Shown: piece after piece, positions 1 through 64,000 of the stretch
Layout: each line of letters begins with the position of its first letter
How positions within the stretch are numbered: the first letter of the stretch is position 1
Assembly (NCBI GenBank): GCA_965223855.1
Contig: CBDCXM010000009.1
Location: forward strand, 1,632,001 to 1,696,000
From: Candidatus Multivoradales bacterium
Lineage (GTDB): Bacteria > Acidobacteriota > Thermoanaerobaculia > Multivoradales > JAHEKO01
Direction: 5' to 3'
Length of the DNA: 64,000 nucleotides
The notes under the pieces: model-generated
Told to the model about the DNA's origin: nothing
The model's input: the letters and a program-made list of their open reading frames with translations, nothing else
Database searches by the model: none
Position numbers and translations under genes: made by a program

Positions 1-626
1 GCGGTTTCGCTGCGGCGCGGGTCGATGACGACGAGACAGCGCTCGGGATCGCGGGCGATCTCTCCGATCACCGCCCGGGCGCGGGCGATGCCGTGTGACT
101 GCCATGGGTTCTTGCCGAGGAAGACCGCGACCTCGCAGTGCTCGAAGTCGCCGTGAGCGCCGATGCCGAGCATCTTGCCGGCGACCCAGAACTCACCCGT
201 CTTCTCCTGCGCCAGGGCGTTGGAGCGGTAGCGCACCCCGAGCGCCTTGAGCCAGGCGTCGATGTAGGTGCCGCCCAGGTGGTTGCCCTGGCCGCCGCCG
301 CCGAAGAAGAGGATCCTGTCGCCGCCCCATTTTTCGCGTACCGCCCCCATCCGCTCGGTGATCTCGGCGATCGCGGTGTCCCAGTCGACCGGCTCGTAGC
401 TGCCGTCCTCGCGGCGGCGCATCGGCGAGGTGATTCGGTCGGCGCCGTTCTGGTAGTAGTCGAGCCGCTGCGCCTTCTCGCACAGGTAGCCCTTCGAGAC
501 CGGGTGTGCCTTGTCGCCGACGATGCGAGTGAAGCGGCGATCGTCGGACTGCGCCTTCACGCCGCAGTTGAGCGAGCAGAGGATGCACGCGGTGTGATGC
601 CAGGGCTGGCTGTCAGGCGGGGGCAT
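1..626 (-). CDS. Molybdopterin (Mo-bisPGD) oxidoreductase, N-terminal part; runs off the left window edge
   Basis: Not in the ORF track because it has no stop in the window. Manual translation from ATG at 626: MPPPDSQPWHHTACILCSLNCGVKAQ...GDKAHPVSKGYLCEKA...RITSPMRR...VDWDTAIAEI...FLGKNPWQSHG...LVVIDPRRSET. This is the CxxCxxxC...C 4Fe-4S motif plus DMSO-reductase-family motifs. Confidence 0.88.
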   Translation of the reverse strand, partial: MPPPDSQPWHHTACILCSLNCGVKAQSDDRRFTRIVGDKAHPVSKGYLCEKAQRLDYYQNGADRITSPMRRREDGSYEPVDWDTAIAEITERMGAVREKWGGDRILFFGGGGQGNHLGGTYIDAWLKALGVRYRSNALAQEKTGEFWVAGKMLGIGAHGDFEHCEVAVFLGKNPWQSHGIARARAVIGEIARDPERCLVVIDPRRSET

Positions 627-682
627 ATCCTGCGGCGCAGCATATCGGGAACGACGGTCGGAGGCCCCGATGGCGGGGCTAC

Positions 683-698
683 CTACCCCGGAGGGTGG
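683..698. promoter_or_regulatory. Candidate NarL/LuxR-type operator CTACCC-N4-GGGTGG
   Basis: Imperfect palindrome in the divergent intergenic region; matches the perfect palindrome at 4738-4753. Confidence 0.4.
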
Positions 699-775
699 CT
701 GCGACAGCCGTGATTGCGGGTACCGTCCGACTGGATTCGTCGCTCGAACGTTCCTCGCAGCAAGGAGGCCTCGCC

Positions 776-2713
776 ATGGGTCAGACCGACGTCAGCGCCG
801 CCTTCGATCCGCAGCAACTGCGGCTCTTCGGGCAGAAGGTGCTCCGCGATCTCCGGGCGCTCGAAGCGATGATCGAACAGTCTCTGTTCGAGACCGACCG
901 CCGCCGGATCGGCGCCGAGCAGGAGATGTGCCTCGTGACCCCGGAGGGGTTCCCGGCGCTCGTCGGGCCGGCGATTCTCGAGGCGGTCGAGGATTCGCAC
1001 CTGACGACCGAGCTCGGCCGCTTCAATCTCGAGCTCAACCTCGACCCGCAGGAGTTCGAGGGGCATGCGCTGTCGGTGATGGAGGGGCAGCTGCTCGAGT
1101 TGCTGGCGATCGTGCGCCGTGGGGCGCGCGAGGAGGGGAGCGAGGTGTTGCTGACCGGGCTCCTGCCGACGCTCGAGAAACGCCACCTGACCCTCGAAGC
1201 GATGACCCCAGTACCGCGCTACCACGCCCTCAACGAGGCGATGCGCCGGCTCCGCGACGGTGAGGACTTCCAGTTCCACATCCGCGGCGAGGACGAGCTG
1301 CGCGTCTCGCACGACAATGTGATGCTCGAGGCGTGCACGACGAGCTTCCAGGTCCACTACCAGGTGGCGCCGGCGGAGTTCGCCCTCGCCTACAACACCG
1401 CTCAACTTCTGGCGGCGCCGGTGCTGGCGGTCGCCACGAACTCGCCGCTCCTCTTCGGCCATCGGTTGTGGAGGGAGACGAGGATCGCCGTCTTCGAGCA
1501 GTCGATCGACACGCGGCCGACGGCGTCGCACCACCGTCAGCAGGCGCGGCGCGTGAGCTTCGGCCGCGAGTGGGTGAAGGAGTCGGTGCTCGAGCTCTTC
1601 CGGGACGACATCTCGCGGTTCCCGGCCGTGCTGGCCGTCGAGACGGACGAGGACTCGCTGGCGCTCCTGGAGAAGGGGGAGATCCCGAAGCTGCGTGCGT
1701 TGCAGCTGCGCAACGGCACGGTCTATCGCTGGAACCGGCCCTGCTACGGCATCACCGACGGCAAACCCCACCTGCGGATCGAAAACCGGCTGCTGCCTTC
1801 CGGGCCCTCGGTGCGCGACGAGATGGCGAATGCCGCGCTGTGGCTGGGGTTGATGAGCGGCCTCCCGGCGCAGCTGGGGGATCCGTCGTCGCTGCTGCCG
1901 TTCGACGAAGCGCGGTCGAACTTCATCGCCGCCGCGCGCCATGGGCTCGACGCGCAGGTGAGCTGGCCGGGGCTCGGGCGGCTGCCCGTCGCGGTGCTCC
2001 TCGAGGAGACGTTGCTGCCGATCGCCCGCCAGGGGCTCGAGGAGGCAGGTGTCGCTCGTGACGACGTCGACGAGTATCTGTGGGTCATCGCCGGTCGGGT
2101 TCGCTCCGGTCGCACGGGCTCGCGCTGGATCCTGGAGGCTGCCGGCGGAGAGCGGGGGATGGCGAAGGCGTCGGCACTGGCCCACGTGGTGCGCGAGACG
2201 CTGGCGCGCCAGGCGGAAGGCCTGCCGGTGCACGAATGGTCGCCGGCACAGCCGCCGGCGGAGGTGGCGACCCCGGGGCCGGACCTCACCGTTTCTCATC
2301 TGATGACGGGGGATCTCTTCACCGTCGGCGAGGAGGAGGTCGTCGATGTGGTGGCCGCGGTGATGAACTGGCGGCACCTGCGCCGGATTCCGGTGGAGGA
2401 CGCCGCCGGGCGGCTCGTCGGGCTGGTGACCTATCGGGCGCTGCTGCGGGTGCTGAGCGACTCCCAGGCGCGCCGGGCGCTGCCGGTGGGGGAGATCATG
2501 ACGCGCGACCTGCACACGGCGTCGCCCGACACGACGGTGCTCGAGGCGCTCAAGACGATGCAGGAGCATCGGGTCGGCTGTCTGCCGATCGTCGACGGCG
2601 ACCGGCGGCTGGTCGGCATCCTGACCGAGCACGACCTGATCGGACTCGCGCGGCCGCTGCTCGAGCGCCACCTGACGGGTGACGAAGGCGGCCCGACCGA
2701 CCGGGCGGAGTAG
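776..2713 (+). CDS. Glutamate-cysteine ligase family (GCS2) protein fused to a C-terminal CBS-domain pair
   Basis: AGGAGG at 763-768 before ATG 776. GCS2 motifs IGAEQEM, ELGRFNLELN, SFQVHYQV, NSPLLFG..LWRETR, HLRIENR. C-terminal CBS repeats (VSHLMT...RRIPVED...LVGLVT; VGEIMT...GCLPIVD...LVGILTEHDL). Confidence 0.85.
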   Translation: MGQTDVSAAFDPQQLRLFGQKVLRDLRALEAMIEQSLFETDRRRIGAEQEMCLVTPEGFPALVGPAILEAVEDSHLTTELGRFNLELNLDPQEFEGHALSVMEGQLLELLAIVRRGAREEGSEVLLTGLLPTLEKRHLTLEAMTPVPRYHALNEAMRRLRDGEDFQFHIRGEDELRVSHDNVMLEACTTSFQVHYQVAPAEFALAYNTAQLLAAPVLAVATNSPLLFGHRLWRETRIAVFEQSIDTRPTASHHRQQARRVSFGREWVKESVLELFRDDISRFPAVLAVETDEDSLALLEKGEIPKLRALQLRNGTVYRWNRPCYGITDGKPHLRIENRLLPSGPSVRDEMANAALWLGLMSGLPAQLGDPSSLLPFDEARSNFIAAARHGLDAQVSWPGLGRLPVAVLLEETLLPIARQGLEEAGVARDDVDEYLWVIAGRVRSGRTGSRWILEAAGGERGMAKASALAHVVRETLARQAEGLPVHEWSPAQPPAEVATPGPDLTVSHLMTGDLFTVGEEEVVDVVAAVMNWRHLRRIPVEDAAGRLVGLVTYRALLRVLSDSQARRALPVGEIMTRDLHTASPDTTVLEALKTMQEHRVGCLPIVDGDRRLVGILTEHDLIGLARPLLERHLTGDEGGPTDRAE

Positions 2714-3370
2714 CTAGCTGTCCTCCTGCTCCTTCGGGCTGCCGTGGCCGGCCTGGAGGGCGAAGGCGACGACCTGCGCGCGGTTGTTGAGGTGCAGCTT
2801 CTCGAAGATGTGCCGGATGTGAAACTTGACCGTGTTCTCGCTCACACCGAGGTGCTCCGCGAGATCGCGATTGCTCGTCACGCCGTGGATCATCAGGTCG
2901 AGTACCTGGTCCTCGCGCTCGGTGAGCGCCTCCACCATCGGTGTGTCGAGGGTGCCGGCGCCGCTGAAGTCGCCACGGACCCGGCGCGCCATCGAGGGGG
3001 TGAGGAGCGGATGTCCCTCGGCGAGGCTGTCGAGGACGGCGAAGAAGTCCTCCGCCATCAGGTTCTTGAGCAGATAGCCGCGCGCACCGCTCTTGATGGC
3101 GGCGAACACCGAGGCGTCGTCGTCGCTCGCCGTCAGAACGACGACATGGGTCTCGGGGAGCTCGGCGCTGATCGCCCGGGTGGCGTCGAGTCCGCTCATG
3201 CGGGGCATCGTGAGGTCCATCAGCACGACCTCGGGCTTGAGCTCGAGGGTTAGATCGACCGCCTCACGTCCGTCGCTCGCCTCCGCGACCACCTCGTAGT
3301 CGTTCGCCTCCAGCAGGCTGCGCAGACTGGCGCGAAAGAGCGCGTGATCGTCTGCGATGAGGAGCCTCAC
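2714..3370 (-). CDS. NarL/LuxR-family response regulator
   Basis: REC domain (LIADDH, VLMDL, GYLLK) plus LuxR HTH (LTEREDQVL...SNRDLAEHLGVSENTVKFH). Confidence 0.93.
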   Translation of the reverse strand: MRLLIADDHALFRASLRSLLEANDYEVVAEASDGREAVDLTLELKPEVVLMDLTMPRMSGLDATRAISAELPETHVVVLTASDDDASVFAAIKSGARGYLLKNLMAEDFFAVLDSLAEGHPLLTPSMARRVRGDFSGAGTLDTPMVEALTEREDQVLDLMIHGVTSNRDLAEHLGVSENTVKFHIRHIFEKLHLNNRAQVVAFALQAGHGSPKEQEDS

Positions 3371-4704
3371 GGGTCGGTGCCTTGTCTCCTCGGCACCTCC
3401 GCAAGGATCTTCGTCCCCTCACCGGGTGCCGTGGTGAGCGTAAGGGTACCGCCAATTCCCTCGACGCGCTCGCGCATGATCGACAGGCCGTAGCCGTTGC
3501 CCTCGGCGGCGGTCTCGACCTCGAATCCGGTGCCGTCGTCCGAGACCGAGAGGGTGGTGCCCTCGCCGTTGGCGGCCATCCTGATCTCGACCCGGCCGGC
3601 AGCGGCGTGACGGCGGACGTTCGACAGCGCCTCCTGCAGCACCCGGTAGAGCTCCCACTTGGAGGTCCAGGGCAGCTGGACCGCCTGGCTCGAGACGGCG
3701 GTGACGATGCCGGTCTGCTCGGACCAGTCCTGCGCATAGGCGTCGACGGCTTCCTCGAGGTCGAGCTCGGAGTTGAGAGGATTTCGCAGTGCGAGGATGC
3801 TCTCCCGGACCTCGTCGTACGCCGTCCGCGCCGACTCGCCGAGCCCCTCCAGATGGCCAAGGACGGCGTCGGTGTCGTTCTTGCGCAGCAGTCTCAGAGC
3901 CGCCTGCGAGCGGACGCTGACCGAGGCGAGCACCTGCGCCAGGCCGTCGTGCATCTCGCGTGCGATGCGCAGAGCCTCGTTGGAAACAGCGGCGGAGCGC
4001 AGTTGCTCGTGGTGGGAGGAGGTATCGACCGCGAGCCCGGCGATCCTGGCGAAACGGACGAGCGATTCTTCGTCGAACTGGGTGAACGCCGGCGCCGTCT
4101 CCTTCTCGGCCAGGTAGAGATTGCCGCGAAAGCCGTTACGGGACGCGATCGGGACGGCGAGAAGGGATTTCATCGGCGGGTGCTTGGCGGGGAAGCCGGC
4201 GGAGCGGGGGTCGCGGGCGAGGTCGTCGAGGCGCAACCGCTCGCCCCTTAGCAGTGGAACCGCCAGCAGGCCGCGACCGGTGGGCGGAGCCCCGATCTGC
4301 TCGGCGAGCTCGGGCTCGATCCCGGAGGTGATGAACTCGACGATGGTCCCCTCGTCGTCGACGACGGACAGTGCTCCGTAGCGCGCGTCCATGAGTTCAC
4401 GAGCCTGTTCGACGATTCGCTCCAGCAGTTGCCCCAGGTCGAGGTCGCCGTGGATCTCGAGACCCGCCTCGTAGAGTGCATAGAGTTCGTCGTTGTGGCG
4501 TTCCAACCTCTCTCGAAGCAGCACCTGCTCCCGGATTGCGCCGATGCCGAGCGCCACTACGCAGGCGACGAAGAGCAGCTTCACTGCGACCGTCGTCCAA
4601 CCGGGCGCGGCGGGGGGGAGGAGCAGATACAGCGCTACCAGCATCACGATGAGCGCGAGCGCTACCGTCCAGTGCCACTTGTACCGCCGGGCGGTGGGTT
4701 GCAT
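3367..4704 (-). CDS. Membrane-anchored GAF sensor histidine kinase (HisKA_3; DosS/NarX-like)
   Basis: Two TM helices, a GAF domain (RYGALSV...GFPAKHPPMKSLLAVPI), H-box RIAREMHDGLAQ, and QEALSNVRRH / DDGTGF / GYGLSIMRER. Overlaps the regulator start by 4 nt. Start placed at ATG 4704 rather than the track's 4791. Confidence 0.9.
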   Translation of the reverse strand: MQPTARRYKWHWTVALALIVMLVALYLLLPPAAPGWTTVAVKLLFVACVVALGIGAIREQVLLRERLERHNDELYALYEAGLEIHGDLDLGQLLERIVEQARELMDARYGALSVVDDEGTIVEFITSGIEPELAEQIGAPPTGRGLLAVPLLRGERLRLDDLARDPRSAGFPAKHPPMKSLLAVPIASRNGFRGNLYLAEKETAPAFTQFDEESLVRFARIAGLAVDTSSHHEQLRSAAVSNEALRIAREMHDGLAQVLASVSVRSQAALRLLRKNDTDAVLGHLEGLGESARTAYDEVRESILALRNPLNSELDLEEAVDAYAQDWSEQTGIVTAVSSQAVQLPWTSKWELYRVLQEALSNVRRHAAAGRVEIRMAANGEGTTLSVSDDGTGFEVETAAEGNGYGLSIMRERVEGIGGTLTLTTAPGEGTKILAEVPRRQGTDP

Positions 4705-4737
4705 GCGCGCATTGTAGGGAAGTCGGCTCGAAGCCGC

Positions 4738-4753
4738 CCACCCGATCGGGTGG
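4738..4753. promoter_or_regulatory. Perfect 16-bp palindrome CCACCCGATCGGGTGG, candidate response-regulator site
   Basis: Lies in the 85-bp divergent gap between the kinase and the porin operon. Confidence 0.5.
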
Positions 4754-4789
4754 TGCGTTGCGTCGGGCGGTGTCTCAGAATCGAAGGGC

Positions 4790-6052
4790 ATGTACGCAAG
4801 ATGCGCCTTCGCGGCGCTGACCGTCGTTGCCGCCCTGGCGGCGCCGGTGTCTGCCGGCCGGGAGCCGGCGGCTCGAAACGCGGCCGACGGAGAGGACAGC
4901 AGCGCCTCGACGGAGGGTTCCGGTCTCCTGTCGGCCCTGCGGGCGGGCGAAACCAGCCTGGGCCTGCGCTACCGCCACGAGACCGTCTCGGTCGATTCTC
5001 CCGTGCGGGACGCGCACGCCTCTACCCTTCGCACGACGCTCGGGTGGAAGTCGGGCTCCTACTACGGCTGGCGGGTGTTTCTGGAGGCCGAGGACGTTTC
5101 GGTTCTCGGCGATCGCGACGGCTATCGCAACGCCGGGGCCGGGGCGTTGTCGAACGGCGTCGACGACCGGGCGGTGGTGGCCGATCCCGCTCTCACCGAG
5201 CTCAACCAGGCGGGGCTCCGCTGGCAGGGAAGACGGGGCGAACTCGTGGTCGGTCGGCAGGAGATCAATCTCGCCGACCAGAGGCTGGTCGGCGCCGTCG
5301 GCTGGCGGCAGAACCATCAGTCGTTCGAGGCCGTTCTCTTCCGCTACAGAACGGCGAACGGAATCGGCTTCGAGGCTGCACAGCTCGAGAGTGTGCAGCG
5401 GATCTTCGGCGACGCCCGCGACCTCTCCGGGCAGCTGCTGCAAGTGGACTGGGGGCACGGCCCGGTGAAGCTGAGGGCCTACGTGCTCGAGGTCGACTTC
5501 GAGCGCTTCGCCGGACTTTCGACCCGCACGGCGGGTGCCGAAGGCCGTTGGACGACCGCTCTGACCTCCCGCCGATCCCTCGAGGCCGAGATCGAGTACG
5601 CCGTGCAGGAAGACGCCGGCGCAAACCCAGACAACGTCGAAGCCGACTACCTCCACTGGAGCGTCGGGCTGTCCGGGGAGCCCCTTTCGTTGTGGGTCGG
5701 AGGCGAAGAGCTGTCGGGCGCCCCCGACGAAGGGCGCTTCGCGACCCCGCTGGCCACGCTGCACAAGTTCAACGGCTGGGCCGATCAGTTCCTGCAGACG
5801 CCCGAGAACGGCCTCCGCGACCTCCATGTAGGTCTCGGGGCGCAGCGAGGTGCCTGGCTGGGCGAACTGAGGGCCCACCGGTTCGACGCCGCCAGCGGCG
5901 GCGCCGAGTACGGCGACGAGTTGGACCTGCTGGTGCGGTGGAAGAGCGGCTGGGGCCAGACCTTCGCCCTCAAGATGGCCGACTACGGCGCGGACGGTCA
6001 CTCGGTCGATACGACGAAGTGGATGCTTTGGACGGAGGTGCGCTTTCCATGA
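4790..6052 (+). CDS. Outer-membrane beta-barrel protein, alginate-export (AlgE-like) family
   Basis: Signal peptide, alternating beta-strand pattern, motifs VGRQEINLADQRLVGAVGWRQN and FATPLATLHKFNGWADQF, aromatic residue near the C-terminus. Confidence 0.75.
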   Translation: MYARCAFAALTVVAALAAPVSAGREPAARNAADGEDSSASTEGSGLLSALRAGETSLGLRYRHETVSVDSPVRDAHASTLRTTLGWKSGSYYGWRVFLEAEDVSVLGDRDGYRNAGAGALSNGVDDRAVVADPALTELNQAGLRWQGRRGELVVGRQEINLADQRLVGAVGWRQNHQSFEAVLFRYRTANGIGFEAAQLESVQRIFGDARDLSGQLLQVDWGHGPVKLRAYVLEVDFERFAGLSTRTAGAEGRWTTALTSRRSLEAEIEYAVQEDAGANPDNVEADYLHWSVGLSGEPLSLWVGGEELSGAPDEGRFATPLATLHKFNGWADQFLQTPENGLRDLHVGLGAQRGAWLGELRAHRFDAASGGAEYGDELDLLVRWKSGWGQTFALKMADYGADGHSVDTTKWMLWTEVRFP

Positions 6053-6660
6053 GTGACGCGTCGAGGGATTCCAAGGCCAGCACCACCACGGGCGGCGACC
6101 CGAGGGAAACGTCGTCACCTTCCGCAGCGCGGGCCCAGCCGCCGAGCGAGGATCGCCGGGACTTCCTGGCCAGGGCGTCGAAGGTCGCCATGGCCACAGG
6201 CCTCGCGGCGGGGTACGGTGCCCTCGGAGTCGTCGCGGCTCGCTATCTCTATCCAGCCGGGTCGACCGACGAGGGGTGGGTGTTCGCCGCCGAGACGGCG
6301 AAGATGCGCCCCGGCGATTCGAGGCTCTTTCGGGGCCCGTCCGGGGAGACGATCAACATCACCCGGACGGCGGCCGAGGAGTCGGCGGAGAGTTTCATCG
6401 CGCTCTCGAGCACCTGTCCGCACCTGGGATGCCAGGTGCACTGGGAGCCGCAGAACGACCGCTACTTCTGCCCCTGCCACAACGGGACCTTCGATGCCGA
6501 GGGGAAGGGGACCGGCGGTCCGCCGGGAGATGCGGGTCAGACACTCCCGAAGTACCCGCTGAGAGTGGAGAAGGGGCTGCTGTTCGTCTCCGTGCCTTCC
6601 TCGCAGCTGGCGCGCGGTGAGCGACTCGTCGAGATCGAGCGGAGGAGACGGCGATCCTGA
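6049..6660 (+). CDS. Rieske 2Fe-2S protein (Tat-exported; Rieske/cytochrome b complex subunit)
   Basis: ATG 6049 overlaps the porin stop (ATGA). Tat motif DRRDFL, a TM helix, and boxes CPHLGC and CPCHNG. Confidence 0.92.
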   Translation: MSDASRDSKASTTTGGDPRETSSPSAARAQPPSEDRRDFLARASKVAMATGLAAGYGALGVVAARYLYPAGSTDEGWVFAAETAKMRPGDSRLFRGPSGETINITRTAAEESAESFIALSSTCPHLGCQVHWEPQNDRYFCPCHNGTFDAEGKGTGGPPGDAGQTLPKYPLRVEKGLLFVSVPSSQLARGERLVEIERRRRRS

Positions 6661-7706
6661 GCGGAGCACAGAGCTGGCTCAAAGAGCGGATCCCCGTGTC
6701 GGGCTCGCAGATGCGCGAGCTCACGAACGAGCCGGTGCCCCACCACCTGAAGCGCTGGTGGTTCGCCCTCGGTGGCACACCGGCCTACCTCTTCGTGGTG
6801 CAGATCTTCACCGGGATTCTCCTCGCCTTCTACTACGAGCCGTCGTCGCAGTCGGCCTACGAATCGGTGCGCTACATCACCGAGGAGGCGGCGTTCGGCT
6901 GGTATCTGCGCAGCGTCCACAAGTGGGCGGCCACGCTGATGATCGCCGCCGTGGTGCTGCATCAGATGCGGGTCTATTTCACCGGCGCCTACCGCCGCCC
7001 GCGGGAGCTCAACTGGGTCGTCGGGATGTGTCTGCTGCTGACGACCCTGATGACCGGTTTCACCGGTTACAGCCTGGTCTACGAACAGCTCTCGTTCTGG
7101 GGTGCGACGGTCGGCGCCAACATCACCGACACCGTGCCGGTCGTCGGCGGATTCCTGAAGACGATGCTCCTGGCGGGCGACAGCTACAACGAGCACACGT
7201 TGTCCCGCTTCTTCGTGCTCCACGCCGCCGTCTTGCCCGTGACGATCATCCTGCTGGTGGTCGTGCACGTGATCTTCATTCGCCTCCAGGGGGTGACGGA
7301 GTTCAAGTTCAAGGACGAGGAGCGACTGCCGGCCAGGTCGTTCAACTTCTTCCCGGAGCATCTGATGACGGAGCTCACGATCGGGCTGGTCCTGATGGTG
7401 ATTCTGTCGGCACTCGCCACGATCTTTCCAGCCGTCATGGGGCCGCCCGCGGATCCGCTGACCACTCCCGAAGTCATCAAGCCCGAGTGGTTCTTCTATG
7501 TGGCGTTCCGCTGGTTGAAGCTCTTTACTGGGACCGCGGCGGTGCTGAGCATGGGGTTGATCGTCGGCACGATGTTCGCCTGGCCGTGGATCGACGGTTG
7601 GATCCGGCGACGGACGAGGTTCAAGGAGGCGAGCGTCTGGATCGGCATCGTCGGGGTGCTCACGATCGTCGCGCTCACCGTCTGGGAGGCAGTGGTCAAA
7701 CACTGA
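6657..7706 (+). CDS. Cytochrome b of a Rieske/cytb complex (b6-like N-domain fused to the PEW-containing subunit IV region)
   Basis: WWFALGG, LRSVHKW, LHQMRV, RELNWVVG, GFTGYSL, RFFVLHAA, IKPEWFFY. The b6-like WLKERIP lies upstream of the GTG at 6696, so the start is probably CTG 6657 (uncertain). Confidence 0.9.
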   Translation: MSGAQSWLKERIPVSGSQMRELTNEPVPHHLKRWWFALGGTPAYLFVVQIFTGILLAFYYEPSSQSAYESVRYITEEAAFGWYLRSVHKWAATLMIAAVVLHQMRVYFTGAYRRPRELNWVVGMCLLLTTLMTGFTGYSLVYEQLSFWGATVGANITDTVPVVGGFLKTMLLAGDSYNEHTLSRFFVLHAAVLPVTIILLVVVHVIFIRLQGVTEFKFKDEERLPARSFNFFPEHLMTELTIGLVLMVILSALATIFPAVMGPPADPLTTPEVIKPEWFFYVAFRWLKLFTGTAAVLSMGLIVGTMFAWPWIDGWIRRRTRFKEASVWIGIVGVLTIVALTVWEAVVKH

Positions 7707-7715
7707 GGAGCTGTC

Positions 7716-9356
7716 ATGACACTCGAGACCAAACGTTGGATCATCGCCGCGCTCGGCTTTCTCTTCCTGCTCTCTCTCGTGCTGGTGCAGTGGATGGAGA
7801 CGGCGCGCAAGGCGGAGGAAGCGGGCCTGGCCAAGGCTCACATCGCGGTGCCCGACAGTTCGAAGGAATGCGTCAAGTGTCACGACCAGAGCACGCCGGG
7901 GATCATCGGCCACTGGGAGGGGAGTACCCATGCGGAGAAGGGTGTCGGCTGTGTCGAATGCCATCGGGCCGAGTCCTTCGATGCGGACTCGTTCGAGCAC
8001 TACGGCGAGGTGATCGCCACCGTCGTCACGCCGCGCGACTGCGCCGGTTGTCATCTGAAAGAGGCGGAGCAGTTCGCCTCCAGCCACCACGCCAAGGGCG
8101 GCAACATCCTCGCTTCGCTCGACAACTTCCTCGCCGAGACGGTCGAAGGCTCGCGCGAGCCGTTCAATCCCCACAGCCCTACGCCCGGGATGCAGGTGAA
8201 CGCCGTCAACGGTCTGGCGAGCGCGTTTTCCGGCTGCCAGCAGTGCCATGGGTCAAAAGTGGCGCTGCTGGGAGAGGACGGTCGGCAGATCACCGTCGAT
8301 GACCTGCAGCCCGACGAGAACGGGCGGCCGACCAACGTCGTCGCGGTGGAGGCGATCGCCCGCGACGAGAACGGCAAGCCGAGCTTCCATCCCGGTACCT
8401 GGCCCAACACGGGCATCGGGCGACTCAATCTCGACGGATCACGAGGATCGTGCTCGGCCTGTCACAGCCGTCACGATTTCTCGCCGCGCCGGGCACGTCA
8501 GCCGGAGAACTGCGGCAAATGCCACCTCGGCCCCGACCATCCTCAGAAAGAGATCTTCGAGGAGTCGAAGCACGGCGTCGCCTACCGCGACCTCAAGGAC
8601 GACCTCAACCTCGACGGCGAGGACTGGGTGCTGGGGGTGGACTACTCCGCCGCCCCGACCTGCGCCACGTGCCACATGTCCGGCCATCTGCGCAACGGCG
8701 GCGAGGTGACCCACGACCCGGGCGAGCGCATCTCATGGACGAACCGGCCTCCGGTGTCGCTCGTCATGGACACCGACGAGAACCATGCGATCGTCAAGGA
8801 GACCGATCCCGACAAGAGGCGTGAGCTCATCGCCGACAGCTGGGAGGACAAGCGCAATCGGATGAAGCAGGTGTGCTCGCACTGCCACACCCCCGACTAC
8901 GTCAACGCCTTCTACCGGCAGTACGACGACCTGGTCATCCTCTACAACGAGAAGTTCGCCAAGCCGGGACAGCAGATCATGGCGGCGTTGGCGGCGGCCG
9001 GCTTGCGATCGCCCACCCAGTTCGACGAAGAGATCGAGTGGACCTGGTTCTACCTGTGGCACCACGAGGGGCGGCGGGCGCGTCACGGCGCGTCGATGAT
9101 GGCGCCCGACTACACGCACTGGCACGGCATGTACGAGGTCGCGGAGCGGTTCTACATGGAGCTCATCCCACAGGCGCGCGAGATCACTCACGAGGCGAGG
9201 GCGGACGGGCACGCGGCTGCGGCCGCCGAGGTGGACGGAGTGATCGCCGCCATCCTTGCCCGGCCCGAGCACGAATGGTTCGAGGAGGGGGCCGTGGCCG
9301 AGACCGAGCGGGTGCGAGAGGAGATGCGACGGCGCTACGGTCAGGGCGGCGGTTAG
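7716..9356 (+). CDS. Membrane-anchored octaheme c-type cytochrome, hydroxylamine oxidoreductase (HAO) family
   Basis: N-terminal TM helix. Eight CxxCH motifs: CVKCH, CVECH, CAGCH, CQQCH, CSACH, CGKCH, CATCH, CSHCH. HAO motifs RHDFS, GPDHPQKEIFEESKHG, APTCATCHM and HGASMMAPDYTHWHG. GAGGAG RBS. Confidence 0.92.
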   Translation: MTLETKRWIIAALGFLFLLSLVLVQWMETARKAEEAGLAKAHIAVPDSSKECVKCHDQSTPGIIGHWEGSTHAEKGVGCVECHRAESFDADSFEHYGEVIATVVTPRDCAGCHLKEAEQFASSHHAKGGNILASLDNFLAETVEGSREPFNPHSPTPGMQVNAVNGLASAFSGCQQCHGSKVALLGEDGRQITVDDLQPDENGRPTNVVAVEAIARDENGKPSFHPGTWPNTGIGRLNLDGSRGSCSACHSRHDFSPRRARQPENCGKCHLGPDHPQKEIFEESKHGVAYRDLKDDLNLDGEDWVLGVDYSAAPTCATCHMSGHLRNGGEVTHDPGERISWTNRPPVSLVMDTDENHAIVKETDPDKRRELIADSWEDKRNRMKQVCSHCHTPDYVNAFYRQYDDLVILYNEKFAKPGQQIMAALAAAGLRSPTQFDEEIEWTWFYLWHHEGRRARHGASMMAPDYTHWHGMYEVAERFYMELIPQAREITHEARADGHAAAAAEVDGVIAAILARPEHEWFEEGAVAETERVREEMRRRYGQGGG

Positions 9357-9419
9357 CACCGTAGAGGGGAGTGAGGCCGCGGCCGGTCCCGCGGGCGGGC
9401 GAACCCCTGTCAGGTGGCT

Positions 9420-10274
9420 TCAGCCCGACAGGTGCCTGCGGAACCAGGTCTGCGTCGCGTTGAGGACGGTCGTGAGGTGCGGGTTCGGGGAACCGAGCGG
9501 GTGAGTGGCGCCGAAGGTATGGTTGCCGCCTTCGACCAGCACGCTCTCGAAGCTCGATCCGGTCGCGACACCTTGCAGGGCCCCGGCCTCCGCCACCGGC
9601 ACGGTCTCGTCCTCCGTCCCGTGTACGAGCAGCCACGGCGTCTCGATCCGCGCGGCGGCCGCCCGAACGTCGTACTCGTCGAGACGACCCTCGCCGTCCT
9701 CGATCAGCGAGGCGTCGAGAAAAAGCTCCTGTCCGGTGCGACCGTTGACGATCGGCAGCCGCCCGCTTTCGCGCCACGCCTGCTTCGCCTCTTCGTCGAT
9801 CCGGTCCCAGGTCGAGATCGCCGCCCAGGTCACGAGGGCGCGCAGCCGTCCGCGCCAGCGCTCGGAGCCGGCGGTGACGATCGACAGACCGCCGCCGCGG
9901 CTGTGACCAAGCAGGCCCAGGCGCTCGGTATCGACCCGGCCGGCGGCGAGGCGGTCCTCGGTGAGCGCGGTCAGCACGGCGTCGATGTCCTCGAGATCGT
10001 CGCCGAAGGTGCGCCGGGCGAACGCCTCTTCGTCGGTCACGAGGTCGTCCCCCGGCTGCATGCCCGAGCTGCCGAGATTGAAGCGGACGACGGTGAAGCC
10101 TCGTGCCGCCAGCAGGTCGGCGAGGTAGGGATGGAAGCCCCACTCCTGGAAGCTCTTGAAGCCGTGGCAGTCGAGGACGGTCGGCCGGCGGCCCGGGGTG
10201 TCGGGAAGGTCGAGGATACCGGGGAGCACACGACCGGAAGGCGTGTCGAGGGCGAAGCTCTGGCGTTCGGGCAT
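9420..10274 (-). CDS. Alpha/beta hydrolase
   Basis: HGFKS, nucleophile elbow GHSRGG, VHGTEDETVP, GGNHTF. Confidence 0.85.
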   Translation of the reverse strand: MPERQSFALDTPSGRVLPGILDLPDTPGRRPTVLDCHGFKSFQEWGFHPYLADLLAARGFTVVRFNLGSSGMQPGDDLVTDEEAFARRTFGDDLEDIDAVLTALTEDRLAAGRVDTERLGLLGHSRGGGLSIVTAGSERWRGRLRALVTWAAISTWDRIDEEAKQAWRESGRLPIVNGRTGQELFLDASLIEDGEGRLDEYDVRAAAARIETPWLLVHGTEDETVPVAEAGALQGVATGSSFESVLVEGGNHTFGATHPLGSPNPHLTTVLNATQTWFRRHLSG

Positions 10275-10337
10275 GGAGGCATCCTATCGGCACCTGTCGT
10301 GCGCCCAGGGGCTCGTCTGCAGGGGTAGACTGCCGGC

Positions 10338-11315
10338 GTGATCGGGCGAGCGGCGTGGATGGAGGGGGCCGGCTGGACCGAGCGGCGGTGGAGCGAGGCG
10401 TTTCTCGCGCGCGGCGAGGATCGGGTCCGCTTCCTCAACGGGTACCTCACCTGCGAGGTCGCTGCCGAGAACGGCAGCTTCGGCTTCTTCACCCACGCGA
10501 AGGGGGGCATCCTCGCCGACGCGGTGGTTCAGGCGCGCGAAGGGGAGCACCGGATCGTGGTGCCGGATGGGCGGGGAGAGGCTCTCCTCGAGCATCTGCG
10601 GCGCTACGTGATCGCCGACCGGGTCGAGTTCGAGCTGGAGGAAGGCGTGGCGGAGTGGATCCTGGCGGGGGAGGGCGCCGCCGGCATGCTCTCGGCACTC
10701 GGTGTCGACGTACCGCGCGTCGAAGCAAGGGAGGAGTGGACGACGGTCACCGGCAAGCTCGGCGGTGCGGCGGTCCACGTCACGCTGGAGCGTGACCTCG
10801 GGGCGCCGGTGTTCTCGATTGCCGCTGCCATCGAGGACGCCGCCGGCGTCGCTGGAGCTCTCGAGAGTTCCGGCGCCGAAACGGTCGACGGGGCGGCGTT
10901 CGAAGCGGCTCGGATCGCCGCCGGAGTGCCCCGCTACGGCGTCGACTACGACGAGCGTCACTTTCCGCAGGAGACGGGGCTCGAAGACGGGATCAGTTAC
11001 ACCAAGGGCTGCTATCTGGGCCAGGAGGTGGTGGCGAGGATTCACTATCGCGGCCACGTCAACCACAGTCTGCGGGCTCTCGACTTCGAGCTGACCGATT
11101 CGTTGACGCTGCCCGAGCCGGGCACGCCCGTGACGTTCGAGGGCGACGAGGTCGGTCGGGTCGGCAGCTCGGCTCGCTTCGAGCCCGACGGAGTGGCGCG
11201 TGCTCTGGCGGTGCTCCACCGCAAGGCGGCCGAACCCGGGACGACCGTTCGCGTCGCCGGCGGCCTGGCAGCGGTGGTCGTCGTCGCACGATCGCCTCAC
11301 GGCTCTGTTATCTGA
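10338..11315 (+). CDS. ygfZ: YgfZ/GcvT folate-binding protein
   Basis: GEDRVRFLNG and the signature ISYTKGCYLGQEVVAR. Confidence 0.85.
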   Translation: MIGRAAWMEGAGWTERRWSEAFLARGEDRVRFLNGYLTCEVAAENGSFGFFTHAKGGILADAVVQAREGEHRIVVPDGRGEALLEHLRRYVIADRVEFELEEGVAEWILAGEGAAGMLSALGVDVPRVEAREEWTTVTGKLGGAAVHVTLERDLGAPVFSIAAAIEDAAGVAGALESSGAETVDGAAFEAARIAAGVPRYGVDYDERHFPQETGLEDGISYTKGCYLGQEVVARIHYRGHVNHSLRALDFELTDSLTLPEPGTPVTFEGDEVGRVGSSARFEPDGVARALAVLHRKAAEPGTTVRVAGGLAAVVVVARSPHGSVI

Positions 11316-11337
11316 GGTTCCTCGACAGGAGGAACCC

Positions 11338-12012
11338 GTGAAACAGAGTCTGACCCCAGCCCTGATCTGCGAACTGGTCGGTACCTTCGCCCTGGTCTTC
11401 GTCGGCGCCGGCGCGGCCGCCCTCGGCGTGGGCGGTCTCCTGGGAGCCGCCTTCGCACACGGCATGGTCGTCGTCGGTTTCGTCTACGCCTACGGCCACG
11501 TCTCCGGTACCCACATCAACCCCGTGGTGACGATCGGCTGCTGGGTCGCCGGTGCCATCGGCACCGGCCAGGCGCTCTTCTACGTCGTCTTCCAGCTCTT
11601 CGGGGGAGTTCTGGGAGCGATGACCCTGCGTACGGTGCTCGGCGGTGCGGAAACGGGGCTGGGGCTGACGCTGCCGGCTCAGGAACTCGCGATCGGTGAC
11701 GCCAGCCTGACGATCGGCGCCGGGATGGCGATTCTCATCGAGGCGATCCTGACGTTCTTTCTCGTCAATGCGGTCCTCAATGCCGCCGTCAGCGGCAAGG
11801 CCGGGAGTCTCGCGGCGGTAGGGATCGGCATGACGCTCATGGCCTGCATCCTCATGGGCGCACCGCTCACCGGGGCGAGCTTCAACCCGGCGCGCTCTCT
11901 CGGACCGGCCGTGGCGACGGGGCAGTTCCAGCAGTTGTGGATCTACTTCGTCGGCCCGACTCTCGGCGCCGTGGTGGCGGCGCTCCTCTACCGCGGCTTG
12001 CTCGAGGAATAG
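11338..12012 (+). CDS. MIP-family aquaporin
   Basis: GGAGG RBS then GTG 11338. SGTHINPVV and GASFNPARSLGPA motifs; six hydrophobic segments. Confidence 0.9.
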   Translation: MKQSLTPALICELVGTFALVFVGAGAAALGVGGLLGAAFAHGMVVVGFVYAYGHVSGTHINPVVTIGCWVAGAIGTGQALFYVVFQLFGGVLGAMTLRTVLGGAETGLGLTLPAQELAIGDASLTIGAGMAILIEAILTFFLVNAVLNAAVSGKAGSLAAVGIGMTLMACILMGAPLTGASFNPARSLGPAVATGQFQQLWIYFVGPTLGAVVAALLYRGLLEE

Positions 12013-12086
12013 GGAACCCGAGTCTCAGGAGCCCGACTCTCAGGAGCCCGGGCCCCGGGAGTCGGGGGCGTGGCAGGACCGGGGTG

Positions 12087-12467
12087 TCAGACGGCGAAGG
12101 ACGAGCCGCAGCCGCAGGTGCCGACCGCCTGCGGGTTGATGAACTTGAAACCGGCCCCGGTCGTGCCGAGGACGTAGTCGATCTCGGTGCCCTGGAGATA
12201 GCGCGCGCTGATCGGATCGACGAAGACGGTCAGTCCGTCGTACTCGAGCACGAAGTCGTTCTCCCGCGGCTCGAGTTCGAAGTCGAGGGCGTACTCGAAG
12301 CCGCTGCATCCGCCGCCGCGGACCGCCACCCTCAGGCCGGAGGCCTCGTCGATCTTCTCCGTCTCGCGGGTGATCTTCACCATCTGCACCGCCTTGTCGG
12401 TGAGGGCGATCGGGGTGGGTGCCGGAGGCGTCGCCGCATCCGGAGTCGTGGTCGGGGTGGTTTCCAT
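12087..12467 (-). CDS. A-type Fe-S cluster carrier (HesB/IscA/ErpA)
   Basis: LRVAVRGGGCSGFEY and C-terminal NPQAVGTCGCGSSF. Confidence 0.92.
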   Translation of the reverse strand: METTPTTTPDAATPPAPTPIALTDKAVQMVKITRETEKIDEASGLRVAVRGGGCSGFEYALDFELEPRENDFVLEYDGLTVFVDPISARYLQGTEIDYVLGTTGAGFKFINPQAVGTCGCGSSFAV

Positions 12468-12525
12468 CTTCAGCGCTCCTTGCCGGCGTTGTCGTTGCCG
12501 ACTGGAGGAAAGTGTACCAAGCGGG

Positions 12526-13011
12526 TCAAGGAATCTCGTCTTCGGCAGGTGGCGGTGAGTGCCCCTGCGGACGGTGCCGCGGGTGCTCACCGGCACGGTC
12601 GTCGTCGCGTCCATCGCCACGACGGTGCCGACCCCGGGGGCCACGGTGGCGACCCGGACCGCGCTCCCGCCAGCGCCGCCGGCGCTCGCGATAGATCTCG
12701 AGCTGCTCGGCATCGAGCACCGCCTCGACCTCGGCGTGGGCGCGCTCGAGGACCGTTTCCACCCTCGGTCGCAGCTCCTCGCGCACCGCCTCCAGCTCGC
12801 GCCGCGAGTCGCGGAAGATCGCTTCGAGTCGGCTGCGTTGCTCGGGCGTCAGGTCGAGATCGCGATGAAGGAAGTAGCGCTCCAGGTGCGGTGGCTCGCC
12901 GGGCATGTCGGCCGGGCGCCGGCCGTCGAGGAGCCGGGCACCCAGCGCTCCCGAAACCAGGCCGACGGCGAAGACGACCGCCACCAGCAGCAGCGCGATC
13001 GGCCGGCTCAC
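12526..13011 (-). CDS. Periplasmic Spy/CpxP-like protein (anti-sigma accessory)
   Basis: N-terminal hydrophobic helix, LDLTPEQ...VLDAEQ (LTxxQ-like) motifs, Arg/His-rich tail. Third gene of the ECF operon. Confidence 0.65.
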   Translation of the reverse strand: MSRPIALLLVAVVFAVGLVSGALGARLLDGRRPADMPGEPPHLERYFLHRDLDLTPEQRSRLEAIFRDSRRELEAVREELRPRVETVLERAHAEVEAVLDAEQLEIYRERRRRWRERGPGRHRGPRGRHRRGDGRDDDRAGEHPRHRPQGHSPPPAEDEIP

Positions 13012-13403
13012 GGCGCCTCCCCCGGCCCCGCGTCGGCGCTCAGCCCCGCATCGTCGAGCAGCCAGGAGACCACGGCGGTCTCAGGGTCGCTCGTCTCCGT
13101 CGTCAACGGGTCGGTCTCGCGCAGACTGAGCCACGAGAGCACGAGCGCCAGCGCGAGGGTCGCCGGCAGCAGGCGCAGCGCCGCCCATCCGAGAAGGTCT
13201 TCGGAGGTCTCGAGCCGCTCGCGGACCCGCAGAGCGAAGCCGGGAGGCGGCGAAATCTCGGAGCGCTCGCCGAGGAGCTCATGGGCCGCCTCCAGACGTC
13301 CGACGAAGCGGGCGCACGCGGGGCAGCCCTCCGCATGCCGGAGCGCCACCGGATCGGTCCCATCGGTGGCGATCAGGGTGTCGCGAGCGCTGCGGCAGTT
13401 CAC
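13008..13403 (-). CDS. Zinc-finger (HxxxCxxC) anti-sigma factor
   Basis: MNC...HAEGCPAC motif and a single TM helix; coupled to the ECF sigma gene. Confidence 0.8.
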   Translation of the reverse strand: MNCRSARDTLIATDGTDPVALRHAEGCPACARFVGRLEAAHELLGERSEISPPPGFALRVRERLETSEDLLGWAALRLLPATLALALVLSWLSLRETDPLTTETSDPETAVVSWLLDDAGLSADAGPGEAP

Positions 13404-13957
13404 GGCGTCTCCTCCTCCAGGAGAGCCCGCAGCTTGCGCCGCGCGCGGAAGGCCCGCACCTTGACGTTCGAGACGGACCAGCCGAGGCGCTCGGCGATCT
13501 CGGCCGTCGTCCAGCCCTCGCCGTGGAGCAGCTGAAGCAGAAATCGATCTCGAGAATCGAGGTGCGAGAGCAGCCGCTCGGCATCGAGTCGCGCCTCGGG
13601 ACCGGCGCTCCTGTCCGGCAGCTCGGAGTCCAGCTCCTCGCTCGGTTTCGCCCGGCGCAGAAGCTGATAGCAGCAGTTGAGGCAGACGCGCGTCAGCCAG
13701 TGCTCGAACGGCGCCTCGGCACGGTAGCTCGAGAGCTTTCGCCAGGCGGTGAGGAAGGTTTCCTGAGCCGCCTCCTCGACGTCGGCTCGCTGGCGGAAGA
13801 AGCGACCGGCGAGCCGGAAGACCCGCTGTTGATGCTGCTCGACGAGGCGGGTGAAAGCGTCGCGGTCGCCGTCCCTGGCGGCGACGACGAGGCGTGCCTC
13901 TTCGCTCGCGTCCACGGGAGCGAAACCGGCGGTCATCGGTAGGGCCCAGGCATACAT
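13400..13957 (-). CDS. ECF RNA polymerase sigma factor
   Basis: GDRDAFTRLV, VEEAAQETFLTAWRKL, FEHWLTRV, EIAERLGWSVSNVKVRAFRAR. Start ambiguous (13936/13957/13993). Confidence 0.9.
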   Translation of the reverse strand: MYAWALPMTAGFAPVDASEEARLVVAARDGDRDAFTRLVEQHQQRVFRLAGRFFRQRADVEEAAQETFLTAWRKLSSYRAEAPFEHWLTRVCLNCCYQLLRRAKPSEELDSELPDRSAGPEARLDAERLLSHLDSRDRFLLQLLHGEGWTTAEIAERLGWSVSNVKVRAFRARRKLRALLEEETP

Positions 13958-14009
13958 GATCTTGGGTGCGGCAGTGGCGGCCGTCGCGATCACGGCCGCT
14001 TCAACCAGT

Positions 14010-14038
14010 GAGATGCAGCGAACCGCCGTCAGGTTACA
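14010..14038 (-). promoter_or_regulatory. Putative ECF promoter TGTAACC-N15-GCATCTC driving the sigma operon
   Basis: Minus strand reads TGTAACCTGACGGCGGTTCGCTGCATCTC; a near-identical copy lies on the plus strand at 14076. Confidence 0.65.
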
Positions 14039-14075
14039 TCGTGCGGCCGGCCGTGCGAGCCGGCCCCGGCTCCTT

Positions 14076-14104
14076 TGTAACCCGATCGGCGGTTCGCGCA
14101 TCTC
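14076..14104 (+). promoter_or_regulatory. Putative ECF promoter TGTAACC-N15-GCATCTC driving the Spy/CpxP gene
   Basis: TGTAACCCGATCGGCGGTTCGCGCATCTC, same length and boxes as the minus-strand copy. Confidence 0.65.
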
Positions 14105-14164
14105 TCCACCCGAAGCGAGCCGAACGCGGCTCGACACAGACGAACCGAACGAAGGGACGAACCG

Positions 14165-14746
14165 ATGAAGCGAAGGAAGATACCGGGTTGGATGCTGGTG
14201 ACCGTCATGGCGCTGCCGGGCATGGCGGCTGCCGACGGTGGGCCGGAAGCGTGGGACAGGGAGGGCCGGGTTCATGAGCGGCACGGTCGCCGCGGCGGCC
14301 CGCATCTGGAGGAGAGGCGGGAAGAGCGGCTCGATCGCATGGTCCGCTTCCTCGACCTCAACGATCAGCAGGTCGAAGAATGGCGCGAGATTCGCGCCGG
14401 CCACGAGAGCGAGATGCGGGGGCAACTCGAAGGAGTCGGCGACCTGTTGCGGCAGGTGGACGAGACGATCGAGGCCGGCAACGCCGATCCCGCCGAAGTC
14501 GGTCGGATGGTGATCGAAGTCCACGAGCGGCGGGCCGCCGCCGCAGCCTCCCGCGAGCAGATGCACGAGCAGCTGGCAGCCGTGCTCACTCCGGAGCAGC
14601 TCGAGCGGTTCGAGGCGATGCGTGAACTGCACGGCGAGAGTCATCGCGGACCGTTCTCCCGGCGGGGAGGCGCACGCCACGGTCGTCACGGTCGCTGGGG
14701 TGGCCCCTCGGGCGCCGGCGACGGATCCGATCCGAGCAGGGACTGA
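14165..14746 (+). CDS. Spy/CpxP-family periplasmic chaperone
   Basis: Signal peptide, LDLNDQQ and VLTPEQ motifs, helical, His/Gly-rich ends. Confidence 0.8.
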   Translation: MKRRKIPGWMLVTVMALPGMAAADGGPEAWDREGRVHERHGRRGGPHLEERREERLDRMVRFLDLNDQQVEEWREIRAGHESEMRGQLEGVGDLLRQVDETIEAGNADPAEVGRMVIEVHERRAAAAASREQMHEQLAAVLTPEQLERFEAMRELHGESHRGPFSRRGGARHGRHGRWGGPSGAGDGSDPSRD

Positions 14747-14773
14747 CGAGTTCCCGGTCCCCCGGTGCCCCGG

Positions 14774-14803
14774 GGCGCAGCCGGCCGCGCTGCCGGCTGC
14801 GCC
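14774..14803 (+). terminator. Strong hairpin downstream of the spy-like gene (possible terminator or stabiliser)
   Basis: GGCGCAGCCGGC-cgcgct-GCCGGCTGCGCC, a 12-bp perfect stem with no U-tract. Confidence 0.4.
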
Positions 14804-14823
14804 GTCTCTCGTAAGATCGCGCC

Positions 14824-15528
14824 GTGCTGCGTGCGGTGTTGTTCGACTTCAACGGCGTCCTCGTCGATGATCTGCAGGTCCATCGAGACCTGCTCGAACG
14901 GGTGCTGGCCGAGGAGGAGCTGCCGGGCCGCTCGGAGATCGACGCCCCACTCGCCGGCCGCAACGACCGCGAGGTGTTCGCAGCATTGCTCGAACACTCC
15001 GGCAGCGAGGCCGAGCCGAGCGAGCTGCTGCGCCTGGTGGCACGCAAGGCGGCGCTCTACCAGGAACACGTACGCCGTCGTGGCTACCGTCTCTACCCCG
15101 GGGCGCTAGAGCTGGTGGAGGGGGCGGCGACCCAGGGGTTGATGCTCGGGATCGTCAGCGGCGCCCTGCGCGAGGAGATCGTCCAGGCGCTCCACCAGAG
15201 TGGCCTGCGCAGCCGCTTCAAGGCGATCGTCTCGGCGGAGGACGTGCGCCGCGGCAAGCCGCACCCCGAGATCTTCCAGCGCGCCGTCGAGCAGCTCAAC
15301 TTCCAGCCGCCCCTGCCGGAGCGGCTCGTCCATCCGCACGAGGTGCTGGCGGTCGAGAACTCGCCGATGGGGATCGCCGCGGCGCGGGCGGCCGGTCTCG
15401 TCTGTCTCGGGGTGGCGCACTCCCACCAGTTGTGTCAGCTCGTCACCGCCAGCGGCGCGGTCGTGAGCCTCACCGACGTCGATCCGGGCGACCTGCAACG
15501 GCTGTTCGCCGAGGCGAGCCAGCGATGA
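14824..15528 (+). CDS. HAD-family phosphatase (beta-PGM/CbbY-like)
   Basis: LFDFNGVLVD, LYPGA, IVSGA, GKPHPEIF. Confidence 0.85.
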   Translation: MLRAVLFDFNGVLVDDLQVHRDLLERVLAEEELPGRSEIDAPLAGRNDREVFAALLEHSGSEAEPSELLRLVARKAALYQEHVRRRGYRLYPGALELVEGAATQGLMLGIVSGALREEIVQALHQSGLRSRFKAIVSAEDVRRGKPHPEIFQRAVEQLNFQPPLPERLVHPHEVLAVENSPMGIAAARAAGLVCLGVAHSHQLCQLVTASGAVVSLTDVDPGDLQRLFAEASQR

Positions 15529-16082
15529 GTCTTCCCGCCGAATGGCAGGCGGAGATCGAGCGCTACGTGCGCCCGCTCTACGCCGGGCTCGACGGTGTCG
15601 ACGGATATCCCGCGGTGGAGCGGCTGGAGCGCCGCCTCGACGAGCTCGCGGAGGGCACCGCCTGCGATCGTGAACTCGTCTCCCTGCTCGCCGTGTTCCA
15701 GGGCGTTCTCCCGCGCCTCGGCTCGCTGACGGCAGGCGGGCGCTGGCACCTCTTCCTCAAGGGGGTCGGTCTTCCGGAGGCGACGATCGCCCGGCTGCGG
15801 GCGGCGCTGGGTCGCCTGGAGGCGGCACCGGTTGGCATCGAAGAGGAGCTGCTGCAGGACGCGCTGCTCCTCGAGCGTACCGGGGTCCGCGCGGCGGTCG
15901 AGGCGCTGTGGCAGGCGGGGCGCAAGCGCACTGCGGTCGATCGCGCGGTGGGCGCGCTCGACGCCGGACCGGGCGAAGAGCGATTTCACACTCCGAACGG
16001 GCGCCGCATCGCGGCGCGCCGGTTCGCCGCCGCCACCGCCTTCATCGCCGACCTCAGAAGCGCGCTCGACGCCGAGCGCTGA
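15525..16082 (+). CDS. Hypothetical protein with degenerate HD-hydrolase-like features
   Basis: ATGA overlap with the HAD gene. QDALLLERTG and FHTPNGRRIAARR resemble the HD-domain C-terminus, but the metal-binding His/Asp residues are absent. Confidence 0.55.
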   Translation: MSLPAEWQAEIERYVRPLYAGLDGVDGYPAVERLERRLDELAEGTACDRELVSLLAVFQGVLPRLGSLTAGGRWHLFLKGVGLPEATIARLRAALGRLEAAPVGIEEELLQDALLLERTGVRAAVEALWQAGRKRTAVDRAVGALDAGPGEERFHTPNGRRIAARRFAAATAFIADLRSALDAER

Positions 16083-16112
16083 ACCGGTCGCCGCCGGGGC
16101 TCAGTCCCGGGC

Positions 16113-16547
16113 TCAGTCCGGGGCGGGCAGTGGGATGCGCGGCCGGATCTGCGCCGGGTCGCCGTTCGAGTCGATCTGCACGTAGACCACCTCGGCCTCG
16201 GTGACCGTGACCCGGCTGCCGTCGGCGCTCAGCCGCTCGGCGTCGACGACCACCTTGACCGTGATCGAGGTGCGGCCGATGCGCGTCGTCTCGGCGTAGA
16301 AGCTCACCAGGTCGCCGACGAAGACCGGCTTGTGAAACTCGACTGCGCGCATGGCGACGGTGACGAGTCGCCCGGCGGCGTACCGACGGGCATCGACGGC
16401 TCCCGCCTGATCGATGTAGGAAAGGATGATGCCGCCGAAGATCGTCCCCTGAGGGTTGGTGTCTTTCGGCATCATCGACACCCGGATCGCTGCAGGGTGA
16501 CGCTTGTTCGATTCTTCTCCGGCGTGGCTGGGTTCAGTGTGGCTCAT
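16113..16547 (-). CDS. Acyl-CoA thioesterase (hotdog, YciA-like)
   Basis: MMPKDTNPQGTIFGGIILSYIDQAG, VEFHKPVFVGDLV, GRTSITV. Confidence 0.9.
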   Translation of the reverse strand: MSHTEPSHAGEESNKRHPAAIRVSMMPKDTNPQGTIFGGIILSYIDQAGAVDARRYAAGRLVTVAMRAVEFHKPVFVGDLVSFYAETTRIGRTSITVKVVVDAERLSADGSRVTVTEAEVVYVQIDSNGDPAQIRPRIPLPAPD

Positions 16548-17089
16548 GGCGTGGAAACGTCTCCGGCCGCTGCGAGTGCGAGGGCCTTGCGAACTGCGTT
16601 CTCGGGTGTGCTTGCGGTGGTGAGGGACTGCCGGTCGAGCGGTTGCGGCAGCTTCGCACTGCTGCCCGCCCACTCGCCCGGAAGGGCGTCGCCGAGCAGG
16701 ACGACCGGCCGACCGTGCTTGCGCGCCAGCGCGACCTCCGAGAGCGTACCCCAACCGCCGCCGACCGCGATCACCGCGTCGGCGTTGAGGACGACCAGCA
16801 GGTTGCGACCCTGCCCCAGGCCGGTGTAGATCGGGATCTCGATCCAGCGGTTGGGTGGCGACTCGTCGCGGCTCGCTCCGGGCAGGAGACCGAGGGTCGC
16901 TCCGCCCGCGCTCCGGGCGCCTCGAGCCGCCGCGGCCATGGCGCCGCCGCGGCCTCCGCAGACCAACACCGCGCCCGCTTCGGCGATCCCGCGCCCGATC
17001 GCCTCGACCTGTGCTCGATCGCCGTCGGGACCGCCTGAACCGACGACTGCGATCCTCGTCGGCCGGGAGAGATTCGTGAAATTCGGCAC
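16544..17089 (-). CDS. TIGR00725/LOG-like (SLOG) Rossmann-fold protein
   Basis: VCGGRGGAM, TGLGQGRN, ADAVIAVGGGWGTLSEVALA. Confidence 0.85.
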   Translation of the reverse strand: MPNFTNLSRPTRIAVVGSGGPDGDRAQVEAIGRGIAEAGAVLVCGGRGGAMAAAARGARSAGGATLGLLPGASRDESPPNRWIEIPIYTGLGQGRNLLVVLNADAVIAVGGGWGTLSEVALARKHGRPVVLLGDALPGEWAGSSAKLPQPLDRQSLTTASTPENAVRKALALAAAGDVSTP

Positions 17090-17118
17090 CGCTGCTCGAT
17101 GGTATCGTCCGTTTTCCC

Positions 17119-17709
17119 ATGGAGACCGAGGTTTCGAGGGCTAAGCGCGCCGCCGAGGATCGCGGCCTGATGGCGCAGATGGTCGAGGGCGACGAGGGCG
17201 CGCTGGGGCACCTGTACGACCGCTACGCCTCGATGCTGCTCGGTCTCGCGATGCGGGTGGTCGGCACGCCCGAAGAGGCGGAGGAAGTCGTCCAGGAAGT
17301 ACTGATCCAGGCCTGGAAGCAGGCCGAGCGCTACAACCCCGATCGCTCCTCGGTCGCCACCTGGCTGGTGATGATGACCCGCAGCCGCGCGATCGACCGG
17401 ATCCGCAGCCGCAACGTCGTCGATCGCACCCTGGCGGCGGCGCAGAAGGAGGAACGGCGCACCCATGAATCCCCCGAGGGGGGACGAAACGTACTGCAGC
17501 AGGAGCGAGCCGCTCGTCTGCAGACAGAGCTCGCTGCGTTACCGCCGGAGCAACGACAGGTTCTCGGACTGGCCTTCTTCTCCGGCATGACGCAGCGCGA
17601 GATCGCAGGCGAGACAGGAATCCCGCTCGGTACCGTGAAGACCCGAACCCTGTTGGCGATGAAGAAACTGAGAGCCGCCCTGAGCGAAGAGGCTGGAGAG
17701 CTGTTGTGA
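17119..17709 (+). CDS. ECF sigma factor, SigK-like
   Basis: LYDRY, AEEVVQEV, WLVMMTRSRAIDR, TQREIAGETGIPLGTVKTR. Confidence 0.9.
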   Translation: METEVSRAKRAAEDRGLMAQMVEGDEGALGHLYDRYASMLLGLAMRVVGTPEEAEEVVQEVLIQAWKQAERYNPDRSSVATWLVMMTRSRAIDRIRSRNVVDRTLAAAQKEERRTHESPEGGRNVLQQERAARLQTELAALPPEQRQVLGLAFFSGMTQREIAGETGIPLGTVKTRTLLAMKKLRAALSEEAGELL

Positions 17710-18545
17710 CCGAGCGTTACGACGAGTTCGGTTGGCTGCGCGAGTTCGACGGCTCGGAGCGCGACGAGGTCGACGGCTGGGCCGGCCTGTCGGCGGCCGA
17801 ACGGGCCGAGATCGAGCGCCTCGACGCCGAGGTGTTCGGCGCGCTGGTCGAGGGGCTCGATCCGGTGGAACCTTCCGCCGGCCTCAGGCAGCGCGTCCTC
17901 GACGCCGCCGCGCCCGCGGACGTCGTGCCGTTCGCAGCCTCGCAGCGCCCTGCCACGACTACCGCCGCCTCGCGCTGGCCGTTGCAGCTCGCGGCCGCGC
18001 TGGCGCTCGCCGCCTTCGGTGTCGCCTGGTGGTTCTCCGGCACCGTCCGCGATCAGCGCGGCCAGCTCGCGGAGCTCGAGCTCAAGGTGGAAGCGCTCGG
18101 CGTCGAATCGGCTGCGCTGGCGAGCCTGCGCGAAGATCTGGCGGCGGCGCGCGAAAATCTGCAGCTCGTCGGCGGAAAGGGAGTCGAGGTCTGCCCACTG
18201 CGGCCGCAGACGGCTTCGGCCGCCGCTTCGACCGGGCAGGCGATCGAACTCGAGGGCGCCCACGGCCTGCTGTTCGTCGCCGAGGACCACCAGCACTGGT
18301 ACCTGCGCACCGGCGGCCTCGAGCCGCGCGACGGCGAGTGGTACCGCGTGTGGTTCATCGTTAGCGACGGCAGCGCCGTGCCGGCGGGCAACCTGCTGGC
18401 CGGCGAACTCGATCTCGGTTCGCCGACGATGCCTGAAGACACCCGCGCCGTGCTGGTCACCCTCGAGTCCGAACCGGAGCCCGAGGAGCCGAGCGAGAGG
18501 CAGGTGCTCTACGGCGTCGGCGAAGAGATGATCCGGCTGATCTAG
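17706..18545 (+). CDS. Anti-sigma-K factor, RskA-like
   Basis: PSAGLRQRVL, TM helix, coiled coil, YRVW...PAG...VLVTLE; GTGA overlap with the sigma gene. Confidence 0.8.
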   Translation: MTERYDEFGWLREFDGSERDEVDGWAGLSAAERAEIERLDAEVFGALVEGLDPVEPSAGLRQRVLDAAAPADVVPFAASQRPATTTAASRWPLQLAAALALAAFGVAWWFSGTVRDQRGQLAELELKVEALGVESAALASLREDLAAARENLQLVGGKGVEVCPLRPQTASAAASTGQAIELEGAHGLLFVAEDHQHWYLRTGGLEPRDGEWYRVWFIVSDGSAVPAGNLLAGELDLGSPTMPEDTRAVLVTLESEPEPEEPSERQVLYGVGEEMIRLI

Positions 18546-18548
18546 CTC

Positions 18549-19277
18549 TCAGCCTCGCGGAGGTCGTGTCGGGCGCAGCTCGATGCGGCTCGGCAACGCC
18601 CGCTCGGGATAGTCGAGCAGGTCGGTGACGGCTCTGGCGACGTCCTCGTCGGTCAGCATCCAGTCGGTGTCGCTGCGACGCGACGGCGGGCGGAAGTCGG
18701 TGTCGACGCTGCCCGGCAGGATCGCCGTCACCCGGATGCCGTGGTGACGCAGGTCGAGCATCGCCGCCTCCGACATGCCGAGCAGGCCGAACTTGCTGGC
18801 GTTGTAGGCCGCGCCGCCGGCGAACGGGTTCTTCGCTGCCAGCGAGGCGATGTTGACGATCCAACCGGATCCCTGCTCGATCATCGCGCGGGCGGCGGCT
18901 CGCAGAGCGTAGAAGGCGCCGCTCAGGTTGGTGTCGATCACCAGCCGCCAATCGTCGTGGGAGATGGCGTCGACCGGCCCGAAGCGACCGAGCCCGGCGT
19001 TGTTGACGAGGCAGTCGAGGCGACCCGACGCCTCGACGACGGCGGCGACGAGGGAATCGACCTGGGACGCGTCGCGTATGTCGATCGTGTGGCCGTGCGC
19101 CGAGGACGAGTCGAGCTTCCGCAGCGCCTCGGCGACGCTTTCGTCGCTGCGGCCGCACAGATGGACCTGCCAGCCACGCTCGAGCAATGCGGAGACGACG
19201 GCGAGACCGATGCCACGTGTGCCGCCTGTGACCAGGGCGACAGGTGCGGGGTCTGAAGAGTTGTGGTCGGAGTGCAT
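18549..19277 (-). CDS. Short-chain dehydrogenase/reductase
   Basis: TGGTRGIG, NNAG, YNASK. Confidence 0.9.
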   Translation of the reverse strand: MHSDHNSSDPAPVALVTGGTRGIGLAVVSALLERGWQVHLCGRSDESVAEALRKLDSSSAHGHTIDIRDASQVDSLVAAVVEASGRLDCLVNNAGLGRFGPVDAISHDDWRLVIDTNLSGAFYALRAAARAMIEQGSGWIVNIASLAAKNPFAGGAAYNASKFGLLGMSEAAMLDLRHHGIRVTAILPGSVDTDFRPPSRRSDTDWMLTDEDVARAVTDLLDYPERALPSRIELRPTRPPRG

Positions 19278-19371
19278 GGCGGTGATTCTACGTCTCCGCA
19301 CCACGAATCGCCGCTGGTAGAATCGACGAGTTCACACGGCCCCGCGGGGCCGCCTGGAAGGAGTTTCAAGC

Positions 19372-20058
19372 ATGTTTTTCGATCCTGTCTACTTTCTCTT
19401 CGTCGGTCCGGCGATGCTGCTGTCGCTGTGGGCGAGCTGGAAGACGAAGTCTGCGTTCAACAAGTGGTCCAAGGTCCGCACGATGAGCGGCACCACCGGC
19501 GCCGAAGCGGCGACGAAGCTGCTCGAGAACGCCGGCATCACCGACGTCAAGGTCGTCCCGACCCGCGGCGTGCTGTCCGATCACTACAACCCGATCAACA
19601 AGACCCTCGCCCTCTCGGAGCCGGTCTACGGCTCGAACTCGGTCGCCGCCGTCGGCGTCGCCTGCCACGAAGCGGGCCACGCCATCCAGCACGCCCGCAA
19701 CTACCGCCCGATGTGGCTGCGCTCGGCCCTCGTGCCGACGACGAACATCGGCTCGAAGATCGGCTACTGGATCATGATCGCCGGCCTCTTCATGATGTCG
19801 TCGAACATCGGGCCGACGATGATCTACGTCGGCGCGGCCCTCTTCTCCCTCACCCTGATCTTCCAGATCGTCACCCTGCCGGTCGAGTTCGACGCCTCCA
19901 AGCGCGCCAAAGTCCTCGCCTTCGAGCAGGGCCTCGTCACCGATCAGGAGCGCCAGGGCGTCAGCGCCGTCCTCAACGCCGCGGCCCTGACCTACGTCGC
20001 AGCCGCGATCTCCACACTTCTCACCATCCTCTACTTCCTCTCCAGAGCTCGACGCTAA
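19372..20058 (+). CDS. Neutral zinc metallopeptidase (YugP-like, Zn_peptidase_2)
   Basis: LSDHYNP, HEAGHAIQH, TLPVEFDASKRA, AAALTYVAA. Confidence 0.9.
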   Translation: MFFDPVYFLFVGPAMLLSLWASWKTKSAFNKWSKVRTMSGTTGAEAATKLLENAGITDVKVVPTRGVLSDHYNPINKTLALSEPVYGSNSVAAVGVACHEAGHAIQHARNYRPMWLRSALVPTTNIGSKIGYWIMIAGLFMMSSNIGPTMIYVGAALFSLTLIFQIVTLPVEFDASKRAKVLAFEQGLVTDQERQGVSAVLNAAALTYVAAAISTLLTILYFLSRARR

Positions 20059-20084
20059 GCGGCGTACTTCGCCAACCGTCGTTT

Positions 20085-20460
20085 CGCGCGTCCCGAGGAT
20101 TCAGGCCGACAAAGCCCTTCTCCCCAACTGGCCGACCCGAGGACCGACCCCAGTTGGGGAGAACCCCTTTGTCGGCCTTGAGGGTAAGCCAAGAGGTGCA
20201 GCTTCTCGGCCAAGAGTGGAAGGGGGAAGGTGTGACGACCGAGCCTGCGGCTTTGTCTCTTGAGGGTTCGGCTACGTGCAGCCGCCGAGGGCCCGTTGTC
20301 TCTGGCGTCGCCTTCCGGCGACGCGTCCCCGGTCTCAACTGGGAGAAGCTGTAGCGCTCCGATCTATCAAGGGAGACAAAGGCTTTTCTCTGTCAGGGGT
20401 ATGGTCGGGTGAGGCCTGGCAGAGAAAGGGCTTTGTCTCCCTGAATCGACAGGACGCGCG
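20085..20460. repeat. Composite inverted-repeat element, copy 1 (two structured hairpin arms plus a 133-nt spacer); REPIN/MITE-like
   Basis: Hairpins at 20101-20181 and 20367-20444 are inverted homologues of each other and homologous to 36459-36829. Lies between convergent genes. Confidence 0.85.
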
Positions 20461-20469
20461 CAAACCCCG

Positions 20470-21828
20470 TCAGTCGGCCGGCTCACCCAGGATGGCCCTG
20501 AGCTCAGCCACGCGCGCCTCGAGCGCCTCCGGAGTCGCCGCCTCGCAGACGAGCCTCAGGTAAGGCTCCGTGTTCGAGGGCCGGACGTTGAACCACCAGT
20601 CGGAGTACTGGATCGTGATCCCGTCGACCTTGTCCAGCTCGCCGTCCGGGTAGCGTCGCTCGAGCTCCGCCATCGCCCCTTCCTTGTCCTCGACGACGAA
20701 GTTGATCTCCGGCGACTTCGAGTAGCGCTCCAGCCTGCCGGCGAGTGCGGACATCGGCTCGCCGCTCTTCCACAGCAGGTTGAGGATCTCGATCACCGCC
20801 ATCATCGACGAGTCGGCGTTGAAGTTGTCGCGGAAGTAGTAGTGGCCGGCGAGCTCGCCGCCGAACGGGGAGTTGCGCTCCCGCAGCGTCGCCTTGATGA
20901 AGGAGTGGCCGACCCGCTCGCGCACCGGCACGCCACCGTTCTCCCGGATGTACTCGGCCACCGCGCGTGAAGAGCGCAGGTCGTAGACGATCGCCGCGCC
21001 CGGCTCGCGCTGGAGGATCTCGCCGGCGATGAGCGCGGTCGAGAGATCGCTCCCTACCGGCCGGCCCTTCTCGTCGACGAAGGCGGCGCGGTCGGCGTCG
21101 CCGTCGAAGCAGACGCCGAGGTCGGCGCCCTCGCTCTTCACCAGCGCGCTCAGGTCGGCGAGGTTTTCGAGTTTCAGCGGGTTGGCTTCGTGGTTGGGGA
21201 AGGTGCCGTCGAGCTCGAAGTAGAGGGGCACCAGTTCGATACCCAGCTCCCGCAGCAGGTCCTCGTAGATCGTCCCCATGCCGTTGGCGGCGTCGACGGC
21301 GACCTTGAGGCGCCGGCCGTCTTCGGGCCGTCGCAGATGGGAGAGGACGAAGTCGCGGTAGTCGGAGCGGATGTCGCCTCGGGTCACCGTGCCGGGCGTC
21401 GCCGCCTGCGGCAGGTCGCCGGCGGCGACCTTCGCCTCCATGAGCGCGATGCCGGAGGCGCCGGAGACCGGTCGCGCCCCCTTGCGGCTGAACTTGAGGC
21501 CGTTGTAGCGACCCGGGTTGTGACTCGCCGTCACCTGGACGCCGCCCGCCGCACCGAGGTGGCCGACGGCGAAGTAGTTCATCGGCGTCGTTGCCAGCCC
21601 GATGTCGAGCACGTCGAGGCCGGAGGCCGTCAGGCCTTCGATCAGCGCCGCGGAAAGCGGCACGCTGCTGGTGCGCATGTCCCGGCTGACGACGATCGTG
21701 CTGTTGTCGGCCCGGTCCGAGTCGTCGAGCACGTGCTGGAACGCGAGTCCGATGGAGCGGGCCAGCTCCTCGTGGAGCTGGTCAGGGTAGATGCCTCGGA
21801 CGTCGTATGCCTTGAAGATTCCGGCCAT
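20470..21828 (-). CDS. Phosphomannomutase/phosphoglucomutase
   Basis: FKAYDVRG, TASHNP, FDGDADR, GELAGH, RPSNTEP. Confidence 0.93.
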   Translation of the reverse strand: MAGIFKAYDVRGIYPDQLHEELARSIGLAFQHVLDDSDRADNSTIVVSRDMRTSSVPLSAALIEGLTASGLDVLDIGLATTPMNYFAVGHLGAAGGVQVTASHNPGRYNGLKFSRKGARPVSGASGIALMEAKVAAGDLPQAATPGTVTRGDIRSDYRDFVLSHLRRPEDGRRLKVAVDAANGMGTIYEDLLRELGIELVPLYFELDGTFPNHEANPLKLENLADLSALVKSEGADLGVCFDGDADRAAFVDEKGRPVGSDLSTALIAGEILQREPGAAIVYDLRSSRAVAEYIRENGGVPVRERVGHSFIKATLRERNSPFGGELAGHYYFRDNFNADSSMMAVIEILNLLWKSGEPMSALAGRLERYSKSPEINFVVEDKEGAMAELERRYPDGELDKVDGITIQYSDWWFNVRPSNTEPYLRLVCEAATPEALEARVAELRAILGEPAD

Positions 21829-21897
21829 GGATGGTCCCTTCGGGAAAGTCGGGGGAGTTCAGGGAGGGAGCGTCGGCGGTTCTGCCGACGGCTCGAT

Positions 21898-22905
21898 TCA
21901 GGAGGTCGCGATCGTGTCGGAGCGACGCTCGAGGTGCTGCCGATAGCCGCGAACGAAGCGCGCCGCCGCCTCGAGGTGGGGAAGGTTGCCGCAGTCTTCG
22001 AAGACGTGGAGGTCGGCATGCGGCGCGCGTTGCAGCCACAGGTCGGCGGTCTCGACGGGCGGGTTGGCGGCCTGCCGCCCCCAGGCGAGCCATAGAGGCT
22101 GGGTGAGCCTGGAGATGCTCTCGAGCACGCGATGGTTGGAGTAGCCGCTGAGATAGGCGGCGAGCGCGACGTGGGCGCCCGGCTGGTGGCTCGAGTGGTA
22201 GAGGTGCCTCACATAGCCGGCGTCGGCGCGCTCCGGGGCATGGAAAACGTCTTTGCGCAGATACTGCCCGAGCGCCGTCTGGCTGGTGAAGAGGTTGAGC
22301 GCCGCAGTGCCGAAGATAGGGGTTCTCAGCAGCCAGTGTACGAGCGCGTCCTTGACGTCGGGCTCATCTCCTTCGACGTCGATGCCGGCAGGCACGACGA
22401 GCCCGAGGCCCGAGACGAGCTCGGGTCGGTCGACCGCGACCTGCGTGCAGTAGGCGGCGCTCAGGCCGGCTCCCAGCAAGGTCGTCCGCTCGCCGATGAC
22501 GTCCTCGCAGAAGGTGGTCAGCAGATCGATGTAGAGCTCGCCGTCGTAGGTGAGATCCGGCTTCTCGCTGCGACCCCAGCCGAGCAGGTCGATGGCATAC
22601 ACGGTGGCGTCGCCCGCGAGCACCTCGGCGACCTCGCGCCACTCCTCGCTGTCGTGCCCGGGGCCGAGGGAGTGGACCAGGAGGATCGGCTCTCCCGATC
22701 CGAGTCGCTGATAGGCGACTTCGCCGAGTTTCCAGGCGAAGCGCTGGCCGTCGCCCCAGGCGGCTCCGGCGAGGCGACGATTGCGCCGCGCGATGAGGGC
22801 GTTGGCGAGCGCCGGGATGCCGACGGCCGCCCCGCCGACCAGCAATCCCTTGAGGAGGCGGCCGCGGCGGCTGCGTTTCTGCTCTTCGTCCGAGTGGTTC
22901 GGCAT
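21898..22905 (-). CDS. Alpha/beta fold hydrolase with an N-terminal membrane anchor
   Basis: AIDLLGWGRS and GNLPHLE. The nucleophile elbow is atypical (GAGLS). Confidence 0.75.
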   Translation of the reverse strand: MPNHSDEEQKRSRRGRLLKGLLVGGAAVGIPALANALIARRNRRLAGAAWGDGQRFAWKLGEVAYQRLGSGEPILLVHSLGPGHDSEEWREVAEVLAGDATVYAIDLLGWGRSEKPDLTYDGELYIDLLTTFCEDVIGERTTLLGAGLSAAYCTQVAVDRPELVSGLGLVVPAGIDVEGDEPDVKDALVHWLLRTPIFGTAALNLFTSQTALGQYLRKDVFHAPERADAGYVRHLYHSSHQPGAHVALAAYLSGYSNHRVLESISRLTQPLWLAWGRQAANPPVETADLWLQRAPHADLHVFEDCGNLPHLEAAARFVRGYRQHLERRSDTIATS

Positions 22906-22999
22906 CGGGCGCGCGATGTTAGCAAGTGGCGGAGGAGAGGAGGAGGGGCGGCAGTTCCTGTCGGGGAAGGGGTATCGCCCACAGTAGTAGGGTCGCGCC

Positions 23000-23470
23000 G
23001 TGGGAAGAGAGTTCTCAATCCTCTGGATCGGGCGGCGGCGGCCGGAGTGGGAGGAGTTGTGCTCGCGCTACCGGACCCGGATCGAGCGCTCGGTCCCGGT
23101 GGTGGATCGCGTCCTGCGCTCGCCGACCGGACCGGACGACCGGCGAGTCGAGCTCGAAGCCGACTCGCTGCGGGCGGCCCTGCCGGAGCGCGCGTGGACG
23201 GTGGCGCTCGATCGTCGCGGGCGCCAGCGCTCCTCTCCGGAGATCGCCAGGTGGCTCACGCGGCGGCTCGAAGAGTGGCCGCACCCGGTCGTTTTTCTCA
23301 TCGGCTCCGATCTCGGCATCGCGCCGGAGTTGACCTCGGACTGCCGTGAACGGTGGTCGCTCGGCCCCCTCACACTGCCTCACGAGCTCGCCCGACTGGT
23401 GCTCTACGAGCAGCTCTATCGCGGTCTATCCATCGCTGCTGGAATCAAGTACCATCGCGGCCCGTTATAG
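23000..23470 (+). CDS. rlmH: 23S rRNA pseudouridine1915 N3-methyltransferase
   Basis: LDRRGRQRSS, FLIGSDLG, SLGPLTLPHELARLVLYEQLYR, KYHR. Confidence 0.92.
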   Translation: MGREFSILWIGRRRPEWEELCSRYRTRIERSVPVVDRVLRSPTGPDDRRVELEADSLRAALPERAWTVALDRRGRQRSSPEIARWLTRRLEEWPHPVVFLIGSDLGIAPELTSDCRERWSLGPLTLPHELARLVLYEQLYRGLSIAAGIKYHRGPL

Positions 23471-23501
23471 CGGTCTAACTCAGCCGGGAGGGTGATTTCG
23501 G

Positions 23502-23900
23502 GTGCCTAGCGCAAAGACAGCGACGCGGAAATTGGCCGAGAGTTCGAAGACTCGGTTCCGCCAGCAGCTCGAGAAGCATCGCGAGGAAATCCTGAGTCTC
23601 TACGAGCACGACCTCGAGGTCGGCAAGGGAGATTCGGACTTCGAGGCCGACGACCTGGTCGATCGGGCCAACCACGCCTACAACCGCGAGTTCATGCTCT
23701 CGCTCTCCGGCGGAGAGCGTGACCGGCTTCGCGAGATCGAGGCGGCATTGGCGCGTCTCGAGGACGACAGCTACGGAGTCTGCAAGCCGTGCGGCACGGT
23801 GATCCCTCAGGCGCGCTTGAAGGCGGTCCCGTGGGCGCGCTACTGTATCGATTGTCAGGAGCGCGAAGAGCAGGGAATGCTCGTCGATCCGGACGCCTAG
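23502..23900 (+). CDS. TraR/DksA C4 zinc-finger protein
   Basis: DLVDRA, YGVCKPCG..IPQARLKAVPWARYCIDCQE. Confidence 0.9.
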   Translation: MPSAKTATRKLAESSKTRFRQQLEKHREEILSLYEHDLEVGKGDSDFEADDLVDRANHAYNREFMLSLSGGERDRLREIEAALARLEDDSYGVCKPCGTVIPQARLKAVPWARYCIDCQEREEQGMLVDPDA

Positions 23901-23913
23901 ACACGGAACTCAG

Positions 23914-25299
23914 ATGAGGCTCAAGACGTTCGCGGGAATCCTCTTCGCCCTCGCGGTCGTCGTCTCCGTCGCCTACCTCTCGAATCAGAACGAGACCCTG
24001 CTCAACAGCAGGTTCGCGCTCAACCCGGTCGTCTCGCTACCACTCTATGTGGTGATGATCGGCGTCTTTCTCGCCGGCTTCCTGCCGGCGGTGTCGCTTC
24101 TGCTGCTGCAGTCGCTCAAGCGCGACCTGCAGGCGCGTCGCGACCGCCGTTCCAACCGGCAGGTCGAGAGCACCCGCGCCAGCTTCCGCAGGGCCGTGGA
24201 TCACCGGGCCGACGGTCTGTGGGGCAAGGCTCTCTCCGAACTCGAAGCGCTCGAGAAAGAGCAGCCCGAGAACTTCGGCACACTGCTCTACTACGGCGAG
24301 GCGCTCCGGGAGCTCGGCCGGGTCGACCAGGCGATCAACGTTCATCGTCGCCTGACCGTGCTCTATCCGCAGGGGCTGGCGGCGCTCTACGAGCTGGCGG
24401 CCGACTATGAGGCTGCGGAAGAGCCCGAGGTTGCCGATCAGATCTACGACCGCGTCCTGCGCGACTTTCCGGGGCAGGGGCTACGGGTCCACCGCCTCCG
24501 TCGCGACCGGGCGATCGAGGCGAAGGAATGGACGCTGGCCGGCGACGAGCAGGAGAAGGTCGACGCCCTGCTGGCGGGTTCGGGAGCGCCCGGTGAGAGT
24601 GAGGCCGAGGCTCGCGACGGGCTGCGCTACCAGAGCGCTGTTGCGCTGCTGCGATCCGACCGGCCCCGTGAGGCGCTCGAGGCATTGCGCGGCCTCCTCG
24701 AGCGGCGGCCCGACTTCGTACCCGCCCGCATCCTCCAGGGTGAAGTGCTCCAGGCGACGGGGGACGATCAGGGGGCACTGGCGGCCTGGAGTGCCGGGTT
24801 CGAGGAGAGCGGTCGAGCGGTCTACCTGCAGCGGATCGAGGACCACTTCATCGAGGCCGAGAACCCGATGCTGGCGATCGAGACCCTCCACGGCTGGATC
24901 GGTTCGGCACAGAGCGATCTGCTCCCGCGCTTCTACCTCGGCCGGCTCTACTACCGGCTCGAGATGCACGACGAAGCGCATCGGACGCTGGCGGCGATCG
25001 CCGATCGCGTCCGTTCCTCGCCGACCTATCACTACCTGATCGGCCGCATCCTCGAGCGCAAGGGCGACGCCGAAGGCGCGATCGCCGCCTATCGGACCAG
25101 TCTGCTGCAGGCGGGCATGGGTGAGGCGGAGTACATCTGCCGCAGCTGCGGCGATCGCCGCGTCGGCTGGGCGGCCTCGTGCGACCGCTGTGCGGCGTGG
25201 AACACCCTCGAGCTCGACTTCGAGGAAGAGACGCTCTCGGCCGAGGAGCTCGGCGTCCACGAGCGGCCGATCTACACCGTCGCCGACGAACCGGTCTGA
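23914..25299 (+). CDS. LapA-like/LapB-like TPR membrane protein with a C-terminal rubredoxin-type zinc ribbon
   Basis: Two N-terminal TM segments, TPRs (LRELGRVDQAINVH), YICRSCG...CDRCAAWNTL. Confidence 0.75.
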   Translation: MRLKTFAGILFALAVVVSVAYLSNQNETLLNSRFALNPVVSLPLYVVMIGVFLAGFLPAVSLLLLQSLKRDLQARRDRRSNRQVESTRASFRRAVDHRADGLWGKALSELEALEKEQPENFGTLLYYGEALRELGRVDQAINVHRRLTVLYPQGLAALYELAADYEAAEEPEVADQIYDRVLRDFPGQGLRVHRLRRDRAIEAKEWTLAGDEQEKVDALLAGSGAPGESEAEARDGLRYQSAVALLRSDRPREALEALRGLLERRPDFVPARILQGEVLQATGDDQGALAAWSAGFEESGRAVYLQRIEDHFIEAENPMLAIETLHGWIGSAQSDLLPRFYLGRLYYRLEMHDEAHRTLAAIADRVRSSPTYHYLIGRILERKGDAEGAIAAYRTSLLQAGMGEAEYICRSCGDRRVGWAASCDRCAAWNTLELDFEEETLSAEELGVHERPIYTVADEPV

Positions 25300-25307
25300 C
25301 CGACGGC

Positions 25308-26744
25308 GTGCACGAGAGCGTCGTCAAGGCGATCGCCGGCGGGCGGATCGAGCCGCTCTATCTCGTCGTCGGCGAGCGGGTGGCGGCCGAGCCGGCGGGC
25401 CTGGCGATCGCCGAGGCGGCGGCCGGGGCGATCGGAGCCGAGGTCGAGACGATCCGGCATCCGGCGGGTCTCGACGCGGTGCTCGGGGACCTGCGCACGC
25501 TGTCGCTCTTCGGCAGCGGCAAGGTGGTGCTGGTGATCGACTCTCAGCTGCTGACCGACGAGCACGGGGTCGCGGAGCTGATCGACGAGGCGGCGAAGTC
25601 GCTCCCGCTCGGTTCCGGTGACGATCTTTCGACGGATGAGCGGCGCGCGGCGGGGAGGCTGTTGCAGGCGCTTCGTCTCTACGAGCTCGATCCCTACGCC
25701 GGCTCGGTCGAGGAACTCCTCGGCAGGATGCCGGAGAAGGCGTTTCAGGGCGGCACCAGCCACCGGCGCAAGACCGGCAACAGGGCGCGCGGCAAGCGGC
25801 AGGTGGCGGGCCTCAAGGAAGGGCTCGCCCAGCTGCTCGGCCGCGCGCGCGCGCTCGAACTGGTCGGCTGGGCGGAGAACGACCTCGCGGAGTTGGGGAG
25901 ACTGGTCGAGGGTGGGCTGCCGCCCGGCCACACGCTGGTCCTGGTGGAGCGCAGTGCCGCCGCACAGCACCCGCTGGTCAGAACCCTCGATCGGCGAGAT
26001 GCGCTGGTCGTCCTCGAGACGGTCGATCAGAACCGTCGCGGGAGCTGGGAGGGGCTCGAGTCGATCGTCCGCCAGCTCGAGAGCGAGACCGGCGTCGGGA
26101 TCGACCGACCGGCACTCGACGAGCTCGCCCGCCGGACTCTGCAACAGAACGACTACCGCTCGGGCGGCGGTGCGCGGGAAGCGTCGACCGAGCGGCTTGC
26201 GGGGGAGTACCGGAAGCTCGCGAGCCTCGCCACCGGCGGCAGGATCGACCGCGAGCTGGTCGAGGACGCGGTCGACGATCGCGGCTCCGAGAACGTCTGG
26301 AAGATCCTCGATGCGATCGGTGCCGGCAACGCCGGCGAGGCGCTCCATCGGCTCGACCGGCTGCTCGCGGCCTCCGAAGATCCGGAGCGCGAGCGTCTGT
26401 CGTTCTTCGGTCTCGTGGCCGGTTTCGCCGGCAACCTGACCGCCATCGCCGGCCTCGCGCGGGCCAACGGCGTGCCGCGCAACGAACGCAACTACAACCG
26501 CTTCAAGAGCCAGCTCTATCCCAAGCTGACTGCGCCGACGCCGACGGGCAGGAATCCGCTCGCCGGCCAGCACGCGTTCAAGCTTCACCGCGCCTACCTG
26601 GCGGCTTCCAGGCTGCCCGCGGAGGTGCTGTCGCGGCTGCCGACCCGGGTGCTCGAAGCGGAAGTAGCGCTCAAGGGGGGCACCCGCCGCCCTGAAGCGG
26701 CGCTCGCCGTCCTGATCACCGAGCTGGCACACCCCGGCGCCTGA
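25308..26744 (+). CDS. holA: DNA polymerase III delta subunit (HolA)-like, with an internal insertion
   Basis: PLYLVVGE, LRTLSLFGSGKVVLV, EYRKLASL, NVWKILDAI, EVALKGG. Confidence 0.65.
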   Translation: MHESVVKAIAGGRIEPLYLVVGERVAAEPAGLAIAEAAAGAIGAEVETIRHPAGLDAVLGDLRTLSLFGSGKVVLVIDSQLLTDEHGVAELIDEAAKSLPLGSGDDLSTDERRAAGRLLQALRLYELDPYAGSVEELLGRMPEKAFQGGTSHRRKTGNRARGKRQVAGLKEGLAQLLGRARALELVGWAENDLAELGRLVEGGLPPGHTLVLVERSAAAQHPLVRTLDRRDALVVLETVDQNRRGSWEGLESIVRQLESETGVGIDRPALDELARRTLQQNDYRSGGGAREASTERLAGEYRKLASLATGGRIDRELVEDAVDDRGSENVWKILDAIGAGNAGEALHRLDRLLAASEDPERERLSFFGLVAGFAGNLTAIAGLARANGVPRNERNYNRFKSQLYPKLTAPTPTGRNPLAGQHAFKLHRAYLAASRLPAEVLSRLPTRVLEAEVALKGGTRRPEAALAVLITELAHPGA

Positions 26745-26802
26745 CCGACGCCCGGGGTCTATCGGGGCAGGCGTCGCCGCCCGGCGGCTTAGAATCGACG
26801 GC

Positions 26803-27627
26803 ATGCCGGAGCTGCCCGAGGTCGAAGTCCTGCGCCGCAGCCTCGCCGGACCGCTCCTCGGGCGCAGAGTCGAGGCGGTGCGCGTGCATCACACCGGGCT
26901 GCGCGAGCCGGTGGATCGCCGCTCGCTCGAGAAGGCGGCCGTCGGGCGCCGGATCGTCGCTCTCGGGCGGCGGTCCAAGTACCTGCTGATCGATCTCGAC
27001 GGTGCGCACTCGCTGATCGTCCACCTCGGGATGAGCGGGCGTCTCACCCTGGTGCCGGAAAGCGAGGAGCGCGAGTTGCACGAGCACGTCTCGTTCGCTC
27101 TCGACGACGGGCGGCGACTGCGCTTCCGCGACCCGCGACGGTTCGGCATGGTGCTGGCGCGACCGACGGAGACGCTCTTCGACGAGAGCCGGTTCCGCGC
27201 CCTCGGCCCCGAACCGCTCGACGGCAACCTCGACGGCAAGGCGCTGGCGGCGGCTGCCGAGCGGCGGAGGGGACCGGTCAAGGGCTTTCTCCTCAACGGC
27301 TCGGTCGTCGCCGGCGTCGGCAACATCTACGCCTGCGAAGCGCTGTGGCGTGCGGGCGTGCATCCGAAGCGCACGGTCGACCGCATCGCCGCCGCCCGGT
27401 GGGACCGACTCGCCGCCGCGGTGCGCGAGACGCTCAGTGACGCCGTCGAACAGGGAGGGACGACGCTCAACGACTTCGCCGACGGTGAGGGCAACAGCGG
27501 CTACTTCCAGGTGTCGCTCGCGGTCTACGGCCGCGAGGGCGAACCGTGCCCGCGTTGCGAGCGGCCGATCCGGCGGATCGTCCAGGGGCAGCGCAGCACC
27601 TTCTACTGCGTGGGTTGTCAGCGGTGA
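26803..27627 (+). CDS. mutM: Formamidopyrimidine-DNA glycosylase
   Basis: MPELPEVE, HLGMSG, DPRRFG, GVGNIY, C-terminal CPRC...CVGCQ zinc finger. Confidence 0.96.
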   Translation: MPELPEVEVLRRSLAGPLLGRRVEAVRVHHTGLREPVDRRSLEKAAVGRRIVALGRRSKYLLIDLDGAHSLIVHLGMSGRLTLVPESEERELHEHVSFALDDGRRLRFRDPRRFGMVLARPTETLFDESRFRALGPEPLDGNLDGKALAAAAERRRGPVKGFLLNGSVVAGVGNIYACEALWRAGVHPKRTVDRIAAARWDRLAAAVRETLSDAVEQGGTTLNDFADGEGNSGYFQVSLAVYGREGEPCPRCERPIRRIVQGQRSTFYCVGCQR

Positions 27628-27655
27628 AATCGTGCCGCAGAACGGGAGGTGGCCG

Positions 27656-28372
27656 ATGATCGAAGCGGTGCTGTTCGACATGGGAGGCGTGCTTTTGAGC
27701 CTTCAGAACGGGCGCGGCCTGCCGCAGGGGCGGACCGACTGGCGCGGCCGCCAGGCGCTGCTGCGCAGGATTCGCGACGCCGGCGGCCGGATCGAGGAGG
27801 GCGATCTCGACAAGCTGCTCTTCGACCGCTGGCGCGAGGAGTACGACGAGCGCTACCGGCGAGGGGCCGAGGCGTCATGGGAGCCGCACCTGGGTCGGCT
27901 TCGCGCCTGGGCAAAGGTCGAACTCGACGACCTCGATCTTCTGGGCGCCTGGTTCCGCCCCTACGGCGAGCAGCTCCCCGCCTTGCCGGGTGCGATCGAG
28001 ACGGTCCGCGAGCTGCGCGAGCGCGGCCTCCGGGTCGGCCTGGTGTCGAACGTGCCGATGCCGGGCGTGCTCTATCAGGCCATCCTCGCCGGCCACGGCA
28101 TCGCCGACTGGATCGAGACCTTCCACTTCAGCTACGACGAGGGGAGCCGCAAGCCGTCACCCGTCATGATCCGCCGCGCCCTCGCCGAGTTGCAGATCGA
28201 GCCCGCCCGCGCGCTGATGGTCGGCGACCGCCGCAGCAGCGACGTCGCCGCCGGCAGGGCGGCCGGCGTCGGCACGATCTGGCTGCGCCGTCACGACGGC
28301 GGCGGGCCGGAGCCCGACTACGCGATCGACGAACTGCCCGGAGTCCTGTCGATCGCCGAGTCGATCGGGTGA
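27656..28372 (+). CDS. HAD-family hydrolase
   Basis: LFDMGGVL, LVSN, RKPSP, MVGDRRSSDV. Confidence 0.85.
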   Translation: MIEAVLFDMGGVLLSLQNGRGLPQGRTDWRGRQALLRRIRDAGGRIEEGDLDKLLFDRWREEYDERYRRGAEASWEPHLGRLRAWAKVELDDLDLLGAWFRPYGEQLPALPGAIETVRELRERGLRVGLVSNVPMPGVLYQAILAGHGIADWIETFHFSYDEGSRKPSPVMIRRALAELQIEPARALMVGDRRSSDVAAGRAAGVGTIWLRRHDGGGPEPDYAIDELPGVLSIAESIG

Positions 28373-29133
28373 GAGGCGTGCGGGCAGCCGTGCTCGGCGG
28401 GCTTGGCCTCTGCGTGCTGGTGGCTGCCCTGAACGGGCAACCGACGACGTCGGACAGCGAAGTTGCGACACTCGACGAGGCGGTGGCGCTCTGCCGCGGG
28501 TCGATCGATCACGTGCGCGAGGACTGCGCGGATTGTGTGGCGGCGAACGAGGAGTGGATCCAGCGGGTCATCGAGGCGCACGGCGAGTGCGAGGCAGACG
28601 GTCGAGGCTTCTGCCTTTCACGGGCCGAAAGAGCTCTGGCTCGCTGTGCACAGCCGCCCTACCACTACTTCTATCCCAGGCTGCCGTTGGATCGAGCGGC
28701 CTTCGAGAGTCTCTCCGAGAGGGGCTCGATCTGCCCGGGAGTGCGCGGCCTACTGACATGGGGGTCGAGGGACCCGGAGATGTCGCTGGTCCTCCAGGTT
28801 CGGCTTCCTGAGAATGCCTTCGAAGGTGAGGTCGGCCCGGAGGTCGCCGTCGGGGAAGGGGTGGAGCTCGAGATCCGCACTGGCCGGAGACTGCAATCGG
28901 GGTGCGATCTCGCCCCGCCTCGCTCGAGCAGCCCCTACGAGGACTTCGTCGCCGAGCGCTGGCGAGGCTTGGCGGGCAGGGTGCGATGGAGCCTTTTCGA
29001 ACTCCCCTGCCGGGACTCGACCCGGCAAGGTGTTCGGGTCCGACTGGATTCGCTGCGAGTCGAGTCCGAAGACGGCGAGTCGAGAGAACTGGGAAGCCTG
29101 AGCCTCAGCGCCTATCCTCCCTTCGCCTGCTAG
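28369..29133 (+). CDS. Hypothetical secreted Cys-containing protein
   Basis: GTGA overlap with the HAD stop, signal-like N-terminus, 11 Cys; no recognisable family. Confidence 0.5.
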   Translation: MRGVRAAVLGGLGLCVLVAALNGQPTTSDSEVATLDEAVALCRGSIDHVREDCADCVAANEEWIQRVIEAHGECEADGRGFCLSRAERALARCAQPPYHYFYPRLPLDRAAFESLSERGSICPGVRGLLTWGSRDPEMSLVLQVRLPENAFEGEVGPEVAVGEGVELEIRTGRRLQSGCDLAPPRSSSPYEDFVAERWRGLAGRVRWSLFELPCRDSTRQGVRVRLDSLRVESEDGESRELGSLSLSAYPPFAC

Positions 29134-29497
29134 CGGGGGCGCTACCAGGTGTCGCCGAGTGGTTCTGTGAACCTGCGATATCGAGGCTTCAGATTCCGAC
29201 GAGCGCGCGACTGCCAGGGGCGTAGGTCACCCGACGACGCACCAGAGCCGTCGTACCCGGAGACCTTCGCCGCGACCGAGGAACCTCGAAAGCGGTCCTT
29301 CTCGAGAAGCCCTACGCACTCCGGCCACAGCCCGACAGCTGTCGAGGGAGGGACCCGCACCGCCGCCGACATCAAGTCAGGACAGCCCCACCTGAAGCCT
29401 TTTGCCTCGACCCAAGCTGGTCGAGATCGGTCAACCGTGAAGAGCCCGGCCTGGTTTCACAACCCGACAGGCGCGCCTCTCCGCCGTGCCGAAGCCG

Positions 29498-31276
29498 TCA
29501 GAACGGCCAGAAGACCGGAATCAGAATCGTCGCCAGGATCCAGAACAGCAGGTTCAACGGCGCCCCGAATTTCATGTAGTCGTTGAACTTGTAGTTGCCG
29601 GGGCCGAAGACCATGGCGTTGGTCTGGTAGCCCATCGGAGTCATGAAGGAGGCGGACGCCGCGTAGGCGACGGCCATCAGCAGGGGGCGCGCGTCGACCC
29701 CGAGTTGGGAGGCAGCGGTCATGGCGATCGGCGCCATCAGCACGGCAGTGGCGTTGTTCGAGAAGAACGAGGTCAGTAGAGACGTCGCGAAGTAGAGCAG
29801 TGACAGCATCGCCAGCGGGCCGTAGTCGACGCCGAAACCGCCGAGGATGCCGCCGATGAAGCCGTCGAGGCCGGTGTTCCGCATCGCCGTCGACAGCGGC
29901 AGGATCGCCGCCAGCAGGAAGATCACCGTCCAATCGATCGCGTGGTACGACTGCTGGATGGTGATCGAGCGGGTGACGAGCAGCACGACGGCGCCGAGGA
30001 TCGCCGCCTTGAGGATCGGCATGATCGACAGCGCGGAGAGGAGCACCACCAGGGCGATGGTGCCGGCGCTGATCCACCAGCGTGGCGACAGGTTGAGCTT
30101 GAGGTCGCGCTCCCCGAGGGCGACGAAGTCCTCCATCTCGTAGAGCGCCTCGACTCGCGAGCGCGGGCCGAAGACGAGGACCGTGTCCCACTGGCGCAGC
30201 CGGATGCGGGCGAGCTTCTCCTGAATCAGCTCGCCGGTGCGGTTGAGCGCCAGCACGAAGCAGCCGAAGCGGCGGCGGAAGTCGATCTCCTTGAGCGTCG
30301 AATCGACGAGCTCGGAGGCGGGCGAGAGCTGCACCTCGGCGAGGATGGTCTGGGCGTCCGAGAGGTCCTCGTCGCGAAGCTTGACGTCGGTCAGCAGCAG
30401 CAGGCCGAACTGCTCGCGGAAGGCGATGATGTCTTCGACGCCGCCGCGCACCAGAAGGACGTCGTCCTCGCGCAGCCGCTCCGAGCGCAGATCGGTGGCG
30501 ATCTTCTCCTTGCCGCGCAGGATCTCGAGCACGTTGAGCTGGAAGCGCTGGCTGACCTGTTCCTCGACGACGGTGCGGCCGATCAGCTTGGAGCCGGCCG
30601 GCACCCGCAGTTCCGTCAGGAAGCCGCTCAGGTGGTACTTGCGCGTCAGCGACGACAGGATCGCCCGCGACGGCAGGAACTTCATCGGCACCAGCACGTT
30701 GTAGACCAGCCCGACCGTCAGCAGGATGAAGCCGAGCTTGGCGAACTCGAAGACCTCGAACGGCGGCTGGCCGCCCTGCTCGGCGAGCGAGCCGACGAGG
30801 AGATTGGTCGACGTGCCGAAGAGTGTGCAGGTGCCGCCGACGACGGCGACGAACGACAGCGGCATCAGCAGCTTCGACGGGCTGACCCGGAAGTGACGGC
30901 ACAGGTGGATCGCCACCGGCATGAAGACGCTCACCGCCGCGGTGTTGTTGATGAACGCCGAGATGACGCCGACGAGTGTCAGCAGCAGGACGGCGGCGAC
31001 CATCTGGGACGTCCCGGTGAGGTCGGCGATGCGGTAGCCGGCCTTGGTGACAAGACCGCTCTGCACCAGCCCTTCGGAGAGGATGAACATCATCATCACC
31101 GTCACCACGGCAGGGTTGCTGAAGCCGGCGACCGCCTCCTCCGCGGAGACGAGGTCGAACAGCAGCAGCAGCCCGAGGCTCGACAGCGCGATGACGTCCA
31201 TCGACGCCCACTCGCGCACGAACGCGGTGACCGTCAGGAGGACGATGACCAGGAGGATGGCGATGTCGGGCGTCAT
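29498..31276 (-). CDS. SLC13/DASS-family permease with TrkA-C domains
   Basis: SAFINNTA, GTSTNL, two RCK_C-like domains, SNNATA, TPMGYQTN. Confidence 0.9.
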   Translation of the reverse strand: MTPDIAILLVIVLLTVTAFVREWASMDVIALSSLGLLLLFDLVSAEEAVAGFSNPAVVTVMMMFILSEGLVQSGLVTKAGYRIADLTGTSQMVAAVLLLTLVGVISAFINNTAAVSVFMPVAIHLCRHFRVSPSKLLMPLSFVAVVGGTCTLFGTSTNLLVGSLAEQGGQPPFEVFEFAKLGFILLTVGLVYNVLVPMKFLPSRAILSSLTRKYHLSGFLTELRVPAGSKLIGRTVVEEQVSQRFQLNVLEILRGKEKIATDLRSERLREDDVLLVRGGVEDIIAFREQFGLLLLTDVKLRDEDLSDAQTILAEVQLSPASELVDSTLKEIDFRRRFGCFVLALNRTGELIQEKLARIRLRQWDTVLVFGPRSRVEALYEMEDFVALGERDLKLNLSPRWWISAGTIALVVLLSALSIMPILKAAILGAVVLLVTRSITIQQSYHAIDWTVIFLLAAILPLSTAMRNTGLDGFIGGILGGFGVDYGPLAMLSLLYFATSLLTSFFSNNATAVLMAPIAMTAASQLGVDARPLLMAVAYAASASFMTPMGYQTNAMVFGPGNYKFNDYMKFGAPLNLLFWILATILIPVFWPF

Positions 31277-31447
31277 TGGCAGAGGAGTCCGGCGTGGGAG
31301 GGCGCGAGTGTAGCCGGTTGGGGGCTCGTAGCCGGCCGCGTCCCCCCTGACAGTGCCAGGAGCGGCTGCTTCTTCGACCCCGGGTCGCAGGGAGGGATCG
31401 AGCCAGGGTGCTCAGTTGCTAAACTCCGCCCGCTTCTGAAGGGGAGA

Positions 31448-32329
31448 ATGAAGATGCTGACCAGCCACCGAAACTGCTTTCTGATCGCCCTCGCCGCCCT
31501 GCTGATCGCGGGCTGCGAGGAAGCGCCGCAACCGGTGGGCGGGATCGCCGTCGAGCCGACCCAGATCGCCCTGCCCGCCTCGAGCTACACGCCGCTCGAG
31601 ATCACCGTCACGCCTTCGACGGCCCTCGACGCAGGCGCCGACCCGCACGTGATGGTGCACCTGCTCGACGCGTCGGGGACGGTGGTCCGTACCTTCGACC
31701 ACCCACTACCGGTCGAGTGGACCCCGGGGACTACGGAGAGCTATCCGATCGACCTCTACCAGTCGGCGCTGGCGCCGCCGCTCGACGCCGGGGCCTACCG
31801 TCTCACCGTGGGACTCTACGACCCGGCGGCCGGGCGCTGGGCGTTGACGGCCGCGGGCGAGGAGGTCGCGACGAGCGAGTATGCGGTGGCGACCGTCGAT
31901 GCAGCGCCGCGCCCGGAGGCGGGGCCGCGGTTCTTCTTCTCCCCGACCTGGCAGGCGACCGAGGCTGGGACCGACGTACAGATCCTCGGCAGGCGGTGGC
32001 TTCGCGGCGACGGCTCGATTCGGGTCGATCGCCTCGAGTCGGCCGGCACGCTGAAGGTGGTCGCCAGAATCCCGAAGCCGAACCCCGAACTGGAGGACCT
32101 CGTCCTGAGCGAGGGGTTCGACGGGGTGGTGCTGGAAGCGACCACGACCTGCTCGGATCAGAGCTGGACCTTCACCGGGCAGGGACGGCACGTCCTCGAG
32201 GTCTCAGTCGGAGCCGGCGCAGGGGAGTGCGAGATCGCCTTCGTGCCGCGGTATCAGATCGTCAACCGGCTCAACCTCGACGGGCGGGCGCTGGTCGTCG
32301 ATCTGCTCGCCTGGCAGCCGGCGGGCTGA
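31448..32329 (+). CDS. Hypothetical lipoprotein
   Basis: Lipobox LIAG-C; beta-rich, with VMVHLLD...TFDH and GAYRLTVGLY segments. Confidence 0.7.
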   Translation: MKMLTSHRNCFLIALAALLIAGCEEAPQPVGGIAVEPTQIALPASSYTPLEITVTPSTALDAGADPHVMVHLLDASGTVVRTFDHPLPVEWTPGTTESYPIDLYQSALAPPLDAGAYRLTVGLYDPAAGRWALTAAGEEVATSEYAVATVDAAPRPEAGPRFFFSPTWQATEAGTDVQILGRRWLRGDGSIRVDRLESAGTLKVVARIPKPNPELEDLVLSEGFDGVVLEATTTCSDQSWTFTGQGRHVLEVSVGAGAGECEIAFVPRYQIVNRLNLDGRALVVDLLAWQPAG

Positions 32330-32347
32330 AGCCGCTGAGTCTTTGAG

Positions 32348-32884
32348 CTAGCCGGCGGTCGAGAGCGTGACCGCCTGCTGGACCGGCAGGCCGTCGACGG
32401 CGCCGAGCGGCGTCCAAACCTCGACCTCTTCCTCGACCTGCTCACCGCCGCGCTCGACGGTCTCGGTCTCCATCGTGATGTCCATCCACTGCGCCTCGGT
32501 GAGCGCGACCTCGACGACGAACTTGCCGCCGGCCGGCATCTCCGGCCTCGAGGTCTCGGTCGTCCAGAAGTTGTAGAGCGGAATGTCGAGTTCGCCGCCC
32601 GCCGGCACCGGATACATGAAGAGCTGGTTGCCGTAGACGGTCAGGTCCTGACCGTTGAGGGTGACGCGGAAACCGAGTTGGGAAGCGATCTTGTCGCCGT
32701 CGTTGCGCACCTTGACGGTCAGCTTGCACAGCGTGTCCGCCGCCGGAGTCTCCGGATCGACGGTGATCCCGGTCACGGAGAGCTGGGACGCGGCGGTGGC
32801 CTCGTCCTGAGCGGCCAGTGGAGCGGTCTGGAGCGCGAGCAGCACGATGCCGGCCGCGAGGGCGGAGCGCAGGAAGATCTTCAT
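32348..32884 (-). CDS. Hypothetical secreted Ig-like protein
   Basis: Signal peptide (PLAA-Q), LTVKVRNDG CARDB-like strand, codon usage like its neighbours. Confidence 0.7.
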   Translation of the reverse strand: MKIFLRSALAAGIVLLALQTAPLAAQDEATAASQLSVTGITVDPETPAADTLCKLTVKVRNDGDKIASQLGFRVTLNGQDLTVYGNQLFMYPVPAGGELDIPLYNFWTTETSRPEMPAGGKFVVEVALTEAQWMDITMETETVERGGEQVEEEVEVWTPLGAVDGLPVQQAVTLSTAG

Positions 32885-32965
32885 CGTCGGGATCATAGCG
32901 GATGAGTGGGAGACAATAGGAATCGGGCGACGCGTCGCGATGTTGACGCCCTTCGAGGTCGAGCG

Positions 32966-33826
32966 ATGAGAACCGACGACGATCGAACTAGATTCCAGCG
33001 GTACGGCTGGCCGGCCATGGCGGTGGCCGGCGGAGTCTCCGCGCTCGGCTATCTGCGCAACCGCTTTCAGCACGGCTCGATGTTCCATCCCGACCGCTAC
33101 CCGAACGGGATCTGGAACCCGGCGCCCTACGGGCTCGACGTCGACGACAGCTGGTTCACCACCACGGACGGGGTCGATCTGCACGGCTGGTGGATCCCGC
33201 ACAAGCGGGCGCGAGCGACGCTGCTCTTCTGCCACGGCAACAGCGGCAGCATCGCCCATCAGATCGGCGTGCTGCGTCACCTGCGTCGCCTGCGGGTCAA
33301 CCTCTTCGCTTTCGACTATCGCGGCTACGGCCGCAGCTCCGGGTCGCCGAGCGAGAAGGGGCTCTACCTTGATGTCCGAGCGGCCCATGCTTTCGTCACC
33401 GGTGAGCTGGCGAGGCCGGTGGAGGAGGTGGTGCTCTTCGGCCACTCCCTCGGCGGAGCGGTGGCGATCGACGGCGCCGTCGATCTTCCGGTGGCGGGGC
33501 TCGTCGCCCAGGCGACTTTCACCGACGTGCGGGACGCGGCGCGCGCCTTCTACCCGACGCTCCCCGTGCATTGGATAGCCCGCGCCCGCTTCCGCTCGAT
33601 CGACAAGGTCGGCACCCTCGCGATGCCGAAGCTCTTCATTCACGGCGACGCCGACGGCACGCTGCCGCTCGAATTCGGAGAGCGGCTGTACGAAGCGGCG
33701 GCAGAGCCGAAAGAGTTCTACCGCGTAGCCGGAGCCGGCCACAACGACGTGCACCGGCACGGGGGTCTCGGCTACCTGCGCCGGCTCTCGCGGTTCGTCA
33801 GGAACTGCCGGGCGGCAGCTCTGTGA
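32966..33826 (+). CDS. Alpha/beta hydrolase (YfhR/ABHD-like)
   Basis: CHGNSG, DYRGYGRS, GHSLGG, IHGDAD, GAGHND. Confidence 0.88.
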   Translation: MRTDDDRTRFQRYGWPAMAVAGGVSALGYLRNRFQHGSMFHPDRYPNGIWNPAPYGLDVDDSWFTTTDGVDLHGWWIPHKRARATLLFCHGNSGSIAHQIGVLRHLRRLRVNLFAFDYRGYGRSSGSPSEKGLYLDVRAAHAFVTGELARPVEEVVLFGHSLGGAVAIDGAVDLPVAGLVAQATFTDVRDAARAFYPTLPVHWIARARFRSIDKVGTLAMPKLFIHGDADGTLPLEFGERLYEAAAEPKEFYRVAGAGHNDVHRHGGLGYLRRLSRFVRNCRAAAL

Positions 33827-33880
33827 TTGGAGTCACAGACCGCTCGAGGTGATTTCGCCACAATTCCGGCGGAGCCTTCG

Positions 33881-34387
33881 ATGGTCTGTCGTTTTCGCTT
33901 CTACTGCGCTCTCCTTGCGATCGGCGTGCTCGCCTCCTGCTCGACAGGCGGCGACCGCGGTACGCCGACCTCGCCAGGCAATACGCCGACGGTAGCCCAG
34001 GTCGAGTTCGACTCGTTCGCGCTCGTGAACGTCGCCCGCTCCGACAACGGCGTGCAGCCACAGCTCGTGTACGACGAGGCCCTCGCCGCGGTCGCGAGGT
34101 CCCACAGCGAGCAGATGCGGGATCTCGACTTCTTCGGCCACTCGGACGACCAGGGCCGCACAGTCGGCGGGCGGCTCACTGATGCCGGCATCGGCTTCAG
34201 CTCGGCCGGCGAGAACCTCGCCCGCACGACCAACATCGCCAACCCGGCCGTGTGGGCACACGATCAGCTGATGGCGAGCGACGAGCACCGCCCCAACATC
34301 CTCAACGAGGACTATCTACGCATCGGCGTCGGAGTGGCGCGCGCAGGGACGACGTACTGGATCACCCAGGTCTTCGTGGCCCCCTGA
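33881..34387 (+). CDS. CAP/SCP-domain lipoprotein
   Basis: Lipobox LAS-C; ARSHSEQM..FFGH, GENLA, HRPNIL, IGVGV. Confidence 0.88.
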   Translation: MVCRFRFYCALLAIGVLASCSTGGDRGTPTSPGNTPTVAQVEFDSFALVNVARSDNGVQPQLVYDEALAAVARSHSEQMRDLDFFGHSDDQGRTVGGRLTDAGIGFSSAGENLARTTNIANPAVWAHDQLMASDEHRPNILNEDYLRIGVGVARAGTTYWITQVFVAP

Positions 34388-34424
34388 TCGCCGCCCGAGC
34401 GTCCCGCCACGCCGGGTGCCGCAG

Positions 34425-35558
34425 TCAGTCGTGCAGGGCGGGGCCCGCCAGCCCGAGATCTTCGTAGACCGCGTTCGTCAGGGCGTCGAAGCGCCGACGA
34501 TGAACGTCGTCACCCGGTGCCCCGTTGACGATGCAGACGACGACCACCTGCTCTTCCGGGTCGGCGAAGGCGACCGCGGTGCGATGGCCGCCGTGACCGA
34601 AGGCGCGCGGCGAGGCGTGATCGCCGAAGCCGTACGGGAGGCCGGGGAGGTCGTGCCAGCGTGAGTTGACGATCACGCCGAGCCCCCAATCGAGCGGGTA
34701 GCGGAAGGTGTGGTCGAGCAGGCCGACCCGATGCCGGGCAGAAAGCGCCGCCACCGTCTGACGGCCGAGCAGCCGCGTGCCGTCGAGCGCGCCGCCGGCA
34801 AGCAGCGCCGACCAGAAGCGCGCGAGTTGGCCGACCGGGCCGATGCCGCCTCCGCCCGGTGAGCAGGCGGTGGTGTGGGTGCGGTCGGTCCACGGGAGCG
34901 GGGTGAGTTCGGCCCGGTCGTTCGACTCGCCGGCAGGGGAGGCTGTGTCGAAGACCGGCGCGATCCTGCGGCCGTAGCCGTCGTAGTGCTCCCCGGGCAT
35001 GCCGATCCAGCAATCGTCCATGCCGAGGGGGAGGAAGATCTCTTCGCGCACGTAGGTCGGCACCTCGCGGCCGTCGAGGCGTCGAATCAGCTCGCCGAGC
35101 ACGAACCAGCTCGACGACAGGTGATAGCCGGCCTTGCGGCCGGGGGTCCAGCGCGGCTCGAGCTTCATCTGCGCGACGGTGTCGAGGATCTCGGACCAGG
35201 GGCGCTCGGGGAAGCCGAGGCCGAGCTTGCGGATACCCCCGGTGTGGGTCAGCAGGTGCCGGACGGTGACCGCTTCTTTGCCCCCGGCGGCGAAGTCGGG
35301 CCAGATCGCGGCGACCGGTGTGTCGAGCTCGAGGAGACCGCGCTCCCACAGCTGAGCGATCGCCACGGCGACGACCGGCTTGGTGACCGACAGCCACAAC
35401 ATCAGGTGGTCGCGCGTCAACGCCTCGCCCGGGCGCGCCTCTCCGACAGCGAGATCGGCGACGGTCTCGCCGTCTCGCAGAACGCACAGCTGGCCGCCGA
35501 GGTGGAGCCCGGTCGCGATGCCGGACTCGAGAGCAGCGGTCGCGGCAGGCAGCGTCAT
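34425..35558 (-). CDS. Beta-lactamase-family serine hydrolase
   Basis: SVTK, LLTHTGG, GYH, FGHGG. Confidence 0.88.
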   Translation of the reverse strand: MTLPAATAALESGIATGLHLGGQLCVLRDGETVADLAVGEARPGEALTRDHLMLWLSVTKPVVAVAIAQLWERGLLELDTPVAAIWPDFAAGGKEAVTVRHLLTHTGGIRKLGLGFPERPWSEILDTVAQMKLEPRWTPGRKAGYHLSSSWFVLGELIRRLDGREVPTYVREEIFLPLGMDDCWIGMPGEHYDGYGRRIAPVFDTASPAGESNDRAELTPLPWTDRTHTTACSPGGGGIGPVGQLARFWSALLAGGALDGTRLLGRQTVAALSARHRVGLLDHTFRYPLDWGLGVIVNSRWHDLPGLPYGFGDHASPRAFGHGGHRTAVAFADPEEQVVVVCIVNGAPGDDVHRRRFDALTNAVYEDLGLAGPALHD

Positions 35559-35590
35559 CAGGCGGCGAGGATACCTATAATCTCCCTCCC

Positions 35591-36409
35591 ATGCCGCGCT
35601 TCCTCGCCGCTGCCGTGCAGCTCACCTCGACCTCGGACGCCGACGCCAACTGGCGCTCTGTGAAGGAGCTCGTCGCCCGGGCGGCGAGCCACGGCGCCCG
35701 CTTCGTAGCGACGCCCGAGAACACCAACTATCTCGGCCCGCACGAGGAGAAGGTGCGTCTCGCCGAGACGCTCGAAGGCCCGACCTGCTCGCGCTTCACC
35801 GAGCTGGCGGCCAAGCACGGCCTCCACCTGCTGCTCGGCTCCTTCAACGAGCGCAGCCCCGACCCGAACCGCTGCTACAACACCTCCGTCCTCTTCGGCC
35901 CCGACGGCCGGATCGTCGCCACCTACCGCAAGATCCATCTGTTCGACATCGATCTCTCCGACGACGTCCGCTTCCAGGAGTCGGCGACGGTGATGCCGGG
36001 CACAGAGGTGGTGGTGGGCGAGACGAAGCTCGGCGCCTTCGGCCTGTCGATCTGCTACGACCTGCGCTTCGGCGAGCTCTACCGCGCCTTGACTGCCCGG
36101 GGCGCGACGATCCTCACCGTCCCCTCCGCCTTCACCGCCCGCACCGGCAAGGCGCACTGGCTGCCACTCCTCCAGGCGCGCGCGATCGAGAACCAGTGCT
36201 GGCTCGTCGCCCCGGCGCAGAGCGGCCGCCACGACGACGACGGCCTGCGCGAAAGCCACGGTCACTCGCTGATCCTCGATCCCTGGGGGCAGGTCGTGGC
36301 GATGGCGCCCGAAGGGCCGGGGTTGGCGCTGGCGGAGATCGACACCGCACGGGTCGCGGACGTGCGCAGGGCGATGCCGGTGGCCGAGCATCGGCGGCTG
36401 CCGGGCTAG
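35591..36409 (+). CDS. Carbon-nitrogen hydrolase (Nit1/deaminated glutathione amidase-like)
   Basis: TPEN, YRKIHLFD, SICYDLRF, ARAIENQ, DPWG. Confidence 0.9.
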   Translation: MPRFLAAAVQLTSTSDADANWRSVKELVARAASHGARFVATPENTNYLGPHEEKVRLAETLEGPTCSRFTELAAKHGLHLLLGSFNERSPDPNRCYNTSVLFGPDGRIVATYRKIHLFDIDLSDDVRFQESATVMPGTEVVVGETKLGAFGLSICYDLRFGELYRALTARGATILTVPSAFTARTGKAHWLPLLQARAIENQCWLVAPAQSGRHDDDGLRESHGHSLILDPWGQVVAMAPEGPGLALAEIDTARVADVRRAMPVAEHRRLPG

Positions 36410-36458
36410 GCTCTCCGACAGACCACGGTTTCGGCCTTCAACCCCCTCCCTCCCCTCT

Positions 36459-36829
36459 CGCGGCCCACGGATTCAGGTCGACGAAGCCCTTTCTCTCAAC
36501 TGGCCAGCCCGACCCGACCCCAGTTGGGAGAAACCCCTTCGTCGCCCTTGACGGTAAGCAAAGCTGCAGCCTCTCCCGGGCCTGTCGGGGCGCTCCATTC
36601 CGGAGAGGCCTGAGAGTCGCTGGAGCGGGAGAACGCTCCTGAGAAGGAGCGTTTGAGCGAACTGGACTTCGAACCTCGATTCGGACTTCTGAAGCACTGC
36701 GGTGAGATCGGGAGAAGCTGTAGCGTGGCGGGTCATCAAGGGGGACGAAGGGGTTTCTCTCACCGGGGTCTGGTCGGGTTAGGCCGGTGAGAGAAAGGGC
36801 TTCGTCCCCCTGAATCCTCCAGACGCGCG
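36459..36829. repeat. Composite inverted-repeat element, copy 2 (two hairpin arms plus a 134-nt spacer)
   Basis: Hairpins at 36473-36551 and 36736-36813 are homologous to those at 20085-20460. Confidence 0.85.
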
Positions 36830-36886
36830 TTGTCGCCCAGGAACCGATCGCCAGCAGCTGAAGTCAGAGGGTGTAGGAGGTCGAAG

Positions 36887-37609
36887 ATGCGAAAGAGTCG
36901 CGAGATCGATCTGCACCCCGAGCAGGACTACTGGGCGGCGCGGGCACGAAGCGCCACCCTCGAGCGGCGGGAAGAGCGCCGCAGGCTTCAGTGGGCCGCC
37001 CTCGGAACCCTCCTTCTGCACGGTGCGCTCCTCATGCTGCGCCTGCCCGAGGGCGGCCCCTCCTTGCCACCGGAGCCGGAGCGGGTGGTCTTCGCCGTCC
37101 GCAACCACGTGCTGCGGCCCGAGCCGGAGCCGGAACCGGTGCCGGAGGTGAGGCCGGAGAGACCGGACCCGCCGACCCCCACGGTGATCGTTCCGGGGCC
37201 GCCGGAGATCGATCCGGAACCGGTGGAGACGGCGCCGGAGCCGATTCCGCTCGACCTGCCGGTCGTGGCGATGGACCCGATTCCAGTGCCTGCCGATCCG
37301 CCGCCGTCGATCGAGGCCGGGCCGGTGCGATGGGACGGCTCTCTGACGAAGCCGCAGCAGGAGTACGCGCCGTTGCCGCACTACACCGACATGGCACGTC
37401 GGGCGCGGCGGCAGGGGAAGGTGATCGTCGAAGCGGTGATCGAGGCCGACGGCCGGGTGACGGACGTCAGAGTGCTCCGCGGCCTCGGGTTCGGTCTCGA
37501 CGAATCGGCCGTGGCCACGGTGTCGACGTGGCGCTTCCGGCCGGCGATGCGCGGTGGCCGGCCGGTGGCGGTGATCTACACGCTGGTGATCAACTTCCGG
37601 CTGCAGTAG
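36887..37609 (+). CDS. TonB-family energy transducer
   Basis: TM helix with LLHG, a Pro/Glu-rich linker, and C-terminal YTDMARRARRQGKV...GLDESA...WRFRPA. Confidence 0.88.
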   Translation: MRKSREIDLHPEQDYWAARARSATLERREERRRLQWAALGTLLLHGALLMLRLPEGGPSLPPEPERVVFAVRNHVLRPEPEPEPVPEVRPERPDPPTPTVIVPGPPEIDPEPVETAPEPIPLDLPVVAMDPIPVPADPPPSIEAGPVRWDGSLTKPQQEYAPLPHYTDMARRARRQGKVIVEAVIEADGRVTDVRVLRGLGFGLDESAVATVSTWRFRPAMRGGRPVAVIYTLVINFRLQ

Positions 37610-37636
37610 CCGACTGGGCTCCGGGTTCCCGGGTGC

Positions 37637-38785
37637 TCAGCGCCCCATCAGCCCGGCCAGCAGATCGACCCCTTCCCGCAGCACCTCGGGGGGCGCCGCA
37701 GTGAAGCAGAGCCGCACGTGGGTCGGGTAGGGGCCGAAACTGGTGCCGGGGGAGAGGAAGAGACCGCGATCCGCGGCATCTTCGAGGAAGCCGGCGAGTC
37801 CCCGGTCGTCGAGGTGGTCGGCGACGTCGGGGAACAGGAAGGCGCTGCCGGCGGGCGGCTCGAGCCCGAGGCGCTCCGCGGCGTAGCGGCCGAGTTCGGC
37901 GTACTTTGAACGCGCCTCGTCTAGCCAGGTGTCACCGAGCTCGAGCGCCTTCAGGGCCGCGACCTGCGAGGCGGTCGGGGTGGAGTAGAAGGTGTGGGTG
38001 CTGACCTTGCGCAGCTCGCTCATCACCTCGGGCGGACCGACGATGTAGCCGCAGCGGTTGCCCGCCATGCCGTAGGCCTTCGAGAACGAGTGGCACGAGA
38101 AGGTCCGTTCGGGGGCGAACGCTCTCGCGTAGGTGTGGTCCCCTTCGTAGACGTAGTCCTCGTACACCTCGTCGGAGACGAGCCACAGGCCGTGCTCGCG
38201 GCACCAGCCGGCGAGCGCCTCGATCCAGTCGCGTTCGAGCAGCCGGCCGGTCGGGTTGTTGGGGGTGTTGAGGTAGAGGGCGATGGTGCGCTCGGTCCGG
38301 AGGGCCTCGACCGCTGCGACGGCCTCTTCGGTCGAGCCGACGTCGCCGACGAACGGCACGTCGACGGGCGTGCCGCCGAACGAACGGACGATGCCGGCGA
38401 TCAGCGGCCAGTAGGGAGCTAGCAGCAGGACCTCGTCGCCGGGCTCGACGATCGCCCCAGCCATGGCGCCGAGGGCACCGGTCGCGCCGGCTGCGACGAG
38501 TACCTGCCCGGGCTCGGTGGCGACACCGGCGCGCTCGGCGACGTGCTCGGCGACAGCGGTCCGCAGGTCGGGTCGCCCCTGTGGCTGCGCGTAGCGGTGC
38601 AGCCCCGGCCAGTCCTGCTCGGAGAGGTCTTCCATCCGGCAGCCGACGGCGGGCTCCATCCAGGTGTCGCCGACGTGAAACGGGTAGATCGTCCCCTCGA
38701 AGGTCGACATCTTTCGCGCCAGAGCGGTGTAGACCGAGCCGGGCATCGAGCGAACGTTGGCGGAGACTTGCGGCGGTCGCGGCAT
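37637..38785 (-). CDS. PLP-dependent aminotransferase, class I/II
   Basis: NTPNNPTG, SDEVY, SFSKAYGMAGNRCG. Confidence 0.92.
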   Translation of the reverse strand: MPRPPQVSANVRSMPGSVYTALARKMSTFEGTIYPFHVGDTWMEPAVGCRMEDLSEQDWPGLHRYAQPQGRPDLRTAVAEHVAERAGVATEPGQVLVAAGATGALGAMAGAIVEPGDEVLLLAPYWPLIAGIVRSFGGTPVDVPFVGDVGSTEEAVAAVEALRTERTIALYLNTPNNPTGRLLERDWIEALAGWCREHGLWLVSDEVYEDYVYEGDHTYARAFAPERTFSCHSFSKAYGMAGNRCGYIVGPPEVMSELRKVSTHTFYSTPTASQVAALKALELGDTWLDEARSKYAELGRYAAERLGLEPPAGSAFLFPDVADHLDDRGLAGFLEDAADRGLFLSPGTSFGPYPTHVRLCFTAAPPEVLREGVDLLAGLMGR

Positions 38786-38882
38786 GGCGGGAATCTATCG
38801 CGCCGCGGGGACACGGTGGTGTCCTGCCCGGGACACGACACGGGGAGATCAGGCCGCCGTGGAGCTGTGATAGAGAACTGGC

Positions 38883-40481
38883 ATGTCCGAAGCGTCGCTC
38901 TACGAGCAGGTGCTGGCTCAGGTGGCCGGTGGGTCGGGAGGAGGGTCGCTCGTCGCCTCGCCGCCGCCGCGGGCGTCGGCGTCGATCGTGCCGTGGCGCG
39001 GCTCGGGTGCGGGTCTCGAGCTGTACTGGGTCAAGCGCTCGCCGACGATGAAGTTCATGGGCGGGTGGCACGCCTTCCCCGGCGGCGGCGTTTCGAAGCG
39101 CGACGTGACGACCGCCGTGAGGGGCGAGCCGGCAGGGCTCGAAGGGGCTCCACTGGAGGCGGCGATGCCGGAGAGCGTCCTCGACGGCATCGGCGAGCTG
39201 ACGCCGGTCCTCGCCCCCGGCGTGGTGGCCGCAGCGCTGCGGGAGGCGTTCGAGGAAATCGGGATTCTCCCCGGGCTGACGATCGATGGAGCTCGCCTGC
39301 TGGAGGCGCGCAGGCGGCTCGTCGGGCGTGAGTCGACGCTCGACGGGATCGCGACCGAACTCGAGATCGAGCTCGATGCCTCCCGTCTGAGCTACGCCGG
39401 ACGGTGGCTCACGCCGCCGCTCGGACCGGTGCGCTTCGACAACCGCTTCTTCCTTCTCGAATGGTCTGAGGCCGAACCTCTGCAGCCGGTCATCGACGGT
39501 GACGAGATCGTCGAGGGGGAGTGGATCCGGCCGCTCGAGGCGCTCGACCGGTGGCGGCGCGGCAAGGTGATCGCGGCACCGCCCATCCTCCATCTGCTGC
39601 GGGTGATGGCCGAGGACGGCCCGGTTGCAGGGCGCGCGCGGCTGCTCGAACCGGAGGAGGCGAACCTCGGCGCCTTCCGCAACGTCGAGTTCCGGCCCGG
39701 CGTCGTGCTGCTGCCGGTGCGGACCCCGACCCTGCCCCCCGCCGCCTTCACTAACTGCTACCTGCTCGGCTTCGAGTCGGCGGTGCTGGTGGACCCGGGA
39801 AGCCCGTTCGAGCGCGAGATCGACTGGCTGGAAGGGGCGGTCGCCGCGGCCGAGGAGCGTCTCGGCCGCCGGGTGGGTGAGATCTGGCTCACTCACCACC
39901 ATCCCGATCACGTGGGTGGCGCGATGGCGCTGCGGGAGCGCTGTGGTCTGCCGATTGCCGCACATGCCGACACGGCGGCGCGGCTCGAGGGACAGGTGAC
40001 GATCGATCGGTGGATCGAGGACGGCGAGACGACGCGGCTCGGGGAGGGTTTCACCGTGCGTGCGCTCCATACTCCGGGGCACGCGCGTGGGCACCTCGCC
40101 TTTCTGCACGAGGAGCTCGGGTCGCTCCTGACCGGGGATGTGGTGGCGGGTTTCGGCACGATCGTCATCGATCCGCCGGAGGGCGACATGGCTCAGTACC
40201 TCGAGACGCTGACGGTGCTCGAAGAGCTCGGCCCACGCACTCTCTTCCCGGCTCACGGCCCGACGCTGCTCGACGCCGTCGGCACGCTGGCGGAGTATCG
40301 GCAGCATCGCCTGTGGCGCGAAGAGCGGGTGTTCGACGCCTGGCAGGGGGGAGAGCGGGAGCTCGGGGACCTGCGGGCCGCGGTCTACGAGGACCTCTCG
40401 CCGATGGCGTTCCCGCTCGCCGAGCGCCAGGTGAGCGCCCACCTCGAGCGCCTGCGGGCCCTCGGCCGCATCGACGCGTGA
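38883..40481 (+). CDS. Nudix hydrolase + metallo-beta-lactamase (LACTB2-like) fusion
   Basis: FPGG...AALREAFEEIG, WLTP...RFDNRFF; then THHHPDHVGG, TPGH, TGD, PAHG and a C-terminal winged helix. Confidence 0.85.
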   Translation: MSEASLYEQVLAQVAGGSGGGSLVASPPPRASASIVPWRGSGAGLELYWVKRSPTMKFMGGWHAFPGGGVSKRDVTTAVRGEPAGLEGAPLEAAMPESVLDGIGELTPVLAPGVVAAALREAFEEIGILPGLTIDGARLLEARRRLVGRESTLDGIATELEIELDASRLSYAGRWLTPPLGPVRFDNRFFLLEWSEAEPLQPVIDGDEIVEGEWIRPLEALDRWRRGKVIAAPPILHLLRVMAEDGPVAGRARLLEPEEANLGAFRNVEFRPGVVLLPVRTPTLPPAAFTNCYLLGFESAVLVDPGSPFEREIDWLEGAVAAAEERLGRRVGEIWLTHHHPDHVGGAMALRERCGLPIAAHADTAARLEGQVTIDRWIEDGETTRLGEGFTVRALHTPGHARGHLAFLHEELGSLLTGDVVAGFGTIVIDPPEGDMAQYLETLTVLEELGPRTLFPAHGPTLLDAVGTLAEYRQHRLWREERVFDAWQGGERELGDLRAAVYEDLSPMAFPLAERQVSAHLERLRALGRIDA

Positions 40482-42577
40482 CGGTGGGACAGGTTGGGAA
40501 GAGACCGGTTGCGCCGGTCGCTCGGCGCGAGCGCCGCACCCGGGTCGTCCACGGCCGTGAGCTGGTCGACGACTACGACTGGCTCAGAGAGCGCGAAGCT
40601 CCCGAAGTGCGCGCGCATCTCGAGGCGGAGAACGCCCATACCGAAGCGGTGACCGCCGATCTCGAGGAGCTGCGCGAGAGGCTCTACGAGGAGATGCTCG
40701 GCAGGATCGAGGAGACCGACGTCTCGGCGCCGACCCGCGACGGCGACTGGGACTACTACGTCCGCACCGCCCGAGGGCTTGCCTACCCGATCCACTGTCG
40801 CCGGCCGGCGAGCGATCGGCCGCTGACCACCGCCGAGCCACACGAGGAGGTGCTCCTCGACGTCAACGACCTGGCGAGCGGTCATGACTTCTTCGAGATC
40901 GGTGCCCTGGCGTTGTCGCACGATCACCGGCTCCTCGCGTACTCCTACGACACCGATGGCGACGAGCGGTTCCGCCTCGTGATCAAGGACCTGGAGAGCG
41001 GCGAGCTTCTGCCCGACGTCATCGAGGACGTTTACTACCCGCTCGCCTGGGCGACCGACGACCGGACCTTCTTCTACGCCACGCTCGACGACGCTCACCG
41101 GCCGTGGCGCATCGTCCGCCACCGACTGGGGGAGGCGCCCGCGGACGACGTCGTCGTCTTCGAAGAGGGCGACGAACGTTTCTTCGTCGATGTGTCACTG
41201 ACCCGCAGCAAGCGTTTCCTGGTGATCTCGAGCGCCAGTTCGGTGACTTCGGAGTGCCATCTGCTGGAAGCCGACGAGCCGGGGGGCGTCTGGCGCTGTT
41301 TCGCTCGGCGACGCCACGAGGTGGAGTACGACGTCGATCACCTCGTCGATCGCGGTGGCGAGCGGTTCCTCGTTCTCACCAATCTCGAGGCGAAGAACTT
41401 CCGGATCGTCGAGGCCGACGTCGACCGCACGGAGATGGCCGCCTGGCGCGACTGGATCCCTCATCGTGAGGAGGTAACGCTCGAGTGGCTCGACGTGTTC
41501 GCCGACCGGGTCGTGGTGGGGGAGCGCCAGGACGGTCTCGTCCACTTGCGGGTCAGGTCGCTCGTCGACGGTTCCGACCATCGGATCGAGATGCCGGAGG
41601 AGGCCTACTCGATCGGCGGTGGTGGCAACCCGGAGTTCGAGACCGATCGCTACCGCTTCGGCTACTCGTCGCTCGTCACTCCCTCGACGGTTTTCGATTA
41701 CCACGTCGAGCAGCGCCGCCTCGAGGTGGTTCGGCGTCAGCCGGTCCTCGGAGGTTACGATCCCGGCGTCTACGTCACCCGCCGTATTCACGCCGAGGCG
41801 GCGGACGGCACTTCGGTGCCGGTGACCGTCGTCCACCGGCGCGACCTCTCCCTCGACGGCTGCAACCCGTGCCTCCTCTACGGCTACGGTGCCTACGGGA
41901 TGACGATCGACCCTTCGTTTTCGTCGCTCACCGTGAGCCTGCTCGACCGCGGGTTCGTCTACGCCATCGCCCATGTCCGTGGGGGCGCCCTGCTGGGCGA
42001 GCGCTGGCACGACGACGGCAAGCTGCTCGCCAAGAGGAACAGCTTCACCGATTTCGTCGTCGCCGCCGAGCACCTGATCGGGAGCGGCTACACCCGGCCG
42101 TCGAGGCTCGCGATCCGCGGCGGCAGCGCGGGCGGTCTGCTGGTCGGGGCGGCCACCAACCTGGCGCCCGAGACGTTCGCCGTCGTGCTGGCGGCCGTGC
42201 CGTTCGTCGACGTCGTCAACACCATGCTCGACGACACCCTGCCGCTGACCGTCATCGAGTACGAGGAGTGGGGCGATCCGGTCGAGCGTGAGGCGTTCGA
42301 GGCGATGCTCGACTACTCGCCCTACGACAACGTCCGTGACGCCGACTACCCCGCGATGCTGGTGACGGCGGGCTTCAACGATCCCCGGGTGCAGTACTGG
42401 GAGCCCGCCAAATGGGTCGCGAAGCTGCGCCGGCACCAGCAGGGGGAACGGCCGATCCTGCTCAAGACCGACCTCGGCTCCGGGCATGGCGGGCCGAGCG
42501 GGCGCTACGCCTATCTGCGTGAGCGGGCGTTCGAGTACGCCTTCCTGATCGACCGATTGCGCGCTTCGCCGGCGTGA
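40478..42577 (+). CDS. ptrB: Oligopeptidase B (S9A)
   Basis: DDYDWLR, LYGYGAYG, GGSAGG, EYEEWGDP, DPRVQYWEPAKW, GHGG. Confidence 0.93.
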   Translation: MTVGQVGKRPVAPVARRERRTRVVHGRELVDDYDWLREREAPEVRAHLEAENAHTEAVTADLEELRERLYEEMLGRIEETDVSAPTRDGDWDYYVRTARGLAYPIHCRRPASDRPLTTAEPHEEVLLDVNDLASGHDFFEIGALALSHDHRLLAYSYDTDGDERFRLVIKDLESGELLPDVIEDVYYPLAWATDDRTFFYATLDDAHRPWRIVRHRLGEAPADDVVVFEEGDERFFVDVSLTRSKRFLVISSASSVTSECHLLEADEPGGVWRCFARRRHEVEYDVDHLVDRGGERFLVLTNLEAKNFRIVEADVDRTEMAAWRDWIPHREEVTLEWLDVFADRVVVGERQDGLVHLRVRSLVDGSDHRIEMPEEAYSIGGGGNPEFETDRYRFGYSSLVTPSTVFDYHVEQRRLEVVRRQPVLGGYDPGVYVTRRIHAEAADGTSVPVTVVHRRDLSLDGCNPCLLYGYGAYGMTIDPSFSSLTVSLLDRGFVYAIAHVRGGALLGERWHDDGKLLAKRNSFTDFVVAAEHLIGSGYTRPSRLAIRGGSAGGLLVGAATNLAPETFAVVLAAVPFVDVVNTMLDDTLPLTVIEYEEWGDPVEREAFEAMLDYSPYDNVRDADYPAMLVTAGFNDPRVQYWEPAKWVAKLRRHQQGERPILLKTDLGSGHGGPSGRYAYLRERAFEYAFLIDRLRASPA

Positions 42578-42607
42578 TAGAACAGCGCCGTGAGCGGCGG
42601 CGGCAGC

Positions 42608-43003
42608 ATGGGCGACTTCGCCTCGGAGACGGTCACGCGGGGTATTCGTGTGCGCGTCGATCCGTGCTTCGACCCGCAGCGGTCGCAACCCGCTCACGGC
42701 AAGTGGTTCTTCCTCTATCGGGTCACGATCCGCAACGAGAGTGCGGACACGGTGCAACTCCTGACCCGCCACTGGGTCATCACCGACGGCATCGGCCGGG
42801 TGGAGGAGGTACGCGGCCCCGGGGTGGTCGGCGAGCAGCCCGTGCTGGCCCCCGGTGAGGCGTTCGAGTACACGAGCGGCTGCCCGCTGACGACCGACGT
42901 CGGCAAGATGGAGGGGAGCTACCAGATGGTCGACGGCGACGGCGAACCGTTTGACGTCGATATTGCGCCCTTCGTGTTGTGCGAGGAGGCCACGGTACAT
43001 TAG
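42608..43003 (+). CDS. apaG: ApaG
   Basis: QLLTRHWVITDG, GPGVVGEQP, FEYTSGC, GKMEGSY. Confidence 0.93.
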   Translation: MGDFASETVTRGIRVRVDPCFDPQRSQPAHGKWFFLYRVTIRNESADTVQLLTRHWVITDGIGRVEEVRGPGVVGEQPVLAPGEAFEYTSGCPLTTDVGKMEGSYQMVDGDGEPFDVDIAPFVLCEEATVH

Positions 43004-43148
43004 GTCGTAGAGAGCCCGCCGGGCTGGTTGCGGCGGGGCCCCGGTTCCGCCGCCCGGAATCTGCACGCCCTCGAGCCCTCGGCCGCAGAGAGGAGAGAAC
43101 GCTGATCCGTCGCAGTCTCGATCGACCGATGAGCTTCGGTGCCCGCCG

Positions 43149-43763
43149 TTGAACGTGCCGGACTGGGTCGAGGGTGCGCGCTACGTGCTCGCGGCCGCGC
43201 TGTGGGTGATGATGCCGGCGGCGGTCGCGTTCTGGCTCCTGATCCACCCGCTCGCCCGGTTCTGGCGCAAGGTCGGTCCCGCCGTCACCTACTCGGTCGC
43301 CGTCGTCGTGATGGCCGTCGTCGGAGCGGTCTCCTGGCTTTTCCACGAGCAGGCCCTGGCGGATCGGCCAGCGATGAAGGCGACGCTGATCGTGGCGGGC
43401 GCCGTGCTGTACGGGTTCGCGGTCGTCATCGAGCGCAAGTGCCGGCGCTATCTCAAGCTGAGAACGCTGGTCGGGGTTCCCGAGGTGACGGAGGGGGAGG
43501 TCGGCGTCCTGCTGACCGAAGGCATCTACGCCCACACCCGCAACCCGCGCTACCTCGACCTTGCCGTCGGCCTCGGCGGCTGGGCGCTGATTCTCAACAT
43601 CCCGGCCCTCTACTGGATGATCGGCACGGCGATCGTCGCCGTCTACCTGATCGCCGTCCTCGAGGAGCGCGAGCTGAGCGACCGCTTCGGCGCTCCGTAC
43701 GAGGAGTACCGGAAGCGGGTGCCGAGGATGTTGCCGCGGTCCTGGGCGTTTCTGCGTTCGTAG
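43149..43763 (+). CDS. Isoprenylcysteine carboxylmethyltransferase/PEMT-family membrane protein
   Basis: GIYAHTRNPRY and EERELSDRFGAPYEEYRKRVPR. Confidence 0.85.
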   Translation: MNVPDWVEGARYVLAAALWVMMPAAVAFWLLIHPLARFWRKVGPAVTYSVAVVVMAVVGAVSWLFHEQALADRPAMKATLIVAGAVLYGFAVVIERKCRRYLKLRTLVGVPEVTEGEVGVLLTEGIYAHTRNPRYLDLAVGLGGWALILNIPALYWMIGTAIVAVYLIAVLEERELSDRFGAPYEEYRKRVPRMLPRSWAFLRS

Positions 43764-43782
43764 CTCGGTCGGCTGCGCGCTG

Positions 43783-44949
43783 CTAGCTTCCAGCGACCGG
43801 CGCCGGCGCCCACCGCTCGTAGAGCGCATCGACGAGGATCTCGCGGGCCCGGGCGACGATCTCGTCGAGCGCGGGCGTTTGAGCGAAGGTCTCCTCGGCC
43901 TTGCGGCGCAGCGCGTCGAGACTCGGCAGTTCCGGCAGGTGGACGTCGCTGAGCAGAGCCGCGAGTTGCTCGCGCGCCTCGGCGGACCGCTCGCGCACTG
44001 TCTCCAGAGCGGTGCTCTGCTCGAAGACCTCCCTCGCCTGCGCGCTCAATCGCTCGAGGCGAAAGTGCTCTGCGAGCTGCTGGGCGACTCGCTCGACGAT
44101 CGGCGTCGGCGGCCGTCGGCTTCCTGCCAGAACCTCTCTCGGCGGCGAGCGGAGGTCCCAGACGACGCCGACCCAGGAGAGCATCTTCAGAACGTAGTAG
44201 GTGACGTCGATCTCCCACCATCGGAAGCCCTGGCGGGTCGACGACTGGTAGTAGTGATGGTTGTTGTGCCACCCCTCGCCGAGGGTGATGAGAGCGAGCC
44301 ACAGGTTGTTGCGGGAGTCGTCGCCGGTGACGTAGCGCTGGCGGCCGAAGCAGTGGGCCATCGAGTTGATGGCGAAGGTGCCGTGGTAGGTCAGCACCGT
44401 GCTCCAGAAGAAGCCGACGACCAACCCCGGCAGTCCGTCGATCGCGAGACAGATCGCACCGAGGACCACCGCAGGCAGGAGCTTGCGCCGGTCGAGCCAC
44501 ACGAGCTCGGGATAGCGGGTGAGATCGGGGATCGAGGAGTAGTCGGCGGTCGAATGAGGCCGATGGAAGATCCAGCCGAGATGGGCGAAGACGAAGCCGT
44601 GCTGAGCGGGCGAGTGCACGTCGGTCGGCAGGTCGGAGTGTGCGTGATGCTCGCGGTGCTTGGCGGCCCACCACAGCGTGCCCGACTGCGCCGACATCTG
44701 GGCGACGAAGGCTAGCACGAACTGGAAGACTCGCGAGGTCTTGAAACTGCGGTGCGAGAAGTAGCGATGAAAGCCGGCGGTGATGGCGAACATCCGGAGC
44801 AGATAGAAGGCGACACACAGCGCCAGCGAGGTCACGGTCACGCCGGTCCACAACGCGGCGAAACAGGCGAGGTGAACCAGTGCGAAGGAGACGACGGACG
44901 GATAGATGATGTCGTCGTGTTCGTGGGGTGCGGTGTGTGTCGAGTCCAT
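43783..44949 (-). CDS. Delta-9 acyl-lipid/acyl-CoA desaturase with a C-terminal helical extension
   Basis: His boxes HRYFSH, HREHH, GEGWHNNHH. Confidence 0.92.
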   Translation of the reverse strand: MDSTHTAPHEHDDIIYPSVVSFALVHLACFAALWTGVTVTSLALCVAFYLLRMFAITAGFHRYFSHRSFKTSRVFQFVLAFVAQMSAQSGTLWWAAKHREHHAHSDLPTDVHSPAQHGFVFAHLGWIFHRPHSTADYSSIPDLTRYPELVWLDRRKLLPAVVLGAICLAIDGLPGLVVGFFWSTVLTYHGTFAINSMAHCFGRQRYVTGDDSRNNLWLALITLGEGWHNNHHYYQSSTRQGFRWWEIDVTYYVLKMLSWVGVVWDLRSPPREVLAGSRRPPTPIVERVAQQLAEHFRLERLSAQAREVFEQSTALETVRERSAEAREQLAALLSDVHLPELPSLDALRRKAEETFAQTPALDEIVARAREILVDALYERWAPAPVAGS

Positions 44950-44985
44950 CGGGTCTTCCTTTCGGCTCTCCAGGCCTCCGGGCGT

Positions 44986-45852
44986 TCAGTTCTCCAGGCG
45001 TTCCAGCAGAGCGCGGGCTTCGCGGATCGCCTGCATCTCCTCGAGCAGCCATCCCGGATGGGGCTCGCTCGCCACCACCTCGCGCAGCAGGTCGAGCCCT
45101 TCCTCACGGCGTCGCGGCTCGAACTCGACGAGGGCCTCGCCGAGGTAGTAGCGGGTCGTCAGGTCGTCGGGGGCGATCTCGAGGCACGTCTCGAGCTCGG
45201 CGACCGCGGTCTCGCGATCGATCCAACCGGTGACGAAGGGGATCTTCGGCGCCTCGGTGTGAAGCCGACCGAGAATCCGATGGCCGCCGCCATTCTCGAT
45301 CTTCGGGTCGAGCCACACCGATGCCTGCGCCCGGTCGCGGACCTTGCTGCCGACTCCCTCGCGAGCCGAGGCCAGCTTCCCCCGGGTGCGGCCCCACAAC
45401 CCCCAGTGGGCGGCGGACCAGAAGAGCACTTCTGCCGCTTCGGTCGGATCAGCATCGATGCGCTCACGCAGCTCGGAGGCGTTCAACTCGAGGATCGCCT
45501 CTCCGCCCAGCTGCTCGAGACCCTCCTCACCGAGCTCCCGGCCTCGGAGGAACACCTCCAACCGGGCGTCGCGATCTCTCAACACGTGCTCGCCCAGATA
45601 GAAGAGCGCCCGCGCCAGCTTCCAGCGCGCTTCGAGGCTGTCGGGTGAGGCCGCGAGGGCCGCCTCGTAGGCTGCGATCGCGCTTTCGATCGGCACCGCG
45701 GCTGCCCGCCCTTCGGACTGCCCTTCGGCCCGGCGCTCCCAGGCTGCGTCCCCCTCGGCGAGGTGCGCGTTCCCTCCGTCTGTCGGCGTTCCCTGGAGCG
45801 GGGTCGCCAGCAGCAGGAGCGTGGCGGCGGGGCGGGAGAGGCGCTCGATCAT
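44986..45852 (-). CDS. Secreted TPR-like helical protein
   Basis: Signal-like N-terminus, helical repeats, GGGHRILGRLHTEAP. Start at ATG 45852. Confidence 0.7.
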   Translation of the reverse strand: MIERLSRPAATLLLLATPLQGTPTDGGNAHLAEGDAAWERRAEGQSEGRAAAVPIESAIAAYEAALAASPDSLEARWKLARALFYLGEHVLRDRDARLEVFLRGRELGEEGLEQLGGEAILELNASELRERIDADPTEAAEVLFWSAAHWGLWGRTRGKLASAREGVGSKVRDRAQASVWLDPKIENGGGHRILGRLHTEAPKIPFVTGWIDRETAVAELETCLEIAPDDLTTRYYLGEALVEFEPRRREEGLDLLREVVASEPHPGWLLEEMQAIREARALLERLEN

Positions 45853-45859
45853 CCTCTCG

Positions 45860-46831
45860 TCAACCGGGTGCCTGGCCGAAGTTCTTCCGGTAGCGCTCGT
45901 CGAACTCGGCGCGATCGTAGCTGTGGGCCTGGGTTCCGTACTGTTCGACGGCGTAGGCCGAGGCGACGCTCCCCATGCGGCCGCAGACGGCGAGGTCGTA
46001 GCCGGCCGTCCAGCCGGCGAGAAAGCCGGCCCGGTAGGCATCCCCCGCGCCGGTCGGGTCGACCGCCTCGGAGACCGTCGCCGGAGGGATCTCGATCGGA
46101 GTCTCGTCGCGGCGCAGGATCCTGCTCCCCTGAGCTCCCAGGGTGACGACGGCGATATCGACGAGGTCGAAGAGTGCGTCGTCGCGGAATCCGGTCTTCT
46201 CCGAGAACACGGCGTGCTCGTAGTCGTTGAGCAGCATCGCCTTGGCACCGCGCGCGCACTCGCGCAACTGCGCACCTTCCATGTGCGTGACCTGGAACGA
46301 GGGGTCGAAGAAGAAGGTCATGCCCGCTTCTCGCGCCTCCCGGCAATGGCGCTCGATCGCCTTCGGGTCGTCGGGAGAGACGATCACCACCTCCGCTCCC
46401 CCGGCCAGCTCTCGCAGGCTGAGCTCCGGCGCCTGCGCCATGGCGCCGACGTGGAATCCCTGAATCTGGCTGTCGGACCGGTCGGTGGTGATGAAGGCCG
46501 AGGCGGTGATCTCGTCCTCGATGATGCGGATCGCGCTCGTATCGACGCCGCACCGGCGGAGAAAGGCGTCGTACTCGGCGAAGTCGTTGCCCGCCGTGCC
46601 GACGATCCGCGGCGTCGCCCCCAGCAGCGCCAGCGAGTAGGCGACGTTCCCGGCGCAGCCGCCGCGCTTCTTCTCGAGCCGATCGACGAGGAAGGAGATG
46701 TTGATGACGTGCAGCTTGTCCGGAAGGATGTGGTCGGCAAAGAGCCCCGGGAACGTCATGATGTGGTCCCAGGCGAGAGAGCCCGTGACCGCAATCGGAT
46801 CGCCGGCGCGTCTGGATTCGTGGGGGGCCAA
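45860..46831 (-). CDS. PfkB-family kinase (bacterial adenosine kinase-like)
   Basis: GSLAWDHIM.FPG.F, GGCAGNVAY, DPTGAGDAYRAG. Start uncertain (TTG 46831). Confidence 0.88.
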   Translation of the reverse strand: MAPHESRRAGDPIAVTGSLAWDHIMTFPGLFADHILPDKLHVINISFLVDRLEKKRGGCAGNVAYSLALLGATPRIVGTAGNDFAEYDAFLRRCGVDTSAIRIIEDEITASAFITTDRSDSQIQGFHVGAMAQAPELSLRELAGGAEVVIVSPDDPKAIERHCREAREAGMTFFFDPSFQVTHMEGAQLRECARGAKAMLLNDYEHAVFSEKTGFRDDALFDLVDIAVVTLGAQGSRILRRDETPIEIPPATVSEAVDPTGAGDAYRAGFLAGWTAGYDLAVCGRMGSVASAYAVEQYGTQAHSYDRAEFDERYRKNFGQAPG

Positions 46832-46986
46832 GGGGTCGCCGGAGAGCGGGTGCGTCGGGTGACGGAGATTGCCGAGAGGTCTTGCCGCGCCGGAAGCTGC
46901 GGCGCGCCGAATGTAGCAGACCGGCCCGCGTCCGACGACACGGGCCGGTGACACGAGAGGTGCGGGTCGCGACTGGCGATCGGCCG

Positions 46987-47649
46987 TCAGGGAAGGGGCT
47001 GCTGGTCGAGCGGCATGCAGATCGTCCCGTCGAAGCCGAAGACCGCGCGGCAGCGTTCGTCGATCGGGCAGTCGGAGAGGCCTTCGCACGGACGGACCGG
47101 AAAGTCGATGCACTGCGCCCGAACGTTGATCGAAGGCGGTACCGGGCTCGCCCACACCCGGCCTGCGGGGCACGAGTTGCAGCAGCCGCTCGCTGTACAC
47201 GCCTGTCCGAACGGGCAGTCGCGGTCGCCGCGGCAGCCGCCGCCGTCGCCGGGCTCGTCGTCGGGAGGTGTACCGCAGCCGCGCGGCACGCTCTCGTCGC
47301 AGAATCCGGCGAGACAGGTCTCGCCGCACAGGCAGTCGGCGTCCGAGTTGCAGCGGATGCTCGCCGGACGGCAGGTGTAGGTCTGGTTGCACCAGGTGTT
47401 GCACCAGGCATTCGAGTCGGCGACCGCGCTGGTGTTTCCCTGGCATGCGCTCGCCCAGAAGCTGCACTCGACGTGGGTGGCGTCACAGATCCCGCTGCCG
47501 CTGTCGGTCGAGCAGCCGTTCCAGTTGCCGGGTCCGCAGGTGAGCTGCGAGGTCGCCGTCGGTGCCTGAGCGAAGGCTACCGGGGCGAGGTGCGCGAGGG
47601 CGAGCGCTGCACAGGAGAGTGCGAAGAGGATCAGAGATCGCTGGGTCAT
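46987..47649 (-). CDS. Secreted cysteine-rich protein with CxxDxDC-type repeats
   Basis: Signal peptide (AFA-Q), 26 Cys in 220 aa, AAGGAA-type RBS upstream. Confidence 0.75.
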   Translation of the reverse strand: MTQRSLILFALSCAALALAHLAPVAFAQAPTATSQLTCGPGNWNGCSTDSGSGICDATHVECSFWASACQGNTSAVADSNAWCNTWCNQTYTCRPASIRCNSDADCLCGETCLAGFCDESVPRGCGTPPDDEPGDGGGCRGDRDCPFGQACTASGCCNSCPAGRVWASPVPPSINVRAQCIDFPVRPCEGLSDCPIDERCRAVFGFDGTICMPLDQQPLP

Positions 47650-47901
47650 TCGAAGTTCCTTTCGTGGGCCGCTGACGCCACGGTAGGCGGCGTCGTAGCG
47701 CCGGGCTTGATGGAGAGCTTCCGGGTTCCTGATGGTTCGCTGCTAGCGAGCTGCGGGAGGGAGCGCTCGATGGGGCAGGGGGGCCGGGAAGCGGGAGGGG
47801 GCGGGGGCTGTTGGAAGGAGTGAGGGGGTGCGCCCGGAGGTGCCCTGCCAGGGTGCCGTGCCGGAGTCTCCGTGCGTCTCGGGTAGACCGCCGGTGCCTG
47901 T

Positions 47902-50019
47902 TTGGTAGAAGCTCTGCCGACCGAGGTCCACGTGGATACCGTCGATTCTTCGCACACCAGCCGTCTTCTGACGGCCGAGCCGCTACTCGATCCGCCCGAG
48001 GAGCGGTCTCTGGCGACTGCGGTCGATCGCGCGGCTCACCGCCTGCTCGCCCTGCAGCAGGAGGACGGCCACTGGTGCGCAGAGCTCGAGGGAGACTCGA
48101 TTCTCGAGTCGGAGTACATCCTCACGCAGTGGTTCCTGGGCCGCACCGCCGAGGACAAGCTCGCCAAGGCGGCACGCCATCTGCGGGCGAGCCAGGAGGA
48201 GGACGGCGGCTGGTGCATCTACCCGGGTGGCGCGCCCGACGTCAATCCGACGGTCAAGGCCTACTTCGCGCTCAAGCTGGCCGGAGATCCACCCTCGGCG
48301 CCCCATATGCAGAAGGCGCTCGAGGTCGCCCGGCGTCTCGGCGGCATCGACGCCTGCAACTCCTTCACCAGAATCTACATGGCGGTGTTCGGCCAGTACC
48401 CCTGGGCGCGCTGCCCGGCGGTGCCGCCCGAGATCATCCTGCTGCCGTCCTGGTTCCCGTTCAACATCTACGAGATGTCGTCCTGGTCGCGGGCGATCGT
48501 CGTGCCGCTGTCGATCATCTGGGCGCTCAAACCGCACTGCGACGTGCCGGAGGCGCTCGCGGTCCCGGAACTCCTGGTGACCGATCCGGTCAACGGCTCG
48601 ACGGCCGCGGATTCACGGCAGGACTCGCTTTCCGCGCTCGCCTGGTCGAAGTTCTTCCGCGGTACCGACGCCGCGCTCAAGGTTTACGAGAAGGCGCCGT
48701 TCGCGCCGCTTCGCCGCCTTGCCCTCGAGCGGGCTCGCGAGTGGATCGTCCAGCGGCTCGACCGCAGCGACGGGCTCGGCGCGATCTTCCCGCCGATCGT
48801 CAACACGATCTACGCCTTCCGTGCGCTCGGCATGGCGATCGACGATCCGCTGCTGGCCGGTCAGATCGAGCAACTCGAACGGCTCGAGATCGAGGACGAG
48901 CACTCGCTGAGGATTCAGCCGTGCTTCTCGCCGGTGTGGGACACGGCGCTGGCGCTCCACGCGCTCCTGGAGGCCGGGCTCGCTCCGGACGCACCGGAGG
49001 CGGAGCGCGCGGCGAGCTGGCTGCTCGAGCGCGAGGTGACCTCGGTCGGCGACTGGTCCGTCAAGAGTGGGAACGAGACGGTGGGAGGCTGGTTCTTCGA
49101 GTACGCCAACGAGTTCTACCCGGACTGCGACGACACGGCGCAGGTCGTGACGACGCTTTCCGGCACCGCTTTCGGCGATCGCCCCCAGGAGGTCGGAGAG
49201 GGCGGTCATGGGAGGGGGTTGGGGACAGCGGGACTCGGTGCGGCCCGGGTCGAGGCGGCCCTCGATCGCGGCGTCGCCTGGCTTCGGGGGATGCAGAATC
49301 GCGACGGTGGATGGGCGTCGTTCGACAAGGACTGCGACCGGGAGTTCCTGAAGTACGTGCCGTTCGCCGACCACAACGCGATGGTCGATCCGGCGACGGT
49401 AGACATCACCGCCCGCGTGCTCGAGGCGTTTGCCGCTCGCGGCATTCCGCGCAGTGCGCCGGAGCTGCGCCGGGCGGTCCGCTTCATCCGCGGGCAGCAG
49501 GAGGCGGACGGCTCCTGGTTCGGCCGCTGGGGCTGCAACTACCTCTATGGCACCTGGCTCGGTCTGTGGGGCTTGCGCAAGGTCGGTGAGCGGCCGGGCG
49601 ACCCGGCGCTGCGGCGTGGCGGCGAGTGGCTCCTGTCGTGTCAGAACCGTGACGGCGGCTGGGGAGAGCTGCCGGACACCTACCGCGACGCCGCGCGCAA
49701 GGGAGAGGGACCGAGCACGGCATCGCAGACCGCCTGGGCGCTCCTGGGACTGGCGGCGGCCGACCTGGGTGGCAGCGACAGTGCGAACGCCGGGGTCGCC
49801 TACCTGCTGGAGCATCAGGAGGCCGAAGGGGGATGGAGCGACGCCTTCTGGACCGGCACCGGCTTTCCTGAGGTGTTCTACCTGCGCTATCACCTCTATG
49901 CGACCTATTTCCCGCTGCTGGCGCTGGCGACCTACCGCCGGCTCGCCGACGGCATCGATCCGTTCGCCGGCCCCCTGGACGGCTCCTCCAACGGCCCCGC
50001 GGGGAGCACAGCACAGTAG
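47902..50019 (+). CDS. shc: Squalene-hopene cyclase
   Basis: QW repeats (QQEDGHW, QEEDGGW, QNRDGGW, QEADGSW), catalytic DCDDTA, GRWGCNYLYGT, GTGFPEVFYLRY. Confidence 0.96.
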   Translation: MVEALPTEVHVDTVDSSHTSRLLTAEPLLDPPEERSLATAVDRAAHRLLALQQEDGHWCAELEGDSILESEYILTQWFLGRTAEDKLAKAARHLRASQEEDGGWCIYPGGAPDVNPTVKAYFALKLAGDPPSAPHMQKALEVARRLGGIDACNSFTRIYMAVFGQYPWARCPAVPPEIILLPSWFPFNIYEMSSWSRAIVVPLSIIWALKPHCDVPEALAVPELLVTDPVNGSTAADSRQDSLSALAWSKFFRGTDAALKVYEKAPFAPLRRLALERAREWIVQRLDRSDGLGAIFPPIVNTIYAFRALGMAIDDPLLAGQIEQLERLEIEDEHSLRIQPCFSPVWDTALALHALLEAGLAPDAPEAERAASWLLEREVTSVGDWSVKSGNETVGGWFFEYANEFYPDCDDTAQVVTTLSGTAFGDRPQEVGEGGHGRGLGTAGLGAARVEAALDRGVAWLRGMQNRDGGWASFDKDCDREFLKYVPFADHNAMVDPATVDITARVLEAFAARGIPRSAPELRRAVRFIRGQQEADGSWFGRWGCNYLYGTWLGLWGLRKVGERPGDPALRRGGEWLLSCQNRDGGWGELPDTYRDAARKGEGPSTASQTAWALLGLAAADLGGSDSANAGVAYLLEHQEAEGGWSDAFWTGTGFPEVFYLRYHLYATYFPLLALATYRRLADGIDPFAGPLDGSSNGPAGSTAQ

Positions 50020-50021
50020 CG

Positions 50022-51023
50022 ATGAGATTCCCGCTCCACATCACCACCGACATGATCGGCCACCAGATGCGACAGGCGGCGCGTGGCAACCGGCGCTATC
50101 CGTTCGTGCTGATGCTCGAACCGCTCTACACCTGCAATCTCGCCTGCATCGGCTGTGCGACCGAACGGCATACGGGCAAGCTTAAGGACCGTCTGCCGGT
50201 CGAAGCGTGTCTCGAGGCGGTCGAGACCTGCGGCGCGCCGGTCGTTTCGATCTGCGGCGGCGAGCCGACGCTCTATCCCGAACTGCCGGAGCTCGTCGCC
50301 GGCATCATCGATCGCCGCCGCCACATCTACCTGTGCACCAACGCCCTGCTGCTCGACGAAACGGTGTTCGACCGGGTCGCCCCCCACAAGCGGCTGACGA
50401 TCAACGTCCACCTCGATGGACTGCGTGAGACGCACGACTACGTCTGCGCGCGCGACGGCGTGTACGACAAGGCGATCGAGATGATCGCCGCGTCCAAGGA
50501 GCGCGGCTACCACGTGCTCACGAACACGACGATCTTCAAGGAGACCGACGTCGGGGAGGTGGAGGAGCTGTGCGAGCGACTGTTCGCGCTCGGGATCGAC
50601 GGCATGCTGATCTCGCCCGGCTACCAGTACGAGAGCGTCGAGCGCGACATCTTCCTCACCCGCGAAGACATGCACGCCAAGTTCGAACGGGTGCTCGAAC
50701 TGTCGAAGCGCTACCGCCTGACGTCGACACCGATGTTCCTCGAGTTCGCCGCCGGCAAGCGCGACTACGCCTGCTCGCCGTGGAGCACCGTCACCTTCAC
50801 GCCCAACGGCTGGAAGGGACCGTGCTACCTGATCGGCAAGGGACACACCTGGTCGTGGGAGGAGTTCTGGAACGACACCGACTGGGAGTACTGGGAATCG
50901 CGCCAGGACGATCTGTGTCAGAACTGCGCCATGCACTCCGGCTTCGAGGCGTCGGTGGTGATGGACCTGCGGCGCAGCCCGCGCGACATGGCGCGCCTGG
51001 CGGCGTGGAACCTGTTCGGCTGA
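50022..51023 (+). CDS. hpnH: Adenosyl-hopene transferase, radical SAM
   Basis: YPFVLMLEPLYTCNLACIGC, SICGGEP, YLCTNA, CQNCAMHSGFE; directly after shc. Confidence 0.92.
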   Translation: MRFPLHITTDMIGHQMRQAARGNRRYPFVLMLEPLYTCNLACIGCATERHTGKLKDRLPVEACLEAVETCGAPVVSICGGEPTLYPELPELVAGIIDRRRHIYLCTNALLLDETVFDRVAPHKRLTINVHLDGLRETHDYVCARDGVYDKAIEMIAASKERGYHVLTNTTIFKETDVGEVEELCERLFALGIDGMLISPGYQYESVERDIFLTREDMHAKFERVLELSKRYRLTSTPMFLEFAAGKRDYACSPWSTVTFTPNGWKGPCYLIGKGHTWSWEEFWNDTDWEYWESRQDDLCQNCAMHSGFEASVVMDLRRSPRDMARLAAWNLFG

Positions 51024-51048
51024 GCGACGTCCGGTTGCAGGAGTCGCC

Positions 51049-52035
51049 GTGAGGGTCCTCCTGACCGGTGCCTCCGGCTTCGTCGGCGGCAACCTGTTGC
51101 GTGCTCTCGAAGCGGACGGCTTCGACGTTCGCTGTCTGGTGAGAGCGACGAGCTCGCGGCGAATGCTCGAAGGCAGCTCCGCCGAGGTCGCCGAGGGCGA
51201 CCTGCGCGACCCTGAAGCGGTTCGCGCGGCAGCCGAGGGGTGTGAGCGGGTCTTTCACGTCGCCGCCGACTACCGCCTCTTCGTGCGCCACCCGCCGGAG
51301 ATGTACGCCACCAACGTCGACGGCACCGCCAACGTGCTCGCCGCGGCCGCCGACGCGGGAGTCGCGAGGGTCGTCTACACGAGTACCGTCGGCACCCTGG
51401 GGCCGATGCCGGACGACTCGCCCGCCGACGAGACTCACGACATCGGCCTCGATGCGATGGTCGGGCACTACAAGCGCAGCAAGTTCCTCGCCAAGCAGGA
51501 GGCGAAGCGGTGGGTGCGGCGCGGACTCGACGTCGTCATCGTCCACCCCTCGGCGCCGGTCGGCGAAGGGGACCACAAACCGACGGCGACGGGGAAGATC
51601 GTCCTCGACTTCCTGCGCCGGCGGATGCCGGCCTACGTCGATACCGGCCTGAATCTGGTCGACGTGCGGGACGTCGCCCGAGGCCATCTGCTGGCGGCAC
51701 GGCGTGGCAGGAGCGGGGAGGAGTACATCCTCGGCGGCCGCAACATGACGCTGTCCGAGATCCTCGAAGCGCTCGCCGACATCACCGGCCTGCCGGCGCC
51801 GAAGCGACGGCTGCCGCACTGGCTGCCGCTGTCGCTGGCTTACGTCGACACGGCGATCAGTCGGCTTCTGCCGCGCGAGCCGTGGCTCGCCCTCGAGGCG
51901 CTGCAACTCGCCCGCCACAAGATGTACTTCGACAGCGGGAAGGCCGAGCGAGAGCTCGGCTACGCGCCCGGGCCGCCCGAGGCGGCACTCGAGCGGGCGG
52001 TCGACTGGTATCGCGAGCACGGCTACGTCACATGA
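51049..52035 (+). CDS. hpnA: Hopanoid-associated NAD-dependent epimerase/dehydratase
   Basis: TGASGFVG, FHVAADYRL, YKRSK, KPTATG, AYVDTGLN. Confidence 0.9.
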   Translation: MRVLLTGASGFVGGNLLRALEADGFDVRCLVRATSSRRMLEGSSAEVAEGDLRDPEAVRAAAEGCERVFHVAADYRLFVRHPPEMYATNVDGTANVLAAAADAGVARVVYTSTVGTLGPMPDDSPADETHDIGLDAMVGHYKRSKFLAKQEAKRWVRRGLDVVIVHPSAPVGEGDHKPTATGKIVLDFLRRRMPAYVDTGLNLVDVRDVARGHLLAARRGRSGEEYILGGRNMTLSEILEALADITGLPAPKRRLPHWLPLSLAYVDTAISRLLPREPWLALEALQLARHKMYFDSGKAERELGYAPGPPEAALERAVDWYREHGYVT

Positions 52036-52751
52036 CGGTCGTCGTCGTCGCGGCGATGCCGGAGGAGATGGAGCCGCTGGCGAAGGCCGCTGGAGCCCGC
52101 GCGCCGCATACGGGAGCGGTGGTCGAGGGGGTCCTCGGCAGCCGCCGGTTGCTGCTGACGGTGACGGGGGAGGGGAGCACGGCAGCCACCGCCGCGCTCG
52201 ATACCGTGCTGCGGTCGGCCGAAGCCGACTGCGTCCTCGGAATCGGAGTGGGCGGTGGACTGACCGCGGGCCTCGGCAGTGCCGAGCTGGTGGTCGCTCG
52301 ACGGGTGGTCGAGGCGGAAACGGGGGCGGAGCATCACACCGGCGCAACGCCCTGGTCGGCCCGGGCGCTGGCCGCACCGGGCGTTCATGTCGGCTCGATC
52401 GTCAGCGTGACCGAGATTCTCTCGACTCACCGCCAGAAGGCGGCGATCGCGCCGCTCGCCGCCGGTGAGGCCGCCGTCGTCGATCTCGAAAGTTGGTCGT
52501 GGGCCGACACCAGCCTCCGCCATGGGGTGCCGTGCGCCGTCGCCAAGTGCGTCTGCGATCCGTTGGAGGAGGACCTGCCGCTCGACTTCGAGCGTCTGCG
52601 GGGCCCGTCCGGGACGGTCGATCGCCGACGGGTGATCGCTCACGCCCTGCCGCGGCCGACGTTGTGGCCGGCGTTGCGACGACTGGAACGGACGGTAGGC
52701 GAAGGGGCGCGGGCGACCGCGGACTGGGTGCGCTTCGTGGTCTCGCCGTGA
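52032..52751 (+). CDS. hpnG: Hopanoid-associated nucleoside phosphorylase/nucleosidase
   Basis: ATGA overlap; VVAAMPEE, GIGVGGGL, VVDLES (PNP_UDP_1 fold); hopanoid context. Confidence 0.75.
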   Translation: MTVVVVAAMPEEMEPLAKAAGARAPHTGAVVEGVLGSRRLLLTVTGEGSTAATAALDTVLRSAEADCVLGIGVGGGLTAGLGSAELVVARRVVEAETGAEHHTGATPWSARALAAPGVHVGSIVSVTEILSTHRQKAAIAPLAAGEAAVVDLESWSWADTSLRHGVPCAVAKCVCDPLEEDLPLDFERLRGPSGTVDRRRVIAHALPRPTLWPALRRLERTVGEGARATADWVRFVVSP

Positions 52752-54169
52752 GAGGGCCCCGGATGGGGAGACGTGCCCTTGGATTGGCGTGGACCCTGTT
52801 CGTGGGTGCCGGCCTCGCGCTCGCGCCGTCGGCCGGGGCGGACGGCCGGGCCGATCCTCCGGCTGGCTCGCGGCCGGAGCGCACCCTCCTGGTCGTCCTC
52901 GACGCGGTGCCTTTCGAGGTTGCCCGCGAGGCGATCGACGAAGGAAGCCTGCCGGGCCTGGCGGCGCCGGTCCCGCTGGTGAGCACCTTCCCTTCCACCA
53001 CCAGCGTTGCGCTGCCGGCGATCTTCGAACGTCTCGGCATGGGGCGCTCGCCCGGCTACGAAGCGCGGTTCTTCGATTGGACCCGCGGCCGTCGTCGCGG
53101 CGGTGGCCCCGCCAGCTACTTCAGGATCCACTTCCCGTGGCGGGAGTTCTTCGACTGGCGGCGTCCGGGACCGTTCGCCAACGCCGTGCACGCGCTGCGG
53201 CCGATCCGCGCCGGCGTGCGCGAGTTCGAGCGCGCGCTCGCCGCCTTCGCCGGGAGCGACCAGCCGCTCTTCACCATCTACCTGGCGGACACCGACACCG
53301 CCGGCCATCTCTCGGGGCCGGCCGGTCTCCTCGCCATGGTCCGGAATCTCGGCACGGCGCTCGAGCGAACGAGGCGCGCCGAAGAGTCTCGCGGAAGGTC
53401 GTTCCGAGCCGTCCTCCTTTCGGACCACGGCCTTGCCGGCGGGCGGCCGCTTCGCAACGTGCTGCCGCCGATGAAGAGGCGATTGATCGCCGACGGCTGG
53501 CGCCTCTCGACCCGACGCCTCGCCGGGCCGCGACAGGTCGTCCTCACTCCGTACGGGCTGGTCTCGAGCTTCGAGGCCTACGTGGAGCCGGGTCTCGAGA
53601 CTGAGCTGGCGGGCACGCTCGCCGCTGTCGAGGGGGTGGATCTTTGCGCGGCCCCGAGGGGCGACGGCTGGCGGATCGAGGCTGGTGGGGCGCGCATCGA
53701 TTTCGCGAGAGACGGCTCCGACGGCTGGCGGTGGTCCCTCTCCGGCGATCGCGAGGGAGCTCTGCCGACGCTGCTCGATTCCGTGGCTCCGGAGGGCTCG
53801 ATGGTTTCCGCGCAGCGGCTGCTGAAGGCGACCGCGAGGAGCCCCTACCCGGATCCCCTGGTGCGTATCGCGGAGGCGTTCGACGGCGTCGACAACCCTG
53901 CATCGGTGGTCTGTTCGCTGGCGAATGGGCACCTTTTCGGTGCGCGGGGGACCGAGCGCGCCGCCCGCTGGACCAAGGGCGCTCTTCAGTGGACCCATGG
54001 CGCGCTCGGGGACGAGGCTTCTCTCGGGTTCCTGGCGGTCGATCGCTGGCCCGCCGAGCCTCCGGCGGTGCTGCGCTACGATCAGGCGCTCGCGGTGGCC
54101 CTGTCGCCGGCGCTGCTGGCAGCGCGGACTTCTCGCCCCACCGCATTGTTCACCGGACCCCTCAGGTAG
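52748..54169 (+). CDS. Secreted alkaline-phosphatase/nucleotide pyrophosphatase superfamily protein
   Basis: GTGA overlap (alternative ATG 52763), signal peptide, LVVLDAV, STFPSTT, DTAGH, LSDHG, THG. Confidence 0.78.
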   Translation: MRGPRMGRRALGLAWTLFVGAGLALAPSAGADGRADPPAGSRPERTLLVVLDAVPFEVAREAIDEGSLPGLAAPVPLVSTFPSTTSVALPAIFERLGMGRSPGYEARFFDWTRGRRRGGGPASYFRIHFPWREFFDWRRPGPFANAVHALRPIRAGVREFERALAAFAGSDQPLFTIYLADTDTAGHLSGPAGLLAMVRNLGTALERTRRAEESRGRSFRAVLLSDHGLAGGRPLRNVLPPMKRRLIADGWRLSTRRLAGPRQVVLTPYGLVSSFEAYVEPGLETELAGTLAAVEGVDLCAAPRGDGWRIEAGGARIDFARDGSDGWRWSLSGDREGALPTLLDSVAPEGSMVSAQRLLKATARSPYPDPLVRIAEAFDGVDNPASVVCSLANGHLFGARGTERAARWTKGALQWTHGALGDEASLGFLAVDRWPAEPPAVLRYDQALAVALSPALLAARTSRPTALFTGPLR

Positions 54170-54334
54170 GCCGCATGACACTGAACCTGTTTCGTTTTCC
54201 GGCCGCCGCGCTCCTCGACGTGGCTCCGGCAATGTCTGTGGTGCTCGCGACCGGAGTCGCATCTTCAGCAACCTGCGACCTGCGAGAGCACAGTGGCGCG
54301 AGAGGCCCGCGCTAGGTTCGCGAGCGAGCCGACC

Positions 54335-55396
54335 ATGAGAGATGACGCCGCATCGAACCAGGCTCCCTCCGAGGGCGCCGCAACGATCGACGCTGATCGC
54401 GACCGCAAGGCCGAGCACATCGAGCTGGCGCTCGATCCGGCGGTAGAGCTGCTGCCCTCGGCATTCGACGGCTGGCGGCTCGAGCATCAGGCACTGCCGG
54501 AAATCGACATGGCGGCGATCGACAGCTCGATGAGCTGGCTCGGTCGGCGGTTGCGAGCGCCGCTGCTCGTGTCGTGCATGACCGGCGGCACGGCACAGGC
54601 GGCGTCGATCAACGAGAACCTTGCGCGGGCAGCGGAGACCGTGGGCGTCGCCCTGGGAGTCGGCTCGCAGCGCAAGGCGATCGAGGAGCCAGAGCTCGCA
54701 GCGACCTACGAGGTGCGTCGATGGGCTCCCTCGGTGCCGATCGTCGCCAACCTGGGAGCCGTGCAGCTCAACTACGGCTACGGCGTCGATCAATGCAGGG
54801 CCGCCGTCGAGATGGTCGATGCCGACGCGCTGGCGCTGCACCTCAACCCACTGCAGGAAGCGATCCAGCCCGAGGGACAGACGGACTTCTCCGGCCTCGC
54901 CGAACGGATCGCCGAAGTGGTCGCGGCGCTCGAGGTGCCGGTGATCGTCAAGGAGGTCGGCAGCGGGCTTTCGGCCTCGACGGTGCGGCGGCTCTATCGG
55001 TCCGGGATCCGGCACTTCGACACGGCGGGGCTCGGTGGCACCAGCTGGTCCCGGATCGAGGGAGCGCGCGCCGGCGACCGGCCGCTGGGGGAGCTCTTCG
55101 CCGACTGGGGTGTGCCGACCGTCGAGTCGCTGGAGGCCCTGACGCGCTACGACGATGTGACGGTGATCGCGAGCGGCGGAGTGAGGAGCGGTCTCGACAT
55201 CGCCAAGGCGCTCGCCCTCGGCGCCGACCTCGCCGGTCTCGCGCGGCCCTATCTCGGCCCGGCGACGGAGTCGGCGAGCGCGGTCGAGGAGGCGCTGCGA
55301 CGCACCGTGCGTGAGCTCCGGATCGCCATGTTCTGCAGTGGCGCGCTGAATCTCGACGCGCTCGGCAGGGTGGCGATCGAGCCGCTCGGTGGTTGA
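54335..55396 (+). CDS. fni: Type 2 isopentenyl-diphosphate delta-isomerase (FMN)
   Basis: RKAEHI, SCMTGG, GVGSQR, HLNPLQE, VKEVGSG, GGTSW, SGGVRSG. Confidence 0.94.
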   Translation: MRDDAASNQAPSEGAATIDADRDRKAEHIELALDPAVELLPSAFDGWRLEHQALPEIDMAAIDSSMSWLGRRLRAPLLVSCMTGGTAQAASINENLARAAETVGVALGVGSQRKAIEEPELAATYEVRRWAPSVPIVANLGAVQLNYGYGVDQCRAAVEMVDADALALHLNPLQEAIQPEGQTDFSGLAERIAEVVAALEVPVIVKEVGSGLSASTVRRLYRSGIRHFDTAGLGGTSWSRIEGARAGDRPLGELFADWGVPTVESLEALTRYDDVTVIASGGVRSGLDIAKALALGADLAGLARPYLGPATESASAVEEALRRTVRELRIAMFCSGALNLDALGRVAIEPLGG

Positions 55397-55456
55397 CCGG
55401 GCGGCTGTCCGGAGGGTCGACCGGACAGCGGCCTGACGCGGTACGCTTTCATCGCG

Positions 55457-56413
55457 ATGAGCGAGCCTTCAGGGACCAGTGTCCGGCGGCTGTCGGAAGA
55501 GGAGCGCCGAGCGCTCCTGCACGACCTGCTGGTTCGCACGAGCCGCACCTTCGCGCTGGCGATCCCGCTTCTGCCGCGGCCGGTCGATCGGCAGGTGACG
55601 GCGGCCTATCTGCTGTTCCGCATCGCCGACACTTTCGAGGATGCGACGGTCCTGTGGTCGCGCGAGCGCCGTCTCGAGGCGCTGGGTGACTTCGATGCGT
55701 TGCTCGCCTCTCCCGAAGAAGAGCGTGCGACGGTGCTGGCCGAGCGCTGGCTCGAGCGGGCGCCCAGCGATCACGAGGGTTACGTCGACCTGCTCCGCCA
55801 CACGCCGGAGGTGGTCGTGGAGCTGCTGGCCATGGACGAGGCGCCGAGACAGGTCATCGCGCACCACACGCGGCGCACCGCGCAGGGGATGGCTGACTTC
55901 GTGCGACGGCTCGTCGAAGGGGGTGAGTTGGCGCTCGGCGATCTCGCCGATCTGCGGCGCTATTGTTACGTCGTCGCCGGCATCGTCGGGGAGATGCTGA
56001 CCGAGCTGTTCCTTCTCGCCTTCGACCCGCTCACCCCGCGTGCCGGGGAACTGCGCAGCCGGGCGGCGGCCTTCGGCGAGGGGCTGCAACTGGTGAACGT
56101 GCTCAAGGATTCGGCGGCAGATCGCGACGAGGGGCGGGTGTTCGTGTCGTCCTCGACCTCTCGCGCCGAGGTCTTCGCCCTCGCTCGCCGCGATCTCGAG
56201 GATGCTGCCGAGTACTGCCGCATCCTGCAATCGGCAGGAGCGCCGCGCGGGGCGACCGCTTTCACCGCCTCTCCGGTGGCGCTCGCCCGAGCGGCGCTCG
56301 ACCGCATCGAGCGGGACGGTCCGGGCGCGAAGCTGACGCGACCCGAGGTGCTGATGCTGCATGCGAAGGTGCAGGCTGCTCTGACGGCGGGCAGGCCGGT
56401 CCTGCGATGGTAG
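55457..56413 (+). CDS. Squalene synthase-like trans-isoprenyl diphosphate synthase (FdfT/SQS type)
   Basis: SRTFALAI, YLLFRIADTFED, YCYVVAGIVGEMLT, GLQLVNVLKD..D..EGR. Confidence 0.85.
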   Translation: MSEPSGTSVRRLSEEERRALLHDLLVRTSRTFALAIPLLPRPVDRQVTAAYLLFRIADTFEDATVLWSRERRLEALGDFDALLASPEEERATVLAERWLERAPSDHEGYVDLLRHTPEVVVELLAMDEAPRQVIAHHTRRTAQGMADFVRRLVEGGELALGDLADLRRYCYVVAGIVGEMLTELFLLAFDPLTPRAGELRSRAAAFGEGLQLVNVLKDSAADRDEGRVFVSSSTSRAEVFALARRDLEDAAEYCRILQSAGAPRGATAFTASPVALARAALDRIERDGPGAKLTRPEVLMLHAKVQAALTAGRPVLRW

Positions 56414-56498
56414 GCGCTTCGACCGGGCGAGCCTGGAGCGGGGCGCTCGTCGCCGGGAACCGCAACACCGACTGCGCGTTTTCGTAGTCAGGGGAGCG

Positions 56499-58658
56499 AT
56501 GAGTCTCAGAACCAAGATCATCGTCTGGTTCCTGCTGCTCTCGGTCGTGCCGCTGGCGGCGATCGTCTCCTACTCCTACCTGTCGTCGAACAGCGCGCTG
56601 CGGCGGGCGGTCCTTTCCGAGAGCTGGGAGATGGCCGCCGGGTTGCGGCAGCAGATGGAATCGACGCGCCAGGACCTGCGGGAGCGAGTGGAGGGCTTGC
56701 ACGGCCTGCCCTGGGAGAGCCTGCTCGAGGCGTCGGTCGAGGGTGGGACGCCGCTCTATTCCGAGCGTTTCGAGGAGATGCTGGTCGACCTCGCGCCGTT
56801 CGTCGATACCCTGGAGTTCATCCCCTCACCACCGGAGGTGAGCGAGCGGCCGGAACCGCAGGCGCCGCCGGTCGCCCCTACTCCCGGGCCGGCTTCCGCG
56901 CCGACCCCCACCCCGACTCCCTCACGGGCGCCATCGGCCGGCGTCGTCACCGGGGTCGTGGCGACGGTAGAAGGGTTCGACGAGTTCGAGGAGTTCGAGT
57001 TCGAGCCGCTGGTGATCGAACTCGAGTCGTTCCTCCACAGCTCCGAAGAGGATCTCGAGAAGGCGTGGAAGCGGGACGACCTCCTGAGCGAAGTGCACGC
57101 CTCGGCGCTGCGGGGTGTGGACGTCGACATCGCCGCCGACGCGCTGTCGGAGGTGCGTCGCTCGCTCGAGGCGCTCGAACTGACCGGCGAGCGAACCACC
57201 AGCGAGGAGGCGAAGAAGAAGATCGCCAGCATCCGTGCCAAGGCGTTCAAGCGGCTGTCGAGCCTGCGCGAGGAAGAGGTCGCGCGGCGCAAGGAGCTGC
57301 GCGAGCGCTCGGAGCAGGTCATGGGAGCGAGCTACGACTGCCCCGTCGAGATCGAGGGAGAGACCGTCGGCAGCCTGCGGGCGAGCGTGCTGGCCAACCG
57401 GGTCGTCTCGCAGGTCCTGTCGGAAACAGACCGCGGACAGGGCGAGATCCCCTTCGCCTTCGATCGCGACGACCGGATCTATCTCGCGCAACAGGACGAC
57501 CTCGCCGCGCTGGAGCGCGCCGGGCTGGTCGGCAACGGGCGCTACCTCGACGCCGAGGCTTCGCCCGACTACGTCGTCGCCTATCTGAACGACGAGGAGT
57601 CCGATCTCACCTTCGGCATCGCGCGACCGATCCGCGAGTCGGTGCGCGAGCTGAGGCGGACCGCCGGTCGCAACTTCGGTCTGGGGTTCGGCCTCGTCGG
57701 ACTGGCGCTGATCGGTGTCGTTCCCCTGTCACGGCGGATCACCCGCGACCTCGAGGAGCTGACCGCCGGTTCCGAGCACATCGCCAGCGGCAACTGGGAC
57801 GTGAGAGTCCCGGTGCGCTCGCGAGACGAGGTCGGCCAGCTGGCGCAGTCGTTCAACCGGATGGCGGGCGAGCTCGTAGAGAACCAGCAGCGGCTGGTCG
57901 ACACCCAGCTCCAACAGCAGCTGCTCGAGGTGGAGAACGAGCGTCGCGGACGGGAGCTCGAGGAGGCACGACAGTTCCAGCTCTCGCTGCTGCCGAAAGA
58001 CCTGCCGAGGCATCCCGATCTCGAGGTGGCGGTCTTCATGCGCACGGCGACCGAGGTCGGCGGCGACTACTACGACTTCAAACTCGAGGAAGAGGGTGCG
58101 CTGACGGCGGTGATCGGCGACGCCACGGGTCACGGCGCCAAGGCGGGCACCATGGTCACCGTCATCAAGAGCCTCTTCACCGCCTGGTGGGGCGGCGACA
58201 AGCTGGTGCGCTTTCTCGATGCTGCCGCCGACTCGATCCGCGCCATGCGGCTCGGTCGGATGGCGATGGCGCTGATGCTCGCCAGGATCGACGGCAGGCG
58301 GCTTACCGTGTCGTCGGCAGGGATGCCGCCACTTCTGATCTGCCGCGCCGGTGGCGCGGTGGAGGAGGTCGCTCTTTCCGGCCTGCCGCTGGGCGGGATG
58401 GCGAACCCGTCTTACGATGAGCGTCAGGTCGAGCTCTCGCCGGGCGACACCATCCTGCTCCTGAGCGACGGCCTGCCGGAGCTGCCGAACGCCGCCGGCG
58501 AGCCGTTCGGCTACGAGCGTGTCCATCGCGCCTTCGAGCGGGCCTGTGCGGAAACCCCGCAGGGGGTCATCGAGAAGCTGGCGGCCGCCGCTCGCGAATG
58601 GGCGCCGGGGGCACCCGCCGACGACATCACGTTCGTCGTGCTCCGTCTCGAGACGTAG
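56499..58658 (+). CDS. Membrane sensor phosphatase (HAMP + SpoIIE/PP2C)
   Basis: Two TM helices, HAMP (DEVGQLAQSFNRM), VGGDYYD, DATGHG, LSDGL, DDIT. Confidence 0.9.
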   Translation: MSLRTKIIVWFLLLSVVPLAAIVSYSYLSSNSALRRAVLSESWEMAAGLRQQMESTRQDLRERVEGLHGLPWESLLEASVEGGTPLYSERFEEMLVDLAPFVDTLEFIPSPPEVSERPEPQAPPVAPTPGPASAPTPTPTPSRAPSAGVVTGVVATVEGFDEFEEFEFEPLVIELESFLHSSEEDLEKAWKRDDLLSEVHASALRGVDVDIAADALSEVRRSLEALELTGERTTSEEAKKKIASIRAKAFKRLSSLREEEVARRKELRERSEQVMGASYDCPVEIEGETVGSLRASVLANRVVSQVLSETDRGQGEIPFAFDRDDRIYLAQQDDLAALERAGLVGNGRYLDAEASPDYVVAYLNDEESDLTFGIARPIRESVRELRRTAGRNFGLGFGLVGLALIGVVPLSRRITRDLEELTAGSEHIASGNWDVRVPVRSRDEVGQLAQSFNRMAGELVENQQRLVDTQLQQQLLEVENERRGRELEEARQFQLSLLPKDLPRHPDLEVAVFMRTATEVGGDYYDFKLEEEGALTAVIGDATGHGAKAGTMVTVIKSLFTAWWGGDKLVRFLDAAADSIRAMRLGRMAMALMLARIDGRRLTVSSAGMPPLLICRAGGAVEEVALSGLPLGGMANPSYDERQVELSPGDTILLLSDGLPELPNAAGEPFGYERVHRAFERACAETPQGVIEKLAAAAREWAPGAPADDITFVVLRLET

Positions 58659-58724
58659 CCGGGCCGGCGAGCCACCCTCGCGCCGCCTCGGGGTGGCCGA
58701 GAAGTTCAGGCTACACTCCGCGCC

Positions 58725-60548
58725 GTGAACGACCGTGCGCTGCCAGCTTCCGCGTTGCCGGATCTGCGGGCCTTCCTCGATCTGCTGCGCCGGCGCGGCG
58801 ATCTGGTCGAAGTGAGCGCCCCGGTCGATGCCGATCAGGAGGTCGCAGAGATCCATCGACGGGTCATCGCCGCGGGCGGGCCGGCGCTGCTCTTCACCGG
58901 CGTTCGGGGCGCCGACTTCCCGCTGGTGACGAACCTCTACGGCACCGCGGGGAGGGCCGAGGCGGCCTTCGGTCGGCGGCCGTTCGAGGTCGTGAGGCGG
59001 GTGGCCGAACTGCCGCAGGAGCTGATGCCGCCGTCGCTCGGTCGCCTCTGGGGCGCCCGCGATCTGGCGCTCGATCTGCTCAAGGTCGGTATGAAGCGTC
59101 GTTCGCGGGGCGCGGTGCGGGAGCGCACCATGGCGCCGGCGCGTCTCGACCGGTTGCCGGCACTCACGACCTGGCCGGAGGACGGCGGGCCGTTCCTCAC
59201 CCTGCCGACCGTCTACACCGAGCATCCCGACGGTCTCGGCCACAACCTCGGCATGTACCGGATGCAGGTCCACGACGCCACGACGACCGGGATGCACTGG
59301 CAGATCGGCAAGGGGGGCGGCTTCCACCACGCCGCCGCCCGAGAGCGTGGCGAGCCGTTACCGGTGACCGTCTTTCTCGGCGGCCCACCCGCCCTCGTCC
59401 TGGCGGCGATCGCACCGCTACCAGAGAATGTGCCGGAACTGCTCCTCGCGTCGCTGCTGGCCGGTCGCAGGCTACCGCTGTGCGATGGAGACGGCGCCCA
59501 CGCTCTGCTGGCCGATGCCGAGTTCGCGCTCGAGGGGAGCGTGGCGCCGGAGACACAGCGAGCCGAAGGGCCGTTCGGCGACCACTACGGCTACTACTCG
59601 CTGCGCCACGACTACCCGGTGTTCGAGGTCGATCGGGTTCATCACCGTGCGGATGCGATCCTGCCGGCGACGGTGGTCGGCAAGCCGCGGCAGGAGGACT
59701 TCTTCATCGGCGATCTCCTTCAGGAGCTTCTGGCGCCTCTATTTCCGCTGGTGATGCCCGGCGTCCGCGACCTTTGGTCGTACGGCGAGACCGGCTACCA
59801 CTCGCTGTCGGCGGCGGTCGTGCGCGAGCGATACAAGCGTGAGGCGATGGCGAGTGCCTTCCGCATCCTCGGCGAGGGGCAGCTCTCGCTCACCAAGTTC
59901 CTGCTGGTGATCGATGCGCCTCGCGACCTGAAGGACTTCCGCGGCACCCTGGAGCACCTGCTCGAGCGGACCCGCCCCGAGACCGATCTCTTCGTGCTCA
60001 GCAACCTGTCGATGGACACCCTCGACTATGCCGGTCCGGCGGTGAACGAAGGTTCGAAGGGGGTATGGCTCGGGCTCGGGGAGCCGGTGCGCGACCTGCC
60101 GGGAGCGTTCGAGGCCGAACAGCTCCCGGAAGGGGTGGCGAGGGTCGAGGTCTACTGCCGCGGCTGCGTCGTCGTCGAGGGTCGGTCGAAGGGCGAGGAC
60201 CCCGGCCTGGGGGCCCGCGTCGCGACCCACCCCGCCTTCGCCGACTGGCCGCTCGTGGTGCTGAGCGACGAGGCGCGCCGCGCCGCCGTGAGCGACGCGA
60301 ACTTCCTGTGGACGACCTTCACCCGCTTCGACCCGGCGACCGACCTCACCGCCGCCCGCGTCGAGCTGACGCGCAATCACCTCGGCTACACGCCGCCGGT
60401 GGTGATCGACGCCCGGCTGCGGGACGGCTTCCCGGACGAGCTCTTCTGTGCGCCGGAAATCGCCCGGCGGGTGAGCGAGCGTTGGAAGGAGTACTTCCCC
60501 GACGGCACGGTCGAGATGGGCGACTCCGATCGCGCCCATCTGACGTGA
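58725..60548 (+). CDS. UbiD-family prFMN decarboxylase (long, MqnL-like)
   Basis: NLGMYRMQ, MHWQIGKGG, EGPFGDHYGYY, VVGKPRQED. Confidence 0.9.
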   Translation: MNDRALPASALPDLRAFLDLLRRRGDLVEVSAPVDADQEVAEIHRRVIAAGGPALLFTGVRGADFPLVTNLYGTAGRAEAAFGRRPFEVVRRVAELPQELMPPSLGRLWGARDLALDLLKVGMKRRSRGAVRERTMAPARLDRLPALTTWPEDGGPFLTLPTVYTEHPDGLGHNLGMYRMQVHDATTTGMHWQIGKGGGFHHAAARERGEPLPVTVFLGGPPALVLAAIAPLPENVPELLLASLLAGRRLPLCDGDGAHALLADAEFALEGSVAPETQRAEGPFGDHYGYYSLRHDYPVFEVDRVHHRADAILPATVVGKPRQEDFFIGDLLQELLAPLFPLVMPGVRDLWSYGETGYHSLSAAVVRERYKREAMASAFRILGEGQLSLTKFLLVIDAPRDLKDFRGTLEHLLERTRPETDLFVLSNLSMDTLDYAGPAVNEGSKGVWLGLGEPVRDLPGAFEAEQLPEGVARVEVYCRGCVVVEGRSKGEDPGLGARVATHPAFADWPLVVLSDEARRAAVSDANFLWTTFTRFDPATDLTAARVELTRNHLGYTPPVVIDARLRDGFPDELFCAPEIARRVSERWKEYFPDGTVEMGDSDRAHLT

Positions 60549-60623
60549 GCTCTTCGAGCCGGGCCTGCCAGGACACACCGGCGTGAGGGTTCCGGGCCAG
60601 ACCCGCCATAGAATGCCCGCTCC

Positions 60624-61013
60624 GTGAAGATCGACACACATCCCGCTATCGACCAGGAGTTGTGCGGCAAGCCGGTGCTGGTCGAGGACGGGCGGGCCGA
60701 GGTGCTGCTGGCGACGACGCCGCGCATGGCCGCCGACGAGCGGGGCCTCGTGCACGGCGGGTTCGTCTTCGGCGCGGCGGACTATGCGGCGATGCTGGCG
60801 GTCAACGACCCCAACGTCGTCCTCGGCGGCGCCGACGTCCGCTTCCTGGCTCCGGTCGAGGTGCCGGAGAGTGTGGCGATCGCGGCGACGGTCGAGTCGG
60901 CGGACGGTCGCAAGCGGCTGGTCAGGGTAGAAGGGCGGGTCGGGACGCGGCCGGTCGTGAGCGGCCACTTCACCTGCTTTGTCCTCGACGAGCACGTCCT
61001 GGAGACCCGATGA
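60624..61013 (+). CDS. PaaI-family hotdog thioesterase
   Basis: [24 protein letters not shown]. Confidence 0.85.
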
Positions 61014-61043
61014 GGCTGGAGGGCCTGTGAAGCTGGAGAAGCC

Positions 61044-62774
61044 GTGAACGGCGGATCGGTCGTCGCCCGGGTGCTCGTCGAGCACGGGGTCGAGCATCTC
61101 TTCACACTGTGCGGTGGACACATCTCGCCGGTGCTGGTGGAGAGCAAGCGCCTCGGCATCCGGGTCGTCGATGTGCGCCACGAGGTCAACGCCGTCTTCG
61201 CCGCCGATGCGGTCGCGAGGCTGACCGGGCGTCCGGGGGTGGCGGCGGTCACCGCGGGGCCGGGCGTCACCAACACGGTGACGGCGATCAAGAACGCTCA
61301 GATGGCGCAGTCGCCGCTGGTCCTGCTGGGCGGCGCGACGGCGACCATGCTCGAGGGGCGCGGCTCGCTGCAGGACATCGACCAGATGGCGCTGATGGAG
61401 CCGCATGTGAAGTGGGCGGCCACGGTCGATCGGGTGGCGGCGATCGGGCCGGCACTGGAGCACGCCTTCCGGGTGGCGGCGAGCGGTGTGCCGGGACCGG
61501 TCTTCCTCGAGCTGCCGATGGATCTGCTCTACGACGAGACGCTGGTCGCCGACTGGTACGGCGTCGGTGCCGGTGAGCCGAAGACGCTCATGGGGCGACT
61601 CGAGAAGGCGTATCTGCAGCGGCACGCCCGGCGACTGTTCCGCGGCGCCGATCCCGACCGGCAGGTCGAGCGGCACGAGGTGGAAGTGCCGGAGGTCTCC
61701 GCCCGAGGCGTGCGCAAAGCGGCCCGGGCGCTGGCGCGCGCCGAGCGGCCGGTGCTCGTGATCGGCAGCCAGGCGACCCTCGAGGCCGGAGAGGTCGAGC
61801 GGCTGGCGGAGGCGGTGGGTGAGATCGGTCTGCCGGTCTACCTCTCCGGTATGGCGCGCGGTCTTCTGGGGGCGGGACACGGGAGCCAACTCCGCCATCA
61901 GCGGACGAAGGCGCTGCGCGAGGCGGACCTGGTGCTGTTGGCCGGTGTGCCGTGCGATTTCCGGCTCAACTACGGGCGTCACATTCCGCGCCGCGCCCGG
62001 TATCTTGCGGTCAACCGCAGCCGGCACGACCTCTACGCCAATCGGCGACCCGACCTGGCGCTGCTCGGCGATCCCGGTCGCTTCCTGAGAGCGCTGGCGG
62101 AGGTGTTCCAGGCTTCGGATGAGGCGCTCGAGGAGTGGCGGGAGACGCTCGCGACCCGCGACCGGGAGCGCGAAGCCGACATCGACCGGCGCGCCGCGCA
62201 GAAGACGAACCACGTCAATCCGCTGGCTCTCTTCCGCGGGCTCGATCCGCTGCTGAGCAAGGAGTCGATTCTCGTCGCCGACGGCGGCGACTTCGTCGCA
62301 ACCGCCTCCTACACCCTGGCACCCCGCGGGCCGCTCTCATGGCTCGATCCGGGCGCTTTCGGCACGCTGGGGGTGGGGGCCGGCTTCGCCCTCGGCGCCA
62401 AGCTGGTGCGCCCGGAGTCGGAGGTGTGGATCATCTACGGCGACGGCTCGGCGGCCTACAGCCTTGCCGAGTTCGACACCTTCGTCCGCCACGAGCTGCC
62501 GGTGATCGCGCTCGTCGGCAACGACGCGAGCTGGGCGCAGATCGCCCGCGAGCAGGTCGAGATTCTCGAGGACGACGTCGGTACGGTGCTGCGCCGGACC
62601 AGCTATCAGACGGTGGCCGAGGGCTACGGCGGACGCGGGCTGCTGCTCGAGGAGCCGGAGATGATCGTGCCGACGATCGAGGCGGCGCGTGCGGCGTCAC
62701 GAGTCGGCAAGCCGGTGCTGATCAACGCGTTGATCGGCAGGACCGACTTCCGCAAGGGCTCGATCTCGATGTAG
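61044..62774 (+). CDS. Thiamine-diphosphate enzyme (acetolactate synthase-like; ILVBL/2-hydroxyacyl-CoA lyase type)
   Basis: [35 protein letters not shown]...N, C-terminal DFRKGSISM. Confidence 0.88.
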
Positions 62775-62802
62775 TTGCCGGTCGGGTGTAGAGTCCGCGG
62801 CC

Positions 62803-63580
62803 ATGGACCTGCACCTCGACGGCAAGATCGCACTCGTCACCGGCGCCAGCCGGGGGATCGGAAACTACATCGCTCACGGTCTGGCGGCCGAAGGGTGCCG
62901 GCTGGCGATCTGCGCCCGAGGCGAGGAGCGCCTCCGCGAGGCGGCCGCCGAGCTGGAGGAGGGCGGTGCCGAGGTGCTGGCGCTGCCGGTCGACATCACC
63001 GCCGCGGGAGCGGCCGAAGAGACCCTCGCTGCGGTGGAGGAGCGCTTCGGCGGTCTCGACATCCTGATCAACAACGCCGGCGGCAACGCGCGCGGCGCCT
63101 TCGCCGACCTGGGACGAGGAGGCCTGGGAGCAGGTCCTCGAGCTCAACTTCTCGGGCCACCGGCGGTTCTCGAAGGCGGCGATTCCGCTCCTGAGGAAGT
63201 CGGACTCGGGAGTGATCCTGTTCGTCGCCTCGATCTTCGGTCGTGAGGCGGGTGGAGCGGGGCTGGCGATCTACAACACCACCAAGTCGGCGCTCATCAG
63301 CCTCGCCAAGATCATGGCGCTCGAGCTCGCGGGCGACGGCATCCGTGTGCTCTCCGTGGCGCCCGGGTCGATCCGCTTCCCGGGCGGCAGCTGGGACAAG
63401 CGCTGCATCGCCGACCCCGAGGGGATGGAGGCGTTCGTCGCGCAGAACCTGCCGATCGGCCGCTTCGGCACCGCCGAGGAGGTGGCCGACCTGGTCGCCT
63501 TTCTCGTTTCGGACCGGGCGAGCCTCGTCACCGGCGCCTGCATCAACGCCGACGGCGGGCAGAGCCGCTCGCTCATCTGA
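62803..63580 (+). pseudogene. SDR oxidoreductase split by a frameshift near 63112 (pseudogene or sequencing error)
   Basis: N-half TGASRGIG...NNAGG...AFADL. After skipping one G the frame continues DEEAWEQVLELN...YNTTK...INADGGQSRSLI. Confidence 0.8.
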
Positions 63581-63619
63581 GCGCACGGGCTCGCCGCCGG
63601 CTCTCCCATCGCCTCGGCG

Positions 63620-64000
63620 CTACCCGCCGGCTGCGAGCATCTCCTGCGCCTCGATGATCTGCAGGTTGTGGCGCTGGTTGTGGGCACCGATCAGGGCGAG
63701 CCACTGGTGGAGGTTCATCCGCCCCGGAGGTCCTTCGGCGGTGTGCTGCTTCAGCGGTGCGGTGGTGGTCCGGACGAAGTCGAGGGTGCGGGCACGGAGT
63801 CGGCCGAACGACTCGACGAGGTCGGCGCGGCTGCGCTCGCCGGTCGGCTGGAAGCTCTCCGGCGCCTGAAACTTCCGGCTTCGATCGCGCAGATTCTCGC
63901 CGAGCTGGGCCACGGTGAGCGTCAGCGTCGACTCCCATTCGGGATCCGGCTCGCCCTCGAGCGCGTCGAGAATGAGGGTGAAGATCCCCTCCTCGGCGAT
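63620..64000 (-). CDS. DinB-family protein, C-terminal part (start lies beyond the window)
   Basis: Frame is open to the window edge; QWLALIGAHNQRHNLQI His pattern. Confidence 0.7.
   Translation of the reverse strand: MAEEGIFTLILDALEGEPDPEWESTLTLTVAQLGENLRDRSRKFQAPESFQPTGERSRADLVESFGRLRARTLDFVRTTTAPLKQHTAEGPPGRMNLHQWLALIGAHNQRHNLQIIEAQEMLAAGG

What the first reader, a model, noticed from the sequence alone, without database searches (positions are those of the whole stretch)
2714..9356. Self-contained porin-Rieske-cytochrome b-octaheme HAO respiratory module with its own two-component system
Seen: a tightly coupled operon (ATGA overlap, probable CTGA overlap, 9-bp gap) encoding an outer-membrane beta-barrel, a Tat Rieske protein, cytochrome b with PEW and a TM-anchored octaheme HAO-family protein. 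There is no cytochrome c1, and a GAF kinase/NarL pair is divergent. Known: Rieske/cytb complexes associated with HAO-like octahemes are described in anammox Planctomycetes, and HAO-family proteins interconvert NO2-/NO/NH2OH/NH4+. Inference: a quinol-driven Q-cycle nitrite/NO/hydroxylamine reductase (an energy-conserving route not needing NrfA/NirS), or an NH2OH-detoxifying complex, in an apparently heterotrophic non-anammox bacterium. It is the best protein-coding candidate for an uncharacterised system in this window.
Basis: partly seen in the sequence, partly recalled or inferred. Interest (0 to 1): 0.85.

Follow-up and report, generated by a model that had tools for sequence, protein, structure and literature searches.

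The report
Quinol-oxidising complex with built-in octaheme reductase
This is a respiratory gene set in which an eight-heme enzyme of the hydroxylamine-oxidoreductase family takes the place of cytochrome c1 in a Rieske/cytochrome b complex, most likely to reduce nitrite; the layout has been noted before in a few bacteria but never tested at the bench, and it is very widespread.

Summary
Window 4790-9356 (+) carries four tightly packed genes: an 18-strand outer-membrane channel, a Tat Rieske protein, a 7-helix cytochrome b with a CTG start, and an N-terminally anchored octaheme of the HAO/IhOCC family. A DosS/DosT-like heme-GAF kinase and a NarL-type regulator lie divergent to them. There is no cytochrome c1.

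The conserved core is only Rieske-cytb-octaheme: 66 of 71 related loci with enough flank have it. The channel occurs in 25 of 80 loci and a kinase cluster-mate of the window's in 3 of 80. NapA follows the octaheme in 32 of 66 loci.

The octaheme has His, not Tyr, at the position aligned with the cross-link Tyr of oxidative HAO. It keeps the Asp-His pair after heme 6. A complex prediction packs its N-terminal helix against cytochrome b (0.75 versus best control 0.00).

Best reading: an electrogenic menaquinol:nitrite (or NO, hydroxylamine) reductase that can also feed Nap.

The arrangement is already in print as a genomic inference for Nitrospira, Caldithrix abyssi and, in a larger form, anammox bacteria. 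This is therefore a new member of a known but biochemically untested kind. Interest is moderate.

The parts
2714..3370 (-). NarL/DosR-type response regulator (receiver plus LuxR/GerE helix-turn-helix)
   Evidence: Pfam Response_reg 2.4e-27 and GerE 4.3e-16. NCBIfam NarL 2e-43, below the curated cut-off. Cluster-mates lie beside the cassette with the kinase in L006, L021 and L026.
3367..4791 (-). Membrane sensor histidine kinase with a DosT/DevS-like heme-type GAF domain, HisKA_3 and HATPase_c; the true start is probably Met30 near 4704
   Evidence: Pfam. PDB phmmer: DosT GAF-A 2vzw at 1.7e-30 and DevS 2w3d at 3.3e-26. The alignment keeps the His of 'HPPM'. That this His is the heme ligand is recalled, not tested.
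4790..6052 (+). Outer-membrane 18-strand channel of the OprD/Occ/AlgE type with a signal peptide
   Evidence: Pfam Alginate_exp 4.3e-07; a locus homologue scores 2.7e-28. The AF2 model has pLDDT 79.3 and 18 strands. Foldseek finds OccAB4, OccD2, OpdK and AlgE with TM 0.61-0.75. Cluster-mates occur in 25 of 80 loci.
6049..6660 (+). Tat-exported Rieske [2Fe-2S] subunit; its ATG overlaps the stop of the channel gene (ATGA)
   Evidence: Pfam Rieske 6.4e-10. NCBIfam b6f and bc1 iron-sulfur subunit hits lie below their cut-offs. RRDFL, CPHLGC and CPCHNG were read. The junction was read.
6657..7706 (+). Unsplit seven-helix cytochrome b with a CTG start overlapping the Rieske stop (CTGA), four conserved heme His and a PEWF Qo motif
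   Evidence: Pfam Cytochrome_B 8.7e-54 and Cytochrom_B_C 1.2e-09. H88, H102, H189, H204 and P276-E277-W278 are invariant in 46 sequences. The start position was compared with 69 homologues. The helix count is my reading of the sequence.
7716..9356 (+). N-terminally membrane-anchored octaheme cytochrome c of the HAO/IhOCC family, reductive type
   Evidence: Eight CxxCH motifs. PDB profile search: IhOCC 4qo5 at 1.4e-108, then Kustc0458 and HAO. AF2 model pLDDT 91.4 with helix 3-35. Foldseek TM 0.63/0.66 to 4qo5. Predicted docking of residues 1-36 on cytochrome b.

Best explanation
The three core genes encode one membrane complex.

Proposed path of electrons (inferred). Menaquinol is oxidised at the Qo site of a seven-helix cytochrome b. 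One electron passes through the Tat-exported Rieske cluster. It then enters a membrane-anchored octaheme of the HAO/IhOCC family, which sits where cytochrome c1 or f sits in ordinary complexes. The electrons run along the bis-His hemes to the five-coordinate heme 4, where nitrite is reduced to ammonium or to NO; NO or hydroxylamine are possible substrates too. Because quinol is oxidised through a Q-cycle, this reduction would build proton-motive force.

In about half of the relatives the same octaheme probably also passes electrons to NapA and a NapB-like tetraheme encoded directly downstream.

In this window the cassette stands without nap. It carries an OprD/AlgE-type outer-membrane channel in front, which may admit the anionic substrate (guess). 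It is probably switched on by a divergent DosS/DosT-DosR-like sensor of low oxygen or NO (inferred).

Shown here: gene anatomy, family membership, conservation, synteny and an in-silico docking. Inferred: substrate, product, electron path, energy coupling and regulation.
For: 1. Family and fold. There are eight CxxCH motifs. The profile hit to IhOCC 4qo5 is 1.4e-108 over the full length, followed by Kustc0458 and the HAOs. Foldseek gives TM 0.63/0.66 to 4qo5. Soares et al. call IhOCC an octaheme nitrite reductase (PMC9250108, passages).

2. Reductive signature. The NeHAO cross-link Tyr467 (chain index in 4fas_A) aligns with His468 of the query. In 28 close relatives that column is His in 25 and Gln in 3, never Tyr. 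Asp274-His275 after heme 6 is kept in 28 of 28. Ferousi et al. tie absence of the Tyr to reductive catalysis (PMC8042395, abstract and passages).

3. Heme ligation. Six non-motif His are conserved in 65 sequences: four invariant, H72 and H95 in 63 and 64 of 65. H449/H450 are conserved in all 28 close relatives and in 28 and 26 of the 37 distant ones. This fits seven bis-His hemes plus one open heme.

4. Complex. Rieske and cytochrome b lie directly upstream on the same strand in 66 of 71 loci. Overlapping or 9-bp junctions link the genes in the window. No c1 gene is present. The complex prediction scored 0.75 against a best control of 0.00. The three runs agreed in at least 90% of contacts and the partner pLDDT was at least 84. 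That mark was reached by 116 of 157 solved complexes and 2 of 215 mismatched pairs. The interface is octaheme residues 1-36 against cytochrome b helices A, B and G. No like complex is solved to my knowledge.

5. N-oxide context. NapA follows in 32 of 66 loci with at least 2500 bp downstream, and in 22 of them within 300 bp. The representative scores 956 bits against NCBIfam NF010055, cut-off 904. A NapB-like tetraheme occurs in 14 loci and an Rrf2/NsrR-like regulator in 6. A motif screen of the 33 nap loci found no NapC-like tetraheme, and ferredoxin-type motifs in only two unrelated ORFs.

6. Regulation. The kinase GAF domain matches DosT and DevS GAF-A at 1.7e-30 and about 3e-26.

7. Precedent. 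Caldithrix abyssi makes ammonium from nitrate without NrfA and has Rieske-cytb-epsilonHao beside nap (PMC5317091, passages).
Against: - No activity, product or physical complex has been measured for any member of this clade. The papers I saw on Nitrospira, Caldithrix and Kuste4574 all state or imply inference only.
- The window's 64 kb holds no napA, nir, nor, nrf or nitrate or nitrite transporter gene. The N-oxide link therefore rests on relatives.
- Bis-His hemes of HAO-family proteins are often low-potential, so transfer from a Rieske centre may be uphill for part of the chain. This rests on general knowledge and was not computed.
- Solved HAO-family enzymes are trimers or built from trimers, according to passages in PMC8042395, whereas Rieske/cytochrome b complexes are dimers. 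How a trimer-former would sit 1:1 on cytochrome b was not tested.
- The docking involves only the anchor helix. It used my own alignments, so the calibration counts hold only roughly. No Rieske-to-heme distance could be measured because no coordinates were available.
- The alignment around the cross-link Tyr is local, and a conserved Tyr466 lies two residues upstream. The three-way register W-T-Y (NeHAO), W-T-T (IhOCC) and Y-T-H (query) supports the alignment but does not prove it.
Confidence: 0.6

Rival explanations
1. The octaheme is only a wire. It replaces cytochrome c1 as the electron exit of the Rieske/cytochrome b complex and hands electrons to periplasmic reductases, NapAB above all, without catalysing anything itself. 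On this view the cassette is a NapC/NapGH substitute.
For: NapA lies directly behind the octaheme in many loci: 32 of 66, and within 300 bp in 22. No NapC-like or NapGH-like ORF was seen by motif in the 33 nap loci. Qcr-dependent Nap respiration is cited for Campylobacterota in the reference list of PMC6896113 (Hein 2017, Garg 2018; titles only seen).
Against: About half of the loci, and the window itself, have no napA nearby. The Asp-His pair is invariant in the close clade and the count of conserved His fits one open heme; a pure wire has no need for these. A wire would also not need about 75% identity across phyla.
Confidence: 0.2
2. The chemistry is the same, nitrite to ammonium, but the purpose is assimilation or detoxification rather than respiration. 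The enzyme would supply ammonium from nitrite, or remove NO or hydroxylamine.
For: The Nitrospira octaheme with its Rieske/cytochrome b genes lies among nitrogen-assimilation genes and is read as assimilatory (PMC6311188 and PMC5767232, passages). A heme-GAF sensor could respond to NO. Rrf2/NsrR-like regulators occur in 6 loci.
Against: The frequent nap linkage and the DosS-like hypoxia sensor fit anaerobic respiration better. No glnA, amt or nirA genes lie in the window near the cassette. A Q-cycle complex is costly machinery for detoxification alone.
Confidence: 0.12
3. It works in the oxidative direction, as a hydroxylamine- or hydrazine-oxidising HAO that feeds electrons into the chain.
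For: Automatic annotations name relatives 'hydroxylamine oxidoreductase' or 'hydroxylamine dehydrogenase'.
Against: The position aligned with the cross-link Tyr is His or Gln in 28 of 28 close relatives. Rieske/cytochrome b complexes oxidise quinol; they do not reduce quinone from a c-type donor under normal conditions (established knowledge). No amo or hzs genes lie in the window.
Confidence: 0.03
4. It is a porin-cytochrome conduit for extracellular electron transfer to metals, with the barrel housing or partnering the octaheme.
For: An outer-membrane barrel gene comes first in the operon. Cytochrome b scores 1.4e-66 against the NCBIfam model for ExtP, a Geobacter selenite/tellurite-operon cytochrome b, but below its cut-off.
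Against: The barrel is an 18-strand OprD/AlgE-type substrate channel. It is present in only 25 of 80 loci, in three different positions. The octaheme is predicted to be anchored on cytochrome b in the inner membrane. No periplasmic or outer-surface multiheme gene lies nearby.
Confidence: 0.03

Closest known systems
Nitrospira octaheme cytochrome c (OCC/'ONR') co-localised with a Rieske/cytochrome b pair (N. moscoviensis, N. japonica)
   Same: An octaheme of the wider HAO/NrfA superfamily sits next to two genes for a Rieske/cytochrome b complex. It is read as a periplasmic nitrite reductase wired directly to the quinone pool (PMC6311188 and PMC5767232, passages). No biochemistry exists.
   Different: There it lies among nitrogen-assimilation genes and is read as assimilatory. 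Here there is a channel and a DosS-like sensor, and relatives carry nap. Orthology with the window's protein was not tested because I could not fetch those sequences. An Atlas look-alike cluster commonest in Nitrospirota is only a lead.
Caldithrix abyssi Cabys_2558-2557-2556 (Rieske, cytochrome b, epsilonHao) beside the nap cluster
   Same: The gene order Rieske-cytb-Hao is the same and it adjoins nap. There is no cytochrome c1 and the cross-link Tyr is absent. The complex is proposed to be electrogenic. The organism ammonifies nitrate without NrfA (PMC5317091, passages).
   Different: Its nap set is NapMADGH-like and lies upstream. The relatives here have napA plus a NapB-like tetraheme downstream, and no NapGH was seen. 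The authors describe that Hao as periplasmic; here it is N-terminally anchored. Orthology was not tested.
Anammox Rieske/cytochrome b complex R/b-3 (Kuenenia Kuste4569-4574)
   Same: A Rieske/cytochrome b complex that includes an HAO-like octaheme (Kuste4574), thought to reduce nitrite to NO (PMC12954380 and PMC12485887, passages).
   Different: The anammox complex has a split b6/subunit-IV cytochrome b, an extra hexaheme or octaheme cytochrome and an NAD(P) oxidoreductase subunit, and is proposed to bifurcate electrons to NAD(P)+. None of these is present here.
IhOCC of Ignicoccus hospitalis (PDB 4qo5) and Kustc0458 HAOr (PDB 6h5l)
   Same: These are the closest solved structures. Both are reductive octahemes without the P460 cross-link (PMC9250108 and PMC8042395, passages).
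   Different: Sequence identity is low: 24% and 18% in the Foldseek alignments. IhOCC has Asp-Val where the query, HAO and Kustc0458 have Asp-His. Neither is known to me as a subunit of a Rieske/cytochrome b complex.
Canonical cytochrome bc1 / b6f
   Same: Shared features are the Rieske boxes, the four heme-b His ligands, a PEWY-type Qo motif (here PEWF) and Tat export of the Rieske protein.
   Different: There is no monoheme c1 or f; an octaheme enzyme takes that place. Cytochrome b has seven helices, is unsplit and has Ala at the heme-ci Cys position.

Membership tests
HAO/IhOCC octaheme cytochrome c family (Pfam PF13447; clade 1 of Soares et al. 2022) | Eight CxxCH heme-binding motifs in the family's order | tested here: met
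   Motifs lie at residues 52, 79, 109, 174, 246, 266, 316 and 387, and all eight are invariant in 65 sequences.
HAO/IhOCC octaheme cytochrome c family | Fold like the solved family members | tested here: met
   AF2 model pLDDT 91.4. Foldseek probability is 1.00 to 4qo5 (TM 0.63/0.66), 6h5l, 1fgj, 4n4j and 6hif. NrfA and ONR score only TM 0.3 or below.
HAO/IhOCC octaheme cytochrome c family | Seven bis-His hemes plus one five-coordinate catalytic heme (heme 4) | tested here: inconclusive
   Six non-motif His are conserved (four invariant, H72 and H95 nearly so), and H449/H450 are conserved in all 28 close relatives. This fits the pattern, but no coordinates with hemes were available to assign ligands.
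HAO/IhOCC octaheme cytochrome c family | Asp-His pair after the heme 6 motif (its role as an active-site pair is recalled) | tested here: met
   The GPDHPQ motif is kept in 28 of 28 close relatives. It aligns with the DH of NeHAO and Kustc0458; IhOCC has DV.
Oxidative HAO/HDH subgroup (P460 enzymes) | Cross-linking Tyr (NeHAO Tyr467) | tested here: not met
   The aligned position is His468. The column is His in 25 and Gln in 3 of 28 close relatives.
HAO/IhOCC octaheme cytochrome c family | Homotrimeric assembly | not tested
Rieske/cytochrome b complexes (bc1, b6f and relatives) | Rieske cluster boxes CxHxGC and CxCH, and a Tat signal | tested here: met
   CPHLGC, CPCHNG and RRDFL were read. 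Pfam Rieske scores 6.4e-10.
Rieske/cytochrome b complexes | Four His ligands of hemes bL and bH, and a PEWY-type Qo motif | tested here: met
   H88, H102, H189 and H204 are invariant, and P276-E277-W278 (PEWF) is invariant in 46 sequences.
Rieske/cytochrome b complexes | A c-type cytochrome subunit of the c1, f or diheme kind | tested here: not met
   No such gene lies in 1-17000. The only c-type gene is the octaheme.
Rieske/cytochrome b complexes | Physical association of the octaheme with cytochrome b | tested here: met
   This was tested in silico only. The score was 0.75 against a best control of 0.00, with at least 90% contact agreement and partner pLDDT of at least 84. That mark was reached by 116 of 157 solved complexes and 2 of 215 mismatched pairs. 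No experiment has been done.
Anammox R/b-3 type complex (Kuste4569-4574) | Split b6/subunit IV, an NAD(P) oxidoreductase subunit and an additional multiheme cytochrome | tested here: not met
   Cytochrome b is a single 349-residue protein. No flavoprotein or second multiheme gene lies nearby.
Nitrospira / Caldithrix Rieske-cytb-octaheme clusters | Gene order Rieske, cytochrome b, octaheme without c1 | tested here: met
   Window order was read. The literature order comes from passages in PMC5317091 and PMC6311188.
Nitrospira / Caldithrix Rieske-cytb-octaheme clusters | Orthology of the proteins with those named examples | not testable with these tools
DosS/DosT-DosR type two-component systems | Heme-type GAF domain, HisKA_3 kinase core and a NarL/LuxR-type regulator | tested here: met
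   The GAF domain matches 2vzw at 1.7e-30 and 2w3d at 3.3e-26, with the His of HPPM kept. HisKA_3, HATPase_c, Response_reg and GerE are present. Heme binding itself was not tested.
OprD/Occ/AlgE 18-strand outer-membrane channels | 18-strand barrel with a signal peptide | tested here: met
   The model has 18 strands. Foldseek gives TM 0.61-0.75 to OccAB4, OccD2, OpdK and AlgE. The Pfam Alginate_exp match is weak.

The most novel reading that the evidence does not exclude
This clade is a major uncounted nitrite (or NO) reductase of soils, sediments and waters. It would be a bc-type proton-motive complex whose c-subunit is itself the catalytic HAO-family octaheme. It is carried by hundreds of species of Planctomycetota, Acidobacteriota, Gemmatimonadota and Chloroflexota. 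In a subset it comes with a dedicated OprD/AlgE-type outer-membrane channel for nitrate or nitrite. Surveys based on nrfA, onr, nirK and nirS would miss it. One such survey used HAO and IhOCC sequences only as false-positive controls (PMC10716430, passage).
Probability: 0.4. Interest if true: 0.65.

Novelty: new member of a known kind. Interest (0 to 1): 0.42.

Why it matters
If the complex reduces nitrite through a Q-cycle, nitrite ammonification or NO formation would conserve more energy than the NrfHA route, which is held to be non-electrogenic. That view is stated in passages of PMC5317091 citing Simon and Klotz.

The cassette is very common:
All of the best 80 are 68-79% identical over the best segment.
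- 7993 protein clusters at 90% identity match with E up to 1e-10, among the 8000 candidates scored.

Genomes that look as if they lack a nitrite reductase may therefore not lack one. This has been noted for Phycisphaerae, where nirK and nirS are missing (PMC11266412, passages). Budgets for nitrate ammonification against denitrification would then need this gene family.

It also offers a natural case of an enzyme fused functionally to a bc-type complex.

Tried and rejected
- Start coordinate 6050 for the Rieske gene gave stop codons. The correct start is 6049.
- A first synteny script that kept the longest ORFs lost the true genes in this 68% G+C DNA. It was replaced by a filter on codon-position G+C.
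- The promoter and terminator scan of 4500-9700 gave counts no higher than shuffles and says nothing about operon limits.
- The literature search for 'epsilon Hao' with 'Rieske' found 0 papers. 'napA, hao, cytochrome bc, Gemmatimonad' found only the Caldithrix paper and an unrelated one. 'octaheme' with 'Gemmatimonadota' gave 7 papers; I opened none, and none looked specific from the listing.
- Soares et al. and the Desulfuromonadia survey do not mention Rieske or cytochrome b in the context of IhOCC.
- An extracellular electron-transfer reading was considered because of the barrel. I rejected it because the barrel is an 18-strand substrate channel and is accessory.
- An oxidative HAO reading was rejected on the Tyr position.
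- The Atlas search gave look-alike clusters only. It holds no model of this protein, so it gave no structural search.
- Orthology with the Nitrospira, Caldithrix and Kuenenia proteins could not be tested.

Full report
**What is there**

The region lies in DNA of about 68% G+C. ORF listing, reading of the junctions and family scans give six genes.

On the minus strand:
- A NarL-type response regulator, 2714-3370.
- A membrane histidine kinase with one GAF domain, HisKA_3 and HATPase_c, 3367-4791.

On the plus strand:
- An outer-membrane protein, 4790-6052.
- A Rieske protein, 6049-6660.
- A cytochrome b, 6657-7706.
- An octaheme cytochrome c, 7716-9356.

The stop of the outer-membrane gene overlaps the Rieske ATG (ATGA at 6049-6052). 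Nine bases separate cytochrome b from the octaheme.

For cytochrome b, the frame is open from 6621. It has no ATG, GTG or TTG before the GTG at 6696. I printed the upstream frames of 69 homologues. Most have a start codon (ATG, GTG or TTG) about six codons before the conserved Trp of the motif W-x-x-x-R-[LI]-P. That is exactly where the window has CTG at 6657. A CTG start overlapping the Rieske TGA is therefore the best call.

If the longest ORFs are taken, the kinase start and the outer-membrane gene start overlap head to head at 4789-4792. The kinase probably starts at its Met30 (inference).

No other ORF with a heme c motif was called in 1-17000, so there is no cytochrome c1.

**The parts**

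*Rieske protein.* It has an RRDFL twin-arginine motif and the boxes CPHLGC and CPCHNG.

*Cytochrome b.* It is a single 349-residue protein. I count seven hydrophobic helices, which would put its C-terminus on the periplasmic side. In an alignment of 46 sequences, the four His that should bind the two b hemes (H88, H102, H189, H204) and P276-E277-W278 of PEWF are invariant. The window has Ala at the position where b6-type proteins carry the heme-ci Cys.

*Octaheme.*
- It has eight CxxCH motifs.
- Its best solved relatives by sequence profile are IhOCC of Ignicoccus (4qo5, 1.4e-108, full length), then Kustc0458 and the HAOs.
- A model built on 65 sequences has mean pLDDT 91.4 and a long N-terminal helix, residues 3-35.
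- Foldseek puts the model with 4qo5 (TM 0.63/0.66), 6h5l, 1fgj, 4n4j and 6hif at probability 1.00. NrfA and ONR fall far below.
- In the profile alignment the cross-linking Tyr467 of Nitrosomonas HAO (index in chain 4fas_A, 'GGWTYTEGW') falls on His468 of the query ('PDYTHWHG'). IhOCC has Thr there.
- In 28 close relatives this column is His 25 and Gln 3. The Asp-His pair after heme 6 is kept in all 28.
- Six non-motif His are conserved across 65 sequences, four of them invariant. One more pair, H449/H450, is conserved in all 28 close relatives. This fits seven bis-His hemes and one open heme, but I could not assign ligands without coordinates.

*Outer-membrane protein.* It models as an 18-strand barrel with pLDDT 79.3. 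It resembles the OprD/Occ channels and AlgE, with TM 0.61-0.75.

*Kinase.* Its GAF domain matches the heme-binding GAF-A domains of DosT and DevS at 1.7e-30 and about 3e-26, with the His of 'HPPM' conserved. That this His ligates heme is recalled, not tested.

**How common, and what travels with it**

The octaheme has very many close relatives.
- 7993 clusters at 90% identity match with E up to 1e-10, among the 8000 candidates scored. Apart from the window's own protein, the best 120 are 74-82% identical.
- At 50% clustering the whole close clade collapses onto one full-length representative at 70% identity. The next relatives stand at about 42-53%.
- The best 80 loci are all MAGs. By their titles they are Planctomycetota 28, Gemmatimonadota 18, Acidobacteriota 18, Chloroflexota 3 and others 13.

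I called ORFs in these loci, clustered them and named the clusters with Pfam and NCBIfam.
- *Core.* Rieske and cytochrome b lie directly upstream on the same strand in 66 of 71 loci with at least 1900 bp of flank. The exceptions are L009, L022, L031, L049 and L052.
- *NapA.* A periplasmic nitrate reductase NapA is present in 32 of 66 loci with at least 2500 bp downstream, and within 300 bp of the octaheme stop in 22. The representative scores 956 bits against a cut-off of 904.
- *Behind NapA.* A NapB-like tetraheme with two NapB-like halves follows in 14 loci. A 190-residue protein with no Pfam match follows in 11.
- *Channel.* It occurs in 25 of 80 loci, in three places: upstream co-directional in 8, upstream divergent in 8 and downstream of nap in 7. 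In two more loci it sits closer upstream, where Rieske and cytochrome b are missing. Eighteen of the 25 also have napA.
- *Regulators.* A kinase cluster-mate with its regulator is found in 3 loci (L006, L021, L026). An Rrf2/NsrR-like regulator is found in 6.
- *Other quinol dehydrogenases.* A motif screen of the 33 nap loci found no NapC-like tetraheme. It found ferredoxin-type motifs in only two unrelated ORFs.

The window itself has no nap, nir, nor or nrf gene in its 64 kb. Its own layout (regulator, kinase, channel, Rieske, cytochrome b, octaheme) is matched best by L006, an Acidobacteria MAG.

**Do the parts bind?**

One complex job was run with full-length cytochrome b and octaheme, each with its own alignment.
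- The score was 0.75 in the median of three runs, against 0.00 for the best of three controls.
- The runs agreed in at least 90% of contacts, and the partner pLDDT was at least 84.
- That mark was reached by 116 of 157 solved complexes and 2 of 215 mismatched pairs. The counts hold only roughly because my own alignments were used.
- The confident interface is the N-terminal helix of the octaheme (residues 1-36). It packs against cytochrome b residues 30-37, 93-109 and 324-346, and near the PEWF loop.

The model supports binding but does not show it. I know of no solved complex of this kind, so the pass is unlikely to come from memory of one. Helix packing of c1 or f on cytochrome b is a known theme, however.

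**Explanation**

The best reading is a three-subunit quinol oxidase in which the octaheme is both the c-type subunit and the terminal reductase. Nitrite is the most likely substrate. The product, ammonium or NO, is open. Where nap follows, the same hemes probably also supply NapA. The channel may admit nitrate or nitrite. The kinase may sense low oxygen or NO. All of these functional steps are inferred.

Points against this reading:
- There is no biochemistry for any member.
- There are no N-oxide genes in this window.
- Electron transfer from the Rieske centre may be uphill for part of the heme chain.
- HAO-family trimers and bc dimers have mismatched symmetry.
- The alignment around the Tyr position is local.

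Rivals, with my odds:
- A pure electron wire to Nap: 0.2.
- An assimilatory or detoxifying role with the same chemistry: 0.12.
- An oxidative HAO: 0.03.
- A metal-reducing conduit: 0.03.

**Comparison with what is known**

Passages I read show closer precedents.
[quoted passage not shown] This is read as nitrite reduction tied to the quinone pool (PMC6311188; also PMC5767232).
- In Caldithrix abyssi, Rieske (Cabys_2558), cytochrome b (Cabys_2557) and epsilonHao (Cabys_2556) lie beside nap, there is no c1, and the authors discuss an electrogenic route (PMC5317091).
- The anammox Kuste4569-4574 complex is larger and has an NAD(P) oxidoreductase subunit (PMC12954380, PMC12485887).
- A Phycisphaerae survey noted the hao-like octaheme as a likely nitrite reductase, but no passage found by my term search tied it to a Rieske/cytochrome b pair (PMC11266412).
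- A subsea-tunnel MAG study lists hao, napAB and R/b genes without describing the operon in the passages I saw (PMC10732223).

My searches for a description of the operon in Gemmatimonadota or Acidobacteria found none. That covers only the held library, and I read no supplements.

The following were not read: Koch 2015, Parey 2016, Haase 2017, Klotz 2008, Simon and Klotz 2013, Hein 2017 and Garg 2018. They are cited only through other papers or from recall.

**Verdict**

This is a new member of a known kind. It is known from genome reading only, it is untested, and it is far more widespread than the few named cases suggest.

- the CTG start of cytochrome b;
- the reductive signature of the octaheme;
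- the predicted anchor-helix docking on cytochrome b;
- the nap linkage across phyla without NapC or NapGH;
- the recurrent OprD/AlgE-type channel;
- the DosS-like sensor.

Noticed in passing
window 7704 (last codon of cytochrome b, His349); alignment A5: The very last residue of cytochrome b is a His that is invariant in 46 of 46 sequences ('WEAxVxH' then stop). With seven helices it would lie on the periplasmic side, next to residues 345-346 that touch the octaheme anchor in the predicted complex. It could be a contact or even a metal or heme ligand.
   Followed up: partly
alignment A5, column of window cytochrome b residue 37 (WWFALGG): Many Planctomycetota copies have Cys here (WWFCLGG), the position of the heme-ci Cys of b6-type cytochromes. 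The window and the Gemmatimonadota and Acidobacteriota copies shown have Ala. L055, L062 and L065 have a longer cytochrome b of about 490 residues that matches in two pieces.
   Followed up: no
L020 and L050 (both on contig OZ220742.1): One Thermoanaerobaculia genome carries two full copies of the Rieske-cytb-octaheme cassette about 1.4 Mb apart.
   Followed up: no
L035:11616-12191 and cluster-mates in 11 loci: A conserved protein of about 190 residues with no Pfam or NCBIfam match lies just after napA or the NapB-like gene. It may be a Nap maturation factor or an unknown subunit.
   Followed up: partly
L060:10960-11556 and cluster-mates in 14 loci: The 'NapB' behind napA has four CxxCH motifs in two NapB-like halves, each with 'APPVIPH'. 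It has a lipoprotein-like N-terminus, so it looks like a tandem NapB rather than the usual diheme.
   Followed up: partly
window 695-2713 (+): A 672-residue protein with a glutamate-cysteine-ligase-family-2 domain and two CBS domains abuts the regulator gene. A 52%-identical homologue sits directly upstream of the Rieske gene in L021, and CBS-only matches occur in L027 and L045.
   Followed up: no
window 4789-4792: The longest-ORF starts of the kinase (minus strand) and the channel gene (plus strand) overlap head to head, leaving no promoter space. At least one start, probably the kinase's, must lie further in.
   Followed up: partly
window 62803-63246 and 63212-63580 (+): A short-chain dehydrogenase is split over two overlapping ORFs. 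Pfam adh_short positions 1-96 fall in the first and 131-183 in the second. This looks like a frameshift or a sequencing error.
   Followed up: no
window 47902-52035 and 55457-56413: A hopanoid gene set is present: squalene-hopene cyclase, a radical-SAM protein with DUF3463, an epimerase and a squalene/phytoene synthase.
   Followed up: no
window 10338-11315 and 11200-12012 (+): A GCV_T-fold protein and a MIP-family channel overlap by 116 bases as called, so the MIP start probably lies further in. An aquaporin-type channel close to a nitrogen-oxide cassette may be a coincidence.
   Followed up: no

Follow-up and report, generated by a model that had tools for sequence, protein, structure and literature searches.

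The four hairpin motifs found in the window, i.e., the whole 64,000-nucleotide stretch of DNA that was analysed, are on balance probably the arms of a dispersed, non-coding, mosaic and non-autonomous repeat of the REP/BIME/TIR-repeat type that is recognised by its loop and stem. The copies lay at the positions and had the sequences given in the original prediction, and its bulged T (TCAGG/CCT-T-GA), CC..CCCGA..CC terminal loop and 3x3 internal loop (CCC/CCC, with CCC/AGC in copy B) were likewise seen. The four copies are real, but they turned out to be the ~126-nt arms of two inverted pairs, E1 and E2, which are foldbacks of ~380 bp (Table 1). A search with nhmmer and a covariance model returned 11 matches in the window's own genome (hereafter, G000), i.e., 10 full copies and one partial. 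The interpretation given with the prediction was partly supported: covariation of the stems and REP-type behaviour (dispersed, intergenic, paired head-to-head and devoid of internal genes) were upheld, whereas a likeness to IS200/IS605 ends or attC sites and a dedicated enzyme gene flanked by copies were not.

Table 1 Positions of E1, E2, their arms and the adjacent genes in the window
Feature	Position	Strand	Description
Zn_peptidase_2 gene	19372..20058	+	Pfam E = 2.7e-84; stop codon 24 nt before arm A
E1	20082..20463	.	382-bp foldback; two inverted arms flanking a core of ~128 bp; lies between convergent genes
Arm A (E1)	20082..20209	+ (orientation of the original prediction, C-rich loop)	hairpin 20101-20181; covariance model 96.6 bits, E = 8e-19
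E1 core	20210..20337	.	half on the side of arm B is a second module: GTCGCCGGAAGGCGAC hairpin, then CCAGAGACA..GGG
Arm B (E1)	20338..20463	-	hairpin 20367-20444; covariance model 132.7 bits
Phosphogluco/phosphomannomutase gene	20470..21828	-	Pfam PGM_PMM_I to IV; stop codon 7 nt from arm B
CN_hydrolase gene	35591..36409	+	Pfam E = 4e-62; stop codon 45 nt before arm C
E2	36454..36832	.	379-bp foldback
Arm C (E2)	36454..36580	+	hairpin 36473-36551; covariance model 110.9 bits
Arm D (E2)	36707..36832	-	hairpin 36736-36813; covariance model 134.8 bits
TonB_C-domain gene	36887..37609	+	Pfam E = 1.5e-22; start 55 nt past arm D

Structure and folding strand of the repeat

Alignments of the copies revealed a conserved unit of ~126 nt with the organisation TT.CGCGCGTCC-N5-GATTCAGG-hairpin-CCTTGA-N10-GCTGCAGCTTCTCC. 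The ~80 nt originally given for the motif describes the hairpin (78–81 nt) but not the whole unit. The hairpin has 26–30 base pairs, one bulge and the 3x3 internal loop, with conserved unpaired tails on both sides. Its terminal loop (17–21 nt) reads GGGGYATGGTCGGGTGAGGCC on the folding strand. The loop, rather than the stem, is the best-conserved part, which was not visible from the four copies alone. Four G-tracts are kept in all loop variants (GGGG-N3-GG-N2-GGG-N3-GG in the window and GGGG-N2/3-GGG-N2-GGG-N2-GG in the related genome G002).

No ORF was found inside E1 or E2, between the arms. The predicted RNA fold of E1 (-202 kcal/mol, z = -6.5) has the outer CGCGCGUCC/GGACGCGCG stems paired, and each arm hairpin folds independently; the minimum-energy fold of E2 is a single long foldback (-241 kcal/mol, z = -12.6). 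Arm A carries the loop variant GGCCGACCCGAGGACCGACCCC and arm B the loop GGCCTCACCCGACCATACCCC, and the single C.A mismatch of arm B becomes G.U on the + strand. The cores of the two elements are unrelated. The second module of the E1 core is shared with the copy at position 2287049 of contig C9 of G000 (C9:2287049) and with two copies in G002 (alignment, mean column identity 63%).

The stems are maintained through compensatory changes, as had been proposed from the four copies. RNAalifold predicted 26 pairs in the window copies, 9 of them changed on both sides, and 31 pairs in the 10 full copies of G000, 16 of them changed on both sides; among 45 aligned copies both sides were changed in 23 of 26 pairs. 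In the latter alignment, 211 double-change cells were observed against 65.6 ± 8.2 after shuffling (none of 500 shuffles was as high), and the covariation score was 0.42, compared with at most 0.21 when the partners were slid. A chance origin of the motif likeness is excluded, with E-values from 1e-15 to 2e-28 (nhmmer) and from 8e-19 to 5e-29 (covariance model). The copies are just ~80% alike, so any spread is old.

The fold is kept, in line with the suggested selection on a folded ssDNA or RNA, but it is the complement of the originally written strand that folds. On the strand originally written, A.C mismatches outnumbered G.T mismatches by 28 to 6 in 36 copies, and by 117 to 10 cells (30 to 9 distinct sites) in 60 hairpins from metagenomes. 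Since A.C on this strand is G.T or G.U on its complement, these transition mismatches show that it is the strand with the G-rich loop that folds. In 31 of 38 copies, the complement also had the more stable predicted fold. The strand that folds usually runs antisense to the gene upstream. It lay on the leading-strand template in three of four solo G000 copies and in 9 of 13 copies of the related genome G028, a weak bias that runs opposite to that of IS608-type elements.

Distribution and genomic placement

The repeat belongs to one family of Thermoanaerobaculia-like Acidobacteriota. Among the other species of the window's genus, three had 22, 6 and 1 matches and one had none, and of 56 genomes searched outside the genus, two had one weak match each and the remainder none. 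Across 301 genomes sampled class-wide, multi-copy matches were confined to the window's family (8 in G000, 5 in G019 and 39 in G028), and the remaining genomes had at most two matches each, near the control. A loop scan of the genome_contigs set gave 23 sites with at least 20 of 30 flanking bases complementary, all of them in records titled Acidobacteriota or Thermoanaerobaculia; sites in records of other phyla reached at most 13 of 30. The exact 21-mer loop was present in 77 metagenome contigs and had no match in viral_contigs. The metagenome contigs yielded 70 complete hairpins (60 distinct), which fell into 15 stem clusters, in two of which the loop flanks barely pair. No match to Rfam 15 was obtained at the gathering threshold for the 64-kb window and six related loci, consistent with the expectation that this is not a known Rfam family; the best sub-threshold match was a generic miRNA hairpin model (30.5 bits against a threshold of 70).

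Solo arms occupy four of the seven loci in G000, and the other three are head-to-head pairs that account for 6 of the 10 arms. All covariance-model matches were solo arms or pairs of ~380 bp, and no longer element with these ends was detected in G000 or the other genomes searched. Outside the window's genus, the unit in other genera is a single hairpin rather than a pair. The arms in G000 are all intergenic (10/10), seven of them 6–45 nt past the stop codon of a co-directional ORF. Of the metagenome contexts, 29 had a co-directional and 9 an opposed upstream neighbour, and in 37 its direction was undetermined.

Because E1 and E2 are absent at orthologous sites in sister species, the repeat is not tied to particular genes. 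At the site of E1, the related genome G003 has just ~30 nt of intergenic DNA, and G002 lacks the arm and has solely a GTAG-type hairpin. E2 is absent beside the orthologous gene in G002, G003 and G004, and the short contig of G001 ends at that gene. No contig with an empty site was found. At the alr-radical SAM site of the sister genus g16, the hairpin is present in all four species with constant boundaries (ACC/GATCG..CGATC/GTC, slashes marking the boundaries). It has one orientation in two of these species and the opposite orientation in the other two. The G.T asymmetry moves with the loop, and changes in the distal stem are compensated.

Proposed mechanism and alternative explanations

Under the preferred reading of a REP/BIME/TIR-repeat-type element, the working unit would be a long hairpin displaying the conserved loop, in which the stem needs only to pair and the loop is the specific determinant. 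What is read would be a folded single strand of the element (ssDNA or RNA), complementary to the strand first described, and copies would have dispersed into gene-poor 3' intergenic regions, commonly as head-to-head dimers such as E1 and E2. They would not be self-mobile; an enzyme acting in trans, putatively a RAYT-like Y1 HUH, would spread or maintain them. The evidence suggests a putative protein that recognises the loop on the folded single strand, and RAYT-like Y1 HUH enzymes appear to be the most plausible candidates.

Several other explanations were weighed against this reading. It is possible, though unlikely, that the hairpin is a host RNA element, transcribed as a small RNA, 3' UTR or antisense RNA, with a loop that binds a conserved host protein or RNA and with dispersal being secondary; 3'-end setting, mRNA stabilisation and blocking of antisense read-through would be examples of its roles, at the same low likelihood. 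A one-strand G.U-type asymmetry is a classic sign of folded RNA, the loop does not vary between genera, stop codons lie a few bases before most copies, and the alr-site hairpin is kept in every g16 species with its stem changes compensated. Against this, most copies have their folding strand antisense to the gene immediately upstream, and both orientations occur at one orthologous site, which implies a complementary loop in any given transcript. In addition, neither a sigma-70-like promoter nor a canonical terminator was found in the arms, no Rfam family matched, copy number ranges from 0 to 39 among related genomes, and sister species lack the element at the orthologous E1 and E2 sites. Somewhat less likely again is a mobile hairpin addressed through its loop, whereby a candidate enzyme acting on single-stranded nucleic acid would insert, replace or flip the whole hairpin at fixed sites, with neither transposase-type ends nor target duplication, and the loop could form a two-tier G-quadruplex. 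Such a fixed-site flip is what the alr site would reflect, and the loop, if this were true, would be the address for a dedicated enzyme.

A classical MITE, i.e., a deletion derivative of a DDE-type insertion sequence with long inverted ends in which the arm hairpins are incidental, is improbable. E1 and E2 have the size (~380 bp), inverted ends and lack of an ORF that this would predict, and there are variable cores as well as deletion derivatives in G002; however, no target-site duplication was seen at E1, E2, the pair on contig C8 of G000 or the G002 elements, and no longer parent element was found in the genomes searched. The solo arms in G000 and the single hairpins of other genera also argue against it, as do the covariation and strand asymmetry, which lie inside each arm and would not be needed by double-stranded inverted ends. 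ERIC/IRU, Correia/NEMIS, RUP and YPAL elements (listed in PMC3733652) are bacterial MITEs folding at the RNA level. They form strong hairpins with orientation-dependent effects on mRNA, and they have inverted ends of 15–30 bp, target-site duplications and a cognate DDE transposase. They resemble the present repeat in being small non-coding inverted-repeat elements by genes; they differ in that the arms here are 126 nt long, each itself a hairpin, with no duplication or parent element found. Marginally more doubtful is neutral upkeep of palindromes, in which template switching at quasi-palindromes mimics compensatory change in a repeat with no present function. Quasi-palindrome correction is known in bacteria and gives paired double changes, and the copies are indeed old (~80% identity) and few. 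This process does not account for an identical 21-nt loop on unrelated stems across genera, nor for A.C mismatches outnumbering G.T on one strand by 3:1 to 10:1, nor for the conservation of the bulge, 3x3 loop and unpaired tails. An IS200/IS605-type end (a palindrome-associated element) or an integron attC site is very improbable, despite both being hairpins with extrahelical bases that are read on one folded DNA strand. IS200/IS605 elements carry left- and right-end hairpins on one strand, with no inverted ends and with TnpA (Y1) and/or TnpB between them. The arms of a pair here are reverse complements, which puts their asymmetric features on opposite strands, so the IS200/IS605 model does not fit; moreover, no TnpA or TnpB gene lies between or beside the copies. 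For attC, which has core sites R''/L''..L'/R' in a cassette array with intI adjacent, both a tandem cassette array and the attC end consensus are lacking here: the ends (GATTCAGG/CCTTGA) are unlike attC core sites, and the copies are solo or inverted and scattered.

Relation to known repeats and to Y1 HUH genes

The closest parallels are with REP/BIME/REPIN sequences. According to the parts of two published accounts compared here (PMC3733652, PMC6006769), these are dispersed, non-coding extragenic hairpins found mainly downstream of genes, predominantly as head-to-head dimers and as mosaics with other modules, and are presumed to act as a folded single strand, all of which resembles the present repeat. 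The same accounts describe REPs as short imperfect palindromes of 20–40 nt, with "long" REPs of up to ~65 nt (PMC3733652, PMC6006769), i.e., 20–65 nt overall and thus 2–4 times shorter than the hairpin (~80 nt) and unit (~126 nt) analysed here. Their loops are given as 2–20 nt and species-specific, whereas the loop here is 17–21 nt and invariant across genera. Further differences are that G000 has just 10 copies, that these lack an unpaired GTAG, and that a REPtron, in which copies flank a Y1 gene, was not found.

For Acidobacteria, Y1 transposases have been reported whose flanks carry atypical secondary structures, and these structures also occur as high-copy repeats in the host genome (PMC6006769; PMC3733652). 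The TIR repeats of TIRYT genes and the structures flanking class 3 TnpA-Y1 genes (Acidobacteria, Planctomycetes) have in common with the present repeat the phylum Acidobacteria, an abundance of RAYT-like Y1 genes (16 Y1_Tnp matches in G000), and a long, partly self-complementary form that also occurs away from the gene, as far as the text of these sources describes (PMC3733652, PMC6006769). The comparison with class 3 is by text description only, so the repeat may be identical to a published structure. None of the Y1 genes examined here is flanked by the hairpin.

One Y1 protein was nearest to NCBIfam REP_Tyr_transpos (47.8 bits, below the cut-off of 80), and a Y...Q signature was present in one Y1 protein examined. 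The 16 Y1_Tnp matches in G000 all lie away from the copies, and no Y1 or other transposase gene was flanked by the hairpin. A phmmer search with a G000 Y1 protein against six-frame ORFs of 200 hairpin-bearing loci gave a single match, 1.2 kb from a degenerate copy and with a response-regulator gene between; no Y1 gene adjoins the copies in these loci. Pfam annotation of the 100 nearest of 246 flanking ORFs revealed housekeeping genes and three unrelated transposases. Y1_Tnp was detected in 34 of 41 genomes of the window's family (a tally that includes the unpublished genome G005), so Y1 presence does not track the repeat, and Y1 presence or absence fails to separate repeat-bearing from repeat-free genomes of the family.

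Rolling-circle and CRESS-DNA virus origin hairpins are nicked by an HUH Rep protein, are single-copy beside the rep gene, and have loops of ~9–12 nt. They offer an analogy of mechanism only, in that they combine an invariant loop with a freely covarying stem on one folded DNA strand, whereas the copies described here are chromosomal and have no adjacent gene of this kind.

Tagged REPs and REPINs have an unpaired tetranucleotide, GT[AG]G or CGTC, at the 5' foot of their hairpin. GTAG-footed forms as in REPs are present in relatives, i.e., the outer hairpins of G002 and the type-1 hairpin of g16. The G002 elements end in a species-specific GTAG hairpin, which has 54 sites in that genome but is absent from four others of the genus. 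The 3' flank of the commonest g16 stem cluster is GATCTACCACC, the complement of which places GTAG on the G-rich strand, immediately 5' of the foot of the hairpin. On the folding strand of the 10 G000 copies, the foot is YRTC-AAGG (CGTC, n = 5; CATC, n = 3; TATC, n = 1; CCTC, n = 1), and since its TC is paired, it does not make a clean unpaired tag. Within the loop, CGGGTGAG agrees at seven of eight positions with the GGGGWSAS motif as given in part of the published literature. The heptamer CGGGTGA is common to the loop and the inverted ends of the 1.2-kb Y1 elements of G000, which may be due to chance.

Inverted arms in the window and their copies elsewhere

The four hairpin motifs of the original prediction were found in the sequence at their predicted positions and with the features described. 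They are real but not free-standing, being the inverted arms of two foldback elements, E1 and E2. Likewise, the ~80-nt hairpin itself stands, but it is not the whole conserved unit: each arm spans ~126 nt, with the layout TT.CGCGCGTCC-N5-GATTCAGG-(hairpin)-CCTTGA-N10-GCTGCAGCTTCTCC.

Foldback elements of the window and the repeated unit encoding a Y1 protein (E1 and E2 in window positions, the Y1 unit in contig positions)
Feature	Position	Length	Description
E1	20082-20463	382 bp	Inverted arms A(+) and B(-)
E2	36454-36832		Inverted arms C(+) and D(-)
Y1 unit (locus L062)	G000 C9:525457-526681	~1.23 kb	Copies near C9:92629, C9:3052813 and C4:7729

The cores enclosed by the two pairs of arms are unrelated. 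As RNA, E1 is predicted to form an outer stem that closes two separate arm hairpins, and the minimum-energy fold predicted for E2 is a single long foldback; both are far better folded than shuffled sequence (z-scores of -6.5 and -12.6, respectively). Simple scans detected no promoter-like site in either element and one terminator-like site, a weak one within the E1 core. Among contigs of four sequencing runs, one ran across an intact E2, and none joined across an empty E1 or E2 site, a result that has no bearing on mobility or expression. Contigs from the same sample (runs X1 and X3) carried E1 variants (window 20034-20460), one with 22 gapped positions, among them a 2-nt insertion in the arm A loop, and another with a B-like arm at the position of arm A and with about 400 other bases. 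E1 differs between co-occurring strains.

The original prediction had called for a genome-wide scan, and nhmmer together with a covariance model (R1; 126 positions, 26 pairs) revealed further copies. The genome of the window (G000; 4.52 Mb, nine contigs, 68% G+C) holds ten full copies and one partial copy: the two pairs of the window, a third pair on contig C8, and four solo arms on contig C9, one of which is followed by the partial direct copy. A strictly filtered R1 run over 61 genomes (G000 and 60 relatives) gave 11 matches in G000, 22, 6 and 1 in three congeneric species, and one weak match each in two genomes of other genera. Among 301 genomes sampled across the class, the loop gave multiple matches only in the window's own family (8 in G000, and 5 and 39 in G019 and G028, two species of the sister genus g16), and the remaining genomes had at most two, the same as a reversed-pattern control. 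With up to four mismatches allowed, the loop or its complement occurred in G000 only in the repeat copies and at three chance-level sites. No Rfam 15 family matched the window or six related loci at gathering thresholds; the generic miRNA-type hairpin models returned in E-value mode scored far under their own thresholds and were rejected. On one metagenome contig (L235), inverted arms of the g1 type (GATTCAGG...CCTTGA) bear the exact loop at 94-114(+) and 245-265(-), thus ~150 nt apart, a head-to-head dimer much shorter than E1 and E2.

The hairpin is also built into larger, mosaic units. Elements of the congeneric genome G002 bear an extra outer hairpin, GTAGCCGGGGGACCCGTGCCCCCGG, a GTAG-footed, species-specific REP with 54 sites in G002 (0 control hits) and none in G000, G001, G003 or G004 at up to three mismatches; no Y1 gene was present on the G002 contigs bearing it. 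Its sites (e.g., G002 C62:8081-8105 and C62:8531-8555) bound hairpin elements, and it also stands alone. Deletion derivatives in G002 consist of a single hairpin retaining both outer tails, and a second module beside the arm is common to E1, the C9:2287049 copy and two G002 copies. In genus g16, the hairpin forms part of a modular ~450-nt unit, found in G028 and at loci L082-L139 (from records titled Acidobacteriota). This unit, unmatched in Rfam, includes tandem 9-mers (GCCCCTAnn) in varying number and a ~170-nt module that is strongly self-complementary and present in either orientation. REP-like TTGAGGC hairpins often lie ahead of this unit.

Changing stems, a fixed loop and the folding strand

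Compensatory changes were originally proposed to keep the structure paired, and the enlarged set of copies bears this out, with two-sided changes in 23 of the 26 pairs (45 model-aligned copies from five genomes). In these copies, cells with two-sided changes numbered 211, against 65.6 ± 8.2 in shuffles (0 of 500 as high), and the covariation score was 0.42 (no more than 0.21 when partners were slid), although a model-fitted alignment of related copies makes these figures lean towards structure. Within the ten G000 copies, 16 of the 31 predicted pairs kept their pairing through two-sided changes, and the copy at C9:1353177 has three extra base pairs in place of the 3x3 CCC/CCC internal loop.

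Independent stem sets that carry the same loop do not share the weakness of model fitting and kinship. A weak match in another genus had an identical loop on a wholly different stem, and genome contigs were therefore scanned for GGCCTNNCCCGACCANNCCCC. At least 23 sites had 20 or more of 30 flanking bases complementary and, among the matches listed, all of these were in records titled Acidobacteriota or Thermoanaerobaculia. Loop sites in other phyla, with flanking complementarity of at most 13/30 among the matches listed, were set aside as chance matches. The exact 21-mer GGCCTCACCCGACCATGCCCC was detected at 78 sites on 77 metagenome contigs and had no match in viral contigs. The metagenome hairpins with the exact loop (70 complete, 60 distinct) sort into 15 stem clusters, in two of which the loop flanks barely pair. 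The presence of one loop on unrelated stems indicates that the stem need only pair and that the loop is fixed.

The original prediction had written the hairpin as the strand with the C-rich loop; the mismatch asymmetry identifies the complement, with loop GGGGYATGGTCGGGTGAGGCC, as the folding strand. Mismatches were counted by aligning the 5' arm to the reverse complement of the 3' arm without a folding program, and a folding-based count of G.T and A.C was dropped because RNAfold favours G.U pairs. On the C-rich strand, 36 copies from five genomes gave 934 Watson-Crick pairs, 28 A.C and 6 G.T; the other mismatches were 54 C.C (the internal loop), 13 C.T or T.C, and 5 purine-purine. Among the 60 distinct metagenome hairpins, A.C outnumbered G.T by 117 to 10 cells, or by 30 to 9 when distinct mismatch sites were summed over stem clusters. 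As an A.C mismatch becomes a G.T (G.U) wobble when read on the opposite strand, the complement keeps a continuous helix. It also has the more stable predicted fold in 31 of 38 copies, the copies being akin so that neither the mismatch nor the stability counts are independent trials; the bias of A.C over G.T returns in unrelated stem clusters. Deamination of the DNA strand exposed while the upstream gene is transcribed, or during synthesis of the lagging strand, would be expected to give the opposite mismatch bias.

Genomic placement and inversion at the alr site

All ten G000 arms are intergenic relative to open reading frames (ORFs) of at least 120 aa with third-codon-position G+C above 0.8. 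Seven are found 6-45 nt downstream of the stop codon of an ORF co-directional with the C-rich strand, and the four solo arms all share the direction of the upstream ORF, which in one case is 263 nt away. Genes for Zn_peptidase_2, phosphoglucomutase and CN_hydrolase precede arms A, B and C, respectively, and arm D looks onto the 5' end of a TonB_C gene. Of the upstream neighbours in 75 metagenome contexts, 29 were co-directional, 9 opposed and 37 unassigned. Given that upstream ORFs are mostly co-directional with the C-rich strand, the folding strand is mostly antisense to the upstream gene. GC skew places the C-rich strand as the leading one in three of the four G000 solo copies and 9 of 13 G028 copies, a weak replication-strand bias. 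The cumulative GC skew of C9 is lowest near 0.76 Mb and highest near 2.98 Mb, likely the origin and terminus, and the window (1.63-1.70 Mb) is on the replichore in which the + strand leads.

The genes near the hairpins are ordinary housekeeping genes (nearest 100 of 246 ORFs), and the elements are not tied to particular ones. At the E1 site, the same two genes are separated by ~30 nt in G003, and by ~215 nt in G002, where there is no arm and a GTAG-type hairpin stands alone. No element lies beside the orthologue of the E2-flanking gene in G002, G003 or G004, where the neighbour differs, and the short G001 contig stops at this orthologue and is uninformative for E2 presence. An ORF beginning MAKKKKEKSVEAIHHQD (locus L002), reading downwards from C9:402070, lies 130 nt past the solo arm at C9:402200-402325; it fails the third-position G+C filter passed by all its neighbours and may have been acquired horizontally.

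In the sister genus g16, the hairpin directly follows the alanine racemase gene (alr) in four species, as it does on six metagenome contigs, and the next gene encodes a radical SAM protein in 4/4 species and 5/6 contigs; in two further genera, the genomes lack a hairpin after alr. The boundaries are constant (ACC/GATCG...CGATC/GTC, slashes marking the junctions), and the distal stems vary by species with compensated changes (TCCCAGGACTC, TCTCGAGACTC, TCTCCCGACTT, CCTTCCGCCTC). On the alr sense strand the loop is C-rich in G028 and G334 and G-rich in G019 and G035. The stem's wobble asymmetry turns over along with the loop, indicating that the whole hairpin, and not the loop alone, is inverted. 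This pattern is consistent with in-place flipping, or with a site-specific insertion or replacement that can take either orientation, and is hard to square with an RNA acting within one fixed transcript.

Published relatives and candidate enzymes

The usual definition of a REP-type repeat names a short stem and a tetranucleotide at its foot, and such repeats are species-specific. They are described as 20-40 bp long (stem 5-13 bp, loop 2-20 nt), tagged by GTAG or CGTC, and mostly placed downstream of genes as head-to-head dimers (Di Nocera et al., PMC3733652). According to the same source, long inverted repeats that are in part self-complementary, and that make up separate families, flank some RAYT-like genes (TIRYTs), one group of which is specific to Acidobacteria. 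Class 3 TnpA-Y1 genes of Acidobacteria have been reported with atypical secondary structures at their flanks, and ~600 copies of such structures occur in one genome (Quentin et al., PMC6006769). As far as these accounts go, the hairpins resemble the published kinds in placement, dimer form and phylum, and differ in size, in a loop shared across genera, in having no flanking gene and in the in-place inversion.

The hairpin repeats form a real family, and no description of it was found in the literature searched, which for PMC6006769 and PMC3733652 meant passages of the text; the loop 11-mers gave unrelated matches only. We lean towards a REP/BIME-type non-autonomous repeat that is read as a folded single strand (RNA or ssDNA), with its specificity in the loop, and we infer that it is mobile and has a cognate enzyme. 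Specificity would then reside in a long loop that several genera share, leaving the stem free to vary. If a protein reads the loop, the ~13 kinds of well-paired stem with one loop provide a natural substrate series for finding it. Such a reading, if true, would shed light on target choice by HUH-like or other single-strand enzymes in Acidobacteriota, a phylum in which few mobile elements have been studied. In annotating the lineage, the covariance model sets these elements apart from terminators and small-RNA candidates.

Matches to PF01797 (Y1_Tnp) numbered 16 in G000, 10 in G002 and 3 in G003. One G000 protein of 304 aa has an HUH motif (NHAH) and a Y..Q motif, and among NCBIfam models it comes closest to REP_Tyr_transpos (47.8 bits; cut-off, 80). 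It is encoded in the repeated Y1 unit, the inverted ends of which contain CCGGGTGAATAG and which has a ~155-bp tandem repeat 3' of the Y1 gene. The four closest copies of this unit are 88-100% identical, and more distant relatives raise the PF01797 count of the genome to 16. The Y1 gene flanked by hairpin copies that the original prediction envisaged was not found in G000 or among the ORFs of 200 hairpin-bearing loci, and no hairpin copy is near any G000 Y1 gene. A phmmer search of those ORFs with the 304-aa protein returned one match, which was rejected as a flanking enzyme, as it lies 1.2 kb away from a degenerate copy and a further gene separates the two. As 34 of the 41 family genomes carry Y1_Tnp (a tally including the unpublished G005), its presence or absence cannot discriminate.

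A link between a Y1 enzyme and the hairpin is suggested by analogy and by three hints. First, in the most frequent g16 stem cluster, the complement of the 3' flank GATCTACCACC places GTAG directly 5' of the foot of the folding-strand hairpin, and GTAG hairpins end the G002 elements. The third hint is the heptamer CGGGTGA, common to the loop and the ends of the Y1 element, with an estimated chance of coincidence of ~1 in 20.

What the first reader, a model, noticed from the sequence alone, without database searches (positions are those of the whole stretch)
20208..20340. Paired-arm architecture with unrelated spacers of near-identical length (133 vs 134 nt)
Seen: both elements read CGCG..GGATTCAGG[hairpin]CCTTGA.GGTAAGC.AAG..TGCAGCYTCTC - spacer - GGGAGAAGCTGTAGCG..ATCAAGG[hairpin]CCTGAATC..GACGCGCG and total about 376 and 371 bp. 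The spacers (20208-20340 and 36576-36709) show no similarity by eye. Left arms share left-specific features and right arms right-specific ones, so the unit has polarity. A GTAG sits about a dozen nt from each right hairpin, reminiscent of REP guide tetranucleotides. Inference: a non-autonomous mobile unit (REPIN/MITE-like) or cassette with length-constrained, exchangeable cargo.
Basis: partly seen in the sequence, partly recalled or inferred. Interest (0 to 1): 0.7.

Follow-up and report, generated by a model that had tools for sequence, protein, structure and literature searches.

The report
Giant REPIN-like palindromic repeat pairs
The two elements are copies of a rare, gene-less palindromic repeat of an acidobacterial lineage: two large inverted hairpin "arms" around a fast-changing centre, built like the known REP doublets (REPINs) but much larger, so this is a modest, mostly ordinary find.

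Summary
Both elements (window 20084-20461 and 36456-36830) are two about 121-nt arms in inverted orientation around a centre of 131 or 132 nt. The two centres are no more alike than shuffled sequence.

The pair belongs to a small family. The genome has 10 full arms and one half arm at 7 loci. A congener, G002, has 19 strong arm matches at 17 loci.

Each arm holds a 74-nt hairpin whose stems co-vary. Its G-rich apical loop is kept in four genera of the family.

The "exchangeable, length-constrained cargo" reading is only partly supported:
- Centres of 7 intact pairs span 113-150 nt, and one metagenome pair has 18 nt.
- Several centres are inherited with their arm. E1, X228 and two G002 copies share one.
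- Centres have no ORF, no promoter and mostly no structure.
- Single arms outnumber pairs in G002, and some keep remnants of a lost partner.
- GTAG is not conserved (6 of 34 arms). CGTC next to the stem is commoner (21 of 34).

Best reading: a REPIN-like, non-autonomous hairpin repeat that lies just after gene ends. No transposase partner was found. Earlier notes of this scan describe similar repeat families in other Thermoanaerobaculia genomes.

The parts
20084..20209 (-). E1 left arm. On the - strand it reads inner box GAGAAGCTGCAC, linker, TCAAGG, the 74-nt hairpin (20104-20179, loop of the 'beta' type GGGGTCGG..TCGGGTCGGCC), CCTGAATC, then outer end GGACGCGCG.
   Evidence: CM R1 match, 106.3 bits, E 3.4e-23; alignment; sequence.
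20210..20340 (.). E1 centre ('spacer'), 131 nt. It has no excess structure. Its 3' 100 nt are homologous to the spacer of the copy at G000:C9:2286962-2287051.
   Evidence: Fold z +0.29; blastn 80% over 61 nt; local alignment over about 100 nt, z 16.2.
20285..20325 (+). Module M inside the E1 centre (GAGGGCCC..TGTCTCTGG-GTCGCC-TTCC-GGCGAC). It lies about 15 nt before the right arm. It is also found before arms in G002 (L012, L016) and in the G002 intergenic region orthologous to this site.
   Evidence: The pattern has only 3 matches in G002, against 1 for the reversed-pattern control; one match is at the orthologous site and one at L012.
20341..20461 (+). E1 right arm: inner box GGGAGAAGCTGTAGC, linker, TCAAGG, hairpin 20369-20442 with the 'alpha' loop GGGGTATGGTCGGGTGAGGCC, CCTGAATC, then GGACGCGCG.
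   Evidence: CM R1, 134.9 bits, E 1.5e-30; CM R2, 87.8 bits.
36456..36577 (-). E2 left arm (beta-type loop; hairpin 36479-36548).
   Evidence: CM R1, 112.8 bits, E 7.4e-25; CM R2, 55 bits; 80% identical to the E1 left arm.
36578..36709 (.). E2 centre, 132 nt. No detectable relative among the 22 other centres and arm-adjacent stretches compared, and no excess structure.
   Evidence: Best z 3.2 over the E2 comparisons in both orientations; chance-level against E1; fold z -0.80; the only match in the own genome is itself.
36710..36830 (+). E2 right arm (alpha-type loop; hairpin 36738-36811).
   Evidence: CM R1, 136.2 bits, E 7.2e-31; CM R2, 86.1 bits.

Best explanation
E1 and E2 are two copies of a low-copy, lineage-restricted family of non-coding palindromic repeats. 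The family is built like REPINs (REP doublets) at about four times the scale.

The unit ('arm', about 121 nt) has three parts:
- a 5' flank (GGGAGAAGCTGCAGC, a linker, usually CGTC);
- a 74-nt hairpin with about 25-30 pairs and a conserved G-rich apical loop;
- a 3' flank (CCTGAATC-NNNN-GGACGCGCG).

Two arms in inverted orientation enclose a centre of roughly 113-150 nt.

Shown:
- the architecture;
- stems that co-vary under a conserved loop;
- dispersal between unrelated genes, always just after a stop codon;
- different loci and copy numbers in congeners;
- decay forms: single arms, possible partner remnants, and collapsed outer-hairpin-outer palindromes;
- centres that are shared within sub-lineages but unrelated between them.

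Inferred:
- The doublet is the unit that spreads, as a folded single strand recognised in trans by a hairpin-binding enzyme. A HUH/Y1-type enzyme is the obvious candidate, but none is linked.
- Selection for spread keeps arms and structure intact in the active lineages, while the centre is free to drift. Each inserted copy then decays neutrally.
- This would explain arms that stay about 80% alike next to centres at chance similarity, and it makes 131 against 132 nt a coincidence within a loosely kept length.
- Where the copies survive (gene 3' ends), their hairpins may also act on transcripts. That was not tested.
For: Arms and their copy number:
- 10 full arms and 1 half arm in the genome.
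- In a sample of 61 genomes (relatives, G000 included), full-length arm matches at E 1e-9 or better occur only in this genome and two congeners, G001 and G002.
- 14 of 32 predicted pairs show compensatory changes among the 10 arms.

Hairpin across 4 genera:
- 18 of 21 pairs show compensatory changes.
- 79.4% of cells are paired against 54.8% in shuffles. The covariation score is 0.70 against 0.26, reached by 0 of 500 shuffles; slid controls give 0.19-0.43.
- 10 loop columns are invariant.

Single-strand signature:
- 61 G.U pairs on the G-rich-loop strand against 7 on the other strand, and the former is more stable in 23 of 24 hairpins.
- In the stems alone, G.T 31 against A.C 12 in 39 hairpins.

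Centres inherited within sub-lineages: E1-X228 z 16.2, L012-L016 z 12.4, L008-L013 z 11.7, L006-L011 z 10.9.

Centres look unconstrained:
- Fold z lies between +0.29 and -1.01 in 6 of 8.
- No promoter-like site, and terminator-like sites at the chance level.
- No match in phages or plasmids.

Decay forms:
- Possible outer-end remnants beside S402 and S1353 and a clearer one beside L014.
- Outer-hairpin-outer palindromes at L018 and L021. Bertels and Rainey describe the same form for REPINs (PMC3337134, passages).

Position:
- All 7 G000 loci lie 7-46 nt from a stop codon.
- 19 of 20 loci in relatives face at least one gene 3' end, and 12 of 20 lie between convergent genes (ORFs are my own GC3-based calls).

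Mobility or turnover:
- 0 of 7 G000 loci share flanking proteins with the 21 relatives' loci.
- The E1 site is structurally polymorphic in contigs of one sample.

Against: - No transposase partner was found. The genome has 16 Y1_Tnp matches, but the nearest lies about 46 kb from an arm, and none has flanking repeats like the arms. Y1_Tnp is found in 37 of 45 genomes of the family whether or not they carry the hairpin.
- No excision, empty site or target duplication was seen. The congeners' intergenic DNA is too diverged to show one, and the runs are held only as contigs.
- Copies are old (arms 61-90% alike) and few, so current mobility is unproven.
- Arm similarity does not track centre similarity. 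C8_R and X228_R are 90% alike with unrelated centres, while E1_R and X228_R are 83% alike with a shared centre. This also fits swapping of centres, or gene conversion of arms.
- A loop conserved across genera over fully replaced stems suggests a function beyond selfish spread.
Confidence: 0.6

Rival explanations
1. A classical MITE: a deletion derivative of an autonomous DDE-type insertion sequence. The 121-nt arms would be its terminal inverted repeats, and the centre would be what is left of the interior.
For: Long terminal inverted repeats, size under 500 bp, no ORF, and dispersed intergenic copies. Centres shared within sub-lineages fit descent from a few founder deletions.
Against: - No gene-carrying element with these ends exists in this 92%-complete genome. 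The CM finds only the 10 arms and 1 half arm, and the end-motif scan finds no further true copy.
- Arms exist and persist as self-folding units with a conserved loop, and the same hairpin sits in non-palindromic repeats of another genus. This is unlike simple transposase-binding ends.
- No target duplication is visible by eye at 3 G002 pairs, though their borders are uncertain.
Confidence: 0.13
2. A functional structured RNA or single-strand element at gene 3' ends. It could be a terminator, an mRNA-stabilising hairpin, or the binding site of a conserved host protein. Its repetition would reflect use rather than selfish spread.
For: - The loop is invariant at 10 columns across 4 genera while the stems have turned over.
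- There is a strand bias of wobble pairs.
- Every G000 copy lies 7-46 nt from a stop codon.
- 12 of 20 loci in relatives lie between convergent genes.
Against: - No Rfam family matches. There are none at gathering scores, and only microRNA-type hairpin noise far below threshold.
- Orientation relative to the upstream gene is not fixed. S402 and S572 present the C-rich strand to the adjacent gene's transcript, and S1353 presents the G-rich one.
- Loci are not shared between congeners.
- Many copies are truncated or decayed.
- There are only 7 loci among thousands of genes.
Confidence: 0.15
3. One reading: a cassette or switch whose centre is exchangeable cargo of fixed length, swapped or inverted between the 120-bp inverted arms.
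For: - E1 and E2 share arm types (left beta, right alpha) but have unrelated centres of 131 and 132 nt.
- The closest arms (C8_R and X228_R, 90%) carry unrelated centres.
- One low-depth contig carries a different, longer interior at the E1 site.
Against: - Centre lengths are 113-150 nt, plus 18 and 89 nt.
- Centres have no ORF of note, no promoter, and no excess structure in 6 of 8.
- Centres have no match in the own genome apart from X228, and none in phages or plasmids.
- Several centres are plainly inherited with their arm across loci and species.
- Contigs that bridge E2 show the reference form only.
Confidence: 0.05

Closest known systems
REPINs (REP doublets) of Pseudomonas and enterobacteria, mobilised by RAYT (Bertels and Rainey 2011; PMC3337134, passages read)
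   Same: - Two palindrome-bearing units in inverted orientation around a less conserved spacer.
- Each unit is a 5' flank, a palindrome and a 3' flank.
- Spacer sequences differ between copies, and several spacing classes exist.
- Singlets are decayed doublets.
- Long 'a-palindrome-a-complement' forms arise by loss of the centre; L018 and L021 are of this kind.
- Position is intergenic.
   Different: - The unit is 121 nt with a 74-nt hairpin, not about 20-40 nt.
- There are 10 arms per genome, not hundreds.
- No RAYT-type gene is flanked by the repeat.
- GTAG is not conserved (6 of 34 arms).
- Spacers do not form hairpins in 6 of 8 cases.
- Hybrid doublets of two loop types exist (E1, E2), whereas the paper reports no hybrids.
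CGTC-tagged REP families and their head-to-head dimers (Di Nocera, De Gregorio and Rocco 2013; PMC3733652, abstract and passages)
   Same: - CGTC (or TGTC or CCTC) lies directly 5' of the stem in 24 of 34 arms.
- Dimers are in opposite orientation.
[quoted passage not shown]
- They lie mostly downstream of genes and between convergent genes.
- No dedicated transposase is found.
   Different: - Stems there are 8-9 bp with 4-5 nt loops; here they are about 25-30 bp with a conserved loop of about 21 nt.
- Spacers there are 20-100 bp.
- Here the TC of the tag is predicted to pair.
- There is no CCA tail.
TIR repeat families linked to TIRYT tyrosine transposases ('TIRtrons'), including an acidobacterial group (same paper, passages)
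   Same: - Longer inverted repeats, some self-complementary, occur as singles, dimers or clusters.
- A G-run motif (GGGGWSAS) is shared by some TIRs, and the loops here start with GGGG.
- The host phylum is the same.
   Different: - None of the 16 Y1_Tnp ORFs of this genome is flanked by arms or by any long inverted repeat.
- The loop box here (GGGGYNTGGTCGGGTGAGGCC) does not fit GGGGWSAS.
- I could not see the paper's Figure 9 sequences, so sequence likeness is untested.
Classical bacterial MITEs and ERIC/BIME-type intergenic palindromes (named from my own knowledge)
   Same: Small, gene-less and hairpin-forming, with inverted ends, lying in intergenic DNA.
   Different: No parent insertion sequence and no target duplication were found. 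The self-folding arm with a loop conserved across genera is the real unit.

Membership tests
REPIN | [quoted passage not shown] | tested here: met
   3 inverted pairs in G000, 4 in G002 and 1 metagenome pair.
REPIN | REP unit is a short (about 20-40 bp) imperfect palindrome | tested here: not met
   The arm is 121 model positions with a 74-nt hairpin.
REPIN | A RAYT (Y1/HUH) gene flanked by the repeats | tested here: not met
   16 Y1_Tnp matches in G000, the nearest about 46 kb from an arm, and none has flanking arms or long inverted repeats. The genes between two inverted hairpins in G028 are ordinary.
REPIN | Abundant population (tens to hundreds per genome) | tested here: not met
   10 full arms in G000 and 19 strong arm matches (E 3e-11 or better) in G002. 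The hairpin alone reaches 39 matches in G028.
REPIN | Conserved GTAG at the 5' end of the REP | tested here: not met
   GTAG in 6 of 34 arms, and it lies about 13 nt from the stem.
REPIN | Excision of doublets seen in population sequencing | tested here: inconclusive
   Only contigs were on hand. E2 is bridged unchanged, and the E1 site has two low-depth structural variants.
CGTC-tagged REP superfamily | Unpaired CGTC/TGTC/CCTC tag at one end of the stem-loop | tested here: inconclusive
   CGTC in 21, TGTC in 2 and CCTC in 1 of 34 arms, directly 5' of AAGG. RNAalifold pairs the TC(A) of it with TGA on the other side.
CGTC-tagged REP superfamily | Stem of 8-9 bp and loop of 4-5 nt | tested here: not met
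   About 25-30 pairs and a loop region of about 21 nt.
Classical MITE | Terminal inverted repeats, small size, no coding capacity | tested here: met
Classical MITE | Target-site duplication | tested here: inconclusive
   No empty site was alignable in the congeners. None is visible by eye at 3 G002 pairs.
Classical MITE | An autonomous element with the same ends | tested here: not met
   No further arm or end motif in G000. The genome is 92% complete, so absence is not proven.
Known RNA families (Rfam 15) | Match at the family's gathering score | tested here: not met
   0 matches in the window. Only microRNA-hairpin noise at 16-31 bits against cut-offs of 70-150.
Invertible DNA switch | A promoter or gene part inside, and both orientations present in a population | tested here: not met
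   No promoter-like site. No joint at either element among the 15 joints listed (87 more not shown); contigs only, so this is weak.

The most novel reading that the evidence does not exclude
The real unit may be the 74-nt hairpin. Its G-rich apical box (GGGG-NNN-GGTCGGGTGAGGCC) has stayed nearly fixed in at least four genera while the stems were completely replaced and still pair, and its wobble pairs favour one strand. It could be the docking site, on single-stranded DNA or RNA, of a conserved and still unknown trans-acting protein of this Thermoanaerobaculia family. Different repeat families would then have been built around it, including the doublets here and a directional repeat of about 330 nt in another genus. 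The doublet centre of about 113-150 nt could reflect a geometric need of that protein.
Probability: 0.15. Interest if true: 0.6.

Novelty: new variant of a known kind. Interest (0 to 1): 0.3.

Why it matters
The main value is for annotation and assembly of Acidobacteriota. These elements of about 375 bp fill whole intergenic regions after stop codons, throw up false ORFs, and are places where short-read contigs end or vary.

There are two points of modest biological interest.
- REP/REPIN-style doublet architecture, with its typical decay forms, recurs at about four times the usual scale in a phylum where the system is not described and no linked RAYT is seen.
- A hairpin loop conserved across genera over freely changing stems points to a specific binding partner that could be fished out.

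Tried and rejected
- Rfam: nothing at gathering scores or at permissive thresholds.
- Whole-collection pattern scans. Only 6 loci, all from one Thermoanaerobaculia MAG, were true by CM. The metagenome scan gave 5 stretches, 1 true. The family's wider spread is therefore under-sampled.
- Empty-site comparison. The E1 and E2 neighbourhoods exist in the congeners, but the intergenic DNA does not align or synteny breaks, so no borders or target duplication could be read.
- Sequencing runs: no RNA holder is listed. The four runs laid are contigs of one sample, and they showed no inversion or excision joints at the elements among the rows shown.
- Transposase hunt. Y1_Tnp genes are common (37 of 45 genomes of the family, a tally that includes the unpublished G005) and do not track the hairpin. 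None lies beside a copy, and none has arm-like flanks.
- A genome-wide small-repeat origin for module M, and for the 'outer' hairpin of G002, was rejected for this genome. M occurs only in the two elements, plus 2 loose pattern matches elsewhere that I did not follow up. The outer module is absent.
- Spacer inversion between E1 and E2 was rejected: the reverse orientation is also at chance.
- Phage and plasmid origin of the elements: no match.

Full report
**Observation.** I aligned the ten arm copies of the genome and built a covariance model from them (R1, 121 positions, 32 pairs).
- In the whole 4.52-Mb genome (9 contigs, 92% complete) the model finds 10 full-length arms at E between 6.4e-33 and 3.4e-23. 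It also finds one half arm, and weak reverse-strand echoes of the same hairpins.
- In window coordinates E1 is left arm 20084-20209(-), centre 20210-20340, right arm 20341-20461(+).
- E2 is left arm 36456-36577(-), centre 36578-36709, right arm 36710-36830(+).
- The centres are at chance similarity in both orientations. The local score is 9 against 9.3 +/- 1.5 in 1000 shuffles, with 607 and 568 shuffles at least as high. The global alignment is also below the shuffle mean.
- The arms of E1 and E2 are 99 of 126 (left) and 95 of 121 (right) columns identical.

**Anatomy of the arm.** Read 5' to 3' on its own strand, an arm has these parts:
- an inner box, GGGAGAAGCTGCAGC;
- a variable linker of about 12 nt, usually ending in CGTC;
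- AAGG and the first half of a long stem;
- a G-rich apical region, either GGGGYNTGGTCGGGTGAGGCC ('alpha') or GGGGTYGGGAYGGGCTGGCC ('beta');
- the second half of the stem;
- CCTGAATC, four variable bases, and the outer end GGACGCGCG.

Among the 10 arms, 14 of 32 predicted pairs keep pairing through changes on both sides. As RNA the whole elements fold far better than shuffles: E1 -202 kcal/mol (z -6.5) and E2 -241 kcal/mol (z -13.2). In E1 each arm folds on itself; in E2 the two arms pair with each other.

It occurs in 6 of 34 arms, against GCAG in 8 and GCAC in 7. CGTC directly before the stem occurs in 21 of 34, TGTC in 2 and CCTC in 1.

**The family in this genome.**
- There are seven loci. 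Three are inverted pairs: E1, E2 and G000:C8:519955-520346, whose centre is 150 nt.
- One locus is a half arm followed by 89 nt and a full arm in direct orientation ('X228', G000:C9:2286888-2287172).
- Three loci are single arms (S402, S572, S1353). S402 and S1353 show what may be remnants of a partner's outer end beside them, read by eye.
- Left-arm polarity holds for E1 and E2. Their left arms are 80% alike and carry beta loops, while their right arms carry alpha loops. It does not hold for the C8 pair, whose arms are both alpha.
- All seven loci are intergenic and lie 7-46 nt from a stop codon (my own ORF calls by third-position G+C).
- E1 fills the gap between the convergent genes for a Zn peptidase and a phosphoglucomutase-type enzyme. 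E2 lies between a C-N hydrolase gene and a TonB-type gene.

**Relatives.** The organism is an acidobacterium of the class Thermoanaerobaculia. This rests on the record titles and on earlier notes of the scan.
- In a sample of 61 genomes (relatives, G000 included), full-length arm matches at E 1e-9 or better occur only in this genome and two congeners. G002 has 23 matches at E 0.001 or better and G001 has 6. G003 has 1, the hairpin only. G004 has 0 and is 77% complete (the sample includes the unpublished G005, which had no match).
- G002 has 4 inverted pairs with centres of 127, 117, 122 and 113 nt, 11 single arms, and 2 collapsed forms made of outer end, hairpin and outer end (L018, L021).
- The G002 pairs carry an extra small hairpin (CCGGGGGCACGAGTCCCCCGG) about 45 nt outside each outer end. 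That module is absent from this genome.
- One single (L014) still has the partner's outer end and the first bases of its hairpin.
- The only true metagenome hit (1 of 5 stretches) is a pair with an 18-nt centre.
- The seven intact pairs therefore have centres of 113-150 nt, mean 127, SD about 12.
- None of the 7 loci of this genome shares flanking proteins with the 21 element loci of relatives that I compared. The G002 regions orthologous to the E1 and E2 sites carry no arm.

**Are the centres cargo?**
- I compared 8 centres and 15 stretches next to single arms, in both orientations, against shuffles.
- Several are clearly related: E1 with X228 (z 16.2, about 100 nt), L012 with L016 (12.4), X228 with L016 (11.6), E1 with L012 (9.0), L006 with L011 (10.9).
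- In mirror orientation, as expected for the stretch next to a left arm, L008 matches L013 (11.7), L007 matches L014 (9.8) and L008 matches L010a (9.4).
- So a stretch of about 70-100 nt next to one arm is inherited with that arm, across loci and across species.
- E2 (best z 3.2) and C8 (best z 4.0) have no detectable relative.
- Six of the eight centres fold no better than shuffles (z +0.29 to -1.01). Only C8 (-4.5) and X228 (-3.8) hold strong hairpins.
- There is no promoter-like site, and terminator-like sites are at the chance level.
- Neither element matches phage or plasmid records. The centres match nothing else in the genome except X228.
- A low-depth contig of the same sample shows the E1 locus with 22 letters missing, 16 of them in the centre. 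This speaks against a strict length rule.

**Why are the arms alike and the centres not?**
- E1 and X228 have arms 83% and centres about 80% alike, so an inserted copy seems to decay at one rate throughout.
- E1 and E2 have arms 79% alike and centres at chance, while the most similar arms (C8_R and X228_R, 90%) have unrelated centres.
- The simplest account is inferred, not shown. Active lineages keep arms and pairing under selection while their centres drift apart. Copies then decay neutrally after insertion.
- Recombination between arms that swaps centres, or gene conversion of arms, would give the same picture and is not excluded.

**The hairpin is older than the doublet.**
- Weak R1 hits in other genera turned out to be hairpins with the same apical box on stems of entirely different sequence.
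- An alignment of 24 hairpins from 8 genomes in 4 genera has 10 invariant columns, all in the apical region.
- 18 of 21 predicted pairs have compensatory changes.
- 79.4% of cells are paired against 54.8% in shuffles. The covariation score is 0.70 against 0.26 (0 of 500 shuffles reach it), and slid controls give 0.19-0.43. The sequences are related, so the shuffle count is not a probability.
- A hairpin-only model (R2) finds the hairpin in 12 of 45 genomes of the family, with up to 39 matches in G028 and 23 in G066 (G005 is included and had no match).
- It finds none in 145 genomes of other families of the class. Two of 151 genomes matched, and both belong to this family.
- In G028 the hairpin ends a directional, gene-less repeat of about 300-420 nt, not a palindromic doublet.
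- Folding favours the G-rich-loop strand: 61 G.U pairs against 7, and it is more stable in 23 of 24 hairpins. In the stems alone, G.T 31 against A.C 12 in 39 hairpins. This points to a single-stranded form of that strand, DNA or RNA. The counts come from related copies, and part of the bias lies in the loop itself.

**Who moves it?** This is unknown.
- The genome has 16 matches to the Y1 (HUH) transposase family. The nearest is about 46 kb from an arm, and none has arm-like or other long inverted flanks.
- The family is found in 37 of 45 genomes regardless of the hairpin (one of the 37 is the unpublished G005).
- Two inverted hairpins 2.8 kb apart in G028 enclose ordinary genes.
- No gene-carrying element with these ends exists in the genome.

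**Comparison with what is known.**
- Bertels and Rainey (PMC3337134, passages read) describe REPINs as two REPs in inverted orientation around a less conserved spacer. No two spacers are identical, several spacing classes exist, singlets are decaying remnants, and long palindromes are formed by loss of the centre. All of these are seen here.
[quoted passage not shown] They also describe CGTC-tagged families without a dedicated transposase, and acidobacterial tyrosine transposases flanked by long inverted repeats.
- This family fails the defining tests for REPIN membership: unit size, copy number, RAYT linkage and GTAG. It also fails the test for the CGTC families (stem and loop size). I therefore file it as working like a REPIN, not as a member.
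- My two literature searches turned up no description of such repeats in Thermoanaerobaculia. I make no wider claim about what is in print.
- Earlier notes of this scan report similar palindromic, loop-conserved repeats in other Thermoanaerobaculia genomes. They agree with this reading but are unchecked AI notes. A look-up by sequence found no look-alike of this arm.

**Verdict.**
- The cargo, length-rule and GTAG half does not, apart from the unexplained lack of any relative for the E2 and C8 centres.
- Novelty: a new variant of a known kind.
- Interest is modest (0.3).

Noticed in passing
window 20285-20325; G002:C39:32391-32410: Module M of the E1 centre (a small GTCGCC-NNNN-GGCGAC hairpin with a conserved 5' lead) also lies in the G002 intergenic region orthologous to the E1 site, where there is no arm. 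There it is followed by the G002 'outer' hairpin and a GGAGAAGC remnant. It is either an old decayed element at the same site or local DNA that was picked up and spread.
   Followed up: partly
G000:C9:2286888-2287172 (locus L005:1090-1373): The X228 copy is a half arm plus 89 nt plus a full arm in direct, not inverted, orientation. The half arm has the left-arm type linker (CCTTACCCTCAAGG) but an alpha-type loop, so it looks like a rearranged or chimeric doublet.
   Followed up: partly
window 20034-21099 (tables): Contigs of one sample show two variants at the E1 site. One is a 399-nt contig at depth 3.4 with 22 letters missing, mostly in the centre. The other is a 1603-nt contig at depth 2 whose interior is about 150 nt longer and whose left arm matches the reverse complement of the right arm.
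   Followed up: no
loci L168-L174 and L180-L183 (G028): In another genus the same hairpin ends a directional repeat of about 300-420 nt. That repeat has a co-varying 5' hairpin and runs of TAGGGGC-like G-rich heptamers, with recurrent CTCAACCC motifs downstream. There are up to 39 hairpin matches in that genome.
   Followed up: partly
G000, 16 places listed (for example C9:526261-526527, C9:3053612-3053878, C9:93439-93705, C4:8540-8806): There are many ORFs of about 300 aa with weak Y1_Tnp (HUH transposase) matches, several with identical scores. This suggests a multi-copy element of its own, with no long inverted flanks.
   Followed up: partly
L178 (G012:C2:9673-9743): One copy of the loop-conserved hairpin lies in a stretch that reads like coding sequence, so it may be an in-frame insertion. 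I did not check this.
   Followed up: no
loci L006-L009 (G002): All four G002 pairs are bracketed by an extra small inverted hairpin (CCGGGGGCACGAGTCCCCCGG) about 45 nt outside the arms. This gives a three-level nested palindrome of about 500 nt. I saw no target duplication at its ends.
   Followed up: partly
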